From Phycisphaerae bacterium (GTDB taxonomy: Bacteria; Planctomycetota; Phycisphaerae; SM23-33), in assembly GCA_046541415.1 (NCBI GenBank), contig JBKHDI010000013.1, positions 1,064 to 65,063 of the forward strand: a stretch of DNA of 64,000 nucleotides. Reading direction: 5' to 3'. The translations under genes were made by a program, and so were the position numbers. Position 1 is the stretch's first letter; every line of letters begins with the position of its first letter. Below the pieces are notes generated by a model, which was given only the letters and a program-made list of their open reading frames with translations, had not been told where the DNA came from and searched no databases. Shown here piece by piece: positions 1 to 64,000 of this stretch.

Positions 1-45
1 CCACCTTCCTGTCAAGGTTACCCCCGCCAAGGAAGCGAAAGACAA

Positions 46-1605
46 ATGAGACGCACAAGACTTTCCCTGATCCTGCTGCTGTTCATCGTGGCCCTGCCGG
101 TGGGGAAGATCCCCGCCCAGCAGGCCGAGACTGCGGATCGCCCGGCCGATGTAGAGCCCGCCGCCACACAGCCGCCCGAGCCTTCCGACGAGGAGACCTT
201 CGGCAAGGTTACCCGGCGCTGGCAGGAGAAGCTCCAGCAGAGCGTCGATGAGATCCAGGAGCTCCGAGAGCAGAGGCAGCAGACACTCGTCGAGCTGAAC
301 AAGCAGCTGAACCAGCTGGAAGACCGGTTGCTCCAGGCCCAGCAGGAGAATGAACGCATCAGCCGCCTGCAGAGCGAGAACATTCAGGCACGGAACAACC
401 TGAAGGACGAGATCGCAGGGCGCGAGAAGGTTGTCGACTACCTTCAGACGATTTTCGGCCAGTATGCCGACACCTTCACCGAACAGCTGCACGTCGCCGA
501 GCGACAGCGGTATCGTCCCGTGCTGGAATCGGCCCGCAAGGCCCGGTCCGACCAGTCGCTGTCGGATGCGGAAATGTTCGTCGAGCAGGTCAAGCTGATC
601 GACCTGTCGATCGACCGGCTGGAGGACGTTCTCGGCGGGACGCGCTTTGCCGGCCAGGCTGTCGACCCGCTGGATGACAACACCGTCAAGGACGGCATGT
701 TCGTGATCATCGGCCCGGCGGGGCTGTTCCGGTCCGACGACGGCAGCGCGGTCGGCACGGTGGAACAGCCGGTCGAGTCGACCGAAGACGCCGCGGCGGT
801 TACCGCCTTCGCCGACGAGCAGGACGCCCGTGCCGCGGCCGAGCTTGTCCGCTCGGGCAGCGGTCAGTTCCCGCTGGATACGACGCTGGGCAAGGCCCAC
901 AGAATCCAGGCGACCGAGGAGACGATCATCGAGCATATCCAGAAGGGCGGGCCTGTGATGGTGCCGATTTTGGGCATGGCGGGTCTGGCCCTGCTGGTGG
1001 TGCTCTATAAGTGGGTGGCCCTGACGTTGGTGCCCAAGCCCTCGGAGCGGAAGGTACAGGCCCTGCTGGATGCGGTGGCCGCCGGGGACGTCAACTCGGC
1101 CAAACAGCGCGTCGGCGAGATCAAGGGTCCGATCGGCCAGATGCTCAAGGCCGGTGTGAACCACATCCGCGAGCCGCGCGAGTTGATCGAAGAGGTCATG
1201 TACGAGAACGTCCTGTCGACCAAGCTCAAGCTCCAGCGGCTGCTGCCTTTCGTGGCCATCGCCGCCAGTTCGGCTCCGCTGCTGGGTCTGCTGGGTACGG
1301 TTACGGGCATTATCAACACGTTCAAGATGATCACCGTGCACGGTTCGGGCGATGTGAAGATGCTCTCGGGGGGCATATCCGAGGCGTTGATTACCACGGA
1401 GTTCGGCCTGATCGTTGCGATTCCCTCGCTGCTGCTGCACGCCTTCCTGACCCGCAAGGCCAAGGGCCTGAGCAACCGGATGGAGAAGACGGCAGTGGCG
1501 TTTGTCAACCAGGTGGGCAAGGTGCGGATCGACCAGGCCGAAGATATCCTGGCCAAAGCCGAAAGCAGCTCGCAGGTCGAGCAAGACGGAAAGGACCAGG
1601 GCTAG
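46..1605 (+). CDS. MotA/TolQ/ExbB proton-channel family protein, long form with an ~300 aa N-terminal coiled-coil periplasmic domain
   Basis: N-terminal signal sequence MRRTRLSLILLLFIVALPVG. Heptad-rich coiled coil (QELREQRQQTLVELNKQLNQLEDRLLQAQQENERISRLQ). C-terminal MotA/ExbB signature LLGLLGTVTGIINTF...GGISEALITTEFGLIVAIPSLLLHAF. Confidence 0.75.
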   Translation: MRRTRLSLILLLFIVALPVGKIPAQQAETADRPADVEPAATQPPEPSDEETFGKVTRRWQEKLQQSVDEIQELREQRQQTLVELNKQLNQLEDRLLQAQQENERISRLQSENIQARNNLKDEIAGREKVVDYLQTIFGQYADTFTEQLHVAERQRYRPVLESARKARSDQSLSDAEMFVEQVKLIDLSIDRLEDVLGGTRFAGQAVDPLDDNTVKDGMFVIIGPAGLFRSDDGSAVGTVEQPVESTEDAAAVTAFADEQDARAAAELVRSGSGQFPLDTTLGKAHRIQATEETIIEHIQKGGPVMVPILGMAGLALLVVLYKWVALTLVPKPSERKVQALLDAVAAGDVNSAKQRVGEIKGPIGQMLKAGVNHIREPRELIEEVMYENVLSTKLKLQRLLPFVAIAASSAPLLGLLGTVTGIINTFKMITVHGSGDVKMLSGGISEALITTEFGLIVAIPSLLLHAFLTRKAKGLSNRMEKTAVAFVNQVGKVRIDQAEDILAKAESSSQVEQDGKDQG

Positions 1606-1611
1606 CAGCCG

Positions 1612-2265
1612 ATGGAACAGATCCGAGGCATACTCGATCACTTTCCCGCGTTGTGGAACCAGGCGATTGCCATCTGGGCCTCGGGGGGCTGGGCGATGTA
1701 CGCCATCGCCGTAAACGCCCTGGTCATGTTCGGGATGGGAATGCACATCTGGTTCAAGCTGCGGGAGAAGGGTTTTTCGTCGGTGCCTGAGAAGACCTGG
1801 CGCCGGTGGATCGACCACCCGGACCAGCGCAAGGGCCCGGTCGGGCGGCTGCTGGATTTCGTCAGCGGCGCCCGCTCGCTGAAAGACTCAGCCATCAACT
1901 TTGAGGAGTTGCAGGCCTCGGAAGTCGCCCCGTTCCAGCGGGACCTGCTGGTGATGCGGATTGCCGTCGGCGCCGCGCCGCTTTTGGGCCTGCTGGGAAC
2001 GGTTACGGGCATGCTTTCGACGTTCGGAGCCATGGCCACCGGCACAGGCGGCGAGCAGACGATGGACCAGATTGCCAAGGGCATCAGCGAGGCGCTGGTG
2101 ACCACGGAGACCGGGCTGGTCATCGCCCTGCCCGGGCTGTTCATGCAGCACGCGCTGGGCAGGGGCGTGGAGAAGTACAAGGCGTTCCTGGCGCACCTGG
2201 AGACGGTATTCAACCAGAACCTTTACTGGCGGATCAAGGCGGGTCAGCCTTCGCCGGCGGCCTGA
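1612..2265 (+). CDS. exbB: ExbB/TolQ-type proton channel, short form
   Basis: LLGLLGTVTGMLSTFGAMA...GISEALVTTETGLVIALPGLFMQH. Three predicted TM helices. Start lies 7 bp after the previous stop. Confidence 0.8.
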   Translation: MEQIRGILDHFPALWNQAIAIWASGGWAMYAIAVNALVMFGMGMHIWFKLREKGFSSVPEKTWRRWIDHPDQRKGPVGRLLDFVSGARSLKDSAINFEELQASEVAPFQRDLLVMRIAVGAAPLLGLLGTVTGMLSTFGAMATGTGGEQTMDQIAKGISEALVTTETGLVIALPGLFMQHALGRGVEKYKAFLAHLETVFNQNLYWRIKAGQPSPAA

Positions 2266-2278
2266 GAAGGAAACGGAT

Positions 2279-2689
2279 ATGAGTCGATTTCGAGACAGTG
2301 CAGACGATGATCTCGGCGCGACGGGGATAGACATCTCCCCGCTGATGGACTGCGTTTTCATCCTGCTGATCTTCTTTATCGTCACCACGACGTTCGTCGA
2401 GGAGACGGGCGTGGAGGTCGAGAAGCCCGCCGCTGCGGCCGGGGAAAGCCTGGAGAAGAACTCCATCCTTATCGCCGTCACCCAGGGCGGGGAGGTGGTT
2501 TATGCGGGCAAAAAGATCGGCGTCGGCGGCGTCCGGCAGGTCGTTCAGCAGCAGTTGGAGGGCAACCCGGAGATGCCCGTGATCATCCAGTCGGACAAGT
2601 CGGCCCAGCACGGCCTGGCCATGCAGGTCTTCGGACAGGCCAAGACCGCCGGGGCCCTGAAAGTCAGCTTCGCCGTACAGGAAGAGTAA
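2279..2689 (+). CDS. exbD: ExbD/TolR biopolymer transport protein
   Basis: DISPLMDCVFILLIFFIVTTTF single TM helix plus periplasmic domain. Size and position after exbB fit. Confidence 0.8.
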   Translation: MSRFRDSADDDLGATGIDISPLMDCVFILLIFFIVTTTFVEETGVEVEKPAAAAGESLEKNSILIAVTQGGEVVYAGKKIGVGGVRQVVQQQLEGNPEMPVIIQSDKSAQHGLAMQVFGQAKTAGALKVSFAVQEE

Positions 2690-2699
2690 GCCCGAACTG

Positions 2700-3377
2700 A
2701 TGAAACCGTCAAACGGAACATCCTTGGCCCGGAAGATCGTCCAGCGGCTGCTGACGGCCGTGCTGGCCGTGGCGCTGACGCTGGCGTTCTTCCTGGTCCT
2801 GCCGGTCATCCAGACGATCAGCGAGGCGATCCAGCAGGACCGCTTCGTGGTGGTCACGCCGGAGGTCCCCGCCCCGGAGACGCCCCCGGACGTGCCCGAC
2901 CCGCCGGAACCGGAGGAAGAGGAGCCCGAAGATCAGCCCCCGCCGCAGATGGACCAGCCGAGCGACCAGCAACTGGCAGACCTGAACCAACTGGGCGACC
3001 TGCTCAGCGGTACCGGTGACAGCGTGGGCTTCGGCCAGAGTTTTGCCGCCCCGCAGATCGACACCCAGCAGTTTGCCGCCGCAGGGATGGACAGCATGGT
3101 CAACATGACCGAATTGGACCAGAAACCCAGGCCGATCTCGCAGGCCTCGCCGCGGACTCCTTCGCAGATGCGGGGCCGGGGCGGCAAGGTCCACGTGCTG
3201 TTCGACGTCAATCCGCAGGGCCGCGTTGAAAACGCCATCGTGGAACGCTCCACGCATCCCCTGCTGGACGCCCCTGCCCTGGAGGCGGTTCGCAAGTGGA
3301 CGTTCGAGCCGGGCAAACGGGCCGGTCAGCCCGCCCGCTTCCGCATGCGCGTACCCATCGTATTCCCCAAACGATAA
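2700..3377 (+). CDS. tonB: TonB-family energy transducer (N-terminal TM, Pro/Glu-rich spacer, C-terminal TonB domain)
   Basis: TM helix LLTAVLAVALTLAFFLVL. PEVPAPETPPDVPDPPEPEEEEPEDQPPPQ proline-rich linker. C-terminal ...LEAVRKWTFEPGKRAGQP fold typical of TonB_C. Confidence 0.65.
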   Translation: MKPSNGTSLARKIVQRLLTAVLAVALTLAFFLVLPVIQTISEAIQQDRFVVVTPEVPAPETPPDVPDPPEPEEEEPEDQPPPQMDQPSDQQLADLNQLGDLLSGTGDSVGFGQSFAAPQIDTQQFAAAGMDSMVNMTELDQKPRPISQASPRTPSQMRGRGGKVHVLFDVNPQGRVENAIVERSTHPLLDAPALEAVRKWTFEPGKRAGQPARFRMRVPIVFPKR

Positions 3378-3399
3378 CCCGATTCTGGAACCATATGAA

Positions 3400-4983
3400 A
3401 TGAATGACAGAGACTACACGATCCGGAACATCGATGCCCGGGCGATCCTGCTGGCGGCTCTGCCGCTGGTCTGTGCTGTCCTGGCCGGCTGCGAACTGAC
3501 CATCGACGGACAGCCGGTGTTCGGCAAGCAGGACCTGACCAGCAAGGACAAGGAAACCGACGCGCTGTACGAGCAGGGCACGGGCGTGCTGGAAGACGGC
3601 AGGGAGGTGCGTACCTTCGAGTCCGACGCCTCGCAGTTGGCTATCTGGCGCGACCCGCAGTTCCGCAAGGACTTCATGGACAGCTACATCGCGGTAACCG
3701 AAGTCGAACCGCCGGTAGCCGAAGTCGACAAGCCCGTGCTGCAGGAAATCCTGTTGCTGATGAACGACGGCAAGACCGAACAGGCGATCGCGCGGCTGGA
3801 GGAAATCCGAGGCCCCGACGCCACGCCGCAGTTCGACTTTCTGCTGGGCAACCTGTACCTCCAGAGGAAGGCCCCGGAGGACCAGAGCAAGCCGGATTCG
3901 GACTATAAGAAAGCGGCCGCGGCATTCACCGTGGCCACCAAGCGGTTTCCGCGGTTCCGCCGGGCCTGGAAGCAACTGGGCCTGACCTGGGTGCAGCTGA
4001 AGCAGTACGATCGTGCGGCCGAGGCACTGTCCAAGGCGGCCGGGCTGGGCGACAACGACGAGGTCACCTACGGCCTGCTGGGTTACAGCCAGATCATGAT
4101 GGAGAACCCCATCTCCGCCGAAAGCGCCTATCGCATGGCGATGATGATCAAGCCGGATCGCCTGGACTGGAAGATGGGGCTGGTCCAGAGCTTTTTCGCC
4201 CAGAAGCGGTACGCGGAGGCGGCCGCCCTGGCCGGTGAACTGCTCAAGGAGAACACCTCCAACGTTACCCTCTGGACGCTGCAGGGCAAGGCGTACCTGG
4301 GCATGGGCAAGTTCCTCCAGGCCGCTGAGAATTTCGAGCTGATCGACTCGATGGGTCATGCCGGCTATGACGATCTGGTCATGCTGGGTGACATTTACAT
4401 CAACGAGAAGCTCTACAGCCCGGCGGTATCTGCCTATCGGCGGGCGATCGAGAAGACCCGCTCGACTGAGGATCTGGATGCCGACGCTCTGTCGCGTCGG
4501 ATCGACCGGGCCCTGCGGGCGGCCAAGGCGTTGGCTTTCCAGGGCAGCCAGGCGGCGGATCAGGCTTCGGCCCTTCTCGGGCAGATAGAGCAGAACTACA
4601 GGCAGGAGATGACCGACGCCCAGCATACCGAGATGCTCAAGCTTCAGGCCCGTCTGGCCAAGGCCGATGAGCAGACCGAGCAGGAGGCGAAGCTGCTGCA
4701 GGAGATCGTCGCCCTGAATCCACGGGACGGCGAGGCGATGATGATGCTCGGGCGCTACTACGACCGGATCGGTCAGCCGGAAAAGGCCGCCGACACCTTC
4801 CAGCAGGCGGCCAATATCGAGGGCTTCGAGGCAGAGGCCAAGATCGGCCATGCCCAGGTGCTGGCTCGCCAGGGCAAGTTCGACCAGGCCCTGCCCCTGC
4901 TTCGCCAGAGCTATCAACTGGAGCCCAAGGCCAACGTCAAAGAGTACATCGAAAAGATCGAACGCTATCTGCGTTCACGCTGA
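3400..4983 (+). CDS. TPR-repeat lipoprotein (secretin pilotin/assembly-factor candidate)
   Basis: ATG at 3400 is in frame with the track ORF 3226..4983. Lipobox LAGC. Multiple TPR-like repeats (AYLGMGKFLQAAENFE..., LGRYYDRIGQPEKAADTFQQA). The upstream part of the track ORF overlaps tonB and is rejected. Confidence 0.6.
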   Translation: MNDRDYTIRNIDARAILLAALPLVCAVLAGCELTIDGQPVFGKQDLTSKDKETDALYEQGTGVLEDGREVRTFESDASQLAIWRDPQFRKDFMDSYIAVTEVEPPVAEVDKPVLQEILLLMNDGKTEQAIARLEEIRGPDATPQFDFLLGNLYLQRKAPEDQSKPDSDYKKAAAAFTVATKRFPRFRRAWKQLGLTWVQLKQYDRAAEALSKAAGLGDNDEVTYGLLGYSQIMMENPISAESAYRMAMMIKPDRLDWKMGLVQSFFAQKRYAEAAALAGELLKENTSNVTLWTLQGKAYLGMGKFLQAAENFELIDSMGHAGYDDLVMLGDIYINEKLYSPAVSAYRRAIEKTRSTEDLDADALSRRIDRALRAAKALAFQGSQAADQASALLGQIEQNYRQEMTDAQHTEMLKLQARLAKADEQTEQEAKLLQEIVALNPRDGEAMMMLGRYYDRIGQPEKAADTFQQAANIEGFEAEAKIGHAQVLARQGKFDQALPLLRQSYQLEPKANVKEYIEKIERYLRSR

Positions 4984-4998
4984 GTCAGGAGGTCGAGG

Positions 4999-7203
4999 AT
5001 GTCTGCTTTGCGAACTGAGATGTTGTCAATCGCCTGCCTGGCAGCAGTGGTGATGATCGTGCTGCCCCCGGCCGCACAGGGGCAGGATGCCGCCGACGGT
5101 GAGGGCATGATCGAGCTGAAGTTCCCCGAACAACTCGAATTGAAGGTGCTCGTCGACTACGTCGCCAAGCGCAACAAGCTGAACTTCATCTACGAGGCGA
5201 CCCACCTGGCCGGCAAGCGGGTGACGATTGTCGCCTCGCAGAAGATCCCGGCTGACTCGCTGATGTCCCTGCTGGAGAGTGTGCTGGCTTCGAAGGGGCT
5301 GGTGATGTCGGAAACAGCGGCCGGGATGATCCGCATCGACATGACCAAGCCGCTGCCCCAGACCTCGGCCGGTCCGATCGACCAGCAGCAGGGCGACCAG
5401 GCGGCCAGGCCTAACCAGGCCGTCACGCGCGTCATCCGCCTCCAGCACGCAGCGCCAAAGCAGGTCGAGCAGGTGATCAAGCCGTTCCTCTCGGCCGCGA
5501 CGGCCAACATCACGCGACTGGAGGAGCATGGCATACTCATCGTGACCGATTACGGCTCGAATATGCCGCGTCTGGCGCAGCTGGTCGAATTGGTCGATCA
5601 GCCGCCGCGGAACGTGCGGATCGAATTCGTGACCGTCGAGCACCTCCGGGCTGAGCAGGTCCAGAAGAAATTGACGGCGCTGATCCAGGGTCAGACCCGC
5701 GCCCGAGGCTCGCAGAGTGCTGTGACCGTGCTGGCCGACGCGCGGACGAACAATCTGATCGTCCTGGGTCCGGCCGCCCAGGTCTCCGAGACGCTGGAGA
5801 TGATCGCCCTGCTGGACATACCGCTGGGCACGGACCGCGTGGTCTACGTGCCGAAAGTCGCCTCGGCCGAGCGGCTGGACCGCCTGGTCCGCAACGCCCT
5901 GGACCCGCTGGAGGCCGAACGCCTCTATCGCAGCACGGTCGACCAGCAGTCGAACATCCTGATCGCGACGACCACACCGGAGATCCGCAGGCAGATCGAG
6001 GCGATCCTCGGAGCGATCGACAAGCCCCTGCCCGACTCCCAGAGCCCCATCCGCTTCTACAAGCTGGAGAACGCCAAGGCCGCCGACGTGCTGACCACGC
6101 TGCGGAGTATCGAGGGGGAAATGGGCCTTTCGGGCGTGAGCATCGACGGGCTGCAGGCCCCGCGCGAGCAGTCCGCCGAGGAGAGGCTGCCCATTCGGGG
6201 CCCGACGAGCGAGCAGGTCAACCGCAAGGCCGGGGCCGACGCCAACGGCGACAAGGCCGGTCCGGTCGAGCTTGGCGACGCCCGCGTGATGGCCGATGAG
6301 GCTTCGAATACGATCATCGTCATCGCCCGTCCGGCCATGCACCCGATCTACGAGAAGCTCATCAACCGCCTGGACGTCCGTCGGGCCCAGGTGCTGCTGG
6401 AATCGACCATCGTGGCCATCGACACAACGGACGGCTTCAGCCTGGGCGTGGAGATCTCCCGCTCCGACAAGGCCAACAGCGGCGAGGATACCGTCCTGAA
6501 CTTCAGCTCCTTCGGGCTGAGCACCATCGACGACGACGCACGGCTGTCGATCAAGCCGGGCGTCGGGTTCAATGGCACGCTGATCAGCGCGGAGATCGCC
6601 GACGTGGTGATCCGCGCGCTGAAAAGCGACAGCCGCGCCCGGGTTGTCTCCCGCCCGTCCCTGCTGATCAACGACAATGCCACCGGCACGCTGTCCAGCG
6701 AGTCCGAAGAGCCTTTCTCCAGCGTCAACGCCTCGACCTCCGTGGCCACAACGAGCTTCGGCGGCTATTCCTCTGCCGGGACGAAGATCAAGATGACCCC
6801 GCAGATCAGCCAGGGCGAACACCTGAAGCTCGAATACGAGATCACCCTCAGCAGCTTCGGCGAGGAGGTCTCGGACAACCTGCCTCCCTCCCGCCAGACC
6901 AACACGCTGGCCAGCGAGGCGACGATTCCCAATGGGTACACGATCATCGTCGGTGGCCTGAGCCGGTCGGACTTCAGCGAGAACATCGATCGCGTGCCCC
7001 TGCTGGGCGAGTTGCCCGGCCTGGAGTATCTCTTCAGCAACCGCGCCAAGACGCAACGCGAGGCGACGCTGTTCGTCTTCATCCGCGCCACCATCCTGCG
7101 GGACGATGAATTCACCAGCCTCAAGATGCTCTCGGCCCAGGCGGCCCGCGAGGCAGAACTCAAGGACGCTTACCCGACCAGCGAAGCCGTGGAAATCCCC
7201 TGA
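4999..7203 (+). CDS. gspD: Type II secretion system secretin GspD
   Basis: Signal peptide, N0/N1-like repeats, C-terminal secretin domain (VVSRPSLLINDNATGTLSSE...VPLLGELPGLEYLFSN...ATLFVFIRATIL). Confidence 0.85.
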   Translation: MSALRTEMLSIACLAAVVMIVLPPAAQGQDAADGEGMIELKFPEQLELKVLVDYVAKRNKLNFIYEATHLAGKRVTIVASQKIPADSLMSLLESVLASKGLVMSETAAGMIRIDMTKPLPQTSAGPIDQQQGDQAARPNQAVTRVIRLQHAAPKQVEQVIKPFLSAATANITRLEEHGILIVTDYGSNMPRLAQLVELVDQPPRNVRIEFVTVEHLRAEQVQKKLTALIQGQTRARGSQSAVTVLADARTNNLIVLGPAAQVSETLEMIALLDIPLGTDRVVYVPKVASAERLDRLVRNALDPLEAERLYRSTVDQQSNILIATTTPEIRRQIEAILGAIDKPLPDSQSPIRFYKLENAKAADVLTTLRSIEGEMGLSGVSIDGLQAPREQSAEERLPIRGPTSEQVNRKAGADANGDKAGPVELGDARVMADEASNTIIVIARPAMHPIYEKLINRLDVRRAQVLLESTIVAIDTTDGFSLGVEISRSDKANSGEDTVLNFSSFGLSTIDDDARLSIKPGVGFNGTLISAEIADVVIRALKSDSRARVVSRPSLLINDNATGTLSSESEEPFSSVNASTSVATTSFGGYSSAGTKIKMTPQISQGEHLKLEYEITLSSFGEEVSDNLPPSRQTNTLASEATIPNGYTIIVGGLSRSDFSENIDRVPLLGELPGLEYLFSNRAKTQREATLFVFIRATILRDDEFTSLKMLSAQAAREAELKDAYPTSEAVEIP

Positions 7204-7214
7204 AAGGCCCGGCC

Positions 7215-8831
7215 ATGATCGTGCATACCAACAAAGAACAATCCGCCAAATGCCCCGTGCAGATCGATAGCGACCCGGCAGAGTCTGCCGCCCCGGCCGC
7301 TGCGCCTGGGGCCGGTGAAGGCATTGCCGGTCTGGCCCCATCGGCCCGGTTCGTCAAGCGGTTCGACATCGCCTTCGCCCGGTCGCACCAGGTGCTCGGC
7401 CTGGCTGGGTCCGACGGGCCGCTGCAACTGGCGATGGCCGATCCGGACGATCAGCAGACCCGCGACGTTGTCCGCCGCTGGATGGGGCGGGCCCTGCGTG
7501 TCCGACGCGTCGAGGCCGGTCAGATCCAGGCGGCGATCAACCACGCTTACGGCCAGCAGGCCGGGGCCGCCCAGGAGTTCGTCGAGCAGCTCGATCGCGA
7601 AACCGTCCTGCAGGACATCGAGAAACTCGACACCCGCGAAGATCTGCTCAACGTCGCCGACCGTGCACCGGTGATCAAGCTGGTCAACCTCGTGCTCTTC
7701 GAGGCCGTCCGCCAGCAAGCCTCGGACATCCACGTCCAGCCGTACGAAGATCGCCTGGTCATCCGCATGCGGATCGACGGCGTCCTGTTCGATACCTTCG
7801 ACCTGCCCGCCGGCGTCCAGGCTGAACTGGTCAGCCGCATCAAGGTCATGAGCCGGATGAACATCGCCGAGAAACGCCTGCCCCAGGACGGGCGGGCCAG
7901 CGTGCAGATCGGCGACCGGCAGATCGACCTGCGCGTCTCGACCGTCCCGGCCAGCCATGGCGAACGCGTGGTTATCCGCCTGCTGGACAAATCCGTCCGC
8001 CTCTACACGCTGGACCAGTTGGGCATGGCCCCGGCGGCCTTGCGCCGCTTTGCCGACCTGATCGGCGTCGAGCACGGGCTGATCCTGGTCACCGGCCCGA
8101 CCGGCTCGGGCAAGACCACCACGCTCTATGCGGCCCTGGGGCAGATCAACTCGACCGAGCGGAACATCATCACGCTGGAAGACCCGATCGAGTACCAGCT
8201 TGACGGGATCAGCCAGATTCAGATCGCCGAGAAGAAGGGCATGACCTTCGCCAGCGGCCTGCGGTCGGTGCTCCGCCAGGACCCGGATATCGTGATGATC
8301 GGTGAGATCCGCGACCGCGAGACGGCGGTGATGGCGATTCAGTCTGCCCTGACCGGCCACCTGGTCTTCAGCACGCTGCACACCAACGACGCAGCCAGCG
8401 CAGTGACCCGCCTTCTGGACCTGGGCATTGAGCCGTACCTGGTCTCCAGTTCGCTGGTCGGCGTGCTGGCCCAGCGACTTGTCCGGCGCGTCTGCGGCGC
8501 CTGCAGCCGCCCGGTCAGGCCCAACAAGCTGCAGCTGCGCTCGCTGGGCGGCCAACTGGATGCCGCCGCGATGTCCGGCTTCCGTGTCGGGTCGGGCTGT
8601 CCGGCGTGTCGCCAGACCGGCTACCAGGGACGGGCGGGCGTGTTCGAACTGCTGCGTACCGACGAGGCCATCCGCCGGCTGATCCAGCAGCGCAGCAGCG
8701 CTGCCGAAATCCATTCCGCCGCCCTCGATGCCGGTATGCAGTCGCTGGCCGCCGACGCCCTGGGCAAGGCAACCCGCGGAATCACCAGCCTCGAAGAAGT
8801 CCACCGCATCTCCATGCAGGCCTGCACCTGA
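7215..8831 (+). CDS. gspE: Type II secretion ATPase GspE
   Basis: Walker A GPTGSGKTT. Asp box and His box (MIGEIRD...TGHLVFSTLHTND). C-terminal tetracysteine CGACSRP...CPACRQTG. Confidence 0.9.
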   Translation: MIVHTNKEQSAKCPVQIDSDPAESAAPAAAPGAGEGIAGLAPSARFVKRFDIAFARSHQVLGLAGSDGPLQLAMADPDDQQTRDVVRRWMGRALRVRRVEAGQIQAAINHAYGQQAGAAQEFVEQLDRETVLQDIEKLDTREDLLNVADRAPVIKLVNLVLFEAVRQQASDIHVQPYEDRLVIRMRIDGVLFDTFDLPAGVQAELVSRIKVMSRMNIAEKRLPQDGRASVQIGDRQIDLRVSTVPASHGERVVIRLLDKSVRLYTLDQLGMAPAALRRFADLIGVEHGLILVTGPTGSGKTTTLYAALGQINSTERNIITLEDPIEYQLDGISQIQIAEKKGMTFASGLRSVLRQDPDIVMIGEIRDRETAVMAIQSALTGHLVFSTLHTNDAASAVTRLLDLGIEPYLVSSSLVGVLAQRLVRRVCGACSRPVRPNKLQLRSLGGQLDAAAMSGFRVGSGCPACRQTGYQGRAGVFELLRTDEAIRRLIQQRSSAAEIHSAALDAGMQSLAADALGKATRGITSLEEVHRISMQACT

Positions 8832-10045
8832 TGCCCGTATTCACTTACACAGCCCGATCAGTCGGGGCCGGCCAGGCCCCTGAAATCCGCGGCACGATCA
8901 CGGCGGATTCACCCCGGTCTGCGCGCGATCAACTGCGTCGACGCGGCCTTTCGATCCGCCGGCTGGACCGCCAGTCCGCCGGACGGACCGGCTCGGCGGT
9001 CGGGCGGTATCTGACTCGCCGCCAGCGCGTCAAGGTCACAGGTCTGCTGCAGGAACTGGCCACGCTGCTCTCGGCGGGCATTCCGCTGCTGGAGGCGTTG
9101 GAGACGGCCTCCCGCCAGCACCGCGGGCGGTTCCGGCAAGGCCTCCTGCTGCTTCGCGACCACGTAGCGGCCGGCGGCTCGCTGGGACAGGCCCTGGCCG
9201 CCCAATCCGACCTGTTCGACCCGCTGTGCGTGAGCATCGTGGAAGTCGGGGAGAACGCCGGCACGCTGGATGTGTCTCTGACCCGGCTGGTCGAGTACCG
9301 CCGGACCGCGGCCGGGCTGAAGAACCGCGTCGCCTCGGCGCTGATGTACCCGATGATCGTCCTGGCTGCGGGGATCGGTGTGAGCCTGTTCCTGATGGCC
9401 TACGTCGTACCGAACCTGCTGGACAGCCTGGCTGCCAGCGGCAAGGACCTGCCGGCCGCGACGCGCATCGTCCGGGCATCCAGCGAGTTGATCCTCCATT
9501 GGTGGTGGCTGATGGCCCTGGCCGCCGGTGGGGCCTTGGCAGGGTTCGCCGCCCTGTTGCGCAGCGAGAAGGGGGGCAGGGCCTTCGACCGCGCCGTTTT
9601 GAGGATCCCGCTGCTGGGCGACCTGATCCGCAAACAATCGGTCGCCCGGATGTCGATGGTGCTGGCGGCGCTTCTCAAGAGCGGCCTGACCTTCGTCCAC
9701 GCCATCCGCATCGTTCGCCCGACGATCCGCAACCGGGTGATCCGCGACGCGCTGGTCAGCTGCGAGCAGGCGGTCGGGGCCGGACAGGATATCTCAGCCG
9801 CCCTGGAGCAGACCGAAGCTTTCGATCCGCTGGTGGTGCAGATCTTCGCCGTCGGTCAGGCGTCGGGCCACCTCGAGAAGATGCTCGAAAACCTCGCCGC
9901 CGACTACGAAACACAGGTCGAGCTGACCTCGCAGCGCCTGACGACGCTGCTGGAGCCGTTGATGATGATTCTCCTTGCGATCGTGGTGGGTTTCATCGCG
10001 TTCGCGACCATGCTACCCATACTGGAGGCTGGAAATGTTCTGTAA
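8831..10045 (+). CDS. gspF: Type II secretion inner-membrane platform protein GspF
   Basis: ATG at 8831 overlaps the gspE stop (ATGA). Two GspF-type cytoplasmic domains with three TM segments. C-terminal ...LPILEAGN. Confidence 0.85.
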   Translation: MPVFTYTARSVGAGQAPEIRGTITADSPRSARDQLRRRGLSIRRLDRQSAGRTGSAVGRYLTRRQRVKVTGLLQELATLLSAGIPLLEALETASRQHRGRFRQGLLLLRDHVAAGGSLGQALAAQSDLFDPLCVSIVEVGENAGTLDVSLTRLVEYRRTAAGLKNRVASALMYPMIVLAAGIGVSLFLMAYVVPNLLDSLAASGKDLPAATRIVRASSELILHWWWLMALAAGGALAGFAALLRSEKGGRAFDRAVLRIPLLGDLIRKQSVARMSMVLAALLKSGLTFVHAIRIVRPTIRNRVIRDALVSCEQAVGAGQDISAALEQTEAFDPLVVQIFAVGQASGHLEKMLENLAADYETQVELTSQRLTTLLEPLMMILLAIVVGFIAFATMLPILEAGNVL

Positions 10046-10454
10046 CACCAACCGCGGGACCCGCAGGCGACTTGCCGCCGCGGGCTTTACGTTCATCGAA
10101 GTGATGGTCGTCGTAGTGATCATCGGCATGCTCGCCGGCGCGGTTACGCTGAAGGTCCGCGACCACATGCAGACCGCGCGGGTCAACCGGGCCCGGGCCG
10201 ACATCCGCGTGATCGTCGAGGCCGTCGAAGCCTACAGCCTCAACCATGCCGGGGCCTACCCCACCAGCAGCGCGGGGCTGGAGGATGTGCAGGTCGACGT
10301 CGGCAAGGACCCGTGGGGCCAGCCCTACCAGTACAACCGGCCCGGGGCCAACGGCGAGCAGTTCGAGGTCTTCAGCCTCGGTGCCGACGGCCAGCCGGGC
10401 GGCGACGATGAAGACGCGGACATCTACTCCTGGCAACTCAAGGACGACCAGTAA
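10035..10454 (+). CDS. gspG: Major pseudopilin GspG
   Basis: Prepilin leader plus cleavage/methylation motif AAGFTFIEVMVVVVIIGMLAG. Conserved GspG core ...DPWGQPYQY. Confidence 0.8.
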   Translation: MFCNTNRGTRRRLAAAGFTFIEVMVVVVIIGMLAGAVTLKVRDHMQTARVNRARADIRVIVEAVEAYSLNHAGAYPTSSAGLEDVQVDVGKDPWGQPYQYNRPGANGEQFEVFSLGADGQPGGDDEDADIYSWQLKDDQ

Positions 10455-10456
10455 AC

Positions 10457-10990
10457 ATGCGACGCGGGTTTACCTTGATCGAGGTGATGGCCGTGGTGAT
10501 GGTCCTGGCCGTGCTGGCCGGGGCGGCCGCCTGGACGATGACCGAACAGCTGCGCAGCCGTCGGAGCCTGACGGCGATCGAGCAACTGACGGGGGCCGAC
10601 CGCACCGCGCGCCTCGCTGCCCGGTCCAACGGCGGATCGACGCGCCTGGAGATCGACCTCGATGCCGGCCTGTCCGTGCGGTACGACCAGCCGGAAGGGG
10701 CCCTGGCCGCCCGACGCGCCCATCCGATCCAGCTGCCCGACGGCACGGAGATGCGCCGGGTCTGGCTGCATCTGCCGTCGGGCAAAGTAGAAGTCCGACA
10801 CGGCCGGGTGAGCATCCCATACTCGACCGAGGGCAGCAGCCCGACCTATGCGATCGAACTGGCCCGGGCGGACCAAGCCCAGTGGCTGGTCGTGGCGGGC
10901 CTGACCGGACAAACCTTCCTCCAGCAGGAGACCCACCATGTCGAGGCGCTCTTTACGCTTCTCGCCGCGGGCCGGACTGACCCTGCTTGA
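10457..10990 (+). CDS. Minor pseudopilin (GspH-like)
   Basis: MRRGFTLIEVMAVVMVLAVLAGAA prepilin-type N-terminus. Position after gspG. Confidence 0.5.
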   Translation: MRRGFTLIEVMAVVMVLAVLAGAAAWTMTEQLRSRRSLTAIEQLTGADRTARLAARSNGGSTRLEIDLDAGLSVRYDQPEGALAARRAHPIQLPDGTEMRRVWLHLPSGKVEVRHGRVSIPYSTEGSSPTYAIELARADQAQWLVVAGLTGQTFLQQETHHVEALFTLLAAGRTDPA

Positions 10991-11381
10991 GGTCATCGCC
11001 GGTATCGCGATCCTCTCGACGATCCTCGTCTCGGCCGTGGTCTCGCGGTCGCGCCACGCCCGCCAATTGGCGATGTCCGAGCGGGTCGAGGTGGCCCTGG
11101 CGGCGGCCGATGAACTGATCGCCGACTGGTGGACCGATTCGGCGGGCTTGCCCGTGGGTCGCAGCGGACAGGTCCAGGCCGTCGAGAACATGATCTGGCA
11201 GGTCGCCGAAGTGCCGAACCTGCAGGCTCAACAGCTCGGCTGTCGGGTCGTGCGCGTCCAACTACTGCAGGAGGGCAGCATTGGCGGGATCGAAGATGGA
11301 CAGGTTCTGGCCGAGGTGGAACTCATGCTCCCTGCCGAGCGGCCCGAGCCGGAACAGCCCCAGCCGGAGCGGACGCCATGA
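10938..11381 (+). CDS. Minor pseudopilin (GspI-like)
   Basis: GLTLLEVIAGIAILSTIL prepilin-type N-terminus. Small size. Overlaps neighbours as in gsp operons. Confidence 0.45.
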   Translation: MSRRSLRFSPRAGLTLLEVIAGIAILSTILVSAVVSRSRHARQLAMSERVEVALAAADELIADWWTDSAGLPVGRSGQVQAVENMIWQVAEVPNLQAQQLGCRVVRVQLLQEGSIGGIEDGQVLAEVELMLPAERPEPEQPQPERTP

Positions 11382-12193
11382 TCGCGCGGACAGAGGCATT
11401 CACCCTGATCGAGGTCCTTGCCGCCACCGTCCTGACCGCCGGGCTGATGATGGGTGTCATGGCGGTGGTCTCGGATCTCGGTCCGGCGGGCATGGGCGTG
11501 CAGGAACCGGCCGAAGCGTTCCACCAAGGACTTCAGGAAGCAGCCGACCGCATTGCCTTCGACGTGGCAGCGGCCAGCGAGATCGACGCCTCTCTGCCGG
11601 GGCGAATCGTGCTGATCGGCTACTGCCGCCTCGACGGGCCGGCCGGTCGCCGCGTGCATCGGCCGGTGCGGGTCGAGTACCGCATCGAGACGATCGGGCA
11701 GATGCGCTGCCTTGTCCGCTACCAGCAGGGCCTGGACGTGCTGACCAACCAGAACCGGCGGCGCGACCTTCTCGGCGTCGGGCTCGAGCAGATCTCCCTG
11801 CAGGCCTCCCGTGGCGGGCAGGTGCTCAGCCAGTGGCAGCGGAGTCGACAGCCCGACCGCCCACCGGCCGGGCCTAGCAAACCCGCCGATGCCTCCAACG
11901 GCCCCGTCGCGTCGCGCGATCAACTCAATCCGTACGACTCGGTGAACATGAACGGCCTGATGATCTACATCAAGTACGCCCCTGACTGGGCGCTGATCAA
12001 AGAAGGTCTGCTGCTGCCCAGGCCCGAAGTCGGCCGAAACGATCGGTCCGGCACAGAAGATCAAACCCCTGCTGCACAACCAGACAACGGCCTGGCGTCG
12101 CCGCCGCCGGTCCGCTGGAGACTGCAACTGCGAGACAGCCAATCCGAACTGGACCGCACGATCTGGATTCAGCCCGAGGGGGCCAGCCAATGA
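11378..12193 (+). CDS. Minor pseudopilin (GspJ-like)
   Basis: ATG at 11378 in frame with the track ORF. EAFTLIEVLAATVLTAGLMMGVMAV prepilin-type N-terminus. Confidence 0.45.
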   Translation: MIARTEAFTLIEVLAATVLTAGLMMGVMAVVSDLGPAGMGVQEPAEAFHQGLQEAADRIAFDVAAASEIDASLPGRIVLIGYCRLDGPAGRRVHRPVRVEYRIETIGQMRCLVRYQQGLDVLTNQNRRRDLLGVGLEQISLQASRGGQVLSQWQRSRQPDRPPAGPSKPADASNGPVASRDQLNPYDSVNMNGLMIYIKYAPDWALIKEGLLLPRPEVGRNDRSGTEDQTPAAQPDNGLASPPPVRWRLQLRDSQSELDRTIWIQPEGASQ

Positions 12194-13107
12194 TGCCTCG
12201 TCGCAAACAACGCGGTTTCGTCCTTCTGATGGTGCTGGTCGTGGTGGTCCTGGCCGCGGCGGCGATGGTGGGCATGGTCCAGCGGAGCATGCTCCAGGCG
12301 GTCCATGTCAAGGCGCGGTCCGGGCAACTGCAACGCAAGTGGGCGGTCCGGTCGATGCAGCAGAGCCTGATGGGCCGGCTGCCGGAGATCCTCGATCGAC
12401 ACGACCAGGCCCGACTCGCCGGTAGCAGCGGCCAGGGCGACCAGGTGGGCCTGCAGGTCCGGTTGGCCGGCCGGGAGTATAGACTGGTCGTCACCGACCA
12501 GCAGGCCCGCGTGAATGTCAACAGCCTGCGCATCGGGCGCAGCCAGGGCGAAACCGAATCGCTGCTGCGGCGCTTGGTGGGCCCCGACTCGGCCGCGGCG
12601 GTGGAACTGGCCGCCCTGCCGGAGAACCAACTCCAAGACGCCCCTTCGCTGGCAAGGCCCATCGGGGCGTGGGGACAGATCTTTCCCCATGCAGGCCCCG
12701 CCGACCTGCTGGGCGTCTCGGGACGTCCAGGACTGACCGCCAGGATCACCTGCTTTTCCGATGGCAGGATCAACCTGGCCCGGGCCGATGGAGAATCGGT
12801 CCGCACCCTCTGCAACCAGGCCCTGACGCCGGCGGTGGTCGATGCCCTCCTGACCGCCCGAGATCATCAGCCGGACGGCAACCTGGGCGACTGGATCGGC
12901 CAGCTGGACCAGATCAGCCAACGCGACGCACACGAGATCCGTCGCTGGCTGACCGACCGTTCGGAGTGCTTCGGCCTGTGGATTGTTACCTCCAACGGGG
13001 CCAGAACGTGGTATCATTTCGCCGTGGGTCGCGTCCGGCCCGCTGCCAGGCCGGATGGCGATGGGCCTGTCAACGAAGTCAGCAACGTGGAAGTATACGG
13101 CTGGTAG
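12190..13107 (+). CDS. Minor pseudopilin (GspK-like)
   Basis: QRGFVLLMVLVVVVLAAAAM N-terminal hydrophobic segment. About 300 aa, matching GspK size and position. Confidence 0.45.
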   Translation: MMPRRKQRGFVLLMVLVVVVLAAAAMVGMVQRSMLQAVHVKARSGQLQRKWAVRSMQQSLMGRLPEILDRHDQARLAGSSGQGDQVGLQVRLAGREYRLVVTDQQARVNVNSLRIGRSQGETESLLRRLVGPDSAAAVELAALPENQLQDAPSLARPIGAWGQIFPHAGPADLLGVSGRPGLTARITCFSDGRINLARADGESVRTLCNQALTPAVVDALLTARDHQPDGNLGDWIGQLDQISQRDAHEIRRWLTDRSECFGLWIVTSNGARTWYHFAVGRVRPAARPDGDGPVNEVSNVEVYGW

Positions 13108-13111
13108 GCGA

Positions 13112-13633
13112 ATGAACAGGTCGGCGAAAATCAGGTCCTTCTATGCCGCGGCCGCCCTGGCCGCTTTGCTCTCCGTCGGTGCGGTGACCGCCGCCGTCGC
13201 CTGGCCGATCGAACTGGAGCCCACTCGACCGGGCCGACCGGCACGGCCTGCGGGTCAGGCCCAACGGCAGGAACCGTCGCAGACCGACGAGGCCGAGAAA
13301 CTCGACCCCGACCAGCTGGTTCGTCTGACGCAGGTCGATCTGCGCCGCCCCCTGTACGACGACCAGGTGACACAGACGCCCCGCTCTGCAGCTCCCCGCG
13401 CGCAGTTGACGGTCCGGCTGATCGGCATTGCCGTCGAGCCCGGCCATTCGGTGGCCATGTTGATCGACCCGGCCGGCAAAATCCTGCTGGCCCAGGCGGG
13501 CGAGACCGTCGAGATCCCCGGGGGGCCGATGAAGGTAATCGCGGTGCTTGATGATTCGATCCGCGTGGAGTTCCAGGGCCGGATCCAAGCCCTGCCCTTG
13601 CCCGAACCAGACCAGACGGGAGCGGGACGGTGA
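13112..13633 (+). CDS. Secreted/periplasmic hypothetical protein in the GspC/GspN position
   Basis: ATG at 13112. Signal-anchor FYAAAALAALLSVGAVTAAVA. No recognisable motif. Sits between the gspK-like and gspL-like genes. Confidence 0.3.
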   Translation: MNRSAKIRSFYAAAALAALLSVGAVTAAVAWPIELEPTRPGRPARPAGQAQRQEPSQTDEAEKLDPDQLVRLTQVDLRRPLYDDQVTQTPRSAAPRAQLTVRLIGIAVEPGHSVAMLIDPAGKILLAQAGETVEIPGGPMKVIAVLDDSIRVEFQGRIQALPLPEPDQTGAGR

Positions 13634-14967
13634 ACGAAATCGTCATCCTCTACGTCCGCTTCGAGCGGTGGATCCTCGTGGCCGGTCAGGCCGATCCGAT
13701 CCGGCTGGACTTCCCCGCCGAGACGCCACTGGCCGCCCGGGTCGAACAGGCCGACGCCGAGTTGAGCGATGAAGCGGCCGGCTGGCCCTGGGTTCTTGCC
13801 CCGGCCTCGCGAGACTGCCTGGTCGCGGCCATCGAAACCGACGACCTGCCTCGGGCCAACCGGCTGGATGCGATGAACTATCGCCTGGAGGAACAGTTGC
13901 CCGTATCGGCTGAGCAGATGCTCAGCAGCTACATCGAGCTTCCCGGCGGCCGGGCAGTGGGCATGGCGCTGGACAAGACGCAATGGGCACCGCTGGTCGA
14001 GGCCCTGCAGCAACACGGGCGGACGGTAACGGCCATCGTGCCCGAAGCCCTGCTGGCGGCCCGACGGGCACTAGCGGCCGCCGGCGAAGAGATCGATGCG
14101 GTCGTCAGCGCGGGCATCGAACCGGACGACGGGTGGGACTGGGTCCGCCTGGCCGAGGCCAAACCGGTGTCGTGGCAGTGGTGGGCGGATGACAGGCAGG
14201 GGCTGGTCGAGGCCGTCGCCGGCACGGCCGCTGCAGCCGGTTCGTCGATCCGCATCGTGGGCGTGGGCCTGGATGCCTCGCTGCAGGACCAGCTGGCCGG
14301 CCTGGAGCAGGTGGACTTGATCGGCTCGGAGCTGTCGAGTCTCCAGGCCACGGCCGCCGAGGCAGGACGGATCGTCGACGGTCGCGACTCTGCGTGGGGG
14401 GATTTCCGCGGCGACCCGTCCCTGCCTCCAACTTCTGCCGGACCCATGCGGCGGGCCATCACCGTTGCGACTGTCATGCTGACGCTGCTGCTGGCCAGCT
14501 TGGTCGCATCCGGCTGGCTGATGAGCAGGCGGTTTGAAGATCACGCCGCCCAGTTGGCCGCCCGCCAGGCCCAGTTGTACCGGCAGACTACCGACAGCAG
14601 GTCCGTGCCGCTGAATATCAACGCTCGCCTGCGCTCCGAACTGGTGTCCCTGGCGGGCCTGGGCGGCTCGGCCGGCGGGGCTGAACGCCCACAACAGCAG
14701 GTCTCGGCCCTGGTGCACCTGCGGAACATCCTGGCGGCCCTGCCCGAGGGTATCCGCCTGCGGGTCGACCAGATCCAGATCGACCAGGACCGGATCCGCC
14801 TGAGCGGCACGGCCCGGAACCTTGTCGAGGCTGAACAGCTGGCCGTGGCGCTGCGAGACTCCGGACTCTACACGGTCCAGCCGCCCGAGACGCGGGCCAT
14901 CGACGCCCGCAGCGTGCGGTTCTCGTTTACCGCCGAAACCAAACAGCAGGGGGTCGGCCCGAGATGA
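13630..14967 (+). CDS. GspL-like T2SS assembly protein (cytoplasmic domain, single TM, periplasmic domain)
   Basis: Overlaps the previous stop. Single mid-protein TM helix ITVATVMLTLLLASLVASGWLM. Size and position match GspL. Confidence 0.45.
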   Translation: MNEIVILYVRFERWILVAGQADPIRLDFPAETPLAARVEQADAELSDEAAGWPWVLAPASRDCLVAAIETDDLPRANRLDAMNYRLEEQLPVSAEQMLSSYIELPGGRAVGMALDKTQWAPLVEALQQHGRTVTAIVPEALLAARRALAAAGEEIDAVVSAGIEPDDGWDWVRLAEAKPVSWQWWADDRQGLVEAVAGTAAAAGSSIRIVGVGLDASLQDQLAGLEQVDLIGSELSSLQATAAEAGRIVDGRDSAWGDFRGDPSLPPTSAGPMRRAITVATVMLTLLLASLVASGWLMSRRFEDHAAQLAARQAQLYRQTTDSRSVPLNINARLRSELVSLAGLGGSAGGAERPQQQVSALVHLRNILAALPEGIRLRVDQIQIDQDRIRLSGTARNLVEAEQLAVALRDSGLYTVQPPETRAIDARSVRFSFTAETKQQGVGPR

Positions 14968-15491
14968 ACCCCCAGAAGCGACAGACGATTCTGATCGTAG
15001 TCATGCTGGCCATGCTCGCCGGTGCGGCGGCCTGGTCGATCGATTCTGCGATGGACAATGCAGATCGTGCTGCCCGCGCTGCCGACGCTCTGGGCCAGAC
15101 GCGATCCCTGGCCGAGCAGATCCGACAACTACGCCAGGCGCCGACCGTTGCCAGGACCGGCGAAATCGCCATCACACAGATGGGGCGCGAGATTTCCTCT
15201 GCTGCCGAGGCCGCGAACCTGCAACCCGCGTCGATCCAGGGCGTCCAGCCCCGGCCCGCCCGCCGCCTGGGCCAGTCGGACTACATGACCAAGGCAACCA
15301 CCATCTCGCTGCAAGGGGTAGGCCTTGGGCAATTGACGATGTTCCTGTATCATATCAGCGATCGGACGAATCTGACCGTCAGCGAGCTTCAACTGCAAGG
15401 CCGACGCGACGGCCAGAGCGGTGGGCCCTGGAACGCCCAGGCCACCGTGACGTACCTCATATACGCCCCAGCCGGGGCCGAGAATAACTGA
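14964..15491 (+). CDS. GspM-like T2SS protein
   Basis: N-terminal TM TILIVVMLAMLAGAAAWS followed by a ~150 aa periplasmic domain. Overlaps the gspL-like stop. Confidence 0.4.
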   Translation: MNPQKRQTILIVVMLAMLAGAAAWSIDSAMDNADRAARAADALGQTRSLAEQIRQLRQAPTVARTGEIAITQMGREISSAAEAANLQPASIQGVQPRPARRLGQSDYMTKATTISLQGVGLGQLTMFLYHISDRTNLTVSELQLQGRRDGQSGGPWNAQATVTYLIYAPAGAENN

Positions 15492-15505
15492 CAAAGCGAC
15501 GGGAC

Positions 15506-16135
15506 ATGCGACGACCTGTACGAGAAATCCTGCTTCTGCTGACAACCGCTGCCGCAGCGCTGGCCGTCGGTTGCGCAGACCGCAACGATGTGGAGTCCGA
15601 CGTCAGGTACCGTACCGTCCGGGCCGAGCCGCTGCGGGATACCCGCAAGGCCCAGGATCTCAATGCAAGGGGAATCGAACAGCTGCGCGCCGGCGACCTC
15701 GACGCGGCCGAGAAGACCTTCCGCCAGGCCATCGAGGCTGATGTCAGCTACGGCCCGGCCCACAACAACCTGGGCAAGGTCTACCTGCAGAAGAAGGACC
15801 TGCACCCGGCCGCTTTGGAATTCCAGGCGGCCATCGACCGTATGCCCGACCACGCCGGGCCCCTCAACAATCTCGCGATGACCTGGGAGCAGGCCTGGGT
15901 GGTCGATCCGCAACTGGGCAGCCTGGACCGGGCCATCGAGCTATACCGCCGCGCCGTGCAGCTCGACGCCGAAAACATCCGCTACAAGGCCAACCTCGCC
16001 CGGGCGCTGGATCGCCGCGGCGACCGGACCGACGAGTTGCGCAAGCTCATCGACCAGATCCTCCAGCAGGACACGCGGGCCGACTGGCTGATCTGGGCCC
16101 GCAAGCTCCAGGCCCGGCTGGGTCAGGGGCGATAG
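15506..16135 (+). CDS. TPR-repeat lipoprotein (PilF/PilW-type pilotin candidate)
   Basis: Lipobox LAVGC. TPR repeats (LDAAEKTFRQAIEADVSYGPAHNNLGKVYLQKKDLHPAALEFQAAID...). Confidence 0.55.
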   Translation: MRRPVREILLLLTTAAAALAVGCADRNDVESDVRYRTVRAEPLRDTRKAQDLNARGIEQLRAGDLDAAEKTFRQAIEADVSYGPAHNNLGKVYLQKKDLHPAALEFQAAIDRMPDHAGPLNNLAMTWEQAWVVDPQLGSLDRAIELYRRAVQLDAENIRYKANLARALDRRGDRTDELRKLIDQILQQDTRADWLIWARKLQARLGQGR

Positions 16136-16367
16136 AACACCGGCCGGCCTCGTCAGCTCAGCAGCATACCTGTCGTACGGTGGCCCCTGACCCTGATTGC
16201 GGATTTCGGGGGATGCGCCTCACCGGCGATTCGCTGGAATTCCACGCCCGTCTGCCCGCCTGCTGGAAGCGAATCTCTTTTGCCGTTCGGTGGCAAGGGC
16301 GCTGCATCGAATCGAGCTGACCGATGGCCAGCAGGTCGTACTGGAGAAGGCCTGAAGGCGGACCCGC

Positions 16368-16400
16368 GCAAAAAAAAGCCCGGCCAGGGGGAGAGCCGGG
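16368..16400 (-). terminator. Rho-independent terminator downstream of the XylR-type regulator gene
   Basis: Plus strand reads AAAAAAAA-GCCCGGC-cagggggaga-GCCGGGC. On the minus strand this is a GC hairpin followed by a U8 tract. Confidence 0.45.
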
Positions 16401-16524
16401 CCTCCCTCGAAAGTGAGGGAAGCGGCGGAGCAGGGGGCACAGTCTGTCATCCACCGCGAGCGTATTCTATACCGCAGACAAAGCGGAAAACCAGTATACG
16501 TACAAAAGGTTTTTTCCAGGCCGC

Positions 16525-17781
16525 TCAATCGACCCCGAGGGTGCCTGTCAGCTTGGCCTGGTGATCGCTGCGCCACTGGCCTGGCGTCGTGCCGACAACC
16601 TTGGAAAACAGGCGTATCAGGTGGTCGGCGTCGCTGAGACCGGAGGCCGCGGCGACCCTGTCGATGGTCAGGTCCGTCTCGACCAGCAGCCTCTTTGCCT
16701 GCTCGATGTGGGCCAGGTGGATTTCGTGCAGGACCGTATGGCCCATGTGCTCGCGGAACCGACGCTCCAGGGCCCGTCGCCCAATCCCGGTCGCGGCGAC
16801 AACGTCCTCGACATAGATCGGTTCGTCGCTATGGTCGTGGATATACAGCACGGCTGCACGGAGGTGCGGGTCATCACAGGCGACACCCAGCGTGGACTCC
16901 CTCTGGGCGATCCCCAGCGGCTCCAGGCGGATGACCGGACCGGGCTGGGCCTCCCGTCGGCCGAGGATAATGTCGACCAGCAGCGAGATCGCTTCCTGGG
17001 CCCACCGCATTTCGGGAATGATGACCGAGGTCAGCGAAGGCATGGTTGCGGCCTGCCGATCATGCCCGGCGACAATCCCGAACCGCCGGCCGACGTCGAT
17101 CTGCATCACCCGGGCCAGTTCACAGAAGAGGAACCCTTCGTCGTCGTCGGAGGTCATCACGCCGGTATGCTCGGGCAACTGGCGCACCCATTCGGCGAAC
17201 TCGCTCAACTCTCCCTTGCCGTGCTCGACGTCGAGGATCTGTTCCAAGCCCGGTGGCTTGCCGTCCCAGATCTGCACCTCCTGGCCGGTCGACTTGACGG
17301 CCTGTCTGAATCCAGCCAGGCGATCTCGGACGTAGGCCATCCCGCAGCATCCGACAAAGGCGAAATGGCGATAGTTCTTCTCCCGCAGGTGCTCTCCTGC
17401 CAGAACTCCGATCGCGTGATTGTCGGGCAGGACGGAGGGGAATGGCATTTCTTCGATGATTCCGGAGGTGTTGACCACCGGCAGGTGGGTGCCCTTGATC
17501 GCATTGAGCAGCTTCTCGTTGCTGATATGCGCCAGAATGCCGCGTGCGCCCCAGCGGCGGATCTGCTTTGCCGCGGTCGGACCGACGCCCAGGTTGACCA
17601 TCAGCCCTCCGTTTCGGTAGGTCAGATGGCGCGTAGCGTACTGCCACAGATCCCGGATCAGCCCATTGTGCGTATCCATGCTGCCGGCGATCAGCATGCG
17701 GGACGGGCGGGCAGCGGATTGAGTTGCATTCGTAGTCATCTCACACAGAGTACTACAATCTGACGCAAAATCGAGACGCAA
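16525..17781 (-). CDS. XylR-type transcriptional regulator (periplasmic-binding-protein-like sugar-binding domain plus AraC-family HTH)
   Basis: N-terminal LacI/PBP-like fold. C-terminal AraC HTH (...IYVEDVVAATGIGRRALERRFREHMGHTVLHEIHLAHIEQAKRLL...). Confidence 0.75.
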   Translation of the reverse strand: MRLDFASDCSTLCEMTTNATQSAARPSRMLIAGSMDTHNGLIRDLWQYATRHLTYRNGGLMVNLGVGPTAAKQIRRWGARGILAHISNEKLLNAIKGTHLPVVNTSGIIEEMPFPSVLPDNHAIGVLAGEHLREKNYRHFAFVGCCGMAYVRDRLAGFRQAVKSTGQEVQIWDGKPPGLEQILDVEHGKGELSEFAEWVRQLPEHTGVMTSDDDEGFLFCELARVMQIDVGRRFGIVAGHDRQAATMPSLTSVIIPEMRWAQEAISLLVDIILGRREAQPGPVIRLEPLGIAQRESTLGVACDDPHLRAAVLYIHDHSDEPIYVEDVVAATGIGRRALERRFREHMGHTVLHEIHLAHIEQAKRLLVETDLTIDRVAAASGLSDADHLIRLFSKVVGTTPGQWRSDHQAKLTGTLGVD

Positions 17782-17932
17782 AGTCGTAAAAATCGTCTAG
17801 GAAACCGGAATCGCTTGGGGTATAGTCTTATCCATCGGTTATAGACCGTGGTTAAGCAGTCAGGGGGATCTGAAAGGGCACATCCCCGACCGCCCCAGTT
17901 CTGGCCGATCACCGAACATACCTCCTCTGACT

Positions 17933-17971
17933 GGGTCGAAGTCCTGTATGGGATTTCGGCCCGGTTTTTTC
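17933..17971 (+). terminator. Orphan rho-independent terminator-like hairpin plus T-tract, preceded by a TACCTCCTCTGA motif
   Basis: GGGTCGAA-N14-TTCGGCCC (one G-U pair) followed by TTTTTT. No upstream plus-strand CDS. Confidence 0.5.
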
Positions 17972-18190
17972 TATCTCTACCCAAGTCCGGCCAACTCAGA
18001 TCCCGCGCTTCTCAATCAGGAAAGTGACGCAAACTTGGGATGAATATACGCAAAATTCGTCTTACGAATGAGGAGTCTTTCTACTATGCTTATGCTCATC
18101 GGTTGACAAGACGGGGTTCGGGCAGCTAGGGGAATGACTCTCACTTACCGCCAGAAAAGCCCGTCGCCGGTGACCTTATCTCCTCTGACT

Positions 18191-18232
18191 GGGTCGGAAT
18201 CTTGTACGGGATTCCGGCCCGGTTTTTTTTTT
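18191..18232 (+). terminator. Second orphan terminator-like hairpin plus T-tract (paralogous copy)
   Basis: GGGTCGGAAT-N10-ATTCCGGCCC followed by T10. Preceded by TCTCCTCTGA. Confidence 0.5.
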
Positions 18233-18341
18233 CGCATACCTGCATCGCATTCTATCACAGAACACGATACACAAGCGGGCATACGCTTTCCGGAAGCAGA
18301 GCTATTCTGGCAGGCCCAAGGCGATTGTCTGTCGCGCCCGG

Positions 18342-18749
18342 TCAGGTTTCCATCATATTCTTCCGCCCGGGCAGGGACGGCCCGGGCAGGGAGGGCTGGC
18401 CCGCGGCGCGCAGGGAGCAGGACGATTCGACGAACCGCCCGGCGGGGGGGCTGCTCTTCGCCAGGCCCTGACGATGCAGGTCGAGGAGGTAGTTGCAGTA
18501 CTCTTCGATTACCATGGCGATCTGCATGTAGCGTCGGCCCGCGTTCTCGCTGAGCAACTCCTCGAGTTTCTCGCGATCGACGTCTTCAAGGCACCGGTCC
18601 TTGAAGAACTTCATGAGGATGGGGTTGATCTTGGGGCTTTCCGGCAGGCCTTCCAGTTGGATCCATTCGAACCGCAGGTATCCTCCCTCGTCGGTCACCG
18701 AAAAGCGCAGCGCATCAGTCAGAGGGCAGTGGGTCTTGTTGTACTTCAT
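18342..18749 (-). CDS. Hypothetical protein
   Basis: 135 aa ORF (MKYNKTHCPLTDALRF...). No recognisable motif. Low-complexity C-terminus. Confidence 0.3.
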   Translation of the reverse strand: MKYNKTHCPLTDALRFSVTDEGGYLRFEWIQLEGLPESPKINPILMKFFKDRCLEDVDREKLEELLSENAGRRYMQIAMVIEEYCNYLLDLHRQGLAKSSPPAGRFVESSCSLRAAGQPSLPGPSLPGRKNMMET

Positions 18750-18980
18750 GAATGTGCCTATATATCCTGTCGCCCGTCGCCCTTGACCGGCCTGAGCGAA
18801 GCAGGAGTTGTCAATGGTGCACGTAGTCTACCGCGCAGGGCAGGCAGTGTCTGTCGGGCGGTTCACTGTATCTGCACTGGGCCCGAAGCAGCCACCACAT
18901 GGGACTATGACCTATGCGTCTCTGCCGCCAAGGAGCGGCAGCCGGCGGATGCCCGTCGAGGGGACCAGGCCGATTGGCGG

Positions 18981-19397
18981 TTACTGCCTGTCGGAATCGT
19001 CTTTCGCCTCCCTGCCCTTGCTGCCGAACAGGCCGGAAACCGCCCCCAACTTGCCATCCTTCGAACTGACGGTGATGTCGTGCAGCAGAAAGTAGTTCAG
19101 GATCGTGCGGATGGCGATGATGGCTGCGAGTTGGCCGATGTCGCTCCAGGTCGGAGCCAGGGTGGTTTTCAGGATGCTCGCACCAATCAAAAAGCCCAAG
19201 GCCAACGAGAACGAATGGCCCAGTTCCATTCGACTTTCCTTGATCGCCCCGGCAGAGCGGCCCGGCGTCAGCACGTCGCGGAGGAAGATCGTCAGGGCCC
19301 GGACGATCCCGAGGGAAATGACCAGCATCGCCAGGAACTGGCAGGTGGCCACGACGATGGCGTTACCGGTGCGAAGGGCTTGGTTGAGGACATCCAT
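18981..19397 (-). CDS. Small membrane protein, DUF1622-like
   Basis: Start taken at MDVLNQ (minus-strand ATG ending at 19397). Two to three TM helices. Pattern resembles the DUF1622 family, from memory. Confidence 0.4.
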   Translation of the reverse strand: MDVLNQALRTGNAIVVATCQFLAMLVISLGIVRALTIFLRDVLTPGRSAGAIKESRMELGHSFSLALGFLIGASILKTTLAPTWSDIGQLAAIIAIRTILNYFLLHDITVSSKDGKLGAVSGLFGSKGREAKDDSDRQ

Positions 19398-19579
19398 TTG
19401 CAGTCTCCGGGCAGGGGGATCCGAGGGTGAATGCATGATATCGCAGCATTTTGTTCTCCGCGACGACCAGCCGCTTGAATGACGACTTCCTGTTCCAGCA
19501 GTTTGAGATGGACGTGCCCACCGGGGATTTTGTGGTGCTCTACGCTCCGGTGTTTTTCACCGGTCGGATGGGCCGGGCC

Positions 19580-20881
19580 TCAGTCGTCCTTGCCCGTGCC
19601 GAGGGCTTCCTGGCTGAGGCGGACGGCGCACCAGTCCTTGCCGCACATCGAGCAGTAGTGTTCGTCTTCGGGCAGGTCGCGCCGGCGGAGATCGCGGGCG
19701 GTTTCGCCGTCGAAGGCCAGTTCGAACTGCTTCGCCCAGTCGAAGCGGGCGCGGGCGTCGGCCATCTTGTCGTCCCAGTCGCGGGCGCCGGGGCGTTTCA
19801 GGGCCACGTCGGCGGCGTGGGCGGCGATCTTGTAGGTGATGCAGCCGGTCTTGACGTCCTCGGGGGTCGGCAGGCCCAGGTGCTCTGCCGGGGTGACATA
19901 GCAGAGGAAGCTGGCGCCATGGTACGCGGCTGCGATGGCGCCCATCGCCGAGGTGATGTGGTCGTAGCCGGGGAAGACGTCGGTGACCACCGGGCCCAGG
20001 ACGTAGAACGGCGCGTCGTGGCAGACCTCCTGCTGACGCTTCATGTTCATCTCGATCTGGTCGTAGGGCACGTGGCCGGGGCCCTCGACGAGCACCTGCA
20101 CGCCGGCCTCGCGGCTGCGAAGGACCAACTCGCCCAGCACGTCCAGTTCGGCGAACTGGGCTTCGTCGGACGCATCGGCCAGGCAGCCGGGCCGCAGGCC
20201 GTCACCCAGCGAGATCGTCACGTCGTACTCGCGGCAGATGGCGCAGATCTCATCGTAGATCTCGTACATCGGGTTCTCGCGGCCGTGGTGTTTCATCCAC
20301 TTGGCCAGCAGCGACCCGCCACGCGAGCAGATGCCCATCTTCCGCCTGGCCGCCGCGGGCAGGTGGTCTCGCAGGATTCCGGCGTGGATGGTGAAGAAGT
20401 CCACGCCCTGGGCAGCCTGCTTTTCGACCGTCGCGAGGATCTGCTCGAAGGTCAACTCCTCGATGGGTCGATCGACGATCATCGAGTAGATCGGCACGGT
20501 GCCCAAACAGGCCGACGAATTGGCCAGCAGGAACCGCCGGGTCTCGTCCAGGTCCCCGCCGGTGGACAGGTCCATCACCGCATCGGCGCCGAACTGGACA
20601 GCCCATTGCAGCTTGTGCAGCTCGTGCTCCTTGCAGATCGAAAGCGGGGAAGCGCCGAGATTGGCATTGATTTTCGTCGTCACGGCCCGGCCTACGGCGC
20701 AAGGCTTGAGCTTCGTTTCCGAGCCTTCGACCCCGGCGATGTGGAGGCGGTTGGCGGGAATCACCAGCCGACCGGCGGCCAGTTCTTCGCGGATAGTCTG
20801 GGCGGGGAGGTTTTCCTTCTCGGCGACTGCCTGCATTTCGGGGGAGATCTCTCCCCGGCAGGCCTGGAGGTATTGAGTCAT
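19580..20881 (-). CDS. thiC: Phosphomethylpyrimidine synthase ThiC
   Basis: MTQYLQACRGEISPEMQAVAEKENL...VPIYSMI...C-terminal CSMCG(K)DWC radical-SAM-like cluster motif. Start at the ATG ending 20881. The longer track ORF to 21466 is rejected. Confidence 0.9.
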   Translation of the reverse strand: MTQYLQACRGEISPEMQAVAEKENLPAQTIREELAAGRLVIPANRLHIAGVEGSETKLKPCAVGRAVTTKINANLGASPLSICKEHELHKLQWAVQFGADAVMDLSTGGDLDETRRFLLANSSACLGTVPIYSMIVDRPIEELTFEQILATVEKQAAQGVDFFTIHAGILRDHLPAAARRKMGICSRGGSLLAKWMKHHGRENPMYEIYDEICAICREYDVTISLGDGLRPGCLADASDEAQFAELDVLGELVLRSREAGVQVLVEGPGHVPYDQIEMNMKRQQEVCHDAPFYVLGPVVTDVFPGYDHITSAMGAIAAAYHGASFLCYVTPAEHLGLPTPEDVKTGCITYKIAAHAADVALKRPGARDWDDKMADARARFDWAKQFELAFDGETARDLRRRDLPEDEHYCSMCGKDWCAVRLSQEALGTGKDD

Positions 20882-20964
20882 GGGAGGCTTTCGCGAGCTT
20901 GAGGGCCCTGTCCGGGACGCTGAAGCCCGGCCAGGGGGCCCGGGCGGCGGACAGAGGCCGGTTT

Positions 20965-21070
20965 GTCTTCGGTTGGCTTTCCTACGCAGGGTCCCGCCGC
21001 AATCGCGGCGGTGGCTGATCAGGTTCCAAGGGTCGTTTCTCAGTCCCGAGATCCATCGGGACGCCCCTAG
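20965..21070 (-). ncRNA. TPP (THI-box) riboswitch in the thiC 5' leader
   Basis: Minus-strand RNA: GGGGCGUCCC...CUGAGA...CCUUGGAACCUGAUCAGCC...CUGCGUAGGAAAG. Conserved CUGAGA, ACCUGAUC and GCGUAGGAA blocks. Confidence 0.7.
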
Positions 21071-21340
21071 CACAACCACGGGGCCATTGTAGCAGCCGAA
21101 GGCCCGCATCGCAAAGGCCTGTGCGGGCCCATTGGCCCGGGCCGAGACAATTACAGGCCCCCAAAAGGCTTGTCGCTTGCGAGAACCGGTCAATCCGGTC
21201 GAGGCAGCTGTAGCGGCGGGGCGGTTTGTGACGGATTTTCCCTTTTTCTCGTGTGTTATTTCAGTAGGGCCTGCCGGTGGTCGATGCAAGCACCAGAGAA
21301 CGAACTTCCACAGGCCTTTCGGGGACGAAGGATCAAGATC

Positions 21341-22324
21341 ATGCGAAATCGAACCGTCTATCTTTGCGCGCTGAGTGTGCTGGCCCTGGTTTCCGTCGCG
21401 GCCGGCGAAATCACCTGGTCGGTCGAATACACCGATGCTGCCGGTTCGGGCTTCTACGACGCCCAATTGGGCTCGGCCCGCCAGGCTGCCTTCCAGCGCG
21501 CGCTGGATGCCTGGTCCTTCGTGCTCAACAGCAACGTGACGATCCGCCTGAAAGCCGGCTTCGAAAGCCTCGGCGGCTCGACCACCAACGCCACCCTCGG
21601 CTCAGCCGCGCCGGACGGCGTGTACAAGGACTTCGCCGGCGCAGCCGCCGGGGTCTACTACCCCGCTGCCCTGGCCGATGCGATCGCCGGGGCCGAACTG
21701 GGCAGCGGCGCCAGCGACATGCACATGACCTTCAACGTCGATATCGACGGATACGCCCTGGGCGATGCCGGCTGGAGCTACGCCGAAGACGGCCCGACCC
21801 GCGCCGGCGATATCGACTTCCAGACCGTGGCCATGCACGAGATCGCACACGGGCTGGGCTTCTACGCGACGTTCAAGGCCGATGGCAGTTACGGGATCTA
21901 CGGCGGGACGCCGATGATCATGGACACGCTGCTGGTCACGGCCGACGGCGTCCGACTGATCGACCAGCAGACCGACAGCGAAACCGTCACCGGCGATGTC
22001 TACTTCGCCGGCGAAAATGCTGTAGAAGAGTGGACCAAGATCGATCGTTCCGGCCTGCCGGTGATGTACGCCCCGTACCTGTTCAGTGCGTCTTCCAGCC
22101 TCTCGCACGTGGATACCAAGTGGTTCCGCGGCCCGTACAGCCTGATGCGTCCCTGGTACGACGACTACGCGATCCGCATGGTCGACAACATCACCCTGGG
22201 CATGCTGGAGGACATGGGCTGGTCGGTCAATTACCCCCACGCCCCCGAGCCGACGGTCACGGTGATCCTGGCGATGACGGGCCTGCTGGTCCTGCGTCGC
22301 CGGCGTGTGCTAAAGGCCCGGTAA
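21341..22324 (+). CDS. Secreted HExxH zinc-metallopeptidase-like protein with C-terminal PEP-CTERM sorting domain
   Basis: Signal peptide MRNRTVYLCALSVLALVSVAAG. VAMHEIAHGLGF HExxH motif. C-terminal PEP-TVTVILAMTGLLVLRRRR (PEP motif, TM helix, Arg cluster). Confidence 0.6.
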   Translation: MRNRTVYLCALSVLALVSVAAGEITWSVEYTDAAGSGFYDAQLGSARQAAFQRALDAWSFVLNSNVTIRLKAGFESLGGSTTNATLGSAAPDGVYKDFAGAAAGVYYPAALADAIAGAELGSGASDMHMTFNVDIDGYALGDAGWSYAEDGPTRAGDIDFQTVAMHEIAHGLGFYATFKADGSYGIYGGTPMIMDTLLVTADGVRLIDQQTDSETVTGDVYFAGENAVEEWTKIDRSGLPVMYAPYLFSASSSLSHVDTKWFRGPYSLMRPWYDDYAIRMVDNITLGMLEDMGWSVNYPHAPEPTVTVILAMTGLLVLRRRRVLKAR

Positions 22325-23095
22325 AGTCTCAGGTCCCTCGCGGCGGATCTCGTAGCTTCGAAGCTGGTCCCGCAGTTCGGCCGCGTCTTCGTAGCGTTCC
22401 TCGCGGACGGCCCGGGCCAGCTCCCGCTCGAGGTGTTCGACCGGGTCGACGGGGATCTTGTCCTCGATGTCCCGGGCCATCTCCTCCAGAATGCCGATCT
22501 CCCGCGAGTTCTCCGCCTGGGCCCCCATGGCCAGGGAGTGGAAGTGGTCGCGAATGCTGGCAATCGCGTCGGTCAGCACGCGGAGGGCCTTCTTGGGCTG
22601 GTTGGCGTCCAGGGCCAGGTGCACCTTCGCCCGGGCGTTCATCATCAGCACATAAGGACGGTAGGGTTCCTGGGCCATCTGGTCGGCCTCTTCGGCAGCG
22701 TAGCGCCGGCAGAGGTCGAAAACCCTGAGGTTCCGGGCGGTGTCGCGCTGGACGGTCTGGTAGTCTTCCAGCACGAAGGCCGAGAGGTACCGGTGGTAGT
22801 ACATGACGGCCTCGGCCCGGAGCTTCTCACACGTGGGGCCGTCCAGGGCAAAGCCCTTCTCCGAACCGTGGCTGCGCTCGTAGTGGCGGCGGCGGTGCTC
22901 GTAGTAATCCAGCAGCGACTCGTGGCCGAAGGGCCTGTGGCCGTCGGGGCGGCCCGAGGCTTCCATCTGCAGCAGCCCCAGGTCCAGGCGCAACTGGATC
23001 TTCTCCTTGCCGTCTTTGCCGATGATCTTGCGGACGTTGAGTTGGCCCGGCTCGAAGGGCCAGCCATCGAGAATCGATTGGATGTCCAGGTTCAT
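22310..23095 (-). CDS. Hypothetical protein with C-terminal UVR (UvrB/UvrC-motif) domain
   Basis: C-terminal EERYEDAAELRDQLRSYE matches the UVR motif. The N-terminal 200 aa have no recognisable motif. Confidence 0.45.
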   Translation of the reverse strand: MNLDIQSILDGWPFEPGQLNVRKIIGKDGKEKIQLRLDLGLLQMEASGRPDGHRPFGHESLLDYYEHRRRHYERSHGSEKGFALDGPTCEKLRAEAVMYYHRYLSAFVLEDYQTVQRDTARNLRVFDLCRRYAAEEADQMAQEPYRPYVLMMNARAKVHLALDANQPKKALRVLTDAIASIRDHFHSLAMGAQAENSREIGILEEMARDIEDKIPVDPVEHLERELARAVREERYEDAAELRDQLRSYEIRREGPETLPGL

Positions 23096-23141
23096 GTCGG
23101 CTCCGGCCAGCGTTTGGCCCAGACACGCACGGCGGCGCTAG

Positions 23142-23897
23142 TTACTGCGTCTGCAAGTCCAGCAGCTCAACCTGCCAGATCGGATCATCGCCCAGCAGCA
23201 CGTACCTGCCGATGCTGCGGGATTCCATCCGGGCAGGCAGTCTCAGCCCATCGGGCAGGTCCGTCCACTGATAGATTGTTACACTGCCTTGTTCACCGGG
23301 AATATCGGAACCGGCCGTGACGAACCTGAGCAGATTCGTCTGCGGATCGACGTAGTAGGCCTGGGTCCGGCGGGTGTTTTCGGTCACCTGCAGCCTCGCC
23401 ATGCGCAGGCCACCGACCATGGCTGGACCGGTCAGGCGGGGTTTCTCGGCCGGGCCCACCAGGTTCCATGGGCCGTACAATCGGTGGGCCACCTGCGACA
23501 GGGCCCCGACGATAGCCTGGCGCCGCTGGGCCGGCAGGTTCGTATCTTCGCCGGCCGAGGCGTCGTAGCGGTTGACGGTGACCTTCCAGGGCCCACGGGC
23601 GGTCTGGGACCAGACGGTCAGCTTACCTGTCGGGACGTCGAGCAAGGCCCGACCCGAGAGAACGTATCGCCCCCGGGAGGGGTCGAAGACCGACAGGACC
23701 AGGTGCATGCGGATCTGGCCGAGCCGGCTCCAGGCTTCGGGGCCGCCGACAGCGTCGATGGCGCTGCGGACAACAGGCCCCGTTGTTTCATCCAACTGCT
23801 CCAGCCTCTGCTGGTCGGTCGAGAAGGAGGCGTTTTCGCAGCCGGCCAGGGCCATCGACCCGGCCAGAACGATCCACCCGATACGTTGCCATCTCAT
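23142..23897 (-). CDS. Hypothetical lipoprotein
   Basis: Signal peptide with lipobox MALAGC. No other motif. Confidence 0.4.
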   Translation of the reverse strand: MRWQRIGWIVLAGSMALAGCENASFSTDQQRLEQLDETTGPVVRSAIDAVGGPEAWSRLGQIRMHLVLSVFDPSRGRYVLSGRALLDVPTGKLTVWSQTARGPWKVTVNRYDASAGEDTNLPAQRRQAIVGALSQVAHRLYGPWNLVGPAEKPRLTGPAMVGGLRMARLQVTENTRRTQAYYVDPQTNLLRFVTAGSDIPGEQGSVTIYQWTDLPDGLRLPARMESRSIGRYVLLGDDPIWQVELLDLQTQ

Positions 23898-23932
23898 CTG
23901 AGACTCCCGTCTGGGCCCCGGTGTGGGGCAGG

Positions 23933-24472
23933 TCAGGCCAACTCGGCTTCCAATTGGTTCAGGGCACGGCGGTTGGCCAGTTTGGCCACGCGGCTCATCC
24001 GGTCGACCAGCAGCCTTCCGTCCAGGTGGTCCGACTCGTGCTCGAAGATCCTGGCGGTCAATTGCTCGCCGGTCTCCTCGAAGACCATGCCGTCCAGGCC
24101 TGTAGCGCGGATCGTAACGCGGTCGTGGCGGCGGACTTTACAGTGAATGTCGGGGAAGCTCAGGCAGCCTTCATCGCCGTCCTGCCTGCCGTCGACGTCG
24201 ATGATCTGGGGGTTGATGTAGACCCGCCGGTCGGAGGTGTCGAACGTCGGCGAGGAGACGAAAAGCCGCACCGTGATGCCCACCTGCGGAGCGGCCAGGC
24301 CCACGCCCCGGCTGGCGAACATCAACTCGAACATCCTCTCGACCAGTTCGGCGATAACCGGGTCGGTCGGGTCGTCTACCGGCGTGCAGACCTCGCGGAG
24401 TCGCGGGTCGGGGTAGTGGATAATCTCGAGGCTGGGCAGGTCGACGGCGTGGATTTTCTCGTTGCTGCTCAT
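23933..24472 (-). CDS. def: Peptide deformylase
   Basis: GVGLAAPQVG, EGCLSFP and HESDHLDG motifs. Confidence 0.9.
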   Translation of the reverse strand: MSSNEKIHAVDLPSLEIIHYPDPRLREVCTPVDDPTDPVIAELVERMFELMFASRGVGLAAPQVGITVRLFVSSPTFDTSDRRVYINPQIIDVDGRQDGDEGCLSFPDIHCKVRRHDRVTIRATGLDGMVFEETGEQLTARIFEHESDHLDGRLLVDRMSRVAKLANRRALNQLEAELA

Positions 24473-24569
24473 AACAGTCCATCATACCGGGCTGGGAGAA
24501 AGTGAATCAAGTCCGCCTTTGTACTGTTTGCTTCCTAAGGTGTTCGTGATACAATCCGAAAACTAGGAT

Positions 24570-25364
24570 GTGACCTTCCCTGTTGGCTGCTCTGCCCGCC
24601 TTCAAGGCCTCTCCGATGACGCCGCCGCGTCCAGTCGGGCAGGCCTTGGCGGCGTGCGGGCCTTTCTCAGGAGCTGCATCGTGGAACCAGCCGCTACGCA
24701 GCGTTGCCAGACGCAACTCGGATACGAATTCAAAAACCCGGACCTGCTGGAGATTGCACTGACCCACGCCTCGGTCGCTGCCTCCCGGACCTTGTCCAAT
24801 GAACGGATGGAGTTCCTCGGCGACTCGGTGCTGGGCCTGGTGGTCTGCCAGGAGCTTTACGAGGCCTTTCCCGACAGCCTCGAAGGGGAAATGACCCGCG
24901 TCAAATCCGCCGTCGTCTCCCGCCAAACCTGCGCGGAAGTCGCAGACGAAATCGGCCTGCCCGAGATGCTCATGCTCGGCAAGGGGATGAGCCAGCCCGA
25001 ACTGCCGACCTCCGTGGCCGCGGCCGTCTTCGAGTCCCTCATCGGCGCCATCTACATCGACGGCGGTCTGGAACCGGCGCAGAACTTCATCCTGACCCAC
25101 CTCCGCAATCGCATCGACGAGGCGATGGCCTCGGAGCACCAGCAGAATTACAAGGCCAAGCTCCAGCAGTACGCCCAGCGGCGCTGGGGCAGGACCCCGG
25201 AATACCAGTTGCTGGACGAGAAGGGGCCCGACCACTCGAAGTGCTTCGAGATCGCCGTCGCCGTCGACGGGCGCCACTTTCCCAGCGCCTGGGGCCCGAG
25301 CAAGAAAGAGTCCGAACAGAAGGCCGCCCTGGCCGCCCTGATCGAACTGGGCCTGGAAGACTGA
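24570..25364 (+). CDS. rnc: Ribonuclease III
   Basis: ERMEFLGDSVLGLVVCQELY signature plus C-terminal dsRBD. The true start may be the in-frame GTG at 24681 (VEPAATQRCQTQLGYEFKNPDLLEIALTHAS). Confidence 0.85.
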   Translation: MTFPVGCSARLQGLSDDAAASSRAGLGGVRAFLRSCIVEPAATQRCQTQLGYEFKNPDLLEIALTHASVAASRTLSNERMEFLGDSVLGLVVCQELYEAFPDSLEGEMTRVKSAVVSRQTCAEVADEIGLPEMLMLGKGMSQPELPTSVAAAVFESLIGAIYIDGGLEPAQNFILTHLRNRIDEAMASEHQQNYKAKLQQYAQRRWGRTPEYQLLDEKGPDHSKCFEIAVAVDGRHFPSAWGPSKKESEQKAALAALIELGLED

Positions 25365-25601
25365 CACCCCGGGCCGGGAAAACCTGCGGAATTCCACAAC
25401 ACCCGGTGGAAAGCGCCAAATCGCTCTGGTAGTATGAGTGGAAGATCCCGCAGATTCCCTGCAGAACCGGTGCATCCGGCAGAGGCCGCAGGCCCACCGG
25501 CCGATGGGGCGGGATTCTTCCAAAAATAGCGTGCCTTCCCTGGTTTTCTCTGGTCGACCCCCACGGGCCTGACCGATAGAGATTCTGAGGGAGGGCTCAA
25601 G

Positions 25602-26144
25602 ATGCCCCAGTTAGCGAAAATCGGACAATCGATCATGGCTCAGCCGCGTACAATTCGAACGCTGGTGGCCCTTGTGGTCTGCATGACCCTGGGCACCGTG
25701 GCGCTGGTGGCCATGCAGACCGAGCCGATCCGCTCGCCCCTGTTCGAATTGGCCGCGGTGACCCATTCCCAGCCCGACATGGGCCAGATCCTCCAGGCCG
25801 ACCTGCCCATCGACGAGCAGCGCTGGAACAACATCATCTGGTACGAGGGCCCGGAGACCGCCGCCCTGGCCGGCCGCTGCCACTTCGTCATCCACCTGGA
25901 TTCCCAGGGCGGTTCGACCATCGAAGCCCAGGCCGCCTGGAAACAGCAGCAGATCACCTACCACGCCGTCGCCGGCGGGCCGAAAGACTGGAACGCCGAC
26001 AGCATCGGCATCTACGTCGTCCGCAACGGCCAAAGCCGTGCCGCGGTCCGCAACGCACTCCAGCGGATCTGCCCCCTGCTGCAGGAATACTGCCGCATCC
26101 CCTCAGACCGCCTCTACAATCAGACCGACCTGGGCCTGCACTGA
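25602..26144 (+). CDS. Membrane-anchored protein, possible amidase_2 (N-acetylmuramoyl-L-alanine amidase/PGRP-like) domain
   Basis: N-terminal TM anchor. HFVIH...WNADSIGI resembles the NxxSIGIE block of amidase_2. Weak call. Confidence 0.3.
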   Translation: MPQLAKIGQSIMAQPRTIRTLVALVVCMTLGTVALVAMQTEPIRSPLFELAAVTHSQPDMGQILQADLPIDEQRWNNIIWYEGPETAALAGRCHFVIHLDSQGGSTIEAQAAWKQQQITYHAVAGGPKDWNADSIGIYVVRNGQSRAAVRNALQRICPLLQEYCRIPSDRLYNQTDLGLH

Positions 26145-26165
26145 GCAGCGACCGCACGAAACACC

Positions 26166-26198
26166 CCAAGCCCCGACAGATGCCGGGGCTTTTTCGTG
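26166..26198 (+). terminator. Rho-independent terminator
   Basis: AGCCCCG-acagatgc-CGGGGCT followed by TTTTT, just downstream of the 25602..26144 CDS. Confidence 0.55.
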
Positions 26199-26516
26199 CG
26201 CGCATAAAAAAGGACCGACGACTCCACCCTGGCCGTCGGCCTTCACCCGATGGGTGATCCCATCTTTTCTTCGGACGGTCCTCCCCGGCGCCTCGGCGAG
26301 TCTTTGACGCCCCGGGCCATCCGGAATCTTTGCCAACCCTATTATCGCATGGTTGCGGGCAGGGGGCAACAACTCAGATAAGAAATCGTGGACGCGCCGA
26401 TAAGAAAACCCACCGCGTCCCCCTCTTCCCGCCTGCCGATGCAGCAAAGCAGGCCACTGTGGTGGTATAATTCCCCCGTATCAACTGATTGCAATGGCAA
26501 AGGATATCGCTGATCT

Positions 26517-27941
26517 ATGTGGATGGACGTCTCACTGGCCCTGCTGCTGACCGACCTGGCGATCTGCCTTCTGATGCTTTTCATCGTGCCTCGAAACCGG
26601 GGGCCCGCGGCCGCGACGGCCTGGCTGCTGCTGATCTTCTTCGTCCCGATCGGCGGGCTGGTGCTCTACCTGCTGATCGGCCGAAACCCGCTGCCCCGCC
26701 GCCGGGTCAAGCATCACCAGCGGATCCTCGAATCGGTCAAGCAGGTCCGCCAGAGGCTCAACGAGAGCCCCAACACCGTCAGCCCCGATCTGCCTGCCGG
26801 GTTCAAGGGCTTTGTCGAACTGGCAGAGTCGCTGAGCAACATCCCCATTCTCGGCGGCAACGATGTCGACTTCCTGGCAGATCCCTACGAGGTAGTCGAC
26901 CGGATTGTCGCGGATATCGAATCGGCCAGGGATCATGTGAACCTGCTGTTCTACATCTTCCAGGACGATGACACCGGCTGGCGGGTGATCAACGCGCTGA
27001 TCGAGGCCGCCGGCCGCGGAGTCGAGGTCCGCCTGCTGGTCGACGCAGTCGGCTCGCGCAGCATCCTCCGCCGCCGGAAGTTGATCTGCCAGAAGGGTAT
27101 CGACATGCGCGCAGTTCTGCCGGTCGGGCTGTTCCGCCGGCGCTTCGCCCGTCTGGACGTCCGCAACCATCGCAAGATCGTCATCGTCGATGGGCAGATC
27201 GCCTGGACCGGGTCGCAGAACATCATCGATCCGGACTACGGTCAGGATGGCAGCCAGTTCGAGGATACCATGGTCCGCCTCCGTGGTCCGGCCGTGATGG
27301 AACTGCAGTTGATGTTCGCGGTAGACTGGTATTTCGAATCCGATGAGCTGCTCGAACAGCAACGCTTCTTCCCCGAGCCCCAGCGCGTCGGACAGGTCGC
27401 CGCCCAGGCCCTTCCCTCCGGGCCGAACTTTCCCAGCGAGAACTTCAGCCGCATCCTGCTGGCCGCCCTCTACGCCGCCCACCACCGCGTCGTGATGACC
27501 ACGCCCTACTTCGTGCCCGACAACGCGCTGCTCCAGGCGATGAACACCGCCTCCATGCGCGGCGTCCGGGTCGACCTGATCGTGCCCGAGAATACCGACC
27601 ACCTGGTCGTCGACGCAGCCGGCCATGCCTACTACGAACAACTGCTCAAAGAAGGCGTGCGGATCTACATCTACAAAAAGAACAACCTGCATTCGAAGCT
27701 CTTCAGCATCGATTCACAGATCTCTTTCGTCGGGTCGAGCAACTTCGACATCCGCTCATTCGTGCTGAACTTCGAGGCCAACATGCTGTTCTACGGCCCG
27801 GAGATGACCGAGAGGGTTCTCGCCCAGCAGGAGCACTACCTCGCCAACGCCGACGAACTGGATCTGGAGACCTGGCAGAACAGGCCCATGCTCCGCCGCT
27901 TCGCACAGAATTTGGCCAAGCTGACCAGCCCGCTTCTGTAG
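26517..27941 (+). CDS. cls: Cardiolipin synthase
   Basis: Two N-terminal TM helices. Two PLD HKD motifs (HRKIVIVDG...GSQN and HSKLFSIDS...GSSN). Confidence 0.85.
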   Translation: MWMDVSLALLLTDLAICLLMLFIVPRNRGPAAATAWLLLIFFVPIGGLVLYLLIGRNPLPRRRVKHHQRILESVKQVRQRLNESPNTVSPDLPAGFKGFVELAESLSNIPILGGNDVDFLADPYEVVDRIVADIESARDHVNLLFYIFQDDDTGWRVINALIEAAGRGVEVRLLVDAVGSRSILRRRKLICQKGIDMRAVLPVGLFRRRFARLDVRNHRKIVIVDGQIAWTGSQNIIDPDYGQDGSQFEDTMVRLRGPAVMELQLMFAVDWYFESDELLEQQRFFPEPQRVGQVAAQALPSGPNFPSENFSRILLAALYAAHHRVVMTTPYFVPDNALLQAMNTASMRGVRVDLIVPENTDHLVVDAAGHAYYEQLLKEGVRIYIYKKNNLHSKLFSIDSQISFVGSSNFDIRSFVLNFEANMLFYGPEMTERVLAQQEHYLANADELDLETWQNRPMLRRFAQNLAKLTSPLL

Positions 27942-27948
27942 GCGTAAA

Positions 27949-29067
27949 TCACGCCCCGTCGTGCTGCCCGATCGTCCGGATCAGCCTCGCCGGCTGGTGG
28001 GTATCTCCGACCTGCAGGCCCGGGCCCGCCTCCGTCCGGGCCGACTGGACCAGGCCCAGGGCGACCACCGCGGCGGCCCCCGGGCTGTATGTGCCGCTGG
28101 TGACCTGCCCGATCTGGTTGCCCTGCTCGTCACAGATCGACTCGCCCATCCGCGGGATGCGACCAGCAGAAGACACGCTGCCGCCTGCCTCGAAACGCAG
28201 CTGGACCAGGCGTCGGGCCGGGCCCTGCTGCTCGATCCTGCCCAGCGCCTCTGCTCCGATGCAATCGTGGTTCAGCCGCACGCATCGGCCCAGGCCCGCG
28301 GTGATCGGATCGATCATCTCGTTGATCTCGTGGCCGTAGCGGGCCAGGCCCGCCTCGATCCGCAGCACGTCGCGGGCTGCGTGGCCGATGGGATCGATGG
28401 CATTGTCCCCAGCCCGTTGGGTCATCAACGTCCAGGCCTGCCCGGCGAGCATCTTGGGCAGAATCACCTCCAGACCCCAGAGGCCGCAGTAGCTCGTCCG
28501 CGAAGCGACAATCCGAGCGACCAGGTAGTTGCCCACCCGCACCTGCCCCCGCGGGGCGGGGGAGATCGGCTCGGGCAGGATCGCATCCAGACGCTTTGCA
28601 GCATCGGGTCCGATGGCCGCCAGCTGACAGGTCTTGTCGGTCTGGTCGTCCAGCTTGATGTCGAAGTCGGCTGCGTGCAGTTGGAAATGCTCAGCTGTCT
28701 TCGCCCGGTTGCCCGCATCGCCGGTGTAGAGCCAGTCGCTTTCCAGCCGCAGCAGATAGCCGCAGTCGATCACCCCGCCGCGCCGGTTGCACAGACAGGT
28801 CAACTCGGCGGTGTTGTCCTCCTGGCGGACCGCGTCGTGGGTGAAGAGTCGTTCGAGGAAATCCACCGCCCCGTTGCCGCGAATGCGAAAGCGGGACAGG
28901 GGCGTAACGTCCAGCAGGGCCGCGGCCGAATGGGCCTGGTCGACTTCATCCAGCACGCTGGAGTAGACCAGCGGCAGGCGCCAGCCGGACTCGTCGGCGA
29001 ACTTGGCCTCCATCGCTTCGTGTCGCCCGTGCAGGGGCAGGTTCGCGGTGTCTTCCGTTTCATGCAT
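27949..29067 (-). CDS. Aminomethyltransferase (GcvT) family folate-binding protein
   Basis: GcvT-like blocks (...RTSYCGLWGLEVILP...RIEAGLARYGHE...). Start chosen at MHETED (ATG ending 29067). The track ORF extends to 29136. Confidence 0.55.
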   Translation of the reverse strand: MHETEDTANLPLHGRHEAMEAKFADESGWRLPLVYSSVLDEVDQAHSAAALLDVTPLSRFRIRGNGAVDFLERLFTHDAVRQEDNTAELTCLCNRRGGVIDCGYLLRLESDWLYTGDAGNRAKTAEHFQLHAADFDIKLDDQTDKTCQLAAIGPDAAKRLDAILPEPISPAPRGQVRVGNYLVARIVASRTSYCGLWGLEVILPKMLAGQAWTLMTQRAGDNAIDPIGHAARDVLRIEAGLARYGHEINEMIDPITAGLGRCVRLNHDCIGAEALGRIEQQGPARRLVQLRFEAGGSVSSAGRIPRMGESICDEQGNQIGQVTSGTYSPGAAAVVALGLVQSARTEAGPGLQVGDTHQPARLIRTIGQHDGA

Positions 29068-29302
29068 GGCCGGGTCTCGCTGTATTCGGTGTCTTCGTGC
29101 GGCCCTGAGCATAGGGACCGGCCGGGGGGCTGGCAAGGCGATCTGCTCGAGCGGGGGCAGGGAAAATCCTCACCGGATCTGCGCAATGTTTCGTCTCACT
29201 CGGGCCGATACGTACATTGGGTCGGGGCTGTCCGGTCGTCGTGTAAAGTTGTCCGGCGGCCGGACGGTCCCACTGTCTTCTGCCATCAGAAAGAGCCCCG
29301 CC

Positions 29303-29719
29303 ATGGAAGTCAACGCCGACAGGGATGCAAGCAGGATTCGCGATCTGGTTCGTCGCCAGGTCGACAAGCGGCAGGAACAGGCCCGGGAATGTCCCGAAGC
29401 CCCCGGGACCCCCATCCGCGAGATCGCCTCGCGCTACGACGTCCGCAATCTCCGGGCAGCGGATATGGATTCGCTCAGCCAGGAGCTCTACTCCATCGGC
29501 GCCATCGGCTTCCAGGACCGGGCCCTGCTGAGTCTCCAGGGCACGGACCTGCCCGACCAGCAGATGCGGGATTACATCGAAATCTGGCAGGAAACGGTCT
29601 GTCGTCACGAGAGCTTCGGCGTCAACCGCCAGGCCGTCCAGCGCGCAGAGCGGCTGCTGAAGATTCTGCTGCACATCGACCAGCTCCACCGGGCATCCGG
29701 CCAGGCCATCAGCGCCTGA
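29303..29719 (+). CDS. Hypothetical protein
   Basis: ATG at 29303 in frame with the track ORF 29003..29719. No recognisable motifs. Confidence 0.3.
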   Translation: MEVNADRDASRIRDLVRRQVDKRQEQARECPEAPGTPIREIASRYDVRNLRAADMDSLSQELYSIGAIGFQDRALLSLQGTDLPDQQMRDYIEIWQETVCRHESFGVNRQAVQRAERLLKILLHIDQLHRASGQAISA

Positions 29720-29722
29720 ACC

Positions 29723-32077
29723 CTATCGTCGCTTGCCCTTGCGCTTGACCCGCTTGGGCGAGCCCTTGGCTGAACTGCTGCCCGCCCCGCGCCGCTTGAC
29801 GCGCTTGGGCGAACCCTTCGACGACTTCTTGCCGCCTCTCTGCTTGCGTGAATTGTCCTTGTTTTCCCCGCCGGCCTGGGCCTGCTTCGTTTTCCGGCGG
29901 GCGCCCTTGTTCTTCTGCTTGGCCTTGACGGTGTGGCGGCTGTTCTTCTTCTTCGGCTTGTTGCCCACCGGAACGAGGTTCAACTGGCGCATGGCCACGT
30001 CGACCCCGGCGATTCGAACGGAGATCCGGTCGCCGATGCGGAACTTCTTGCCGCTGGACTCCCCGACGATCAGCCCTTCCTTGGCCTGGACCTCCCACCA
30101 GTCGTCGCCCATGTCTTCCAGGCGAATCAGTCCCTCGATCAGGAACTGCGGGCTCTGGACGAAGATGCCGAAGTTCGTCACGCCGGTAATCACGCCGGTG
30201 AAGTCCTCGCCGATCTTGGTTTCCAGGAATTGCAGCACGAGCACGTCGCGCAGGTCCCGCTCGGCCGCGGCGGCCTGATTCTCGGTTTCCGTGCAGTGCT
30301 CGCCCAGCTCGGCCAGCTCGTCGACGTTGTCGTCTTCGTGCTCGGCGATTCGGCCGTCGAGGTAATCCTTCAACAGCCGGTGGATCGTCAGGTCCGGATA
30401 GCGGCGGATGGGCGAGGTGTAGTGACAGTACTGCGGCGAGGCCAGGGCGAAGTGGCCCACGTGCATCGGCGAATATTCGGCCTGCTGGAACGTCTTGAGC
30501 ACAGCCAGGTTCACCGCGTAGCTCTCGGGCCGTCCCTTGACGTTCTCCAGCAGGTTCTGCAGGGCGTGGCGATTGAGCTCCTCCGGCAGCGTGTGGCCGC
30601 AGGCGCGGGTAAAGGCCCCGAGTTTGACCGACCCATCGACGTTCGGGTCCGGGTGGATTCGACGCAGGAAGGGCACGTCGTTGCGGTCCAGCAAGGTCGC
30701 CGCGGCGTCGTTGGCCTCGACCATGAACATCTCGATGATCGTGTGGGTGTAGCTGTCGTCCTCGGGGACCGCGTCGATAACCTTCTGGTCCTTGTCGAGC
30801 ACCAGTTCCACGTCGGGCAGGTCCAGGTGGAGCATGCCCGCCTTCTGGCGGCGCTTCTCGATCTTCCGGGCCAGGACCTCCATCTCCTTGACCAGTTCGA
30901 CGACCTTCGCATCGAACCCGCCGGTTTTGCCGTCGAGGATCCCCTGGGCCTGGCCGTAGGTCAGGCGCTTGTCGGAGCAGATCAGCGTCTCGGCGAACCG
31001 CGTGCCCACGATCTCGCCGTTCTCGTTGTAATGGATGAACGCGCTCTTGCAGAAGCGTTTCTCGCCTTCCTGCAGGCTGCAGACGCCGTTGGATAGCACC
31101 TCCGGGAGCATCGGCAGGACCTTGCCGACCAGGTAGACGCTGTTGCCGCGCAGGCGGGCTTCTTCATCCAGCGCCCCGCCAGGCTGGACGAAGTAGGAGA
31201 CGTCGGCGATGTGCACGCCCAGGGTCCGGTGGCCGTCGTCCTGGACCTCGATGGTAATCGCATCGTCGAAGTCGCGGGCGTCGTCGGGGTCAATGGTCAC
31301 CGTCAGCACGTCGGTCATGTCCTCGCGGGTCTCGCCGGCTGCGTCGGGGTCGAAACTCTGGTTGACCTTGCGGGCTTCTTCGAGCACCTCTTCCGGCCAT
31401 TCGTCTCGCAGGTCGTGCGCGCGAATTACGGCCAACTGCTCGGCCTGCAGTTCGGTCTGCTCTCCCAGGGTTTCGACGATCACCCCGACCGGCCATTTGC
31501 CGTCGGTGGGGTACTGGGTGATCTCGACGACGACTTTGGTTCCAACCCCGGGCCCGTCGCCGGCGATGTCGCGGATGATGATCGGCGTGGTCATCGCCTT
31601 GCCGTCCGGCCTGGCGAACCACTGCTCGCCCGCCTGGTCGAGCGTGCCGACGTAGCGGTTCTCGCCGCGTTTGAGGATCTTGACGATCTCCCCGCCGTAG
31701 GCCGTCTCGCCGTCGCGCTTGCCGCGCTTGAAGGTCCGGGCCTTGACCAGGTCTCCGTCCATCGCATCTGCCGCGTTGCCCGGCGGGATGAACAGGTCGC
31801 CGTGGGCGTTGGGCTCTTCGGGCACGACGAAGCCGAACCCCTTGGGGTTGGAGCGGAAGTGGCCGGTGACGAACTCGCCCATCTCCGGGAGGGTCAGGGC
31901 GTTTTTCGCGCCTTTTACGACCCGGCCTGAGTCGCGCAGCTGTTTGACCGCCTCGCGGAACGTGCCGTAATCATGCTCGGCCACGCCGAGCTTGCGGGCC
32001 AGCTGTCGGGGTTTGATCGGCGTGTATTCCCGTCCTGCCAGGTGTTCGAGGATCGCATCTTTGTATCGTGTGGGCAT
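29723..32077 (-). CDS. rnr: Ribonuclease R
   Basis: HTH/cold-shock OB domains, RNB catalytic domain (...DFDDAITI...), S1 domain and a Lys/Arg-rich C-terminal tail. Confidence 0.85.
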   Translation of the reverse strand: MPTRYKDAILEHLAGREYTPIKPRQLARKLGVAEHDYGTFREAVKQLRDSGRVVKGAKNALTLPEMGEFVTGHFRSNPKGFGFVVPEEPNAHGDLFIPPGNAADAMDGDLVKARTFKRGKRDGETAYGGEIVKILKRGENRYVGTLDQAGEQWFARPDGKAMTTPIIIRDIAGDGPGVGTKVVVEITQYPTDGKWPVGVIVETLGEQTELQAEQLAVIRAHDLRDEWPEEVLEEARKVNQSFDPDAAGETREDMTDVLTVTIDPDDARDFDDAITIEVQDDGHRTLGVHIADVSYFVQPGGALDEEARLRGNSVYLVGKVLPMLPEVLSNGVCSLQEGEKRFCKSAFIHYNENGEIVGTRFAETLICSDKRLTYGQAQGILDGKTGGFDAKVVELVKEMEVLARKIEKRRQKAGMLHLDLPDVELVLDKDQKVIDAVPEDDSYTHTIIEMFMVEANDAAATLLDRNDVPFLRRIHPDPNVDGSVKLGAFTRACGHTLPEELNRHALQNLLENVKGRPESYAVNLAVLKTFQQAEYSPMHVGHFALASPQYCHYTSPIRRYPDLTIHRLLKDYLDGRIAEHEDDNVDELAELGEHCTETENQAAAAERDLRDVLVLQFLETKIGEDFTGVITGVTNFGIFVQSPQFLIEGLIRLEDMGDDWWEVQAKEGLIVGESSGKKFRIGDRISVRIAGVDVAMRQLNLVPVGNKPKKKNSRHTVKAKQKNKGARRKTKQAQAGGENKDNSRKQRGGKKSSKGSPKRVKRRGAGSSSAKGSPKRVKRKGKRR

Positions 32078-32337
32078 GGTTCATCTCGGGGTTGAGGGGA
32101 TGGTAAGTCCAAGGTCCATAGTATGCTATACAGCCGCGAACCGAAAGGCTGTACCCGTAGGTACATATCATCCACCTGGTCGGGCCGAGGTGCCCGGCCC
32201 TGCGCCTATCTGCAAATACGTTTTGCGAATGTCTATATTCGTCGGCCTGGTGAGCAGGTAAAATCATAATACAAGACGGCAGCGGGTAAATGGCCGTTTC
32301 ACTTTCTTTTCTACTCTCAAGAGGACAGGAGCGTAAA

Positions 32338-33225
32338 ATGAGGAGACTTACTTTAATGGTTGTGCTATTGGCATCGGCCTCGGTGGCAGTTGCCGGGCCG
32401 ATCAGCGGCACTCTGACGTTAACCGAGTCGGCAGGAGACACGGAGAACCCGGTCGACTTGACGGCCCAGGGGATGTGGACGTGGGCCCTGTATGCCGGGG
32501 CCGTCGACGACAACAATGACGGGGCGTACGAACCGACCGAAATGAAGGCTGGCGGGGCGATGGTCACCCTGACCCCGTCGCTTTCCGGAACGGGCGGCAA
32601 CGCGTATGGCAACCCGGTTCCCGCAGATGCGATCGTCGAGACGACCAACCACGAAAAGCCCGAATACTTCACCTGGTCGGACGGCACGAACGAAGTGTCC
32701 GGGACGAAGACCGACAACATGACCTTCCGCCATCAGAATCCGCTGGGTTGGGTGACCGACAGCACGAGGCGGCAACTTTACATCGATGAGGTCGATGCGG
32801 ACTATGGTACGGACCTGGCCGCCTACGCTGCCGATCCCGATTACGGATTCGGCGAACTGGAGATCCTCGTGCCCGTTCCGGCAGGAGATGGCACGGTCAA
32901 CGTGTTCTTCGGCACGCGTCGTGTTTCGTTCCTGGCGGATGCCCTGCTGACCATCGACGGCGATACCTGGATTTCTGACTTGGTCCCCGATGGGACTGAC
33001 GGCGTCAACCCGGGCGATAAGACTAACAATGTACTGCAGGTGGACTATACAGCCTCTCAAGCCCAGGACCTGCTGGTCACCTTGACCGCGCAGGAAGTTC
33101 TCTCGGATACCAACCGTCGCTTCGACATCCAGGCCGTCGCGGTCGACGCGATCCCCGAGCCGGCGACAATGAGTCTGCTGGCCCTGGGCGGTCTGGCTGT
33201 GCTGCGTCGCAGGCGCATAGCGTAA
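32338..33225 (+). CDS. PEP-CTERM-anchored secreted protein, paralog A
   Basis: Signal peptide MRRLTLMVVLLASASVAVAG. C-terminal ...AIPEPATMSLLALGGLAVLRRRRIA (PEP motif, TM helix, Arg cluster). Confidence 0.65.
   Translation: MRRLTLMVVLLASASVAVAGPISGTLTLTESAGDTENPVDLTAQGMWTWALYAGAVDDNNDGAYEPTEMKAGGAMVTLTPSLSGTGGNAYGNPVPADAIVETTNHEKPEYFTWSDGTNEVSGTKTDNMTFRHQNPLGWVTDSTRRQLYIDEVDADYGTDLAAYAADPDYGFGELEILVPVPAGDGTVNVFFGTRRVSFLADALLTIDGDTWISDLVPDGTDGVNPGDKTNNVLQVDYTASQAQDLLVTLTAQEVLSDTNRRFDIQAVAVDAIPEPATMSLLALGGLAVLRRRRIA
33110..33220 (+). repeat. ~110 bp exact repeat shared with 34309..34415 (3' ends of the two PEP-CTERM paralogs)
   Basis: Identical string caaccgtcgcttcgacatccaggccgtcgcggtcgacgcgatccccgagccggcgacaatgagtctgctggccctgggcggtctggctgtgctgcgtcgcaggcgca in both genes. 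Confidence 0.8.
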
Positions 33226-33257
33226 ACGCTAATTCTATATAAGGATACCTCCTGAAC

Positions 33258-33300
33258 GGGCGGGCGAACCGGATAGCCGGGGCGCCCGCCCGCTTCTTCG
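33258..33300 (+). terminator. Rho-independent terminator preceded by a TACCTCCTGA motif
   Basis: GGGCGGGCG-loop-CGCCCGCCC followed by GCTTCTT. Confidence 0.5.
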
Positions 33301-33506
33301 CGCGGGCCAGGAAAATATCTCGCACCTCCCGGCAGACCAGCCCAGACCATCGAACGGTGCCGCTCCGCGCATGTGTTTGCATTTCCACAAAGAAGGTTTT
33401 GCGATTCCCCATATCTTGAAAATGTCATGCCGTCTACAATCTGCAGCGGTGGTACTACGTACGGGACTGCCACACTTTGTTCGTTCTCTAAAAACAGGAG
33501 AGACAC

Positions 33507-34421
33507 ATGAGGAAATTCACTTTAGCAGTGATGTTGTTGGCTGCGGCTTCGATTGCCGCGGCAGGAACGATTGATGGCACGTTGGAGATGACGAAGTCTT
33601 CTGGTTCATCCGATTCGCCGGTCAACCTGACAACGCAAGGCCAATGGGCCTGGGCGTACTTCGCGACAATCGAAGATGCTGACGAGAACGGTGTCTACGA
33701 GCCGACCGAAATGAAGGCCGGCGGGCCGATGATTACCCTCTCCCCGGGCCAATCCGGAGAGGGTGGCAACAGTTGGGGTAACCCGGTTTCGGGCGATCCG
33801 CAAGTCGTAGTATCCAACCACGAACAGCCGGAATATTTCGAGTGGTCTGACAGCTCGACAGATGACGGCGCAGGTGTTACCAACGATTACGAGTTCAACG
33901 GAAAACCCGCTACCTGGCGATATGACAATCCCCTGGGTTGGGTCGATAGCGAAGTTCATCGCAGCAATTACCAGACTGCGGCGGATGGCGATCCGAACTA
34001 TGCAAACACCTTCGAGGATTACGTTCTGGACTCGGACTACGGGTTCGGTGAACTGGACATCCTCGTTCCCGTCCCGGCAGGGGAAGGAACGGTCAAGGTG
34101 TATTTCGGGACGCGCCGCATCAAGTTCCTGGTCGACGCACTGCTGGATGCCGATGGCGAAACCTGGATCAGCGATCTGGCGGGTTCCTTCGAAGGCTCCA
34201 TTCCCGAGAGCGCCAAGACGAACAACGTCCTGGAAATCAGCTACAATGCAGATGTCGCCCAAGACCTCATTATCACCTTCACCGGGCAGAATGTGTACAG
34301 CGACACCAACCGTCGCTTCGACATCCAGGCCGTCGCGGTCGACGCGATCCCCGAGCCGGCGACAATGAGTCTGCTGGCCCTGGGCGGTCTGGCTGTGCTG
34401 CGTCGCAGGCGCAGAGCATAA
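33507..34421 (+). CDS. PEP-CTERM-anchored secreted protein, paralog B
   Basis: Signal peptide MRKFTLAVMLLAAASIAAAG. Domain architecture shared with paralog A (EPTEMKAGG, PEYFxWSD, DYGFGELxILVPVPAGxGTV). Identical PEP-CTERM tail. Confidence 0.65.
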   Translation: MRKFTLAVMLLAAASIAAAGTIDGTLEMTKSSGSSDSPVNLTTQGQWAWAYFATIEDADENGVYEPTEMKAGGPMITLSPGQSGEGGNSWGNPVSGDPQVVVSNHEQPEYFEWSDSSTDDGAGVTNDYEFNGKPATWRYDNPLGWVDSEVHRSNYQTAADGDPNYANTFEDYVLDSDYGFGELDILVPVPAGEGTVKVYFGTRRIKFLVDALLDADGETWISDLAGSFEGSIPESAKTNNVLEISYNADVAQDLIITFTGQNVYSDTNRRFDIQAVAVDAIPEPATMSLLALGGLAVLRRRRRA

Positions 34422-34451
34422 CGAACTGTAGAAAAACCTACCTCCTCTGAA

Positions 34452-34493
34452 GGGCGGGCGAACCGGACAGCCGGGTCGCCCGCCTTTTCTTTG
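34452..34493 (+). terminator. Rho-independent terminator preceded by a TACCTCCTCTGA motif
   Basis: GGGCGGGCG-loop-CGCCCGCC followed by TTTTCTTT. Confidence 0.55.
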
Positions 34494-34506
34494 GGTTGTC
34501 CGGTGC

Positions 34507-37680
<3,174 letters not shown>

Positions 37681-37794
37681 TTACCGCATGCGGCCGGACG
37701 GGGAAGCCAAAACGCCCCTGCGCTGCCGACAAATGCGTGCATGACGGGGGCGGGGGGCATATGATACGTCGCTGTCAGAGCAAAGGAGCCCGCA

Positions 37795-38130
37795 ATGAGT
37801 GCAGTGACAGAACTGGCCGGCCGACTGGGACAGGCCATCGCCGACAGCCCCGAAGCCAAGACCCTCAACGACGCCCGCAAGCAGCTCGAGGCCGACGAGG
37901 GCCTCCGGACCACCATGGAGCAGTTCGGCCAGCAGATGGAGAAGGTCCATAAGCTCGAACAGGAAAACAAGCCCATCGAGCCGGAAGACAAGAAGAAGCT
38001 GGCCGAGCTGGAAAAGGTCCTGGCCGCCTCGGAAAAGTTCAAGAAGTTCTCCGCCGCCCAGGTCAACTTCTACGACATGATGCGCAAGGTCAACCAGGCC
38101 ATCCGCGAGAAGATCGCCGAACTGGAATAG
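37795..38130 (+). CDS. Small coiled-coil protein, YlbF/YmcA-like
   Basis: 111 aa helical protein (...LEADEGLRTTMEQFGQQMEKVHKLEQ...). Family assignment is tentative, from memory. Confidence 0.35.
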   Translation: MSAVTELAGRLGQAIADSPEAKTLNDARKQLEADEGLRTTMEQFGQQMEKVHKLEQENKPIEPEDKKKLAELEKVLAASEKFKKFSAAQVNFYDMMRKVNQAIREKIAELE

Positions 38131-38186
38131 GGGCTCGGAGAGACAAGACCATCGCGACTGAACGTCTGAGTCTGGATCTGCCGTCG

Positions 38187-38687
38187 ATGGCGTTGGCTGC
38201 GTCGTACGTTTCGATGCTCGACGAATTCACCGCCGCGGGGGAACCCTACCACCAGAAGAACCAGCAGGACGCCCACGAAGACATCGCCGGGCTGCTGCGT
38301 CGCTGGGAGGAGCGGCGCAATGCCCGGAATCTCAAGCCCGGCCAGCCGGCGGCAACCAACTATTGGCTGGTCCGCGACGGGGCCGAGGTCGTCGGCTCGG
38401 GGCGGGTGCGACACTGGCTGACCGAGGCGACCTTCCGCTGCGCCGGCCACGTCGGATACGACATTCGCCCCTCGGCCCGGGGCCGGGGCTATGCGACGTT
38501 GCTTTGCGGGTTGCTGCTGGACGAGGCCAGAAAGATGGGCATCGTCCGGGCCCTGCTGACCTGCAACGGCGACAACTACGCCTCCATCCGCGTGATCGAG
38601 AAAAATTCCGGGCGCTACCACAGTACAATCCAGTTGCCCCAAGGCCGAAACCATATGCGGTTCTGGGTCGACCTGGCCCGTCCCTGA
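38187..38687 (+). CDS. GNAT family N-acetyltransferase
   Basis: Acetyl-CoA binding block RGRGYATLL. Typical GNAT length. Confidence 0.6.
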   Translation: MALAASYVSMLDEFTAAGEPYHQKNQQDAHEDIAGLLRRWEERRNARNLKPGQPAATNYWLVRDGAEVVGSGRVRHWLTEATFRCAGHVGYDIRPSARGRGYATLLCGLLLDEARKMGIVRALLTCNGDNYASIRVIEKNSGRYHSTIQLPQGRNHMRFWVDLARP

Positions 38688-38769
38688 CAGGCCGCCTTTG
38701 ATGCTGGCGGGATGACCGATACCGCGGCGCTGGCATCGGCGCTTTGCTGACCGGCCGCCGGGCAGTAAG

Positions 38770-40437
38770 ATGATGCACGGGTCCGCCGCAACGCCCGGGA
38801 GCCGCATGGCCGACTACGACGCCGTCATCTTCGACCTGTTCGGAACGCTGATCGACAACGTGTCGATGGACAGCTATCTTCCTGCCATCGATCGGATGGC
38901 CCGGTCGCTGGATGTTCCTCCCGAGCAGTTCCGCCAGGCCTGGCGCGACGATTCCCTCTCGCACCGACGCGCGACCGGCCAGTTGGCCAACCCCGAGCAG
39001 ATGGTACACGCCTGCTGCGATCTGCTGGGGGTCAAGCCCTCGGCCCGCGCGGTCCACCGGGCCGCCGAAATCCGCCGACAGATGTACGCCGAATGGGTCG
39101 TGCCCCGCCCCGGGGTCATCGAAACGCTGCAGACCATCCGCCAGGCCGGTCTGAAACTCGCCCTGATGAGCGGCTGTACCGGCGAGGTGCCCGCCCTCTG
39201 GCCCGAAACGGAAATGGCCCAGTTCTTCTCCGCTGCCCTGTTCTCCTGCGTGCTGGGCCTGGAGAAGCCCGATCCTGCGTTCTACGCCGCCGCACTGGAA
39301 GCCCTGGACGTTCCGGCCTCGCGCTGTCTCTACGTCGGTGACGGAGCCAGCGACGAGCTGGACGGGGCCGTCGAGGCGGGCATGCAGGCGGTGCTGCTGG
39401 TCGCCGCCCATGAGCGGTCGACGGTCATGGCCCGCCAGCAGTGTCGCGACTGGATGGGCAAGACCATCACCGACATCCGCCAGGTGCCCCGATTGCTGGG
39501 CCTGGACCAACCGGCCGATCGCGACCCGTTCGACGTCGGGGCCGAACTCTTCGAGCAGACCCTCTCGGACAGCGCAGCCGAGGCCCTGGCCGAGACCCCC
39601 GCCGGGGCCGAGGAAGGCGACGATGAGACTTCTGACGACGGCGAGGTCCCGGAACTGTCGCTGGCCGATGAGCAGATGCCCCAGACCCCGTCAACGGCGG
39701 ATGCTGTCCCGCCGCCCCGGTCGCCCAAGGCGAAGGCAGGCAGGTCCCGGCGTCCCAAGCGCAAGGGCCAGTCACCGTTCCGTGCGGTCTGCTTCGGCCT
39801 GCAGGGGACGCTGGTGGCCAATCCGGACCCCGACGGGCTCAAGACGGTTTTGCGGCGGGTGGCAGGCCGTGTCGGGGCCGACCCGGGACGCTTCTGCAAG
39901 CTCTGGCAGGGACGGGATGTCCGATCCGAGCGGATCGTCGGGACGCTTGCATCGCCTTCGGCGGCCATCCGCCACATCTGTCGCCAGCTGCGCGTCGATC
40001 CTGCCGACGACCAGATCCGACACGCGGTGACGTGCCTGTATGAGTACGCCTGGCTGTCGCTGCTGCCCGCGCCGGACGCCTTGGGCGTGCTGCACAGGCT
40101 CAGACGCCTGGGCTGGAAGACGGCCTGCCTGGCCCGCTGCTCGGTGGAGGTGCCCCAATACTGGCCGCGAACCGTCTTTGCCGAGCTGTTCGATACGACC
40201 GTATTCTCCTGCCAGCAGCGAATGGACCTGGACCAGCCGGAGATGTTCCAACTGGCCGCGGCCATGCTGGGCACGCGGGCCGAGCGGTGCTGCTTCGTCT
40301 CGGACAAACCCGAACAGCTGGCCGTGGCGAATCTGGCCGGTATGACCGCCGTGCTGTATAACCCCTCTGCCGGGCCGGCCGACTGGCCTGGCAGACAACT
40401 GACCAACCTGGACAAGATCATGCGCGTCCTTCGTTAG
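38770..40437 (+). CDS. Tandem HAD-superfamily hydrolase fusion (two haloacid-dehalogenase-like domains joined by an acidic/basic linker)
   Basis: Domain 1 motif I VIFDLFGTLIDN (DxYGT-type) and motif III/IV YVGDGASDELDGA. Domain 2 VCFGLQGTLVAN has Gly in place of the nucleophile Asp. Confidence 0.65.
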   Translation: MMHGSAATPGSRMADYDAVIFDLFGTLIDNVSMDSYLPAIDRMARSLDVPPEQFRQAWRDDSLSHRRATGQLANPEQMVHACCDLLGVKPSARAVHRAAEIRRQMYAEWVVPRPGVIETLQTIRQAGLKLALMSGCTGEVPALWPETEMAQFFSAALFSCVLGLEKPDPAFYAAALEALDVPASRCLYVGDGASDELDGAVEAGMQAVLLVAAHERSTVMARQQCRDWMGKTITDIRQVPRLLGLDQPADRDPFDVGAELFEQTLSDSAAEALAETPAGAEEGDDETSDDGEVPELSLADEQMPQTPSTADAVPPPRSPKAKAGRSRRPKRKGQSPFRAVCFGLQGTLVANPDPDGLKTVLRRVAGRVGADPGRFCKLWQGRDVRSERIVGTLASPSAAIRHICRQLRVDPADDQIRHAVTCLYEYAWLSLLPAPDALGVLHRLRRLGWKTACLARCSVEVPQYWPRTVFAELFDTTVFSCQQRMDLDQPEMFQLAAAMLGTRAERCCFVSDKPEQLAVANLAGMTAVLYNPSAGPADWPGRQLTNLDKIMRVLR

Positions 40438-40445
40438 GGGCTCCG

Positions 40446-41144
40446 ATGACCACGGAAACCAAACAGGCAGTCCTGCTGGACATGGGCAATACGCTGGTGG
40501 AATACTGGCCGGGCTGCGAGTGGACGGCCGTTTTGGCCGAGGCCATCGATGCCTGCAAGGCTCACCTTCTCGCCGACGGCTGGCCGAACATCGCCGCCGA
40601 CGAAATCGCCCGCCGGGTCGAGCTCCAGCGGCATATCCGGCAGGGGCTGGAGGTCGCGCCGCTGCAGCGGCGCCTGGCTGCGATTTTCGAGTTGCAAGAC
40701 GCCGCCGCGACCGCGCTGTGCGAGGTGTTCATGGGGCCGATCTTCGCCCGGGGCCGCGTCTACGAAGATGCGTTCGAGATTTTGGACCACCTCCGCGCCC
40801 GCGGCGTGCGGACGGCGATCCTGTCCAACAGCCCCTGGGGCAGCCCGGCGGCCCTGTGGCGCGCCGAGATGCGCAGGCTGGGCCTGGCCGAGAAGGTCGA
40901 CCTGTGCGTTTTCTGCGGCGACGTCGGCTGGCGCAAGCCCGATCGCCGCGCCTTCGAGTACGTCCTGGATCGCCTGGGTCTGGACCCGGGCGACTGCTTG
41001 TTCGTTGGCGACGACCCGCGGTGGGACATCGTCGGCCCCGAACAGATCGGCATGGATGCGGTGCTGATCGACCGCACCGGCCGGACCGAAGGAGCCATCA
41101 CCTCCCTGCGAGACCTGCTGGACCGCCCCGACCTGCCGGTATAG
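40446..41144 (+). CDS. HAD-superfamily hydrolase
   Basis: AVLLDMGNTLVEY motif I. ...FCGDVGWRKPD... and FVGDDPRWDIVG motifs III/IV. Confidence 0.7.
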   Translation: MTTETKQAVLLDMGNTLVEYWPGCEWTAVLAEAIDACKAHLLADGWPNIAADEIARRVELQRHIRQGLEVAPLQRRLAAIFELQDAAATALCEVFMGPIFARGRVYEDAFEILDHLRARGVRTAILSNSPWGSPAALWRAEMRRLGLAEKVDLCVFCGDVGWRKPDRRAFEYVLDRLGLDPGDCLFVGDDPRWDIVGPEQIGMDAVLIDRTGRTEGAITSLRDLLDRPDLPV

Positions 41145-41160
41145 CGATTGTGAGGGGTGG

Positions 41161-41184
41161 CATGCTTCTGGCTGCAGAAGCATG
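41161..41184 (+). repeat. Perfect 10-bp inverted repeat hairpin (CATGCTTCTG-gctg-CAGAAGCATG)
   Basis: Read directly from the sequence. 17 bp downstream of the HAD stop. No U-tract. Confidence 0.6.
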
Positions 41185-41262
41185 TCGATGCTCCCCCAAA
41201 GCCATCGCATGCTTCCCCTTCGCTACTCTCGTGGAAAGATGGCACCCGGACCTGCGTCTTGG

Positions 41263-41311
41263 CAATCCGCCAATCCGCAATCCGCAATCCGAAATCGGGA
41301 TTCCGCAATGG
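41263..41311 (+). repeat. Heptanucleotide tandem repeat (CAATCCG x4 plus degenerate units)
   Basis: caatccg-c-caatccg-caatccg-caatccg-aaatcgg-gattccg-caatgg in the convergent intergenic space before the yhaM-like stop. Confidence 0.6.
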
Positions 41312-41312
41312 G

Positions 41313-42353
41313 CTACAGCGTCTGGCTGTGCTTATAGATGGCGGTTTCCAGCGAGCGGATGTAGGGGGTGAAGTTCGACTCCGGGTCGCTGTCGGATTCG
41401 ATGGCGTTGGTGGTCATCCACATCTTGGCGTCGAGGTTGTCGATGTAGTGCAGGAAGAAGGCCTCAGGGATCATCGGCAGCTTGGGCGAGCCGTACTCGT
41501 GGACCCCGTGGTGGGCCAGGATCATATGCTGCAGCAGGTCCAGGGTCCGCTGGGGGAAATCCTCGCCGGTTTCCTCGGCCACCTGGCGGGCCTTGTCGGC
41601 GATCCAGAGGGCCGCCAGCGTGATGTGCCCGACCAGCCTGCCGCGGTCGGTGTACTTGATGGTCACCTCGCTGGCCAGCTCGGCCGTCTTGGCGATATCG
41701 TGCAGCAGCACGCCGGCCAGGACCAGGTCGCCGTTGACCTTCGGGTACAGCGGCAGGAGCACCTTGGCAGCCCGGGCGAGGTTCAGCGTGTGCTCCAGCA
41801 GCCCGCCGACAAACGGGTGGTGCATCTGCATCGCAGCCGGGGCGCGCTTGAAGGCGGCCACAAGATCGGTGTCTTCCACGAACTGCTTGATCAGCAGGCG
41901 GATGTGCGGGTCCTGGATGGTCCGAAGGATCTCCAGCAGCTCCGACCACATTTCTTCGATGTCGTTGCCGCTGATCGGCAGGAAGTCGCCCAGGTCGACC
42001 TTCTCGCTGCTGATCGGCCGGCAGGCGTCGATGACCATCTGGATCGCGCCGCGGTACTCTTCGCAACGTCCCTTGACCTGCAGGAACCCGTCGACCGGGA
42101 TCGACTGGAAGATTGTCTCGTTGGCCTGCCACATCCGCGCCGAGATCGTGCCCGTCTTGTCCACCAGCGTCGCGGAGATGTAATAATCGCCCCGCTTGGT
42201 GGTCCGCAGGTCCTTCTCGCGGACGAGGAAGACCTGGTCGACGGCCTGGTTGGCCAGCAGCTGATCGATGTAAAGTCGTTCTGTGTTCATGGTGGACCGA
42301 TTGTACCGGCCCGGCGCGACGTTGCAAACCGCCTTGTCTGCGTGTATAAGCAA
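41313..42353 (-). CDS. YhaM/Cbf1-like 3'-5' exoribonuclease (OB-fold plus HD domain)
   Basis: N-terminal OB fold (...YYISATLVDKTGTISARMWQ...). HD domain (LLHDIAKT...HH). Family assignment from memory. Confidence 0.55.
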   Translation of the reverse strand: MLIHADKAVCNVAPGRYNRSTMNTERLYIDQLLANQAVDQVFLVREKDLRTTKRGDYYISATLVDKTGTISARMWQANETIFQSIPVDGFLQVKGRCEEYRGAIQMVIDACRPISSEKVDLGDFLPISGNDIEEMWSELLEILRTIQDPHIRLLIKQFVEDTDLVAAFKRAPAAMQMHHPFVGGLLEHTLNLARAAKVLLPLYPKVNGDLVLAGVLLHDIAKTAELASEVTIKYTDRGRLVGHITLAALWIADKARQVAEETGEDFPQRTLDLLQHMILAHHGVHEYGSPKLPMIPEAFFLHYIDNLDAKMWMTTNAIESDSDPESNFTPYIRSLETAIYKHSQTL

Positions 42354-42389
42354 GGACCTGTTCGCCCACCACCCACGGAGCCAGAACCG

Positions 42390-44207
42390 ATGAGATACAG
42401 CCAGCTACTGATCCCCACCGTCAAGGAAACCCCAGCCGAGGCGGAGATCCCCTCCCACCAGCTGATGATCCGCGCCGGATACATCCGCAAGCTCGCTTCG
42501 GGCACCTATACCTACCTGCCGATCGGCTGGCGGAGCATCCTGAAGATATCCAACATCATCCGCGAAGAGATGAACGCCGCCGGTGCACAGGAAATCTCCA
42601 TGCCCATTCTTCAGCCGATGGAACTGTGGGAGAAGACCGGCCGCAACGTCGTCTTCCAGGACATCATGTGCAAATTCCAGGATCGTCACGGGCGGATGAA
42701 CGTCCTGGCCCCTACGGCCGAGGAGGTCGTCACCTCTGTGGCCGCCGCGGAGATCAGTTCCTACAAGCAACTGCCGATCAACCTCTATCAGATCAACACC
42801 AAGTTCCGCGATGAATTCCGCCCGCGGTTCGGCGTGCTTCGCAGTCGCGAGTTCATCATGAAGGACGCCTACTCCTTCGACGCCGACGCAGCCGGGCTGG
42901 ACAAGTCGTACAGGAAGATGTACGACGCCTACTGTCGCATCTTCCAACGCTGCGGGCTGAAGTATGTCACCGTCGAGGCCGACTCCGGGGGCATGGGCGG
43001 GACGGACACCGAGGAGTTCATGGTCCCCTGTGCCGCCGGTGAAGACGTGCTGATCAGCTCGGACAAGGGCAACTACGCCGCCAACGTCGAAAAGGCCGAG
43101 ACCGGCCCGCGTGAACATGACCTGTCCGGCGATCCGACCGGCGAGTTGGACGTGGTCGATACCCCCGACTGCACGACCATCGACGAGGTCTCGACGTTCT
43201 TCAAGAAGCAGCTGAAGACCAAGCTCAAGCCCGAGAACATGCTCAAGACGCTCGTGCTCCGGGCCAGTGGCAGCGAGATGGGCGAGAACGACCCCGTCTG
43301 GATCGTCGCCGTCGTCCGCGGTGACCACGAACTGAACGAAATGAAGCTCCTGGCCCGCGTCCGCGAGAAGTTCGGGACCATCGAATCGCTGATCATGGCC
43401 GAGCCGGCCGAGGCCGCCGAAGCCGGCTTCGTCATCGGCTACGTAGGACCCTACGTGCTGGGCGAAACATGCAAGTCGGTGATGTTCGTCGATCCCGATG
43501 CAGCCCGGGGCGGCTTCTGGGTCTCCGGGGCCAACGAGGCCGACAAACACGTCCGCCACTTCAACTGGCAGCGCGACGTGGTCGAGCCTCTACAAGGAGC
43601 AGCCGAGTTCCGCCTGTTCGTCTCGGACATCCGCAACGCCCAGGCCGGCGACCCCTCGCCAAAGGAAGACGGCGGGGTGTTGCAGGAATCGCGCGGAATC
43701 GAGGTGGGCCACGTCTTCAAGCTCGGCCGGAAGTACGCCAAGGTCCTCGGCGCGACGTTCCTGGACGACAGCGGCAAGGAGCAGACCTGCCTGATGGGCT
43801 GTTACGGCATCGGGGTCAACCGCATCCTGGCCTCGGCGATCGAACTGGGCCACGATGAGAACGGCTGCGTCCTGCCGGTCAACATCGCCCCCTTCCAGGT
43901 GATCGTCGTGCAGGTCAACAACGACAGCCCCGCTGTCCGCGACGCCGCGACGGGGATCTACGAGACGCTCAAGGGCGCCGGCGTCGACGTGCTGCTGGAT
44001 GACCGCGACGCCAGGCCCGGGGTGAAATTCAAGGACGCCGACCTGCTGGGAATCCCCTTGCGGGTGGTTGTCGGCGAGCGGGGCCTGAAAGACAACCAGG
44101 TCGAAGTCAAACAGCGGACAGCAGAGTCGCCCAGCCTGATCCCGCTGGAATCGGCCGCCCAGGCCGCCATCACCGCCATCGAGCAGATCAAAAGCCTCGG
44201 CCAGTAA
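42390..44207 (+). CDS. proS: Prolyl-tRNA synthetase (bacterial type with editing domain)
   Basis: MRYSQLLIPTVKE...QLMIRAGYIRKLASGTYTYLPIG. Class II motifs and INS editing insertion. ATG at 42390 in frame with track ORF 41157..44207. The upstream part is antisense to the yhaM-like gene and is rejected. Confidence 0.9.
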   Translation: MRYSQLLIPTVKETPAEAEIPSHQLMIRAGYIRKLASGTYTYLPIGWRSILKISNIIREEMNAAGAQEISMPILQPMELWEKTGRNVVFQDIMCKFQDRHGRMNVLAPTAEEVVTSVAAAEISSYKQLPINLYQINTKFRDEFRPRFGVLRSREFIMKDAYSFDADAAGLDKSYRKMYDAYCRIFQRCGLKYVTVEADSGGMGGTDTEEFMVPCAAGEDVLISSDKGNYAANVEKAETGPREHDLSGDPTGELDVVDTPDCTTIDEVSTFFKKQLKTKLKPENMLKTLVLRASGSEMGENDPVWIVAVVRGDHELNEMKLLARVREKFGTIESLIMAEPAEAAEAGFVIGYVGPYVLGETCKSVMFVDPDAARGGFWVSGANEADKHVRHFNWQRDVVEPLQGAAEFRLFVSDIRNAQAGDPSPKEDGGVLQESRGIEVGHVFKLGRKYAKVLGATFLDDSGKEQTCLMGCYGIGVNRILASAIELGHDENGCVLPVNIAPFQVIVVQVNNDSPAVRDAATGIYETLKGAGVDVLLDDRDARPGVKFKDADLLGIPLRVVVGERGLKDNQVEVKQRTAESPSLIPLESAAQAAITAIEQIKSLGQ

Positions 44208-44213
44208 CCCTCC

Positions 44214-45170
44214 ATGCCCAAGCGACAGGACAAGCACAAGCGCAAACAGGGCTGGATCGGCTGGATGCAGTACATCGGCCTGCGGCTGTTCACTGCGCTG
44301 GTCCAGTCGTTCCCGATCTCCTGGAACTACGTGACCTGTCGGGTCATCGGCGACCTGATGTTCTTCCTGGACCACCGCCACCGCGACCGGGCCGAGCGAC
44401 ACATCCAGCTGAGCTTTCCCGACTGGCCGAAGGAGAAGGTCTCCGCCACGGCCCGAGAGTCGATGCGATCGATGGTCTACCTGGGCCTGGAAGTGCTCTA
44501 CACGCCGCGCCTGATCACGCCGCGCCTCTGGCGGAAGCACATCATCCTCGGCGAAAACATGCACGAGTGCGTCCGCCTGCTGATCGAGCGCAAGAAGGGC
44601 CTGCTCCTGCTGACCGGCCACTTCGGCAACTGGGAGGTCCTGGGCTACCTGCTGGGCACCCTGGGCCTGCCGACCGTCTCGGTTGCCCGTCGCCTGGACA
44701 ACCCGCACATCGACGAATTCGTCCTCGGCGTCCGCGAGAAGACGGGCCAGCGGATCCTGGACAAAAAGGGAGCAGCCAAAGAAATGCACGGCCTGCTGAC
44801 CGACAACGAGGCGATCGGATTCATCGCCGATCAGGACGCCGGACGGCGCGGGATGTTCGTGGATTTCTTCGGCCGCAAGGCCAGCGCCTATAAGACCATC
44901 GCCCTGCTGGCCATCCGCTACGAGATCCCCGTCGTCTGCGGCTGCGCCATCCGACAGGGGGCGAAGTACGAGTTCGAGATCGGGGCCGGGCGCATCATCT
45001 ACCCGCATGAATGGGCCGACGCCGACGATCCGGTCCGCTGGATAACCCAGGCCTATACCTCCGCCCTTGAGGGGATGATCCGCCACCAGCCGGGCCAGTA
45101 CCTCTGGGTTCACCGCCGCTGGAAACACCGACCCAAGGGCGAAGAGCAACCCAAGGACGGCATCGCCTGA
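44214..45170 (+). CDS. LpxL/HtrB-family lipid A (lauroyl/myristoyl) acyltransferase-like protein
   Basis: LTGHFGNWEVLGYLL block (HX4D-like acyltransferase region) and ...GFIADQDAG.... ~318 aa. Confidence 0.6.
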   Translation: MPKRQDKHKRKQGWIGWMQYIGLRLFTALVQSFPISWNYVTCRVIGDLMFFLDHRHRDRAERHIQLSFPDWPKEKVSATARESMRSMVYLGLEVLYTPRLITPRLWRKHIILGENMHECVRLLIERKKGLLLLTGHFGNWEVLGYLLGTLGLPTVSVARRLDNPHIDEFVLGVREKTGQRILDKKGAAKEMHGLLTDNEAIGFIADQDAGRRGMFVDFFGRKASAYKTIALLAIRYEIPVVCGCAIRQGAKYEFEIGAGRIIYPHEWADADDPVRWITQAYTSALEGMIRHQPGQYLWVHRRWKHRPKGEEQPKDGIA

Positions 45171-45252
45171 GGCGGGGGCAAACTGGCTTGGCATCGTCGA
45201 CGGTGGCAGAACCTCCCCGCCCCCGCAACTACCTGGAATGAACCGGCCCAGG

Positions 45253-46140
45253 TCAGGACAAGTCCGTTTGCTGGCGCGATGCAAAAGTCTCCTGTAAGCG
45301 CGACCACAACGATCGGACCTGGTCGGCCGCGGGTGCCGTCCCGAATTCGACGATGCTCAGCCCGGCGCGCTGCGCGGCGGTGACGGCAGGGTCGTAGTCG
45401 ATCCGGGCCAGGACCGGCAGGTTTCGGTCGGTGGCCGATGTCGTGATCTCATCGGCGATCTGTGGGTTGATGTCGGCCTTGTTGATGCAGACGGCCGCGG
45501 GGATCGAAAAGTGCTTGGCCAATTCGGCCACGCGCTGCATGTCGTGCAGGCCGCTGCGTGTCGGCTCGGTGACAATCAGAACCAGATCGGCGGCGGCGAT
45601 CGAGGCGATCACCGGACAGCCGGTCCCGGGCGCCCCGTCGACCAGCAGCCAGTCGGCCTGTCGGGCCTGGGCCAGTTCGATCGCCTGGGTCTTGACCGTA
45701 TGGACCAGCTTGCCGGAGTTGTCGGCCCCGGGCGTAAGGGCGGCATGAACCATCGGCCCCAAGCGTGTCTGGGAGAGCATCCATCGTCCGTTGACCGAAT
45801 CGAACATCTCGATCGCCCCGGCCGGGCAGGCCCAGGCGCACAGGCCGCAGCCCTCGCAGGCCAGCGGATCGATCTGGTGGGGCCGGTCGTTAATCGCATC
45901 GAACCGGCAGAGTTCGGCGCAGCGCCCGCAATCGGTGCAGCGGTCCGGATCGATCCGGGCGAGCTGCGAGCCGAAGAAGTCTTCCCGGCGTTGGACTTGC
46001 GGATCCAGCAGCAGGTGCAGGTCGGCGGCATCGACGTCGCAGTCGGCCAGGACGCAGCTTCCGGCCAACGCTGCCAGCGACGCGGTGACAGACGTCTTGC
46101 CCGTCCCGCCCTTACCGCTGATGATCACCAGATGCTTCAT
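45253..46140 (-). CDS. MinD/CooC-superfamily P-loop ATPase with 2x[4Fe-4S] ferredoxin insert
   Basis: Deviant Walker A SGKGGTGKTS. CxxCxxCxxxC motifs (CTDCGRCAELCRF, CEGCGLCAWACPAG). Confidence 0.7.
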   Translation of the reverse strand: MKHLVIISGKGGTGKTSVTASLAALAGSCVLADCDVDAADLHLLLDPQVQRREDFFGSQLARIDPDRCTDCGRCAELCRFDAINDRPHQIDPLACEGCGLCAWACPAGAIEMFDSVNGRWMLSQTRLGPMVHAALTPGADNSGKLVHTVKTQAIELAQARQADWLLVDGAPGTGCPVIASIAAADLVLIVTEPTRSGLHDMQRVAELAKHFSIPAAVCINKADINPQIADEITTSATDRNLPVLARIDYDPAVTAAQRAGLSIVEFGTAPAADQVRSLWSRLQETFASRQQTDLS

Positions 46141-47009
46141 ACTTCGCTCTTGCTGTTGGAGGCCGAAAGCAGGATTCGATCGGCCAGGTGTTGGAAGATC
46201 TCAGCCATCCCGTCGATCTGTTCGAACAGCAGCTGTCCGCGCGAGCCGACTTCGGCGGCTTCTCTGCTCAGGGGGATCTCCGCGAGGATCTCCAACCCTT
46301 CCTGCCGGCAGTAGCGGAGGACGGAATCGTCCCCGTCGGCGCGGTTGACGACCACGGCAGCCGGGACGCTCCTGGCCCGGACCATTTCCACCGCGAGTGT
46401 CAGATCGTGCAGGCTGAAGGGCGTCGGTTCGGCGACCAGGACAACCATATCGACCCCGTAGAGGGTCTCGACCGCCGGGCAGGAGGTCCCGGGTGGGGCA
46501 TCGAGAATGACCACCTCGGCATCGACAGGCTCGCGGCGGACGGCGCGAATCACCGGCGGGGCCATCGCCTGGCCGATATCCAGCAGCCCGTCGAGAAAGT
46601 GAATCGTCCCGGCCTGGCCTCTGCGGATGCGACCGATCGGCTGGGACTGCTCCCGGATCGCCCCTGTAGGGCAGACATAGCTGCAGGCTCCGCAACTGTG
46701 GCAGAGCTCGGGGAAGGTCATCACCGACGATTCCAGCGGTACGATCGCGCTGAAGCGACAGATCTTCCCGCAGAGGCCACACTGGTTGCAGCGGGCCGGG
46801 TCGACCGACGGGACCTCCCGGTAGACGGGTCGCTGCGAGGTCAACTCCGGGCGCAGGTACAGCGCGCCATTGGGCTCCTCGACGTCGCAGTCCAGGTAGG
46901 CCGCGCCAACACCGGCGGCCGAGACGGCGGCGGCGAGATTCACCGCCACCGTCGTCTTGCCGGTGCCCCCCTTGCCGCTGGCGATGGCAATGCGGCGCGG
47001 ATCAGTCAT
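46137..47009 (-). CDS. MinD/CooC-superfamily P-loop ATPase with ferredoxin insert (paralog)
   Basis: SGKGGTGKTTVAVNLA. CNQCGLCGKICRF and CHSCGACSYVCPTG. Overlaps the neighbour by 4 bp. Confidence 0.7.
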   Translation of the reverse strand: MTDPRRIAIASGKGGTGKTTVAVNLAAAVSAAGVGAAYLDCDVEEPNGALYLRPELTSQRPVYREVPSVDPARCNQCGLCGKICRFSAIVPLESSVMTFPELCHSCGACSYVCPTGAIREQSQPIGRIRRGQAGTIHFLDGLLDIGQAMAPPVIRAVRREPVDAEVVILDAPPGTSCPAVETLYGVDMVVLVAEPTPFSLHDLTLAVEMVRARSVPAAVVVNRADGDDSVLRYCRQEGLEILAEIPLSREAAEVGSRGQLLFEQIDGMAEIFQHLADRILLSASNSKSEV

Positions 47010-47295
47010 CCTGTCCAGCGCCCTCGATCTGGTCTATCCGATCACAGAGCCGCTGGAGTGTCTCTTCGATCATTGCCAGCCGATCGGCCGGTTTCGCCGA
47101 CGGGGCCGGCGCGATCTGATTATCCAGATCGCGCCATCGCCTCCGCCGCCGCCCTCCACCTCTACGTCCCCGGCCGAATCCTCTCGGCGGTGCGTCGCTG
47201 TAGCAGCCCGGCGTGTCATAGCCGGCGCAATAGCCCAGGCGGCGTCCGGTCATGGGGCCTTCTTGATTGGGTCCTGTCTGATCTCCGTATGGCAT
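47002..47295 (-). CDS. DUF5320-family protein
   Basis: MPYGDQTGPNQEGPMTGRRLGYCAGY...RGGGRRRRR N-terminus typical of DUF5320 (from memory). C-terminal helix. Confidence 0.5.
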   Translation of the reverse strand: MPYGDQTGPNQEGPMTGRRLGYCAGYDTPGCYSDAPPRGFGRGRRGGGRRRRRWRDLDNQIAPAPSAKPADRLAMIEETLQRLCDRIDQIEGAGQDD

Positions 47296-47328
47296 GGTGT
47301 TTCTCCCGCCGGCTCAGGGCCGGCATGG

Positions 47329-47739
47329 TCAGGGGTTTCGGCTTTGGCTTGGCCCGTGGCGCCGTCTACAGCGTCTGCCCAGGCCCGAGTTGCGGACCCG
47401 TTGGCCGCAGCAACCGGGCATGGCGAATGCGGGCTGGTCCAGGCGATTGGTGGCCAGGGCCTCCAGGACCGCATCGACCGGGCCGCAGACGTGCGGATGT
47501 ACCGCCAGCCCCGCGGCAAGCAGGGCTGCTTCCAACTCCCGCGACAGCGCCCCGCAGACGACCATTTCGACCTGCAGGTCCGCCAACTGGCGGGCACGTC
47601 GACCGGGCCCGGCGGGGGCCAGTGTGGCCTGGCGCTTTCGGGAAATCCCGACCCCGGACAATTCGGCCAGCAGACACTCGCCCGCCTCGTCGAGTACCGG
47701 CGAGATGCGATCTTCACGAACTGGAAGGGCCACGAGCAT
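47329..47739 (-). CDS. NifX/NafY/NifB-C-like (Nitro_FeMo-Co) cofactor-binding domain protein
   Basis: MLVALPVREDRISPVLDEAGECLLAEL... fold pattern of the dinitrogenase FeMo-cofactor-binding family. Small size. Confidence 0.5.
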   Translation of the reverse strand: MLVALPVREDRISPVLDEAGECLLAELSGVGISRKRQATLAPAGPGRRARQLADLQVEMVVCGALSRELEAALLAAGLAVHPHVCGPVDAVLEALATNRLDQPAFAMPGCCGQRVRNSGLGRRCRRRHGPSQSRNP

Positions 47740-47754
47740 AACACCGGATTCTCC

Positions 47755-47771
47755 TGTAACCGCCGTGCCAG
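47755..47771 (-). promoter_or_regulatory. Candidate sigma-54 (-24/-12) promoter for the minus-strand operon
   Basis: Minus-strand TGGCAC-GGCGG-TTACA. Perfect -24 element, -12 is TTACA versus TTGCA. ~20 nt upstream of the ATG at 47739. Confidence 0.4.
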
Positions 47772-47860
47772 AAGGTGCCGGCCGAGCGGAAGAAAGATAT
47801 AAACATAGTCATGAAAAAAGGTTGTGCTCCAAATTGTTCGCACTGTTCTTGCAAGCGGAC

Positions 47861-47909
47861 TATTGCACAATGCAAACAAAACGCAGAGTATATATTGCAC
47901 AATGCAATG
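47861..47909. promoter_or_regulatory. Two copies of a 15-bp element TATTGCACAATGCAA (inverted repeat TTGCA-N3-TGCAA), 32 bp apart
   Basis: Exact copies at 47861-47875 and 47893-47907, in the divergent region between the sigma-54 activator gene and the NifX-like operon. Confidence 0.5.
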
Positions 47910-47930
47910 AATGGGCGATACAATACGGGT

Positions 47931-49304
<1,374 letters not shown>

Positions 49305-49423
49305 TGCACGATCGGGCGGCCCCAAGGGCTGGCTCTCCGCCCGGCTCGATTTGTCGCAATAAGCTGTAAGTGAATATGGGATATATTGTTGTGCGAAGTA
49401 TTCCGGTCCGGCTCTCTCCCGGC

Positions 49424-49439
49424 TGGTACGCTCCTTGCA
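49424..49439 (+). promoter_or_regulatory. Candidate sigma-54 promoter upstream of the NifX-like/Mrp-NifX operon
   Basis: TGGTAC-GCTCC-TTGCA. GG and GC are 12 bp apart as in the TGGCAC-N5-TTGCW consensus. ~38 bp upstream of the ATG at 49477. Confidence 0.55.
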
Positions 49440-49476
49440 TTCCTGTTCGGCCGAGTTAGACCAACAAGGAGTCGCC

Positions 49477-49839
49477 ATGAAAGTCGCCATTACCGTTGCA
49501 GATTCCGGACCTGAGGCGCAGGTGGACCCGCGTTTCGGCCGGGCCCGCTGGTTCCGCATCGTCGACACCGAGACCGGGCAGGTCGAGACGGTCGACAACA
49601 CCCCGAACCTCCAGGCCGCCCAGGGTGCAGGCATACAGGCGGCACGTCGGTGTGTCGAGCTGGGCATCGAGGCGGTCATTACCGGCCAGGTGGGGCCCAA
49701 GGCCTTTGCCGTCCTCCAGGGCCAGGGCGTTGCGGTCCATACCGGGGCTTCCGGGTTGGCCGATGAGGCTTTGGAGCGATTCACCCGAGGCCAACTGCCC
49801 GCCACCGGGGCCGCAACCGTCGAAGGCCACTGGTCCTGA
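49477..49839 (+). CDS. NifX/NafY-like (Nitro_FeMo-Co) cofactor-binding domain protein
   Basis: MKVAITVADSGPEAQVDPRFGRARWFRIVDTETG...IEAVITGQVGPKAF hallmark of the family. Confidence 0.65.
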   Translation: MKVAITVADSGPEAQVDPRFGRARWFRIVDTETGQVETVDNTPNLQAAQGAGIQAARRCVELGIEAVITGQVGPKAFAVLQGQGVAVHTGASGLADEALERFTRGQLPATGAATVEGHWS

Positions 49840-49877
49840 ACTGCCCCAGTACCCGAACCCCAGGAGAAGCTCCGCCA

Positions 49878-51089
49878 ATGTCGCAGTCGTGTCATTCGCA
49901 GTCCGATCCGGACCGCAAGCAGCAGTTGGACCTGTATCGCCAGACCCGCATGGAACGGATCGCCCGCAAGCTTCTGGTGCTTTCCGGCAAGGGCGGGGTG
50001 GGCAAGAGCACCGTGGCGGCCGGGCTGGCCAGGGCCCTGGCCGCCGAGCAGTCGGTGGGCCTGTTGGACATCGACCTGCACGGGCCGAGCGTATCGCGGT
50101 TGACGGGCCTGCAGGACCGGCGCCTGGAGGTCGGGCCGGATGGGACCATCGAGCCGATCCAGCTGGCCTCGGGTCTGAAGGTCGTTTCGATCGGGCTGCT
50201 GCTGGAATCGGCCGATGCGCCGGTGATCTGGCGCGGGCCGATGAAGTACGGCCTGATCGAGCAGTTCCTGGCCAATGTCAACTGGGGCCCGTTGGATGTG
50301 CTCATCGTCGATGCCCCCCCGGGAACCGGCGATGAGCCCCTGGCGATCGCCGAACTGGTCGGCGAAGGGGCCCAGGCCGTCATCGTCACCACGCCGCAGG
50401 CCGTGGCGATCGACGATGTCCGGCGGTCCATCGCCTTCTGCCGCCAGCTGGGCCTGCCGATCGCCGGAATCATCGAGAACATGGCAGGGCTGTCCTGCCC
50501 GCACTGCGACCAGGTGATCTCCCTGTTCGGCCAGGGCGGCGGGGCCGACCTGGCCGAGGCGACCGGACAGCGTCTGCTCGGTTCGATCCGCATCGATCCC
50601 GGTGCGGTCGCCGCCGGAGATGCCGGCCTGCCGCTGCCCGGCGACGGGGCAGGGGCGGACCTGGCCGGGATCGTCGAGGCACTCAAGCAGTCCGCCCCGG
50701 CCGTCGGGGCTTGTCAGAAGAAGAACCCAATCGGAAAGGTCCTTGAAACCGTGAGAATAGCCATCCCCACCGCCGAAGGCAGGCTCTGCATGCACTTCGG
50801 CCACTGCGAAACCTTCACCGTACTGGAAGTCGACAAGGAGACCGGATTGATCGCTTCGTCCGAGTCGCTGACGCCCCCGCCGCACGAGCCGGGCGTGCTG
50901 CCGCGTTGGCTGGCCGGGCAGAACGTCCAACTGGTCATCGCCGGCGGCATGGGCCAGCGGGCCCAGGGGCTGTTCGCCGCCGAGGGCATCGACGTGGTCG
51001 TCGGCGCCCCGGCCGAGACGCCCGAGGATATCGTCCTGGCCTGGTGCAACGGATCTCTGGAAGCCGGCGAGAATGTCTGCGACCACTGA
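49878..51089 (+). CDS. Mrp/NBP35 (ApbC)-type Fe-S cluster carrier ATPase fused to a C-terminal NifX-like (Nitro_FeMo-Co) domain
   Basis: Deviant Walker A LSGKGGVGKST. CPHC Fe-S ligand motif. C-terminal IAIPTAEGRLCMHFGHCETFTVLEVD...VIAGGMGQRA NifX-like block. Confidence 0.75.
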   Translation: MSQSCHSQSDPDRKQQLDLYRQTRMERIARKLLVLSGKGGVGKSTVAAGLARALAAEQSVGLLDIDLHGPSVSRLTGLQDRRLEVGPDGTIEPIQLASGLKVVSIGLLLESADAPVIWRGPMKYGLIEQFLANVNWGPLDVLIVDAPPGTGDEPLAIAELVGEGAQAVIVTTPQAVAIDDVRRSIAFCRQLGLPIAGIIENMAGLSCPHCDQVISLFGQGGGADLAEATGQRLLGSIRIDPGAVAAGDAGLPLPGDGAGADLAGIVEALKQSAPAVGACQKKNPIGKVLETVRIAIPTAEGRLCMHFGHCETFTVLEVDKETGLIASSESLTPPPHEPGVLPRWLAGQNVQLVIAGGMGQRAQGLFAAEGIDVVVGAPAETPEDIVLAWCNGSLEAGENVCDH

Positions 51090-51540
51090 GCCCAGCCTGC
51101 AGTTGCACAGTCGTACGCGACAGGATCGCCACGGCGACTGTTTCGCCGCCCGACCCGTCGATCAAGGGGGGCTGGGGCTGGAGTTCCAGCTCGAGCCCGA
51201 TGGCTCGGTCCACACGCGGCTGGATTGCATCGAGCGATGGCAGGGTTACGACGGGATGATGCACGGGGGCATCCTTTCGGCCCTGGCCGACGCGGTGATG
51301 ACCAACTGCCTCTTCGCCGCGGGAGTCGAGGCGGTCACCGGCGACCTGCGCGTCCGCTTCCGTCAGCCCGTTCAATTGGCCGGGGCGGTCGAGGCGATCG
51401 GTCGCATCGTACGGGTGGCCGATCCACTGTATGTCATGCAGGCCCGGTTGGTCCAGGCAGGGCAGGTCAAGGTCAGCGCCGAGGCCAAGTTCATGCGGAC
51501 CGGCCCGAGCCCAGCGACCAGACCCAGCGGCCGAGGGTAA
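51073..51540 (+). CDS. Hotdog-fold thioesterase (PaaI/YbgC-like)
   Basis: ...YDGMMHGGILSALADAVMTNC... central helix motif. Overlaps upstream gene by 17 bp and the convergent znuB by 50 bp. Confidence 0.5.
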   Translation: MSATTEPSLQLHSRTRQDRHGDCFAARPVDQGGLGLEFQLEPDGSVHTRLDCIERWQGYDGMMHGGILSALADAVMTNCLFAAGVEAVTGDLRVRFRQPVQLAGAVEAIGRIVRVADPLYVMQARLVQAGQVKVSAEAKFMRTGPSPATRPSGRG

Positions 51541-52348
51541 CGGCGAAGTAGACTCCCGCTGCCAGGACGACGATGAACGCCCCGGGCGGCAGGTCGGGCT
51601 CGTACGACAGGGCCAAACCCGCGACGGTGAACCCCGCAGCCAGCAGCGTCGCCAGCAGCATCATCTGCCACAATCTGCGGGCAAACTGGCCGGCGACGGC
51701 GACCGGGATCGTCAGCAGGGCGATTACCAGCAGGATGCCCACCACCGTCGTCAGCAGCACCACGGTCACCGCGGTGATCATCAGAAGCAGCATGTAGACC
51801 GCGTCGACCCGAACGCCGCGGGTGCGGGCGAACTGCTCGTCGCAACAGACAGCCAGGAACTGCTTGTAGAACCCCAGCGCCACGCCCAGGACGCCCACGT
51901 CCAGGGCCAGCAGCAGCCAGAGGTGCTCCTGCGAGACCAGCAGCACGTTGCCGAACAGGTACGTCATCAGGTCCTGGGTATACTCGGGCGTGCGGGTCAG
52001 GAATATCAGCCCGGTCGACATCCCCAGGGCCCACATGGCGCTGATGACGGTATCTTCGCGCTGCTGGAGTCGCAGCGAGACCAGGCCGATAATCCCCGCC
52101 GCCGCCAGGGCGGCCACCAGCGCCCCGTGCAGGGGCGACAGCCAGCTCCACCCCATCACCGAGCGGAGGTAGATCGCTCCGCCAATGCCCCCCAGCACGC
52201 AATGGGCAATGCCTCCTGCGATGTACGTGATCCGCCGGACGACAACGTAGCTGCCGACCACCCCGCAGGCCACGGAGGCCAGCAGACCCGCCAGGAGTGT
52301 CTGTTGCATCAGCCCGCTGCGGGCCAACTGCTGGAAATACTCGGTCAT
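51491..52348 (-). CDS. znuB: Zn/Mn ABC transporter permease
   Basis: Eight TM helices. ZnuB/MntB-type. Confidence 0.8.
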   Translation of the reverse strand: MTEYFQQLARSGLMQQTLLAGLLASVACGVVGSYVVVRRITYIAGGIAHCVLGGIGGAIYLRSVMGWSWLSPLHGALVAALAAAGIIGLVSLRLQQREDTVISAMWALGMSTGLIFLTRTPEYTQDLMTYLFGNVLLVSQEHLWLLLALDVGVLGVALGFYKQFLAVCCDEQFARTRGVRVDAVYMLLLMITAVTVVLLTTVVGILLVIALLTIPVAVAGQFARRLWQMMLLATLLAAGFTVAGLALSYEPDLPPGAFIVVLAAGVYFAVTLGRWVWSLGSGRSA

Positions 52349-53109
52349 TCGGCGTGTCCTCCGGCGCAGTTGTGGTCATGGCGGACCAGGCGGATGTCCT
52401 GCTGGTAGAGCTCGGCGATGTTCGCCCCTGTAAGCTCAGCCGTCGGGTGCACCGAAACCGACCTGTTGACGCAGACCACCGTGTCGACAAACTGCGTGAC
52501 GAAGCCCACGTCGTGGCTGACCAGCACGACGGTCAGCTTCTCGTTCAGGCGGCTGAGCAGTTGGAAGAAGTCCTGCTCGGCGGCGGCATCGAGGTTGCTG
52601 GTCGGCTCGTCCAGCAGGAGCAGTTCGGGCTCGCCGGCCAGGCAGCGGGCGATCAGGACGCGCTGTCTCTGGCCGCCGGAGAGGGAGGCGAATGTCCCGC
52701 CTGCCTGGTCGGCCAGGCCCACCTGCTCCAGGGCGGCCCGGGCGCGACGACGGTCGCTGCCGCGGTAGGGGCCCAGCAGCCTGGTCCGACCCAGGCAGCC
52801 CATCAGCACCACGTCCAGGACGCTGACCGGGAACTTCGGGTCCAACTGAATATGCTGCGGGACGTAGCCGAGGCGCTTGCGGACCTGTTGCGGGCTGCTG
52901 CCCAGAACCAGGCAGCGCCCGGCGGTGGGGCGCAGAAGCCCCAGCAGCAGCTTCAGCAGCGTCGTCTTTCCGCCTCCGTTGGGGCCGACCATCATCGCGA
53001 ACTGGCCGGGCTGGATGGCGAAGCTTGCCCCGTCGAAGATCTTCTCCCCGTTGTAGGCGAAATCCAGGTCGGTCACTTCGATGATCGCTGAGGCGTCAGT
53101 CATCTTCAC
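52345..53109 (-). CDS. znuC: Zn/Mn ABC transporter ATP-binding protein
   Basis: Walker A GPNGGGKTT. ABC signature LSGGQRQRVLIARCL. Walker B LLLLDEP. Confidence 0.85.
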   Translation of the reverse strand: MKMTDASAIIEVTDLDFAYNGEKIFDGASFAIQPGQFAMMVGPNGGGKTTLLKLLLGLLRPTAGRCLVLGSSPQQVRKRLGYVPQHIQLDPKFPVSVLDVVLMGCLGRTRLLGPYRGSDRRRARAALEQVGLADQAGGTFASLSGGQRQRVLIARCLAGEPELLLLDEPTSNLDAAAEQDFFQLLSRLNEKLTVVLVSHDVGFVTQFVDTVVCVNRSVSVHPTAELTGANIAELYQQDIRLVRHDHNCAGGHAE

Positions 53110-54082
53110 CTCGGCCGGCGAGGTTGGTTTCGAGCTTCTTGGCCAGGTCGGTCATCATCTCGATGTAGTCGCCCGAGAGGGGGTCCAGTTCGACAACAAC
53201 GCCGTCGATGGCCTGGGCAATGGTCGTCGCGGCCGGGGCGGAGAACTGCTTCTGGACGAAGATCACCTGCACGTCATCGGCCCGGGCCTGGGCGATCAGT
53301 TCGTTGACCCGCCGCTGCGAAGGGCTGCGTCCGCCGATTTCGATGGCCTTCTGCTTCAGGTCGTAGGCCTGGGCGAAGTGGCCGAACGCAGCGTGATAAG
53401 TGTAGAACGTCCGGCCTGTCAGGGAGGCCAGTTGTTCGGCGATCCGCTGGTCCAGTTCGGTCAGTTGCTGCTGGAGGGCCTTGAGGTTGGCCTGGAAAAC
53501 GTCGGCGAACTCGGGGGCCAGTTCGGACAGTTCCGCCGCGATGGCCGGGGCGATTGTGTCTCGCATGGCCCGCGGGCTCAGCCAGAGATGCGGATCGCCG
53601 TCGCCGTGGTCATGTCCGTGATGGTCGTGGTGGTCATGTCCCTGATGGTCTTGCTGGTCGTGGCCATCGTGGTCGTCATGTTCATCATGCCCGTCATGCC
53701 CGTCGTGATCGGCCTGGGCCAGTCCTGCTGGAAGTCCCCCGGCCGGTCTGAGAATATGCAGCGATTCGACGGCCCCGCCGAGTTTGTCGGCCAGGACCTG
53801 TTCGAAGGGCGTTTCCAGCAGCACGGCCAGGTGGGCCGATTCGACCCAGACCAGCTGTTTCGTTGTCGGGCTGTAGCTGTGGGGGCTTGCCTGGGCCGGA
53901 AGGATCGATCGGACCTCGACGTGGTCGCCGCCGATGCGGCGGACGATGTCGGCGACGGGGGGGATTCCGGCGGCGACTTTCACGGGCTGGCCGGACTGGC
54001 GATGGTTGTCGCGGCTGCAGCCGGCCGGGGCCAGGGCTGTCATCGCAGCCAGCAGAGGGATCAGGCAGATGCGGGACTTCAT
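53096..54082 (-). CDS. znuA: Periplasmic zinc-binding protein ZnuA with His/Asp-rich loop
   Basis: Start MKSRICL (ATG ending 54082) with lipobox/signal. HDGHDGHDEHDDHDGHDQQDHQGHDHHDHHGHDHGDGDPH flexible loop. The longer track ORF to 54562 is rejected. Confidence 0.8.
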   Translation of the reverse strand: MKSRICLIPLLAAMTALAPAGCSRDNHRQSGQPVKVAAGIPPVADIVRRIGGDHVEVRSILPAQASPHSYSPTTKQLVWVESAHLAVLLETPFEQVLADKLGGAVESLHILRPAGGLPAGLAQADHDGHDGHDEHDDHDGHDQQDHQGHDHHDHHGHDHGDGDPHLWLSPRAMRDTIAPAIAAELSELAPEFADVFQANLKALQQQLTELDQRIAEQLASLTGRTFYTYHAAFGHFAQAYDLKQKAIEIGGRSPSQRRVNELIAQARADDVQVIFVQKQFSAPAATTIAQAIDGVVVELDPLSGDYIEMMTDLAKKLETNLAGRGEDD

Positions 54083-54348
54083 GCTTCGACTCCTTCGTGC
54101 TGGCAGATCAGGTGCAGTTCGTGGCAGTCGCGACACTCCTCCAGCTGGTGGTTGCGGGCGAACTGTTCCCAGTGTTCCTTCTGCCGGGGCGAGAGGATGC
54201 CCGTGCCCCGGCAGAGGGGGCAGGTGCTGTCCAGGGCGGCCAGGATGGCGTCTCGGATGAACTCCGAGCGGTTGGGCAGCCCGGCCAGCTGGGCCAGCAG
54301 CGACGGATCGACCTTCAGACTGATGACGGATTGTTTGTTGGCGGCCAT
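54079..54348 (-). CDS. Ribbon-helix-helix (CopG/NikR-like) DNA-binding protein with C-terminal Cys/His-rich domain
   Basis: N-terminus SVISLKVDPSLLAQLAGLPNRSEFIRDAILAAL (beta-strand, helix, helix of RHH). C-terminus CPLCRGTG...CRDCHELHLICQHEG. 4-bp ATGA overlap with the znuA start. Confidence 0.5.
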   Translation of the reverse strand: MAANKQSVISLKVDPSLLAQLAGLPNRSEFIRDAILAALDSTCPLCRGTGILSPRQKEHWEQFARNHQLEECRDCHELHLICQHEGVEA

Positions 54349-54378
54349 GGTGAGGGACTCCGGTAGATGGGACAGCCA

Positions 54379-54395
54379 GTACTACATGGTAGTAC
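54379..54395. promoter_or_regulatory. Inverted repeat GTACTAC-ATG-GTAGTAC upstream of the RHH gene (candidate operator)
   Basis: Perfect 7-bp arms, ~30 bp upstream of the RHH start, in the divergent region shared with ptsP. Confidence 0.4.
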
Positions 54396-54539
54396 GCTGG
54401 AACGCAACAGAATGGTTCGCCGGAAAATCGGCCGTGGCTTCGGCTTGTTGTAATTCCTTGATTCGGGTAGTCTAATAGCCAGCGACAGCTGCGCGTTTTT
54501 CGCCGACAGCGTCTACGGGCCCTGCCCGGGACAGGACCA

Positions 54540-56843
54540 TTGAAACAGATCAGCAAAGACATCCTCGGCCTGTTGTGTGACGTAGGCGAACTGTCGGCCC
54601 GCCTGGCCGGCAGCGCCGACCTGCAGGCGTTCCTGCAGCAGATCGTCGAGATGGTCGCCGGCCATCTGCACTCCGACGTCTGCTCGATCTACCTTTACGA
54701 GGAAGATACCGAGCAGCTGGTGCTCCGTGCGACCAAAGGACTGAACTCCGAGGGGATCAACAACGTTCGCCTGTCGCTGGAAGAGGGGCTGGTGGGCATG
54801 TCGCTGCGACAACTGAGGCCCATCCGCGAATTGTGTGCCAGCGCCAACCCGAACTTCAAGGCCATCGAGGGGATCAACGAAGAGCCTTACGAGTCGTACC
54901 TGGCCGTGCCGATCCTCAAGGGCGTCGAGCGGATCGGCGTGCTGGTCGTCCAGCGCGAGCAGCGCAACAGCTTTTCCGAGCAGGACATCATGGCCCTTCG
55001 CGCCACGGCCTCGCAGTTGGCCAGCGCCATCGAGACCGCCCGCGTGCTGATGGAGATCCATTCGGGCAAGAGTCAGCACCCGCCTGCCCCGGTCGGTCGA
55101 CCCAGCACGCCCTCGCTGATCCAGGGTCGCGTAGCCTCCAAGGGCTTCGCCCACGCGCCGGTCTCCATTCACGATCCAACGCGGGGCCAGCGCAGCCTGG
55201 TCACCCGTCGCTTCGCCGGGACCTACAGCCTCGACCAACTCCGCGACGCGCTGCAGCAGACAGCCAGCCAGCTGCAGGCCCTGCAGAAGCGTGTCGGCCA
55301 GCGCCTGCCGGAGATGGCCTCGCTGATCTTCGACGCCCACCAGATGATGCTCAAGGACCACGCCTTCGTCGGCGAGATGATCACCCTGGTCGAGGAGGGG
55401 ACCAATCCGCCCGAGGCCGTCCAGCAGGTCGCCCGCAAATACGCCGACCTGCTGATGGAATCGTCCCACACCTACATCCGCGAAAAGGCCCAGGACGTTG
55501 AGGACCTCGCCCGGCGAATCCTGGCCAACCTCACCGGGGCCGAAACAGGCTTCGACCTGCAGTTCGGAGATCAGCCGCACATCGTCGTCGCCCGCGAGCT
55601 GTTCCCCTCGGACGTACTGAAACTCGTCACCGCCAACATCGCCGGCGTGGTGCTGGTCTGCGGCGGGGTGACCAGCCACGTCTCGATCCTCGCCCGGTCC
55701 CTGCAGATGCCCCTGGTCATCGCCCAGGACAACAGCCTGCTGAGCCTGCAGACCGGAACCGAGATGCTCCTGGACGCCGAGATCGGCAATATCTACATCG
55801 AGCCCGGCGAGGAGATCATCCGTACCTTCGCCGACCGCAACCGTGCCCGGAAGGTGGTCGGCGGCGCGGAGAAGATCTCGGCCGAGCAGACCGAAACTGC
55901 CGACGGCCACCACGTCAAGCTGCTGGCCAACATCAACCTGCTGACCGACGTGGACCTGGCTGTCCAGGTCGGCTCAGCCGGTATCGGCCTGTACCGCAGC
56001 GAGTTCCCCTTCCTGATCCGCACCGCCTTGCCCAGCGAAGAGGAGCAGATGGTCATCTACCGCCGCCTGATCGACGCGATCGGCGACCGCGAACTGACCT
56101 TCCGCACGCTGGACGTCGGCGGCGACAAGCTGCTGAGCTACTTCGACGAAGACCTCGAAGAGAACCCCGCCCTGGGCCTGCGGGGGATCCGCTTCTCGCT
56201 GCGACACAACGACGTGTTCTGCCAGCAGATCCGCGCCCTGCTGCGGGCGGCGGCCGAGTTCAAATCCCTCAAAATCATGTTCCCGATGATCAGCTCGGTC
56301 GAGGAGTTCCATCAGGCCCGCCAGGTCGTCCGCCAGTGCATGAGCGAACTGCAGAACGAGAACCTGCCCTGCCATACAAGCCCCACGCTGGGGATCATGG
56401 TCGAGGTGCCCTCGGCCGTGACGATGATCGACGTGCTGGCCGAGGAGGTCGACTTCTTCTGCATCGGTACCAACGACCTGACGCAGTTCCTCCTGGCCGT
56501 CGACCGGACCAACGAAAAGGTCGCCGCACACTTCCAGCCGCACCACCCGGCCGTGCTGCGGGCGGTCAAACGCGTCGCCGACGCCGCCAATGCCGCCGAC
56601 AAGGAAGTCTCGATCTGCGGGGAGATGGCCAACGAGGTCCGCTTCCTGCCCCTGCTGATCGGCCTGGGGATCCGCTCGATCTCCGTCGACCCGCAGTATC
56701 TGCCTGCCCTGGCAGCCTGGGTGGGCAAACTGACGCTGGACGGCTGTCGTCGCCAGGCTGAGTTGCTGCTGGCCGAGACCACCCTGGCCGGCGTCTCGTC
56801 CAGGCTGGGCGGCTTCGAAAACCGCAAGTCGGCCGCGGAATGA
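54540..56843 (+). CDS. ptsP: Phosphoenolpyruvate-protein phosphotransferase EI-Ntr (GAF domain plus enzyme I)
   Basis: N-terminal GAF domain. EI phosphohistidine and PEP-utilising domains (...GGVTSHVSILARSLQMP...). TTG start in the track. Confidence 0.85.
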   Translation: MKQISKDILGLLCDVGELSARLAGSADLQAFLQQIVEMVAGHLHSDVCSIYLYEEDTEQLVLRATKGLNSEGINNVRLSLEEGLVGMSLRQLRPIRELCASANPNFKAIEGINEEPYESYLAVPILKGVERIGVLVVQREQRNSFSEQDIMALRATASQLASAIETARVLMEIHSGKSQHPPAPVGRPSTPSLIQGRVASKGFAHAPVSIHDPTRGQRSLVTRRFAGTYSLDQLRDALQQTASQLQALQKRVGQRLPEMASLIFDAHQMMLKDHAFVGEMITLVEEGTNPPEAVQQVARKYADLLMESSHTYIREKAQDVEDLARRILANLTGAETGFDLQFGDQPHIVVARELFPSDVLKLVTANIAGVVLVCGGVTSHVSILARSLQMPLVIAQDNSLLSLQTGTEMLLDAEIGNIYIEPGEEIIRTFADRNRARKVVGGAEKISAEQTETADGHHVKLLANINLLTDVDLAVQVGSAGIGLYRSEFPFLIRTALPSEEEQMVIYRRLIDAIGDRELTFRTLDVGGDKLLSYFDEDLEENPALGLRGIRFSLRHNDVFCQQIRALLRAAAEFKSLKIMFPMISSVEEFHQARQVVRQCMSELQNENLPCHTSPTLGIMVEVPSAVTMIDVLAEEVDFFCIGTNDLTQFLLAVDRTNEKVAAHFQPHHPAVLRAVKRVADAANAADKEVSICGEMANEVRFLPLLIGLGIRSISVDPQYLPALAAWVGKLTLDGCRRQAELLLAETTLAGVSSRLGGFENRKSAAE

Positions 56844-56857
56844 TCTCGTTGCCCGCG

Positions 56858-58270
56858 TCAGTCGCGGATGGTCAACTGCGAATTCTCCACGTCGAAGCGT
56901 TCCACGCCGCTGCGCGACGGGCCGCCAAGCGGGCAATCCACCAGGCCGCCCTGTACGTTCCGGGCCCAGAGCAGGTGCATGGGCACCTCGGTGTTCTCGG
57001 GCCAGGTCGTTGAGATGTTCCGCAGGCTCAGGCCGCGTATGTTCTCCGCTGCGATGCAGGCCTTGGCTGCCCGGGCATCGGGATTGAAGGGCGAGAACTG
57101 AAGGCCGACGGCCTTGCGGGCCAGCTCGAACTCGTCCTCGATCCGGTGGTAGGTCATGTGGATCTCGGAAAGGTGGATGTTTTCGAGCATTCCCGGCGCC
57201 TCGGCCGTCAGGAGAATCCGCGCATCGGAGGTGCAGAGCACGTTGGCGATGCGGACATTGCGGATCGCCCCCACGCCGCTGTCCCGCACCGGGTCGGGGT
57301 TGCGCGAGACGTTGATGTGGATCGGGCAGACGAGCTTCAGATCGTTGTCGCATTCCAGGACGAGGTTGTCGATGACGACGTCTTCGAACGTCCCGCCGGT
57401 CATGCAGTAGAGGCTCACCCCGCGCGAGGAGTCGCGGACGACGCAGTTGCTCATCGCGATCTGGCGGATCGTACCAAGGGACTCATTGGCCCCCAGCTTC
57501 AGGGCGCTGCAGCGGGTCTGCAGCGTGCAGTTGGTCACGCAGATCCGCTCGTTGGTCCCGCCGAGGCTCTTGAGGACGATGGCGTCATCACCGCAGACGA
57601 CGTTGCAGTCGGAGATGAACACATCGGAGCTGTCGGTGATGTCCAGCCCGTCGGTATTCGGCCCGATGAGGCTGTTGCGGATGTCGATCCCCTGGATCCG
57701 GACGTTGCGGCAGCGGCAGATGTGGACGGTCCAGCCGGGCGAATCGACAATGGCCACGTCGCGGATGCGGATGTCGGCCGAGTCGGTCAGATCGATCATC
57801 GGACAAGGCCGGCGGTCCTTCTCGGTGTAGAACTCGCACTTGGACGGCGGGTCCCAGAAGGCCGGGCCCGACCCACAGATCTGCCCGCCGCCACAGATCG
57901 TCACGTTGGTTGCGTCCAGGGCACGAATGAGGTTGTACGGCTGGAGGTCCTTGTGGTCGAACGGATTGTGACGTGGGGGCAGGGGAGGGTAGTCTTCCAT
58001 GTTTTCCGAGCCGATCAGCTTCGCCCCGGTCTGGATCTCCAGCGTCAGGTTGCTGGCCAGCGTCAACGTCCCGGTCCGGAAGCTGCCCGGCGGGACAACG
58101 ACCGTGCCTCCTCCGGCTGCGGTGGCAGTATCGATGGCTTGCTGGATGGCGGAGGTGTTGATGGTGCTGTCGTCGGCGACGGCGCCGAAATCGAGGATGT
58201 TCAGGCGGGTCGGATCGGCCATGGGAATCTCCAGTCTGGTAGCGTGGCGGGAGATTGCCATTCTGCCCAA
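56858..58270 (-). CDS. Right-handed beta-helix glycoside hydrolase, GH28 (polygalacturonase)-like
   Basis: NILDFGAVADDSTINTSAIQQAIDTA...GGTVVVPPGSF N-terminus typical of pectin-lyase-fold hydrolases. Repeated beta-helix rungs. No obvious signal peptide. Confidence 0.5.
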   Translation of the reverse strand: MGRMAISRHATRLEIPMADPTRLNILDFGAVADDSTINTSAIQQAIDTATAAGGGTVVVPPGSFRTGTLTLASNLTLEIQTGAKLIGSENMEDYPPLPPRHNPFDHKDLQPYNLIRALDATNVTICGGGQICGSGPAFWDPPSKCEFYTEKDRRPCPMIDLTDSADIRIRDVAIVDSPGWTVHICRCRNVRIQGIDIRNSLIGPNTDGLDITDSSDVFISDCNVVCGDDAIVLKSLGGTNERICVTNCTLQTRCSALKLGANESLGTIRQIAMSNCVVRDSSRGVSLYCMTGGTFEDVVIDNLVLECDNDLKLVCPIHINVSRNPDPVRDSGVGAIRNVRIANVLCTSDARILLTAEAPGMLENIHLSEIHMTYHRIEDEFELARKAVGLQFSPFNPDARAAKACIAAENIRGLSLRNISTTWPENTEVPMHLLWARNVQGGLVDCPLGGPSRSGVERFDVENSQLTIRD

Positions 58271-58325
58271 ATCCCGCAGGACGTCAAGTGCTTGAGGCAG
58301 GGCGGAGGTCGAACCTGTTCGTTGA

Positions 58326-59057
58326 TCAGCCGGCCGATGCGGTGCCCGACGACGGACGTCGTCTGCGGGATTTCTTGACCAGCGCGGCGTCCTGGAAGAT
58401 GAAGCCGATCCCGGCCGGGACGCCGATCAGCAGCGGCAGGAGGTGGACGTTGGCCTGCAGCGACTGGTTGACGTTCTGGTGGAACTGCTGGTGTTTCAGC
58501 AGCAGGGCGACCAAGCCGGCGACGATCATCATCGCCCCCTGGAAGGACGTCCAGCCGATCACCGCGACCCGGAAGAGGATAAACGCGAGCATCCCCAGCA
58601 GCACCAGGCCGATCAACGCACCGGCCCAGCCGAACCGGGCCATCTCGACGTTGCGCGTGGCCGCCGATACGTACTGCCAGACCCCGAAGCCCAGCAGGGC
58701 CCCGGCCAGGCCTCCCATGACGGCGACGGCATATTTCATCGTCGGCCAGGAGAGCATCCCCAGAAGCGCCCCGCCCCCGATGGCCATGTAGAGCGGCATG
58801 TTGGGGGTCTCGAACATCAACCCGATATGGGTGCCGAAAATCGCCCCGAACATCAACGCGTTGCAGACGACCAGGATCTTGAAGATCTTCCACCCGTAGA
58901 GCAGGTAGACGATGCCCGAGGCGGCCAGGAGGATCGCCGGGGCCAGGCTGATCTGGTTCAGCGACAGGAGGAAGGCATCCTGGGACTGAAAGATCTGGAA
59001 GAACGACCCGTCGGGCACAACGGTCTGGCCCGGCGGAATGGTTGCTAAGGCGTCCAT
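58326..59057 (-). CDS. Polytopic membrane protein (DUF4203-like), paralog 1
   Basis: About 7 TM helices. Basic C-terminal tail KKSRRRRPSSG. Confidence 0.4.
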   Translation of the reverse strand: MDALATIPPGQTVVPDGSFFQIFQSQDAFLLSLNQISLAPAILLAASGIVYLLYGWKIFKILVVCNALMFGAIFGTHIGLMFETPNMPLYMAIGGGALLGMLSWPTMKYAVAVMGGLAGALLGFGVWQYVSAATRNVEMARFGWAGALIGLVLLGMLAFILFRVAVIGWTSFQGAMMIVAGLVALLLKHQQFHQNVNQSLQANVHLLPLLIGVPAGIGFIFQDAALVKKSRRRRPSSGTASAG

Positions 59058-59097
59058 GCTATCACCTCACAAAGGAGGAACGTGCCACCGCCTGTAG

Positions 59098-59952
59098 TTA
59101 TTCGGCTTTTTGAGAGCTTTTTCTTCTGGCTTTTTTGGTCCGGCGGTCGGTACCCGCATCGGATCTGGAGGTTTTGGTCGGCGCCGCCTCGTCCCCGTCG
59201 TCCTGCTCTTCACCGTCCCGGCGGTCGCGGCTACGGAGCATCTGGTAGGCGGCGCCGAAGGCCCAGACAGCGGCGATGATCCCGCCCGGAACGTAGAAAT
59301 GCATGCGGACGGCTTGCCACAATTCCGGCCGAATCGCAAGCGATATGGCCGTCGCCCCGGCCACCACCCCGGCCGAACCCAGCAGGGCGCTGACCAGGCT
59401 CGTCGCCAGGCGCATTTTGATGGTCAGCGGGATCAGCACGATCAGTCCCGCCGCAGAAAGCGAGGCGAAGAAGACCGCTTCCGAGCCCGCCGCAGCGACG
59501 TGCAGCGACTGCCAGACGAAGTCTCCCAGCCCGGCAGCCCAGGTGGCCAGATCGGCGGCGGCAACGTTCTCAAGAGTATCGGCCAGTTCGGGCGGCACGT
59601 CCGGGTGTTGGTTGAGCAGTACGCAGGTCGCGGCCCCGGCCGCGGCAAGAGCTCCGCCAAGAAGGCCCCAGCAGATCGGCGCCAGCAGGGCCCCGGCGAT
59701 TGCACCGACCACGCCGCAGCCGATCCGGACGTACAGCAGGTCCAGCTCGACGGCAGGGGCGACCGGACCGGCTGCAAGCACCCCCACGCCCGCCAGCGCC
59801 AGGGCCATGACAATCCGCGAAAACAATCTGCCCCAGAGCAGCAGCGTCAAGCCCACCGTCAGCAGCATCAGCGAGAGCCCGTAGATCAGCCCCAACGAGA
59901 CAGCCGGGCCTGTCGAACCGAACAATTCCAGCCAGTTGCGAATCGCGTCCAT
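59098..59952 (-). CDS. Polytopic membrane protein, paralog 2
   Basis: Start at MDAIRN (ATG ending 59952). Shares LLxxGxxFxxIxx and GxAGALL blocks with the upstream paralog. Basic tail KKARRKSSQKAE. Confidence 0.4.
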   Translation of the reverse strand: MDAIRNWLELFGSTGPAVSLGLIYGLSLMLLTVGLTLLLWGRLFSRIVMALALAGVGVLAAGPVAPAVELDLLYVRIGCGVVGAIAGALLAPICWGLLGGALAAAGAATCVLLNQHPDVPPELADTLENVAAADLATWAAGLGDFVWQSLHVAAAGSEAVFFASLSAAGLIVLIPLTIKMRLATSLVSALLGSAGVVAGATAISLAIRPELWQAVRMHFYVPGGIIAAVWAFGAAYQMLRSRDRRDGEEQDDGDEAAPTKTSRSDAGTDRRTKKARRKSSQKAE

Positions 59953-59992
59953 GCGATTGAGTCCTTCCGGCGATGCGGTATCGCGCCCGGCC

Positions 59993-61198
59993 CTATCGCT
60001 TTCCGCGGGCCGAGCGGACCTCGGCGAGGATGTCATCGGCCAGCTTCTTCTTACGCTGGTCGTGCAGGCTGTCTTCTGCCTTGCGGAGGTACTCCTCTGC
60101 CTGGTCGTACTGGTGTAGGTATCGGCCATACAGCAGGCCGAGCATGAGATGGATGTCCCCGGCGTCCTGGCTGTTGCCGTAGCTGTCCAGGTATCGTTCG
60201 TACGCGTCGGCGGCGGCGGGGTACCGCTGGTCGCTCATCAACTGGTTGGCGATATCCAACTGCTGGTTGCGCGAGAGGATTGCCTTTTCGCTGATCCGCA
60301 CCAACTGGAGGTACTTCTCGGCGGCCTCGGGCAGGTTGCCCTGCTGTATGGCAGTGGTGATCTCCTCGCGGATCTGCCGCTCGCGGTCGTCCATGTCCGG
60401 CGGTTCGGGGCGGAGGCGGGCGCGGATCTTCTTACGCCCCGGTTTGTTGCTCCTGCTGGTGGAGGTAAAGCTGAACGGATCGTGGCCCTTGTTGACCATG
60501 TTGCGATAGCGCGTCCGTCGCTGCCACGACTTGAAAAGGTTCAGCAGGTCGTAGGCGTCGCGCGGGACCAGGCGGCCCAGAAGCATCCCCGCTGCCAGGA
60601 GAATCCCGAAGATATACCCGGCTGCGTGGGCGGTGTAGGCCACCCCGCCGCCTCCGCCGGGGTTGGTCAGCACGTCGACCGAGTAGAACATGTTATACAG
60701 GAACTGGAAGGCCAGGAAGAACAGGCTGGAGACCTGGAAGAACGTGATAAAGAAGAACAGCAGCATCACGGTGATGTTCACTCGCGGCAGGAGCACCAGG
60801 TACGCGCCTGTCACCGCGGAGATCGCCCCCGACGCGCCCAGGACCGGCGCCTGCGGGCTCACCAGCAGATAGCCGATTCCCGCAGCCAGGCCGCCGGCCA
60901 GGTAGAACGCCAGGTACCCGACGTTTCCGAGCTTATCGTTGATCGCGTTGCCGAAGACCCACAGGAACAGCATGTTGCCCCCCAAGTGCCAAAAGTCACC
61001 GTGCAGGAACATGCTCGAGAAGAACTGGTAGACCTGCGGGTGGATGTTCTGCAGCAGGTACGGCTCGATCCGGCGCACCGACTCTACGGTCGCGCCGTGG
61101 TAGCCCATCAGGAACAGGGCGACGTTGACCGCGATCAACACATAGTTGACCACGGGTCGCCGGGTCATCCGGTAGTCTGTACGAATCGGTATCAGCAT
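59993..61198 (-). CDS. Rhomboid-family intramembrane serine protease fused to a C-terminal TPR domain
   Basis: Rhomboid core (HGDFWHLGGNMLFLWVFG...GASGAISAV catalytic GxSG...AHAAGYIFG His). C-terminal TPR-like helices. Start MLIPIR (ATG ending 61198). Confidence 0.7.
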   Translation of the reverse strand: MLIPIRTDYRMTRRPVVNYVLIAVNVALFLMGYHGATVESVRRIEPYLLQNIHPQVYQFFSSMFLHGDFWHLGGNMLFLWVFGNAINDKLGNVGYLAFYLAGGLAAGIGYLLVSPQAPVLGASGAISAVTGAYLVLLPRVNITVMLLFFFITFFQVSSLFFLAFQFLYNMFYSVDVLTNPGGGGGVAYTAHAAGYIFGILLAAGMLLGRLVPRDAYDLLNLFKSWQRRTRYRNMVNKGHDPFSFTSTSRSNKPGRKKIRARLRPEPPDMDDRERQIREEITTAIQQGNLPEAAEKYLQLVRISEKAILSRNQQLDIANQLMSDQRYPAAADAYERYLDSYGNSQDAGDIHLMLGLLYGRYLHQYDQAEEYLRKAEDSLHDQRKKKLADDILAEVRSARGKR

Positions 61199-61256
61199 GC
61201 GGGGCAGTATATCCGCCAGGCGGCGGGATAACAGTCTTTCTCCGTCAGCAGCTGTC

Positions 61257-62444
61257 TCAGAACTGTATGCCGGCCTGACCCAGCAGCCGGGCCTCGATCC
61301 GGTCCGGAACGAGCAGCAGGGCGTTGGCAACCGGTTTCTTGAAGAAGAAACCCTTGCCCTTGTCAAGCTGGGCAGGCGCGTCCTCAAGCGATTCGAACAT
61401 CACGCTGTGGATTCGCGCGTTGTTGTCATCGAAGAACTCGACATACATGCGCGGGTTGTTCATCGCCCTCTGCCCGGTGTAGCTGATCCAACCGGTCAGC
61501 AGCCGCTGCTGCTGGTCGTAGTTCAGCGGGACCATCGTCACGATCAGGTTCTCGTCGGTGGTCACGTTGGTCAGGCTGTAGTCGATCCGGTCGATCTTCT
61601 CGGCAACGTTGTACGGTGCGGAGATGGGGATCCGGGTCTTCGGCGGGATGTACTGCACGCTCTGCGGCTTGAGCGGATGGTGCGCGCCGGCCTCGTTGAA
61701 GAAGTAGAACTGCACCGACGCCTGGCGGATCGGCATGTCGTAGTCGTTGCTCAGCAGGGCCACAACGTGACCGTTCGATCCGCCGGTGTCCGAGACACGG
61801 CGTATGCCCTCGATACGGACCTTCGGGTCTTTCTCCAGCTTCGGCCCGGCCGGGGTCTGCGGCTGTTGGTCCGGCGGGTTCTGCTGCTGTTGCTGTTGCT
61901 GCTGCGGCGGGTTCTGCGGGTCCGGCTGGGTCTGTTGTCCGTCCTGCGAGTCTGGGGGACGGATGACAACCACCTGCTCGTCCTGGCCGTTGCCGTCCTG
62001 GCCCGCATCGGCCCGACGGGCGTCTTTGAGATTGCGAAACTCCTCGATCTTCTGGTCGCGCAGTGAGCGGCTGATCCGGCCGGAGAACCAGACCTCCCCG
62101 TCATCGAACTGCAGGTGCAGCGAGGGGTAGAGATACAGGTAACTCGCCACCGCGACCAAGGCGATCAGCACCACCGCCCCGACGATCGTGACCACAAAGG
62201 CCCCCTTCCCCGGTTTGCGGCGGTTTCGCGGATGGCGATGGATCACCGCCTTGTCCCGGGCCGCCGGCTCGGGCCGCTTCTGTGCGGCGGGCTGCTCCTG
62301 CCCGGCCCCGCCCGGGCCGGGCGACTGCGACTTGGTCGAAGCGACGAAGATGCTCTGGCAGTGCTTGCACTTGAGCTTGGCCTTGGTAATCTCGTGGGGC
62401 AGGTGGAGGGTCTTGTGGCAGTGGGGACATTGCAGTTGAGCCAT
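61257..62444 (-). CDS. Zinc-ribbon (CxxC..CxxC) single-pass membrane protein with poly-Gln/Pro linker and conserved C-terminal domain
   Basis: Start MAQLQCPHCHKTLHL...KCKHCQSIF (ATG ending 62444). TM FVVTIVGAVVLIALVAVASYLYL. PQQQQQQQQNPPDQQPQTP. The longer track ORF is rejected. Confidence 0.4.
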   Translation of the reverse strand: MAQLQCPHCHKTLHLPHEITKAKLKCKHCQSIFVASTKSQSPGPGGAGQEQPAAQKRPEPAARDKAVIHRHPRNRRKPGKGAFVVTIVGAVVLIALVAVASYLYLYPSLHLQFDDGEVWFSGRISRSLRDQKIEEFRNLKDARRADAGQDGNGQDEQVVVIRPPDSQDGQQTQPDPQNPPQQQQQQQQNPPDQQPQTPAGPKLEKDPKVRIEGIRRVSDTGGSNGHVVALLSNDYDMPIRQASVQFYFFNEAGAHHPLKPQSVQYIPPKTRIPISAPYNVAEKIDRIDYSLTNVTTDENLIVTMVPLNYDQQQRLLTGWISYTGQRAMNNPRMYVEFFDDNNARIHSVMFESLEDAPAQLDKGKGFFFKKPVANALLLVPDRIEARLLGQAGIQF

Positions 62445-62571
62445 GGTGTTCTCCGTTGGAAGGCGGGACCCATCCAGTGTACAGGCAGCAGCCCGGTGCT
62501 GGAAAGTCCAAACCTTGCAGCCCTCGCCGTGGCGACGTACGATCCGGCGGGGCAGGAAACAAGGAGTCTTC

Positions 62572-63414
62572 ATGAGCGTCGCTGTCCTGGCCGGGCTGAT
62601 CCCCGACCAGATAGAGAATCTGACGGTCTTCCTGATCATCGGTTCGGTCTCGGCCCTGGTTTTCTCCATGGCCAAGAGCGGCTTCGGCGGCGGCCTGGGC
62701 CTGCTGGCCGTGCCGTTGATGATATACGCTTGCGCTGGCAACACCCAGTTCGCACTGGGCCTGATGCTGCCCCTGCTGATCGCCGCCGACTACGTGGCCG
62801 TGCTCAGCTGGTGGCGAACATGGCAGTGGAAGATCGTCCTGCGACTCCTGCCCGGCTCGGCAGTCGGCATCGCCGCAGCCTGGGCGAGCATCCTCCTGCT
62901 GCGAAACACCCTCGGACACACCGGCCACGAAACCACAGACGCGGTGCTCAAGATAGGCGTCGGGGCCATCGCACTGCTGTTCGTCACCCTCCGGCTGATC
63001 CGCTATCTCCGCAAAGCAGAACTGGTCTTCAGGCCCGTAACATGGCAGACCCTCCTGGCCGGAACCTCGGCCGGCTACACCTCCACGCTCGCCCATGCCG
63101 CCGGACCCATCGCCACGATGTACCTCCTGCCCCAGCCGATCAGCAAACAGCAGTTTGTGGCCACCTCAGCGCTGTTCTTCTGGACCGTCAACCAGCTCAA
63201 ACTCATCCCCTACTTCCACCTCGGCAACATCCGCACCGAGACGTTCGGGGCCCTGGTCCTGCTGATCCCCGCGATTATCGTCGGCGCCCTGCTGGGCAGT
63301 TTCCTGCACAAACGCCTCAAAACCACCCAGTTTACCGGCGTAATCTACACCCTGCTGACCGTCGCCGGCGTCGACCTGGTCCGAAAGGGAATCACCGCAC
63401 TGGCAGCCAGCTGA
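62572..63414 (+). CDS. TauE/SafE (TSUP) family membrane permease
   Basis: Eight TM helices with GFGGGLG...PLMIY signature repeat. ATG at 62572 is preceded by AAGGAG. Confidence 0.7.
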   Translation: MSVAVLAGLIPDQIENLTVFLIIGSVSALVFSMAKSGFGGGLGLLAVPLMIYACAGNTQFALGLMLPLLIAADYVAVLSWWRTWQWKIVLRLLPGSAVGIAAAWASILLLRNTLGHTGHETTDAVLKIGVGAIALLFVTLRLIRYLRKAELVFRPVTWQTLLAGTSAGYTSTLAHAAGPIATMYLLPQPISKQQFVATSALFFWTVNQLKLIPYFHLGNIRTETFGALVLLIPAIIVGALLGSFLHKRLKTTQFTGVIYTLLTVAGVDLVRKGITALAAS

Positions 63415-63524
63415 CCGTATGGCCGATAAGAATTCACTGATTTTCTTGCATTGGCCTTGCCGAATTGAGTATGGATCACGTATCTGAAGTCGGGCACGCC
63501 GCTTGGGTAGAAAGGACCTGATCG

Positions 63525-64000
63525 ATGCTTAGACGATTCCGTGGGATGTTCTTCGTAGCGATGGGACTCGTAGCCGCCAACGTCGGCTGCGACAAGAAAC
63601 TCGTCGTCGCCCAGTATCCGGGCTTCTACACGCCGGATCTGAAAGTCGTGGCCATCGCGCCGTTCGAAAACCTCACCGACAACCCCAACGCCGGACGGGC
63701 CGTCTCCGACCAGCTCGCCGCAAGGCTCATGCACAACGGAACCTACCAGGTGCTCGACCGCGCTCGGCTCAACGAGCTGATGAACGAGCAGGACCTGATG
63801 ACCCTCCGCGGCGAGACGCCCCCCGGCCTCGACAGGCTCCAGGGCACCGCCCAGGCGATCCTCGTCGGTTCGGTCACCGCCTACTCCCGGACCAACACCC
63901 GCCCCGAGTCCCGTCGCGACCCCGTCCCCAGAGTCGACCGCAACGGCAACCCCTATACCGACTACGTCACATGGACCTACGTCAAGAACGAGGGCATCGT
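63525..64000 (+). CDS. Lipoprotein, CsgG/LpoB-like fold candidate (partial, runs off window end)
   Basis: Signal plus lipobox VGC. ...VAIAPFENLTDNPNAGRAVSDQLAARLMHNGTYQVLDRARLNELMNEQDL resembles the CsgG/LpoB N-terminal pattern. Tentative. Confidence 0.3.
   Translation, partial: MLRRFRGMFFVAMGLVAANVGCDKKLVVAQYPGFYTPDLKVVAIAPFENLTDNPNAGRAVSDQLAARLMHNGTYQVLDRARLNELMNEQDLMTLRGETPPGLDRLQGTAQAILVGSVTAYSRTNTRPESRRDPVPRVDRNGNPYTDYVTWTYVKNEGI

Follow-up and report, generated by a model that had tools for sequence, protein, structure and literature searches.

The TonB2 and TonB3 systems of Vibrio are encoded by six-gene operons in which ttpB specifies a DUF3450 protein and ttpD a TPR protein, tonB3 being headed by an outer-membrane receptor (PMC6957404, PMC10734418). 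The ttpB, ttpC and ttpD genes have been described as restricted to vibrios and certain marine bacteria (PMC10734418), and TtpD2 and TtpD3 of Vibrio are alike at only 23% (PMC6957404). [quoted passage not shown]

The DNA analysed here, a stretch of 64,000 nucleotides that we call the window, derives from a Phycisphaerae MAG. Near its start lies an array of 17 co-directional open reading frames (ORFs) on the + strand, all present where an initial annotation had placed them. Two envelope machines, each of a known type and separable from the other, follow one another head-to-tail in the array. Judged by sequence, genes 1–5 are the last five of a putative Vibrio TonB2/TonB3-type operon, ttpB(DUF3450)–ttpC(long ExbB)–exbB–exbD–tonB–ttpD(TPR), and genes 6–17 make up a predicted, self-contained 12-gene T2SS module with GspD at its start and a small TPR lipoprotein at its end. 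We propose that these machines were probably fused as operons, giving co-expression rather than a mechanical link. The features are as follows.

1..49, +, 3′ end of a ttpB-like DUF3450 gene, the remainder lying upstream of the window (PF11932 E 2.5e-18 on contig L005)
46..1605, +, TtpC-like long ExbB paralogue, 519 aa (MotA_ExbB E 1.6e-29)
1612..2265, +, ExbB, short paralogue, 217 aa (MotA_ExbB E 1.8e-20)
2279..2689, +, ExbD (PF02472 E 6.8e-26; TM 22-40)
2700..3377, +, TonB with N-terminal TM (19-37), Pro/Glu-rich spacer and C-terminal domain (TonB_C E 8.5e-16; TIGR01352 above cutoff)
3400..4983, +, TtpD-like TPR lipoprotein, 527 aa, lipobox LAGC, last Ton-module gene (TPR families)
4999..7203, +, GspD secretin with N0 (PF21305), four Secretin_N (PF03958) and Secretin (PF00263) domains (TIGR02517 305 bits)
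7215..8831, +, GspE ATPase (TIGR02533 637 bits, passing the cutoff of 630; T2SSE E 2e-134)
8831..10045, +, GspF platform protein (T2SSF twice, E 7.9e-55; TIGR02120 319 bits, below cutoff)
10035..10454, +, GspG major pseudopilin (TIGR01710 108 bits, passing the cutoff of 88.85; T2SSG, N_methyl)
10457..10990, +, minor pseudopilin in the GspH position (N_methyl E 1.2e-6)
10938..11381, +, minor pseudopilin in the GspI position (N_methyl E 9e-4)
11378..12193, +, putative pseudopilin-like protein in the GspJ position (prepilin-like N-terminus AFTLIEVLAA; position conserved in related loci)
12190..13107, +, possible GspK-like minor pseudopilin (weak: 4-sequence profile against PDB, top match GspK 3ci0_K, E 0.024)
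13112..13633, +, possible GspC/GspB-like protein with N-terminal TM and HR-type beta domain, no PDZ (weak profile matches against PDB)
13630..14967, +, possible GspL-like protein with cytoplasmic domain, one TM (276-294) and periplasmic domain (GspL_C E 6e-4; T2SSL E 0.03; GspL 4pht E 0.5)
14964..15491, +, possible GspM-like protein, N-terminal TM 8-26 (weak: T2SSM E 0.033; faint T2SSM match of the L174 orthologue)
15506..16135, +, small TPR lipoprotein, 209 aa, last T2SS-module gene (TPR families; weak PilW and Tgl matches)

The intervals between the 17 genes are, in order, 6, 13, 10, 22, 15, 11, −1, −11, 2, −53, −4, −4, 4, −4, −4 and 14 nt, and the GC3 of the ORFs (0.76–0.89) is of coding type. 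Long antisense ORFs within the array were rejected as genes, being shadows of the coding-type + strand ORFs. A scan of the window sequence found no terminator-like sites between array genes, in keeping with the initial annotation's reading of tonB, the TPR gene and gspD as running on without a break; planctomycete promoters lie outside the consensus of the promoter scan. The array is not complete at 46–16135: the window edge cuts off the upstream genes of the Ton operon. A contig of the same organism, 100% identical (L005), supplies this sequence: its DUF3450 gene (284 aa) overlaps gene 1, ending 4 nt into it at window position 49, and is preceded by a TonB-dependent receptor gene, present there as a 71-aa fragment with 80% identity to the C-terminus of the receptor at locus L006.

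With these genes added, the Ton unit has the same six genes in the same order as Vibrio TonB2/TonB3 (also found in Teredinibacter turnerae and Pseudoalteromonas), with a receptor at the head as in tonB3. The Vibrio TtpB (~255 aa) and TtpD (~425 aa) proteins compare with 284 and 527 aa, respectively, in the Phycisphaerae array. The long ExbB comprises a signal peptide, a periplasmic helix, a hairpin and a beta domain, followed by a three-TM ExbB core (302-320, 399-417, 447-465), and aligns along its length, N-terminal part included, with its long counterpart in a TonB2-type cluster of Pseudoalteromonas (29% identity over 452 aa, E 2e-37). An AF2 model (pLDDT 76.5) has a core that matches ExbB of E. 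coli (5sv0); the periplasmic extension, earlier described as ~300 aa of coiled coil, is instead predicted to consist of one long helix at residues 54-147, a hairpin of helices and, at residues 199-254, a small beta domain. The short ExbB is 54–71% identical across 80 related loci. A conserved Asp in the ExbD TM helix (PLMDCVFILL) can be read straight from the sequence, and the ExbB TM3 carries Glu/Thr-Thr in GISEALxTTE; the ExbB and ExbD proton-conduction columns are invariant in alignment A1.

The 527-aa TPR lipoprotein, which the initial annotation had counted with the T2SS, belongs to the Ton module, as orthologues with the motif ELxIWNDPxFxKxFxESYxAETEIEP follow tonB in loci both within and outside clade A, most of them without a T2SS. 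The earlier gene set and array, an ExbB–ExbB–ExbD–TonB unit with a T2SS and TPR lipoproteins, hold, but this TPR protein changes sides and the Ton unit is of a known type. The TtpD-like protein shares no significant sequence similarity with the Pseudoalteromonas TPR protein, and the case for their homology is one of position and architecture; several relatives, though not all, encode it as a lipoprotein, as the window does. The co-encoded receptor of the relatives has a Plug, a barrel and a TonB-box-like MEEF(I/V)VQ(E/D)I segment. By analogy with Vibrio TonB2/TonB3, the module is predicted to energise TonB-dependent outer-membrane receptors.

The second module shares with the classical Gsp T2SSs (Klebsiella Pul, Vibrio Eps, Dickeya Out) a GspD with N0–N3 and secretin domains and GspE, GspF and GspG, of which E and G pass NCBIfam equivalog cutoffs, and may also resemble them in its four minor pseudopilin-like genes and its HR-domain GspC/GspB-like, GspL-like and GspM-like proteins. 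It differs in that the order begins with gspD, no PDZ domain is present in the GspC-like protein, gspO and gspN are absent from the cluster, the terminal TPR lipoprotein resembles PilW/PilF/Tgl pilotins and not GspS, and a Ton operon immediately precedes it. The best NCBIfam match of GspD is TIGR02517, at 305 bits below the cutoff of 351, and its orthologues are 42–70% identical; GspE carries a Walker A motif (GPTGSGKT) and CxxC...CxxC. The 53-nt overlap between the genes in the GspH and GspI positions has a 62-nt counterpart in Mucisphaera, and the protein in the GspJ position has no Pfam match. The protein in the GspC/N slot, earlier called an unknown periplasmic protein, does occupy that position, and its HR-type beta domain gives a weak GspC/GspB-like match: a profile against PDB finds the HR domains of GspC (7oio, 2lnv, 6hcg (OutC) and 3oss; E 0.02-0.14) and PilP, all at residues ~90-169, and the L172 orthologue gives a weak PF11356 T2SSC match. 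Orthologues of the GspL-like protein match GspL_C. The assignments of GspC, L, M, J and K are weak and stay putative; the matches are coherent, the GspC/L/M topologies fit, and we infer the roles of these weakly matched genes.

The small TPR lipoprotein always ends the 12-gene module, with or without Ton genes upstream, and may be a PilW/PilF/Tgl-like secretin pilotin. As noted earlier, a prepilin peptidase (GspO) is absent from the cluster, and no Peptidase_A24 was found there or in 30 further ORFs of the window. GspO is often encoded away from the T2SS cluster, and its absence therefore does not exclude T2SS membership.

Each module also occurs apart from the other. The Ton unit (nine genes, TPR protein included) recurs in 80 PVC species-representative loci, and 60 of the 67 informative Ton loci have no gspD after the TPR gene. 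The 12-gene T2SS is found behind unrelated upstream genes in ZRK34, the GC162 MAG, L173, 14 sister-clade loci and L095, an in-clade locus in which the T2SS is separated from the Ton genes. The composition of each module is identical with and without fusion, neither having gained nor lost a component. In this the array differs from PMF-driven secretion or motility machines that incorporate a MotA/ExbB-type motor, such as T9SS GldLM and Myxococcus Agl-Glt: motor genes are not obligatory, co-inherited parts here, as the T2SS without Ton genes (14 sister-clade loci and L095) and the Ton genes without a T2SS (60/67) demonstrate.

In a neighbour-joining tree of GspD, all Ton-adjacent loci group in a single clade with a bootstrap of 1.0, so that on this tree the adjacency arose once and was kept. 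The clade has the Phycisphaerales-type GspD and includes the cultured Mucisphaera calidilacus. Conservation in relatives, which the initial annotation had named as a check, is evident: 18 of the 19 informative loci retain the adjacency (16 co-directional with short gaps, two inverted, that is, divergent) and one is separated, contrary to the refuting condition set in the initial annotation, absence of the adjacency from any related genome. None of the 14 loci in the other half of the tree is Ton-adjacent. In a tree of the Ton module, the fused loci are not cleanly grouped together, and the deep nodes lack resolution. The junction gap is 15 nt in the window, ~7–96 nt elsewhere and 212 nt, AT-rich, in the basal member L101. 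Gaps of ~7–96 bp imply that the Ton and T2SS genes may well be co-transcribed, and the inversion of the Ton module relative to the T2SS in one sublineage (L097, L174) means that co-transcription is not obligatory. Neighbours downstream of the T2SS are not common to the loci: the AraC-type regulator of the window has no match in any clade-A locus (0.7-1.3 kb of flank per locus), and Mucisphaera has STAS and sulfatase genes there.

Fusion of two operons is the best reading of these observations. The ExbB/TtpC–ExbD proton channel would use the proton-motive force (PMF) to pull on TonB, whose C-terminal domain would open the co-encoded receptor, and probably others, by binding the TonB box. The second module would be an ATP-driven T2SS with a GspE/F/L/M/C platform, a GspG pseudopilus bearing four minor pseudopilins at its tip, a GspD secretin and a candidate TPR pilotin, its prepilin peptidase presumably encoded elsewhere in the genome. 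In the ancestor of one Phycisphaerales clade, the T2SS module would have been placed directly behind the Ton module; the gap would later have shrunk, and the T2SS is probably transcribed with, or by read-through from, the Ton operon. As a physiological rationale we infer that the most likely benefit is the joint expression of two devices for acquiring nutrients, one for secreting enzymes and the other for importing products.

That two operons became neighbours once and have stayed together because nothing broke them, with neither selected co-expression nor a functional link, is unlikely. Such an accident would fit the autonomy of both modules elsewhere, at least two breaks or rearrangements of the adjacency (in L095 and in L097/L174, perhaps also in L030/L054) and the wide gap of L101, which could hold a promoter of its own. 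Yet the adjacency is still found at GspD identities as low as 42%, with changed flanks, and the short gaps of most members leave little room for a separate promoter, the shrinkage being a pattern of operon integration. Retention to this degree exceeds usual neutral drift and is compatible with a tie tighter than co-expression.

The initial annotation had proposed such a tie, in the form of physical coupling between a PMF motor and the secretin. A Ton motor recruited by the T2SS, with the TonB C-domain or a TPR protein contacting the GspD N0 ring so that the PMF gates or assembles the secretin or expels cargo, strikes us as very improbable, and direct PMF coupling is unsupported. The idea draws on the single origin and retention of an adjacency with mostly operon-like gaps, on its survival of inversion in L097 and L174, on the TonB-like role once proposed for ExeB/GspB (PMC4098917) and on a few T2SS substrates reported to require the PMF (PMC6434023). 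To call N0 a TonB-box-interacting fold, as was done earlier, is a loose premise: N0 does resemble a domain of the TonB-dependent receptor FpvA, but what it is documented to bind is HR domains, those of GspC and GspB (PMC4098917, PMC9239104), the N0-binding domain of GspB being of HR type and not TonB-like. GspAB, the historical precedent for coupling, lacks an ExbB/ExbD motor, whereas the TonB of the array is a genuine TonB_C protein that comes with an ExbBD and a receptor of its own. Against coupling also stand the TonB-box-like motif of that receptor, the many Ton loci without an adjoining T2SS, the same 12-gene T2SS without adjoining Ton genes in sister lineages and L095, and the fact that no component was lost, added or visibly altered upon fusion. 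No clade-specific TonB-box-like segment or N-terminal strand was found in GspD, the N-termini being alike in fused and unfused groups. The specific form, in which the TonB C-domain or the TtpD-like lipoprotein engages the GspD N0/GspC-HR ring and the PMF assists secretin gating, assembly or cargo expulsion, is more doubtful still; if true, it would explain at the molecular level why some type II secretion depends on the PMF, as has long been reported without explanation.

Least probable of all is that the receptor and its Ton system would themselves secrete proteins, giving two outer-membrane export routes with shared cargo by analogy with Myxococcus xanthus, in which Oar with ExbB/ExbD/TonB is needed for PopC secretion (PMC6434023): the receptor is placed in the Oar subclass by the defining CarboxypepD_reg extension at its N-terminus, and exbB/exbD/tonB lie alongside as they do for Oar, but the assignment is one of domain architecture alone, the Oar Ton cluster is not Ttp-type, the unit shows no evident cargo gene, PopC-like or other, and, with no evidence for export found in this analysis, such export is pure speculation.

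The Ttp-type unit itself extends beyond its described vibrio and marine range into Planctomycetota and other PVC phyla. Unlike in Vibrio, the Phycisphaerae Ton unit includes two extra conserved upstream genes, for a beta-helix protein and a ~410-aa protein, and in one clade a T2SS operon is appended to it.

The initial annotation had described 17 co-directional + strand genes at 46-16135 of the window, and both this layout and its gene list hold up: gaps range from -53 to +22 nt, GC3 is coding-type in all 17 genes (0.76-0.89) and the products match Pfam and NCBIfam families as set out here. The source of the window is a Phycisphaerae MAG, and the gene 1 product has a 100% identical NCBI protein, encoded on a 65.7-kb contig.

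Genes of the array, in plain order (46-16135, all +; identified by Pfam/NCBIfam unless stated)
+, two MotA_ExbB proteins, 519 and 217 aa
+, ExbD and TonB_C proteins
+, TPR lipoprotein (gene 5), 527 aa
+, GspD, GspE, GspF and GspG
+, pseudopilins: two N_methyl and two more genes, pseudopilin-like by their N-termini
+, small membrane-anchored protein (gene 14), by profile against the PDB
+, GspL and GspM candidates, by weak Pfam/NCBIfam matches
+, TPR lipoprotein (last gene), 209 aa

Long antisense ORFs across the array were rejected as genes, as their mirrored GC3 pattern marks them as shadow frames. An AraC/LacI-type regulator on the opposite strand ends the array on its 3' side. Its 5' edge is completed by L005, a contig from the same organism (7.1 kb) with 100% identity across genes 1-6. 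L005 encodes a DUF3450 protein of 284 aa, and the stop codon of this gene overlaps the gene 1 start; window bases 1-49 are therefore the 3' end of the DUF3450 gene, which is preceded by the C-terminal part of a TonB-dependent receptor. The first two minor pseudopilin genes share 53 nt (window 10938-10990), an overlap that appears conserved, given the 62 nt annotated in Mucisphaera calidilacus (L088:15943-16004). Neither Rfam nor tRNA scans gave any match in the window.

The array joins a Ton module (genes 1-5) to a type II secretion system (T2SS) module (genes 6-17), both of known kinds. In five assemblies, among them that of Anaerohalosphaera lusitana, the homologues of gene 1 lie in a common unit.

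The 9-gene Ton unit, in gene order
Start: beta-helix protein, then a ~410-aa protein
Receptor: ~1000 aa, CarboxypepD_reg extension, Plug and barrel (Oar-class)
Middle: DUF3450, long ExbB, ExbB, ExbD, TonB
End: TPR protein, ~480-530 aa

The last six genes of this unit correspond to the Vibrio tonB2/tonB3 operons (Ttp-type; ttpB, ttpC and ttpD) in order and domain content, and in Teredinibacter a six-gene ttp-type set is used for iron uptake and cellulose use (PMC10734418). Gene 1 is also 29% identical (E 2e-37) to the long ExbB of a Pseudoalteromonas cluster ordered long ExbB-ExbB-ExbD-TonB-TPR, in an alignment of 452 residues that includes the periplasmic part. Its AlphaFold model (pLDDT 76.5) predicts a signal peptide, a helix at 54-147, a helical hairpin, a beta domain at 199-254 and a C-terminal three-transmembrane core that superposes on Escherichia coli ExbB. 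Both the transmembrane Asp of ExbD and the TM3 Glu/Thr-Thr of ExbB are present in the sequence, and in the receptors of relatives the N-terminal extension is followed by a TonB-box-like motif, MEEF(I/V)VQ(E/D)I.

The TPR lipoprotein encoded by gene 5 had been placed with the T2SS, an assignment that we revise. Its mature protein contains the motif ELxIWNDPxFxKxFxESYxAETEIEP, common to its counterparts at loci lacking a T2SS, and gene 5 therefore belongs to the Ton module. A role as a secretin pilotin (PilF/Tgl-like) was likewise discarded, because its orthologues close the Ton module in 60 secretin-less loci. Homology to TtpD is proposed from position and architecture alone, sequence comparison with the Pseudoalteromonas TPR protein having given no significant similarity. 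A search of the TtpD-like protein for clade-specific features yielded only a variable N-terminal spacer and a post-lipobox motif of one subclade. This motif, C-x-LTIDG-x-PV directly after the lipobox Cys (window 3400-3500, L006, L008, L024 and L087), characterizes the window's subclade and is absent at basal fused loci (those in which the T2SS module adjoins the Ton module) and at unfused loci.

Within the T2SS module, GspE and GspG score above their NCBIfam equivalog cutoffs and Pfam clearly identifies GspD and GspF; several other assignments are weak profile matches. In PDB searches with profiles each built from four orthologues, GspC HR domains account for four of the best five matches of gene 14 (7oio, 2lnv, 6hcg and 3oss); this small membrane protein also matches PilP, all PDB matches fall on one C-terminal stretch, and one orthologue matches PF11356 (T2SSC). 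GspK is the top PDB profile match of gene 13, gene 15 has weak GspL matches (best PDB profile match only E 0.5), and the GspM-like gene gave no match in the PDB profile search. Transmembrane topologies of the module's proteins are consistent with these assignments. The 12-gene block, which begins with gspD and closes with the small TPR lipoprotein, recurs down to ~37% GspD identity. A type IV pilus was rejected on two grounds, the T2SS equivalog cutoffs passed by GspE and GspG and the absence of PilT and PilMNOP genes. The cluster indeed lacks a prepilin peptidase, as first reported, and none turned up among 30 further ORFs scanned in the window, a set of housekeeping genes.

How the two modules are distributed separately was traced from either side. 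For the Ton unit, 80 loci came from a scan of species-representative genomes, their hosts being Planctomycetota (Phycisphaerae, anammox bacteria and others), Pontiella/Kiritimatiellota-type bacteria, Verrucomicrobiota and Omnitrophota MAGs; by tblastn, nearly all 80 hold the 9-gene unit (for example L006:2828-15177 and L001:758-14761, among loci with handles L001-L087). The Ttp-type system, which the literature describes as restricted to vibrios and certain marine bacteria (PMC10734418), occurs widely across Planctomycetota and other PVC phyla as part of a conserved 9-gene unit, a new, if modest, result. Among the 67 informative Ton loci (non-redundant, with at least 2.5 kb beyond the TPR gene), gspD lies directly behind the TPR gene in 7 and does not in 60. 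A neighbour-joining tree of TtpC, ExbB and ExbD, built as a co-inheritance test, is poorly resolved and star-like at its deep nodes, with fused loci in about four groups. The Ton module of Mucisphaera calidilacus has two tandem ExbD genes (L088:6908-7747), against a single one in the window and in most relatives.

On the T2SS side, there are few GspD orthologues, all of them in Phycisphaerae-like assemblies; MAG taxonomy labels are unreliable. The full array from receptor to T2SS occurs in the cultured Mucisphaera calidilacus (Phycisphaerales; strain Pan265, CP036280, ~552.9-575.1 kb) and a Phycisphaera sp. MAG, and the T2SS module stands behind unrelated genes in strain ZRK34, a GC162 MAG and the locus L173. 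A metagenome scan added 80 loci. In a neighbour-joining tree of this single protein (42 GspD sequences, 200 bootstrap replicates), all Ton-adjacent loci fall in one clade, here clade A, with bootstrap 1.0; 16 of its loci are co-directional, 2 inverted (L097 and L174), 1 separated (L095, with a glycosyltransferase upstream of the T2SS in place of Ton genes) and 2 truncated. Ton genes lie upstream in none of the 14 informative loci in the other half of the tree, which together with the single Ton-adjacent clade indicates a single origin of the junction and its retention in most cases. The adjacency central to the initial annotation is thus conserved in related genomes, within one GspD clade, and this single-event fusion of a T2SS behind a Ton module, kept in one Phycisphaerales clade, is likewise new but modest. 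The window's downstream neighbour has no match in the 0.7-1.3 kb of flank available at each clade A locus; in Mucisphaera, STAS and sulfatase genes lie downstream of the T2SS.

The sister loci L097 and L174 carry an inverted five-gene Ton variant without the short ExbB, divergent from gspD. It comprises DUF3450, long ExbB, ExbD, TonB and TPR genes (L097:4610-9738 and L174:2720-7565), whose proteins are only 31-39% identical to those of the window, and lies head-to-head with gspD across shared upstream regions of ~260 and 436 bp. L097 retains a receptor gene on the other side of the variant. Besides L095 and L097/L174, the loci L030 and L054 are possible further losses of the fused arrangement.

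At the window's junction, 15 nt with an AGGAGG ribosome-binding site separate the TPR stop from the gspD start, and composition is continuous without a break. The gap is ~7-96 nt in other fused loci and 212 nt and AT-rich in the basal member L101; judged from sequence, this is a pattern of progressive operon integration. A promoter and terminator consensus scan of 1-18000 found none between genes, with counts equal to shuffled expectation, and is therefore uninformative for planctomycete promoters. We infer co-transcription across ttpD/gspD. A GC-rich inverted repeat that lacks a T-run, GCCGTCGC..GCGACGGC, lies in the 53-nt gap of two fused loci (L008:6259-6313 and L087:12328-12382) and might attenuate read-through into the T2SS genes.

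We suggest that the array probably represents two autonomous machines fused in one co-directional array in one Phycisphaerales clade, co-expressing secretion and uptake. A PMF-driven Ttp-type Ton system would open its Oar-class receptor, an ATP-driven T2SS would act as the second, autonomous machine, and the fusion would give co-expression of secretion and uptake. Neutral adjacency of the two modules seems unlikely. Direct coupling of the Ton system to the secretin, which we consider improbable, has a precedent in ExeB/GspB, once called TonB-like and proposed to bind the N0 domain as TonB binds receptors (PMC4098917); however, the N0-binding domain of GspB turned out to be a GspC-like HR domain with a scaffold role (PMC9239104), and gene 14 appears to encode a protein of that kind. 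Also against coupling, the gene content of neither module depends on the other: the T2SS keeps its 12 genes whether or not the Ton module is present, and the Ton module likewise keeps its own, but for the second ExbD in Mucisphaera. No clade-specific TonB-box-like segment, extension or strand was found at the GspD N-terminus, where fused and unfused lineages have in common the motif M(I/V)xLNFPE at the start of N0. Literature searches for a Ton-T2SS link in Planctomycetes or Phycisphaerae returned nothing relevant. An all-export locus, conceivable by analogy with Oar/PopC (PMC6434023), is very improbable. Under the reading of two co-expressed machines, the apparent motor-plus-secretin hybrid becomes two ordinary, separable machines, with the first TPR lipoprotein on the Ton side, and the fused clade offers a natural test ground for co-regulation of secretion with TonB-dependent uptake or, as a long shot, for a mechanical link between the two.

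Elsewhere in the window, a thiC gene (ThiC_Rad_SAM, E 1e-175) lies at 19580-21600 (-); neither a TPP riboswitch for it nor any other Rfam family reaches the gathering threshold anywhere in the window. At 45253-51089, three ParA/NUBPL-type P-loop NTPase genes, two with 4Fe-4S ferredoxin domains and one with a Nitro_FeMo-Co domain, flank a PAS/sigma-54 activator gene (47775-49304). The prolyl-tRNA synthetase ORF at 41157-44207 (+) spans 1016 aa, with the synthetase domain only from residue ~506, and its first part is overlapped by an ORF of very high GC3 (0.90) at 41313-42353 (-), which probably puts the true start much further downstream. Two hydrolase genes also lie in the window, one for a GH2 beta-galactosidase at 34507-37644 (-) and one for a GH28 pectinase-type enzyme at 56858-58270 (-).

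Follow-up and report, generated by a model that had tools for sequence, protein, structure and literature searches.

We found that the region from position 45253 to 51540 of the window (the whole 64-kb stretch of DNA that was analyzed) is best explained as the Phycisphaerae ortholog of the orp (ORange Protein) gene cluster, an identification that we regard as very probable. The orp cluster encodes metal-cluster proteins under a redox switch in anaerobic bacteria. It has been named and experimentally studied (Fievet et al. 2011, cited in PMC4641369; further papers are PMC3897727, PMC6345978, and PMC8359166) in Desulfovibrio vulgaris (DVU2103-2109) and D. alaskensis G20. Judged by sequence, the region matches the Desulfovibrio cluster part by part. 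The gene content, motifs, promoters, palindromes, and co-conservation across phyla were established directly in this work, and orthology with the Desulfovibrio cluster is drawn from synteny, motifs, a single solved structure, and an HMM score only 6 bits above the cut-off.

Gene Content of the Two Divergent Operons

Pfam and NCBIfam searches confirmed the eight genes and their domains as listed in an earlier sequence-only reading of this DNA, each at the position given below.

45253..46140, minus strand: Orp3-like ATPase of the MinD type, 295 aa, into which a 2x[4Fe-4S] ferredoxin module is inserted
46137..47009, minus strand: Orp4-like MinD-type ATPase, 290 aa, paralog of the Orp3-like gene
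47002..47295, minus strand: DUF5320 protein, 97 aa (PF17253, E 1.4e-18, Pfam)
47329..47739, minus strand: NifX-like protein "X," 136 aa, small and cysteine-bearing, encoded by the gene that opens the leftward operon
47931..49304, plus strand: OrpR-like sigma-54 activator, 457 aa, with PAS, AAA+, and Fis-type HTH
49477..49839, plus strand: orange protein (ORP/Orp8) homolog, 120 aa, a single Nitro_FeMo-Co domain (PF02579, E 1.2e-23)
49878..51089, plus strand: MrpORP (Orp9) homolog, 403 aa, a fusion of an Mrp/NBP35 P-loop domain with Nitro_FeMo-Co
51073..51540, plus strand: hotdog-fold thioesterase, 155 aa (4HBT, PF03061, and TIGR00369)

The leftward operon ends in two paralogous P-loop ATPases with two ferredoxin motifs each, as described for Desulfovibrio Orp3/Orp4. 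Pfam assigned CbiA/ParA and two Fer4 domains to the Orp3-like protein, which has its Walker A motif GKGGTGKT at residue 9 and CxxCxxCxxxC at residues 68 and 95; the Orp4-like protein (ParA/CbiA and two Fer4) has the same Walker A motif at residue 12 and CxxCxxCxxxC at residues 74 and 103. The Orp4-like stop shares 4 nt with the start of the next gene, and the Orp4-like start is itself overlapped over 8 nt by the DUF5320 gene, whose product has a cysteine-bearing N terminus, an Arg/Gly-rich middle, and a helical C terminus. The position of DUF5320 within the leftward operon differs from D. vulgaris orp.

Nitro_FeMo-Co domains had been proposed for three proteins. Those encoded at 49477 and 49878-51089 match the Pfam profile; X alone scores 22.4 bits, under the 26.3 cut-off, yet all 23 of 23 members of its family match PF02579 (best E 2.7e-10). 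The family profile retrieves the solved NifX-like folds 1RDU, 2YX6, 1O13, MTH1175, and 2WFB, and in the family alignment ISPVFD, LICGAIS, and F-x-MPGC(C) stand out as conserved motifs, together with a cationic tail, which in X holds eight Arg/Lys and no acidic residues in 25 aa. X probably corresponds to Dde_3197/Orp5, the small ORP-operon protein with a [2Fe-2S] cluster, an assignment drawn partly from gene order.

Between the operons lies the activator gene, which likely starts at ATG 47931 rather than GTG 47775. Its product (PAS, Sigma54_activat, and HTH_8 in Pfam) shares with D. vulgaris OrpR (DVU2106; PMC8359166) the PAS, AAA+, and HTH_8 domains, a C-x8-C-x3-C iron-sulfur motif in PAS (Cys56-x8-Cys65-x3-Cys69 here; C52, C61, and C65 in OrpR), the unusual GAFTDA loop of the AAA+ domain, and the position beside the orp genes. 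The likeness to DVU2106 is one of domains, motifs, and position; the nearest aligned Desulfovibrionaceae activator, from Pseudodesulfovibrio (locus L074 of the comparison below), is 53% identical. Full-length identity to orp-adjacent activators of other loci is 50-63%, and the PAS cysteine motif is kept in 19 of 19 other orp-linked activators but missing in two unlinked paralogs.

In the rightward operon, the best solved relative of the orange protein homolog is the single-domain ORP of Megalodesulfovibrio gigas (PDB 2WFB, E 9.6e-20), alignable end to end with 43% identity over 108 aa. The MrpORP homolog (ParA/NUBPL and Nitro_FeMo-Co in Pfam) scored 456.2 bits against NCBIfam NF041136, with an equivalog cut-off of 450, and a 100% identical NCBI protein from a Phycisphaerae MAG already carries the name MrpORP. 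With Desulfovibrio MrpORP (Orp9/Dde_3202; PMC6345978) it shares the deviant Walker A motif GKGGVGKS, CPHC, a C-terminal Nitro_FeMo-Co domain with CxHFGHCE (CMHFGHCE here), and a terminal CDH, whereas it has one N-terminal cysteine and the Desulfovibrio proteins have four. The nearest solved structure to its P-loop domain is eukaryotic Cfd1, as has also been reported for MrpORP (PMC6345978). The hotdog gene, which shares its first 17 nt with the end of mrpORP and whose product is closest, among solved structures, to human THEM4 (E 6e-6), is the sole extra part of the cluster; it is not among the D. vulgaris orp genes (orp3-5 and orp7-9) named in the cited papers, and no counterpart has been described in Desulfovibrio.

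Promoters and Palindromes

We found the following sites in the two intergenic regions and around the activator stop codon.

47755..47770, minus strand: sigma-54 promoter match TGGCACggcggTTACA, 5′ end 31 nt before the X ATG
47861..47907: two identical 15-nt copies of TATTGCACAATGCAA, 32 nt apart, each with a TTGCA-N3-TGCAA palindrome
47896..47924, plus strand: weak sigma-70-like promoter match TGCACA-17-TACAAT, directly before the activator gene and overlapping the second palindrome
49297..49309: third palindrome, TTGCATAATGCAC, overlapping the activator stop codon
49424..49439, plus strand: sigma-54 promoter match TGGTACgctccTTGCA, 3′ end 38 nt before ATG 49477

Sites of the form TGGYAC-N5-TTRCW occur twice in the 64 kb, with 0.07 expected by chance, and each operon is headed by one of them in the correct orientation. 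These two matches support the reading of the region as divergent sigma-54-controlled operons, which had been proposed from the sequence. The leftward promoter has TTAC rather than TTGC as its -12 element; TGGCAC-N5-TTGCT lies 27-30 nt before X homologs in loci L013, L014, L049, L061, L067, and L079.

The three TTGCA-N3-TGCAA palindromes (one mismatch at most) are the only ones in the window, and all fall within the two orp promoter regions. We propose that the TATTGCACAATGCAA copies are activator-binding sites (UAS), ∼100 and ∼130 nt upstream of the leftward promoter, and that TTGCATAATGCAC may serve as the UAS of the rightward promoter, ∼120 nt upstream. Paired palindromes of the same type stand upstream of sigma-54 promoters in L049, L005, L024, and L061. 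The placement of promoters and palindromes matches that of the D. vulgaris Hildenborough promoters and OrpR sites (at -88 and -131), but the palindrome has another sequence: the D. vulgaris OrpR site is GGGCGYRTTTTGCGCCC. No E. coli-type IHF site was found between palindromes and promoters. The sigma-70-like match agrees with its consensus at 9 of 12 positions, a consensus match only, and is the sole one in 45000-52000 (chance alone would give 0.7); it fits the sigma-70 transcription of D. vulgaris orpR.

Conservation Across Phyla

Gene neighborhoods were compared across 80 related loci belonging to many phyla. These genes are found together again and again, usually as a single operon. Homologs of the Orp3-like gene (44-61% identity) adjoin mrpORP in 45 of the 80; the Orp4-like gene is found in 40, every time with the Orp3-like gene present. 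DUF5320 occurs in 21 loci, typically immediately upstream of the ATPase pair, and the hotdog gene occurs in 12, mostly from PVC-group bacteria; in 10 of the 12 it follows mrp immediately, in the same orientation. The order X-ORP-DUF5320-ATPase-ATPase-MrpORP is repeated across phyla and fits the D. alaskensis G20 numbering Dde_3197 to Dde_3202. In D. vulgaris Hildenborough (DVU2103-DVU2109), a sigma-54 activator likewise sits between two divergent sigma-54 operons, with palindromic activator sites ∼90-130 nt upstream of each promoter and a sigma-70-type promoter before the activator gene. Both clusters also encode a pair of MinD-like 2x[4Fe-4S] ATPases and an orange protein, along with a small Fe-S protein and a fusion of Mrp to NifX.

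Possible Functions of the Cluster

The Nitro_FeMo-Co superfamily (IPR003731) gives NifX, NafY, the C-terminal domain of NifB (NifB-C), and IssA the same small alpha/beta cofactor-binding domain. Three such domains beside an Fe-S carrier ATPase could form a self-contained trafficking or maturation line in the style of NifX/NafY/NifB carriers, serving a client enzyme encoded elsewhere in the genome, and the MrpORP cluster can also be transferred to aconitase in vitro. We consider this very unlikely. Pfam scans covering ∼40 other ORFs of the window turned up no nitrogenase, NifEN, NifB, CODH, or hydrogenase gene, in keeping with the absence of nitrogenase noted before, and ThiC was the sole radical-SAM match. 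Among solved structures, the closest are those of ORP, MTH1175, and TM1290-type proteins; NafY is absent from the list, and the sole Nif-labeled entry is 1O13, a "probable NifB protein." Moreover, in D. vulgaris the carrier has Orp3/Orp4, encoded in its own cluster, as physiological partners; the proteins make up one complex, and the OrpR regulon consists of the two orp operons only. By this analogy, the client of the Mrp-NifX fusion would lie within the cluster and not, as had been suggested, outside it.

It also seems unlikely that the NifX-like proteins act as a metal-sulfide store or buffer, sequestering anionic Fe-S or thiomolybdate/copper species under sulfidic, reducing conditions, with the ATPases driving loading or release. 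Desulfovibrio ORP does carry a non-covalent S2MoS2CuS2MoS2 cluster, and G20 Dde_3197-3199 shift strongly between copper-exposure conditions. The parallel would be IssA, which stores thioferrate and has a cationic Gly/Arg-rich tail that the Arg-rich tracts of X and DUF5320 resemble. However, the tails of X and DUF5320 are far shorter than that of IssA (70 residues), the X tail is not aromatic-rich, the G20 homolog of X is reported with a simple [2Fe-2S] cluster, and the need for MinD-type ATPases is left unexplained.

The Desulfovibrio literature has proposed a role for the ORP complex in septum placement and cell division. Here, amphipathic helices at the C terminus would anchor the two MinD-like ATPases to the membrane or pole; the ATPases would position the septum, and the metal clusters would serve as redox inputs. 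Inactivation of orpR in D. vulgaris causes morphological defects, MrpORP is polar, and the C-terminal stretches of both ATPases in the window are strongly amphipathic (ranking 4th of 285 and 11th of 280 protein windows). The Desulfovibrio authors themselves, however, term the role "still unclear," and no division genes adjoin the cluster. Many Planctomycetota divide in an unusual way, without canonical division proteins, which also speaks against such a device. We regard it as a doubtful, if conceivable, function.

A Proposed Redox Gate for the Planctomycete orp Cluster

With the region read as an orp cluster, a mechanism can be proposed by homology with D. vulgaris, where OrpR senses redox potential via a [4Fe-4S] cluster in its PAS domain. 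The activator would hold a redox-sensitive [4Fe-4S] cluster on Cys56, Cys65, and Cys69 and occupy the palindromes flanking its own gene. Only at low redox potential would its AAA+ domain open sigma-54 RNA polymerase at both divergent promoters. The leftward operon (promoter 47770-47755, minus strand) would then yield X, DUF5320, and the two 2x[4Fe-4S] ATPases, and the rightward operon would yield the orange protein, MrpORP, and the thioesterase. By analogy with the Desulfovibrio work on redox sensing, Fe-S transfer, and complex formation, MrpORP may act as an Fe-S carrier that depends on ATP and supplies both ATPases with clusters; together with the orange protein and the small Fe-S protein, the ATPases may then assemble into the ORP complex.

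The interpretation offered by the sequence-only reading is, overall, partly supported. Its metal-cluster theme was right, and its environmental gate would correspond to redox, given that the activator keeps the three OrpR cysteines; its view of the families as co-localized but without assigned identity gives way to a named, experimentally studied cluster. As a planctomycete copy of the already described orp cluster, the region was correctly observed but is not a new system; it is carried here by a planctomycete instead of a sulfate reducer such as D. vulgaris.

The window cluster encodes an orp system

The cluster consists of two divergent operons on either side of a gene for a PAS-containing sigma-54 activator. 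Every open reading frame listed in the sequence-only reading exists at its coordinates, and searches with Pfam and NCBIfam recovered the PAS-sigma-54 activator, DUF5320, P-loop ATPase, Nitro_FeMo-Co, and hotdog assignments. For the activator, whose reading frame opens further upstream, we took ATG 47931 as the start because the alignments with homologues begin at about residue 13 of that protein.

Genes of the window cluster
45253-46140, minus strand: P-loop ATPase, Orp3-like, paralogue of the 46137-47009 gene
46137-47009, minus strand: P-loop ATPase, Orp4-like, paralogue of the 45253-46140 gene
47002-47295, minus strand: DUF5320 protein, 97 aa, leftward operon
47329-47739, minus strand: X, a small NifX-like protein, 136 aa, leftward operon
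ATG 47931 (frame opens at GTG 47775), plus strand: sigma-54 activator with PAS, AAA+, and Fis-type HTH domains
49477-49839, plus strand: Nitro_FeMo-Co protein (ORP), 120 aa, rightward operon
49878-51089, plus strand: Mrp/NBP35-Nitro_FeMo-Co fusion (MrpORP), 403 aa, rightward operon
51073-51540, plus strand: hotdog thioesterase, 155 aa, rightward operon

The DUF5320 gene and the two ATPase genes overlap successively by 8 and 4 nt, and the mrpORP stop and the thioesterase start share 17 nt. The naming of MrpORP and the best solved relative of ORP connect the cluster with the orp (ORange Protein) genes of Desulfovibrio. In D. vulgaris Hildenborough, divergent operons, orp5-orp4-orp3 and orp7-orp8-orp9, flank the gene for the sigma-54 activator OrpR (DVU2106) and are transcribed from sigma-54 promoters with the aid of IHF. 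The related ATPases Orp3 and Orp4 each carry a pair of [4Fe-4S] motifs; the orange protein is Orp8, and MrpORP is Orp9. MrpORP passes Fe-S clusters to Orp3 and Orp4 (PMC6345978). Orp3, 4, 5, 8, and 9 assemble into one physical complex; Desulfovibrio ORP carries a Mo-Cu-S cluster, and expression drops as redox potential rises.

In domains and motifs, the window ATPases, ORP, and fusion protein fit this description. Both paralogous, MinD-like ATPases have a GKGGTGKT Walker A motif and two CxxCxxCxxxC ferredoxin motifs for [4Fe-4S] clusters, as do Orp3 and Orp4 with their paired motifs. The window ORP, like Orp8, is a single Nitro_FeMo-Co domain related to the D. gigas orange protein, its top solved match (PDB ID code 2WFB; E 9.6e-20, 43% identity). 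The fusion protein has the two-domain architecture of the NCBIfam equivalog NF041136, "iron-sulfur cluster carrier protein MrpORP," and matches it over residues 25-393 with 456.2 bits (cut-off 450); a 100% identical NCBI protein from a Phycisphaerae MAG already bears the name. Its GKGGVGKS (at residue 37), CPHC (207-210), CMHFGHCE (304-311), and CDH (401-403) motifs are invariant or almost invariant among 21 relatives, and GKGGhGK[ST], CXXC, CxHFGHCE, and a terminal CDH are the motifs that the MrpORP paper highlights (PMC6345978). The N-terminal four-cysteine cluster of two Desulfovibrio MrpORPs was absent, with only Cys5 preceding the Walker A motif in the window protein; this cysteine motif is already unlike between the two Desulfovibrio proteins. 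The closest solved structure to the P-loop domain is eukaryotic Cfd1, in agreement with PMC6345978. The window cluster is, thus, an already named and partly characterized orp system, whose regulator and carrier protein have been characterized elsewhere. The taxonomic setting is not new either, because Phycisphaerae, together with other Planctomycetes and Lentisphaerae, are already among the sources of Mrp-NifX fusions in Table S3 of the same 2019 paper (PMC6345978).

X is a divergent NifX-like protein

The third NifX-like domain had been proposed for X, which on its own scored 22.4 bits against PF02579 (cut-off 26.3) and found no match in a PDB search. We aligned X with 22 homologues from related loci. 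All 23 sequences matched PF02579 (best E 2.7e-10), and the family profile found the solved proteins 1RDU, 2YX6, 1T3V, 1O13, MTH1175, MJ0327, and ORP (2WFB). Because the family matches PF02579 and its profile finds solved NifX-like proteins, X is a real but divergent member of this fold, marked by ISPVFD, LICGAIS, and F-x-MPGC(C) motifs and an Arg-rich tail.

Among the D. alaskensis G20 gene products, Dde_3197 is a small Fe-S protein with a relationship to Nitro_FeMo-Co proteins, Dde_3199 is uncharacterized, and Dde_3202 is MrpORP. Compared by features rather than by aligned sequence, X fits Dde_3197/Orp5, a reported [2Fe-2S] binder, in its size and cysteines, its homology to NifX-like proteins, and its location at the start of the ATPase operon. 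From gene order relative to the G20 numbering and from the NifX-like relationship, we infer that X is probably the counterpart of Dde_3197/Orp5. The DUF5320 protein had also been considered as Orp5 and was dropped, since the relationship of Dde_3197 to Nitro_FeMo-Co proteins suits X.

The two small proteins encoded in the leftward operon both contain Arg-rich, acid-free tracts (RGFGRGRRGGGRRRRRWR in the DUF5320 protein and GRRCRRRH in X), which recall the thioferrate storage protein IssA, whose cationic tail binds anionic thioferrate. IssA joins its IPR003731 domain to a long cationic tail rich in glycine and aromatic residues, whereas the tail of X, although cationic (8 basic residues in 25), is short and not aromatic-rich; some X relatives have longer Gly/Arg tails. 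At three related loci in other genomes (L009 5174-5791, L022 509-1072, and L065 1356-1928), an X-type protein continues through a Gly/Arg-rich linker into an extra C-terminal, four-cysteine, zinc-ribbon-like module (CxCPxCG...H..GIPC...C..C), a fusion that the window protein lacks.

Activator and regulatory DNA

D. vulgaris OrpR senses redox potential via a [4Fe-4S] cluster that requires the PAS-domain cysteines C52, C61, and C65 (PMC8359166), and its regulon is the two orp operons only. The window activator, a PAS-bearing sigma-54 enhancer-binding protein encoded beside the orp genes, has three PAS cysteines with identical spacing (C56-x8-C65-x3-C69) as well as GAFTDA, the unusual loop given for DVU2106 by Kazakov et al. 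The cysteine motif is kept in 19 of 19 other orp-linked activators from other genomes and is absent from two unlinked activator paralogues in the same loci. One delta-proteobacterial locus (L024 779-5548) has two adjacent OrpR-type activators, both with the motif and each adjoining its own sigma-54 promoter and an X or ORP gene. A reduced cluster in a Pseudodesulfovibrio sp. (L074 5975-8810) consists of an OrpR-type activator, whose cysteines fall at precisely 52, 61, and 65, together with an X-like gene and a single-domain Mrp that has four cysteines in its N-terminal part; neither the ATPases nor ORP were found within 8 kb.

Within the 64 kb, TGGYAC-N5-TTRCW has exactly two matches (0.07 expected; none of 100 shuffles reached two).

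Predicted regulatory sites of the window cluster
49424-49439, plus strand: predicted sigma-54 promoter, rightward, TGGTACgctccTTGCA, 38 nt before the ORP start
47770-47755, minus strand: predicted sigma-54 promoter, leftward, TGGCACggcggTTACA, 5′ end 31 nt before the X start
47861-47907: palindrome pair, identical copies 32 nt apart, putative activator sites, leftward
49297-49309: third palindrome, putative activator site, rightward

The leftward promoter has A in place of G at -13 (TTAC rather than TTGC in the -12 element). We accepted it because TTGC promoters occupy the same position in orthologous loci, six of which have TGGCAC-N5-TTGCT sites 27-30 nt before the X orthologue. Both divergent operons are, thus, preceded by predicted sigma-54 promoters, as in the orp system, whose promoters have GG at -24 and GC at -12. 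The looser pattern TGG-N8-TTGCW is by itself at chance level (3 found vs. 3.06 expected), and the weight lies on the stricter pattern and on position.

The window has only three copies of the palindrome TTGCA-N3-TGCAA (at most one mismatch), all at the orp promoter regions, and these putative activator sites lie ∼100-130 nt upstream of the predicted promoters; OrpR sites in D. vulgaris are at -88 and -131. The D. vulgaris site, however, is a 17-mer (GGGCGYRTTTTGCGCCC) unlike the window palindrome in sequence. Paired palindromes of this kind also precede the sigma-54 promoter in one locus each from Planctomycetia, Myxococcales, delta-proteobacteria, and Treponema, and putative activator sites outside Desulfovibrio look like TTGCA-N3/4-TGCAA. 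Before the activator gene, a weak sigma-70-like match overlapping the second palindrome fits sigma-70 transcription of orpR. Between palindromes and promoters, we found no IHF site of the E. coli-type consensus WATCARNNNNTTR with at most one mismatch; one site with two mismatches lies on the right side, at background frequency. The spacers between activator sites and promoters are 57-62% AT (35% for the window). Scans of the window for Rfam families and tRNAs were both negative.

Conservation across genomes

Scanning the MrpORP alignment against one genome per species yielded 80 loci from many groups, among them Planctomycetota, Verrucomicrobiota, Lentisphaerota, Spirochaetota, Myxococcota, Synergistaceae, Armatimonadota, and Actinomycetes as well as many sulfate reducers and syntrophs. 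In profile searches of the locus reading frames, in which contig ends lower the counts, both ATPases were found beside mrpORP in 40 of 80 loci, with ORP in 31, with ORP and X in 21, with DUF5320 in addition in 14, and with all of these plus the activator in 8. The commonest order (activator, sigma-54 promoter, X, ORP, DUF5320, ATPase, ATPase, MrpORP) agrees with the G20 gene numbers, and the gene set, the activator cysteine motif, and the spacing from promoter to start codon are common to many phyla.

A homologue search with D. gigas ORP and contig look-ups revealed other core variants with ORP, two ATPases, and another NifX-like gene. Two loci of close D. gigas ORP relatives (L081 6942-10519 and L084 8001-10905) encode ORP, two Fer4-ATPases, a second Nitro_FeMo-Co protein, and a Zn-ribbon protein. 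Neither has an adjacent PAS-type OrpR-like activator; a DUF134 protein lies upstream at L081, and the only sigma-54 activator at L084, of the response-regulator type, is encoded on the other strand ∼2 kb downstream. The regulators to which the ORP core is wired thus vary among lineages.

A thioesterase in PVC-group clusters

No hotdog thioesterase is among the named genes of the D. vulgaris cluster (orp3-5 and orp7-9), in contrast to the window, and this gene is the sole part of the window cluster that might count as a variant. Among solved structures, human THEM4 is its nearest relative. We found the thioesterase in 12 of the 80 loci, mostly from Planctomycetota and Lentisphaerota; in 10 of these 12, it immediately follows mrp on the same strand, overlapping or abutting the end of the mrp gene in several lineages. 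A THEM4/PaaI-like thioesterase gained by the PVC-group ORP system would, if a working part of the complex, tie this anaerobe-wide system to acyl-thioester chemistry, a reading that we consider unlikely.

Surrounding genes

As previously read from the sequence, the window holds no nitrogenase genes: among ∼50 reading frames scanned, there was no nifHDK, nifEN, or nifB. Comparison with solved structures gave no placement of the NifX-like proteins in the NifX/NafY clades; their nearest solved relatives are ORP, MTH1175, and TM1290-type proteins, together with 1O13, which a structural-genomics entry labels "probable NifB protein." Nor did the other Pfam-scanned window reading frames include a nitrogenase, CODH, or hydrogenase. 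They encode ExbBD, a type II secretion set, ThiC, peptide deformylase, RNase III, a cardiolipin-synthase-like protein, GcvT, RNase R, beta-galactosidase, HAD hydrolases, an HD-domain protein, LpxL, ZnuABC, PtsP, a GH28 enzyme, and a rhomboid protein; prolyl-tRNA synthetase, upstream, was recognized from its translation only.

The genes neighboring the window cluster are not conserved beside orp clusters elsewhere. Linkage to ZnuABC or LpxL was considered and rejected: LpxL was unmatched in the 80 loci, and ZnuC-like matches were scattered generic ABC ATPases. The ZnuABC-type metal uptake operon (51491-54348, minus strand) encodes an ABC-3 permease, an ABC ATPase, and a ZnuA with a long His/Asp-rich loop, and its permease gene is convergent with the hotdog gene, their 3′ ends overlapping by ∼50 nt. 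Preceding it is a gene (54079-54348) for an 89-aa ribbon-helix-helix protein with a Cys/His-rich C terminus, likely a metal-responsive repressor. A GAF-domain PEP-utilizing enzyme of the PtsP/EI-Ntr type follows (54540-56843, plus strand); the nitrogen-related phosphotransferase system, of which PtsP/EI-Ntr is the first enzyme, is often functionally tied to sigma-54 regulons. At the other end (1-11000), ExbB/ExbB/ExbD genes precede genes for a TPR protein and for type II secretion (secretin, T2SS-E ATPase, T2SS-F, and G-type pseudopilin), unrelated to the orp finding.

Discussion

The sequence-only reading saw a self-contained, sigma-54-controlled cofactor-trafficking or maturation module, whose client enzyme it did not name. 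This outline holds, but the module is not an unrecognized system: NF041136, 2WFB, and the OrpR cysteine motif identify it as orp. With the system named, its regulator and carrier characterized, and Phycisphaerae fusions tabulated in 2019 (PMC6345978), the window cluster matters little as a discovery.

The role of the ORP complex is described in the literature as "still unclear," with cell division as the working idea. This question is literature-wide, and the window alone adds no testability to it; the PVC-specific thioesterase may be an exception. The comparative by-products, namely the shared gene set, motif, and spacing, the putative TTGCA-N3/4-TGCAA sites, and the PVC thioesterase, could help to settle the function of the complex. 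If true, a link to the chemistry of acyl thioesters, such as that in lipid or envelope metabolism, would offer a new experimental handle on it.
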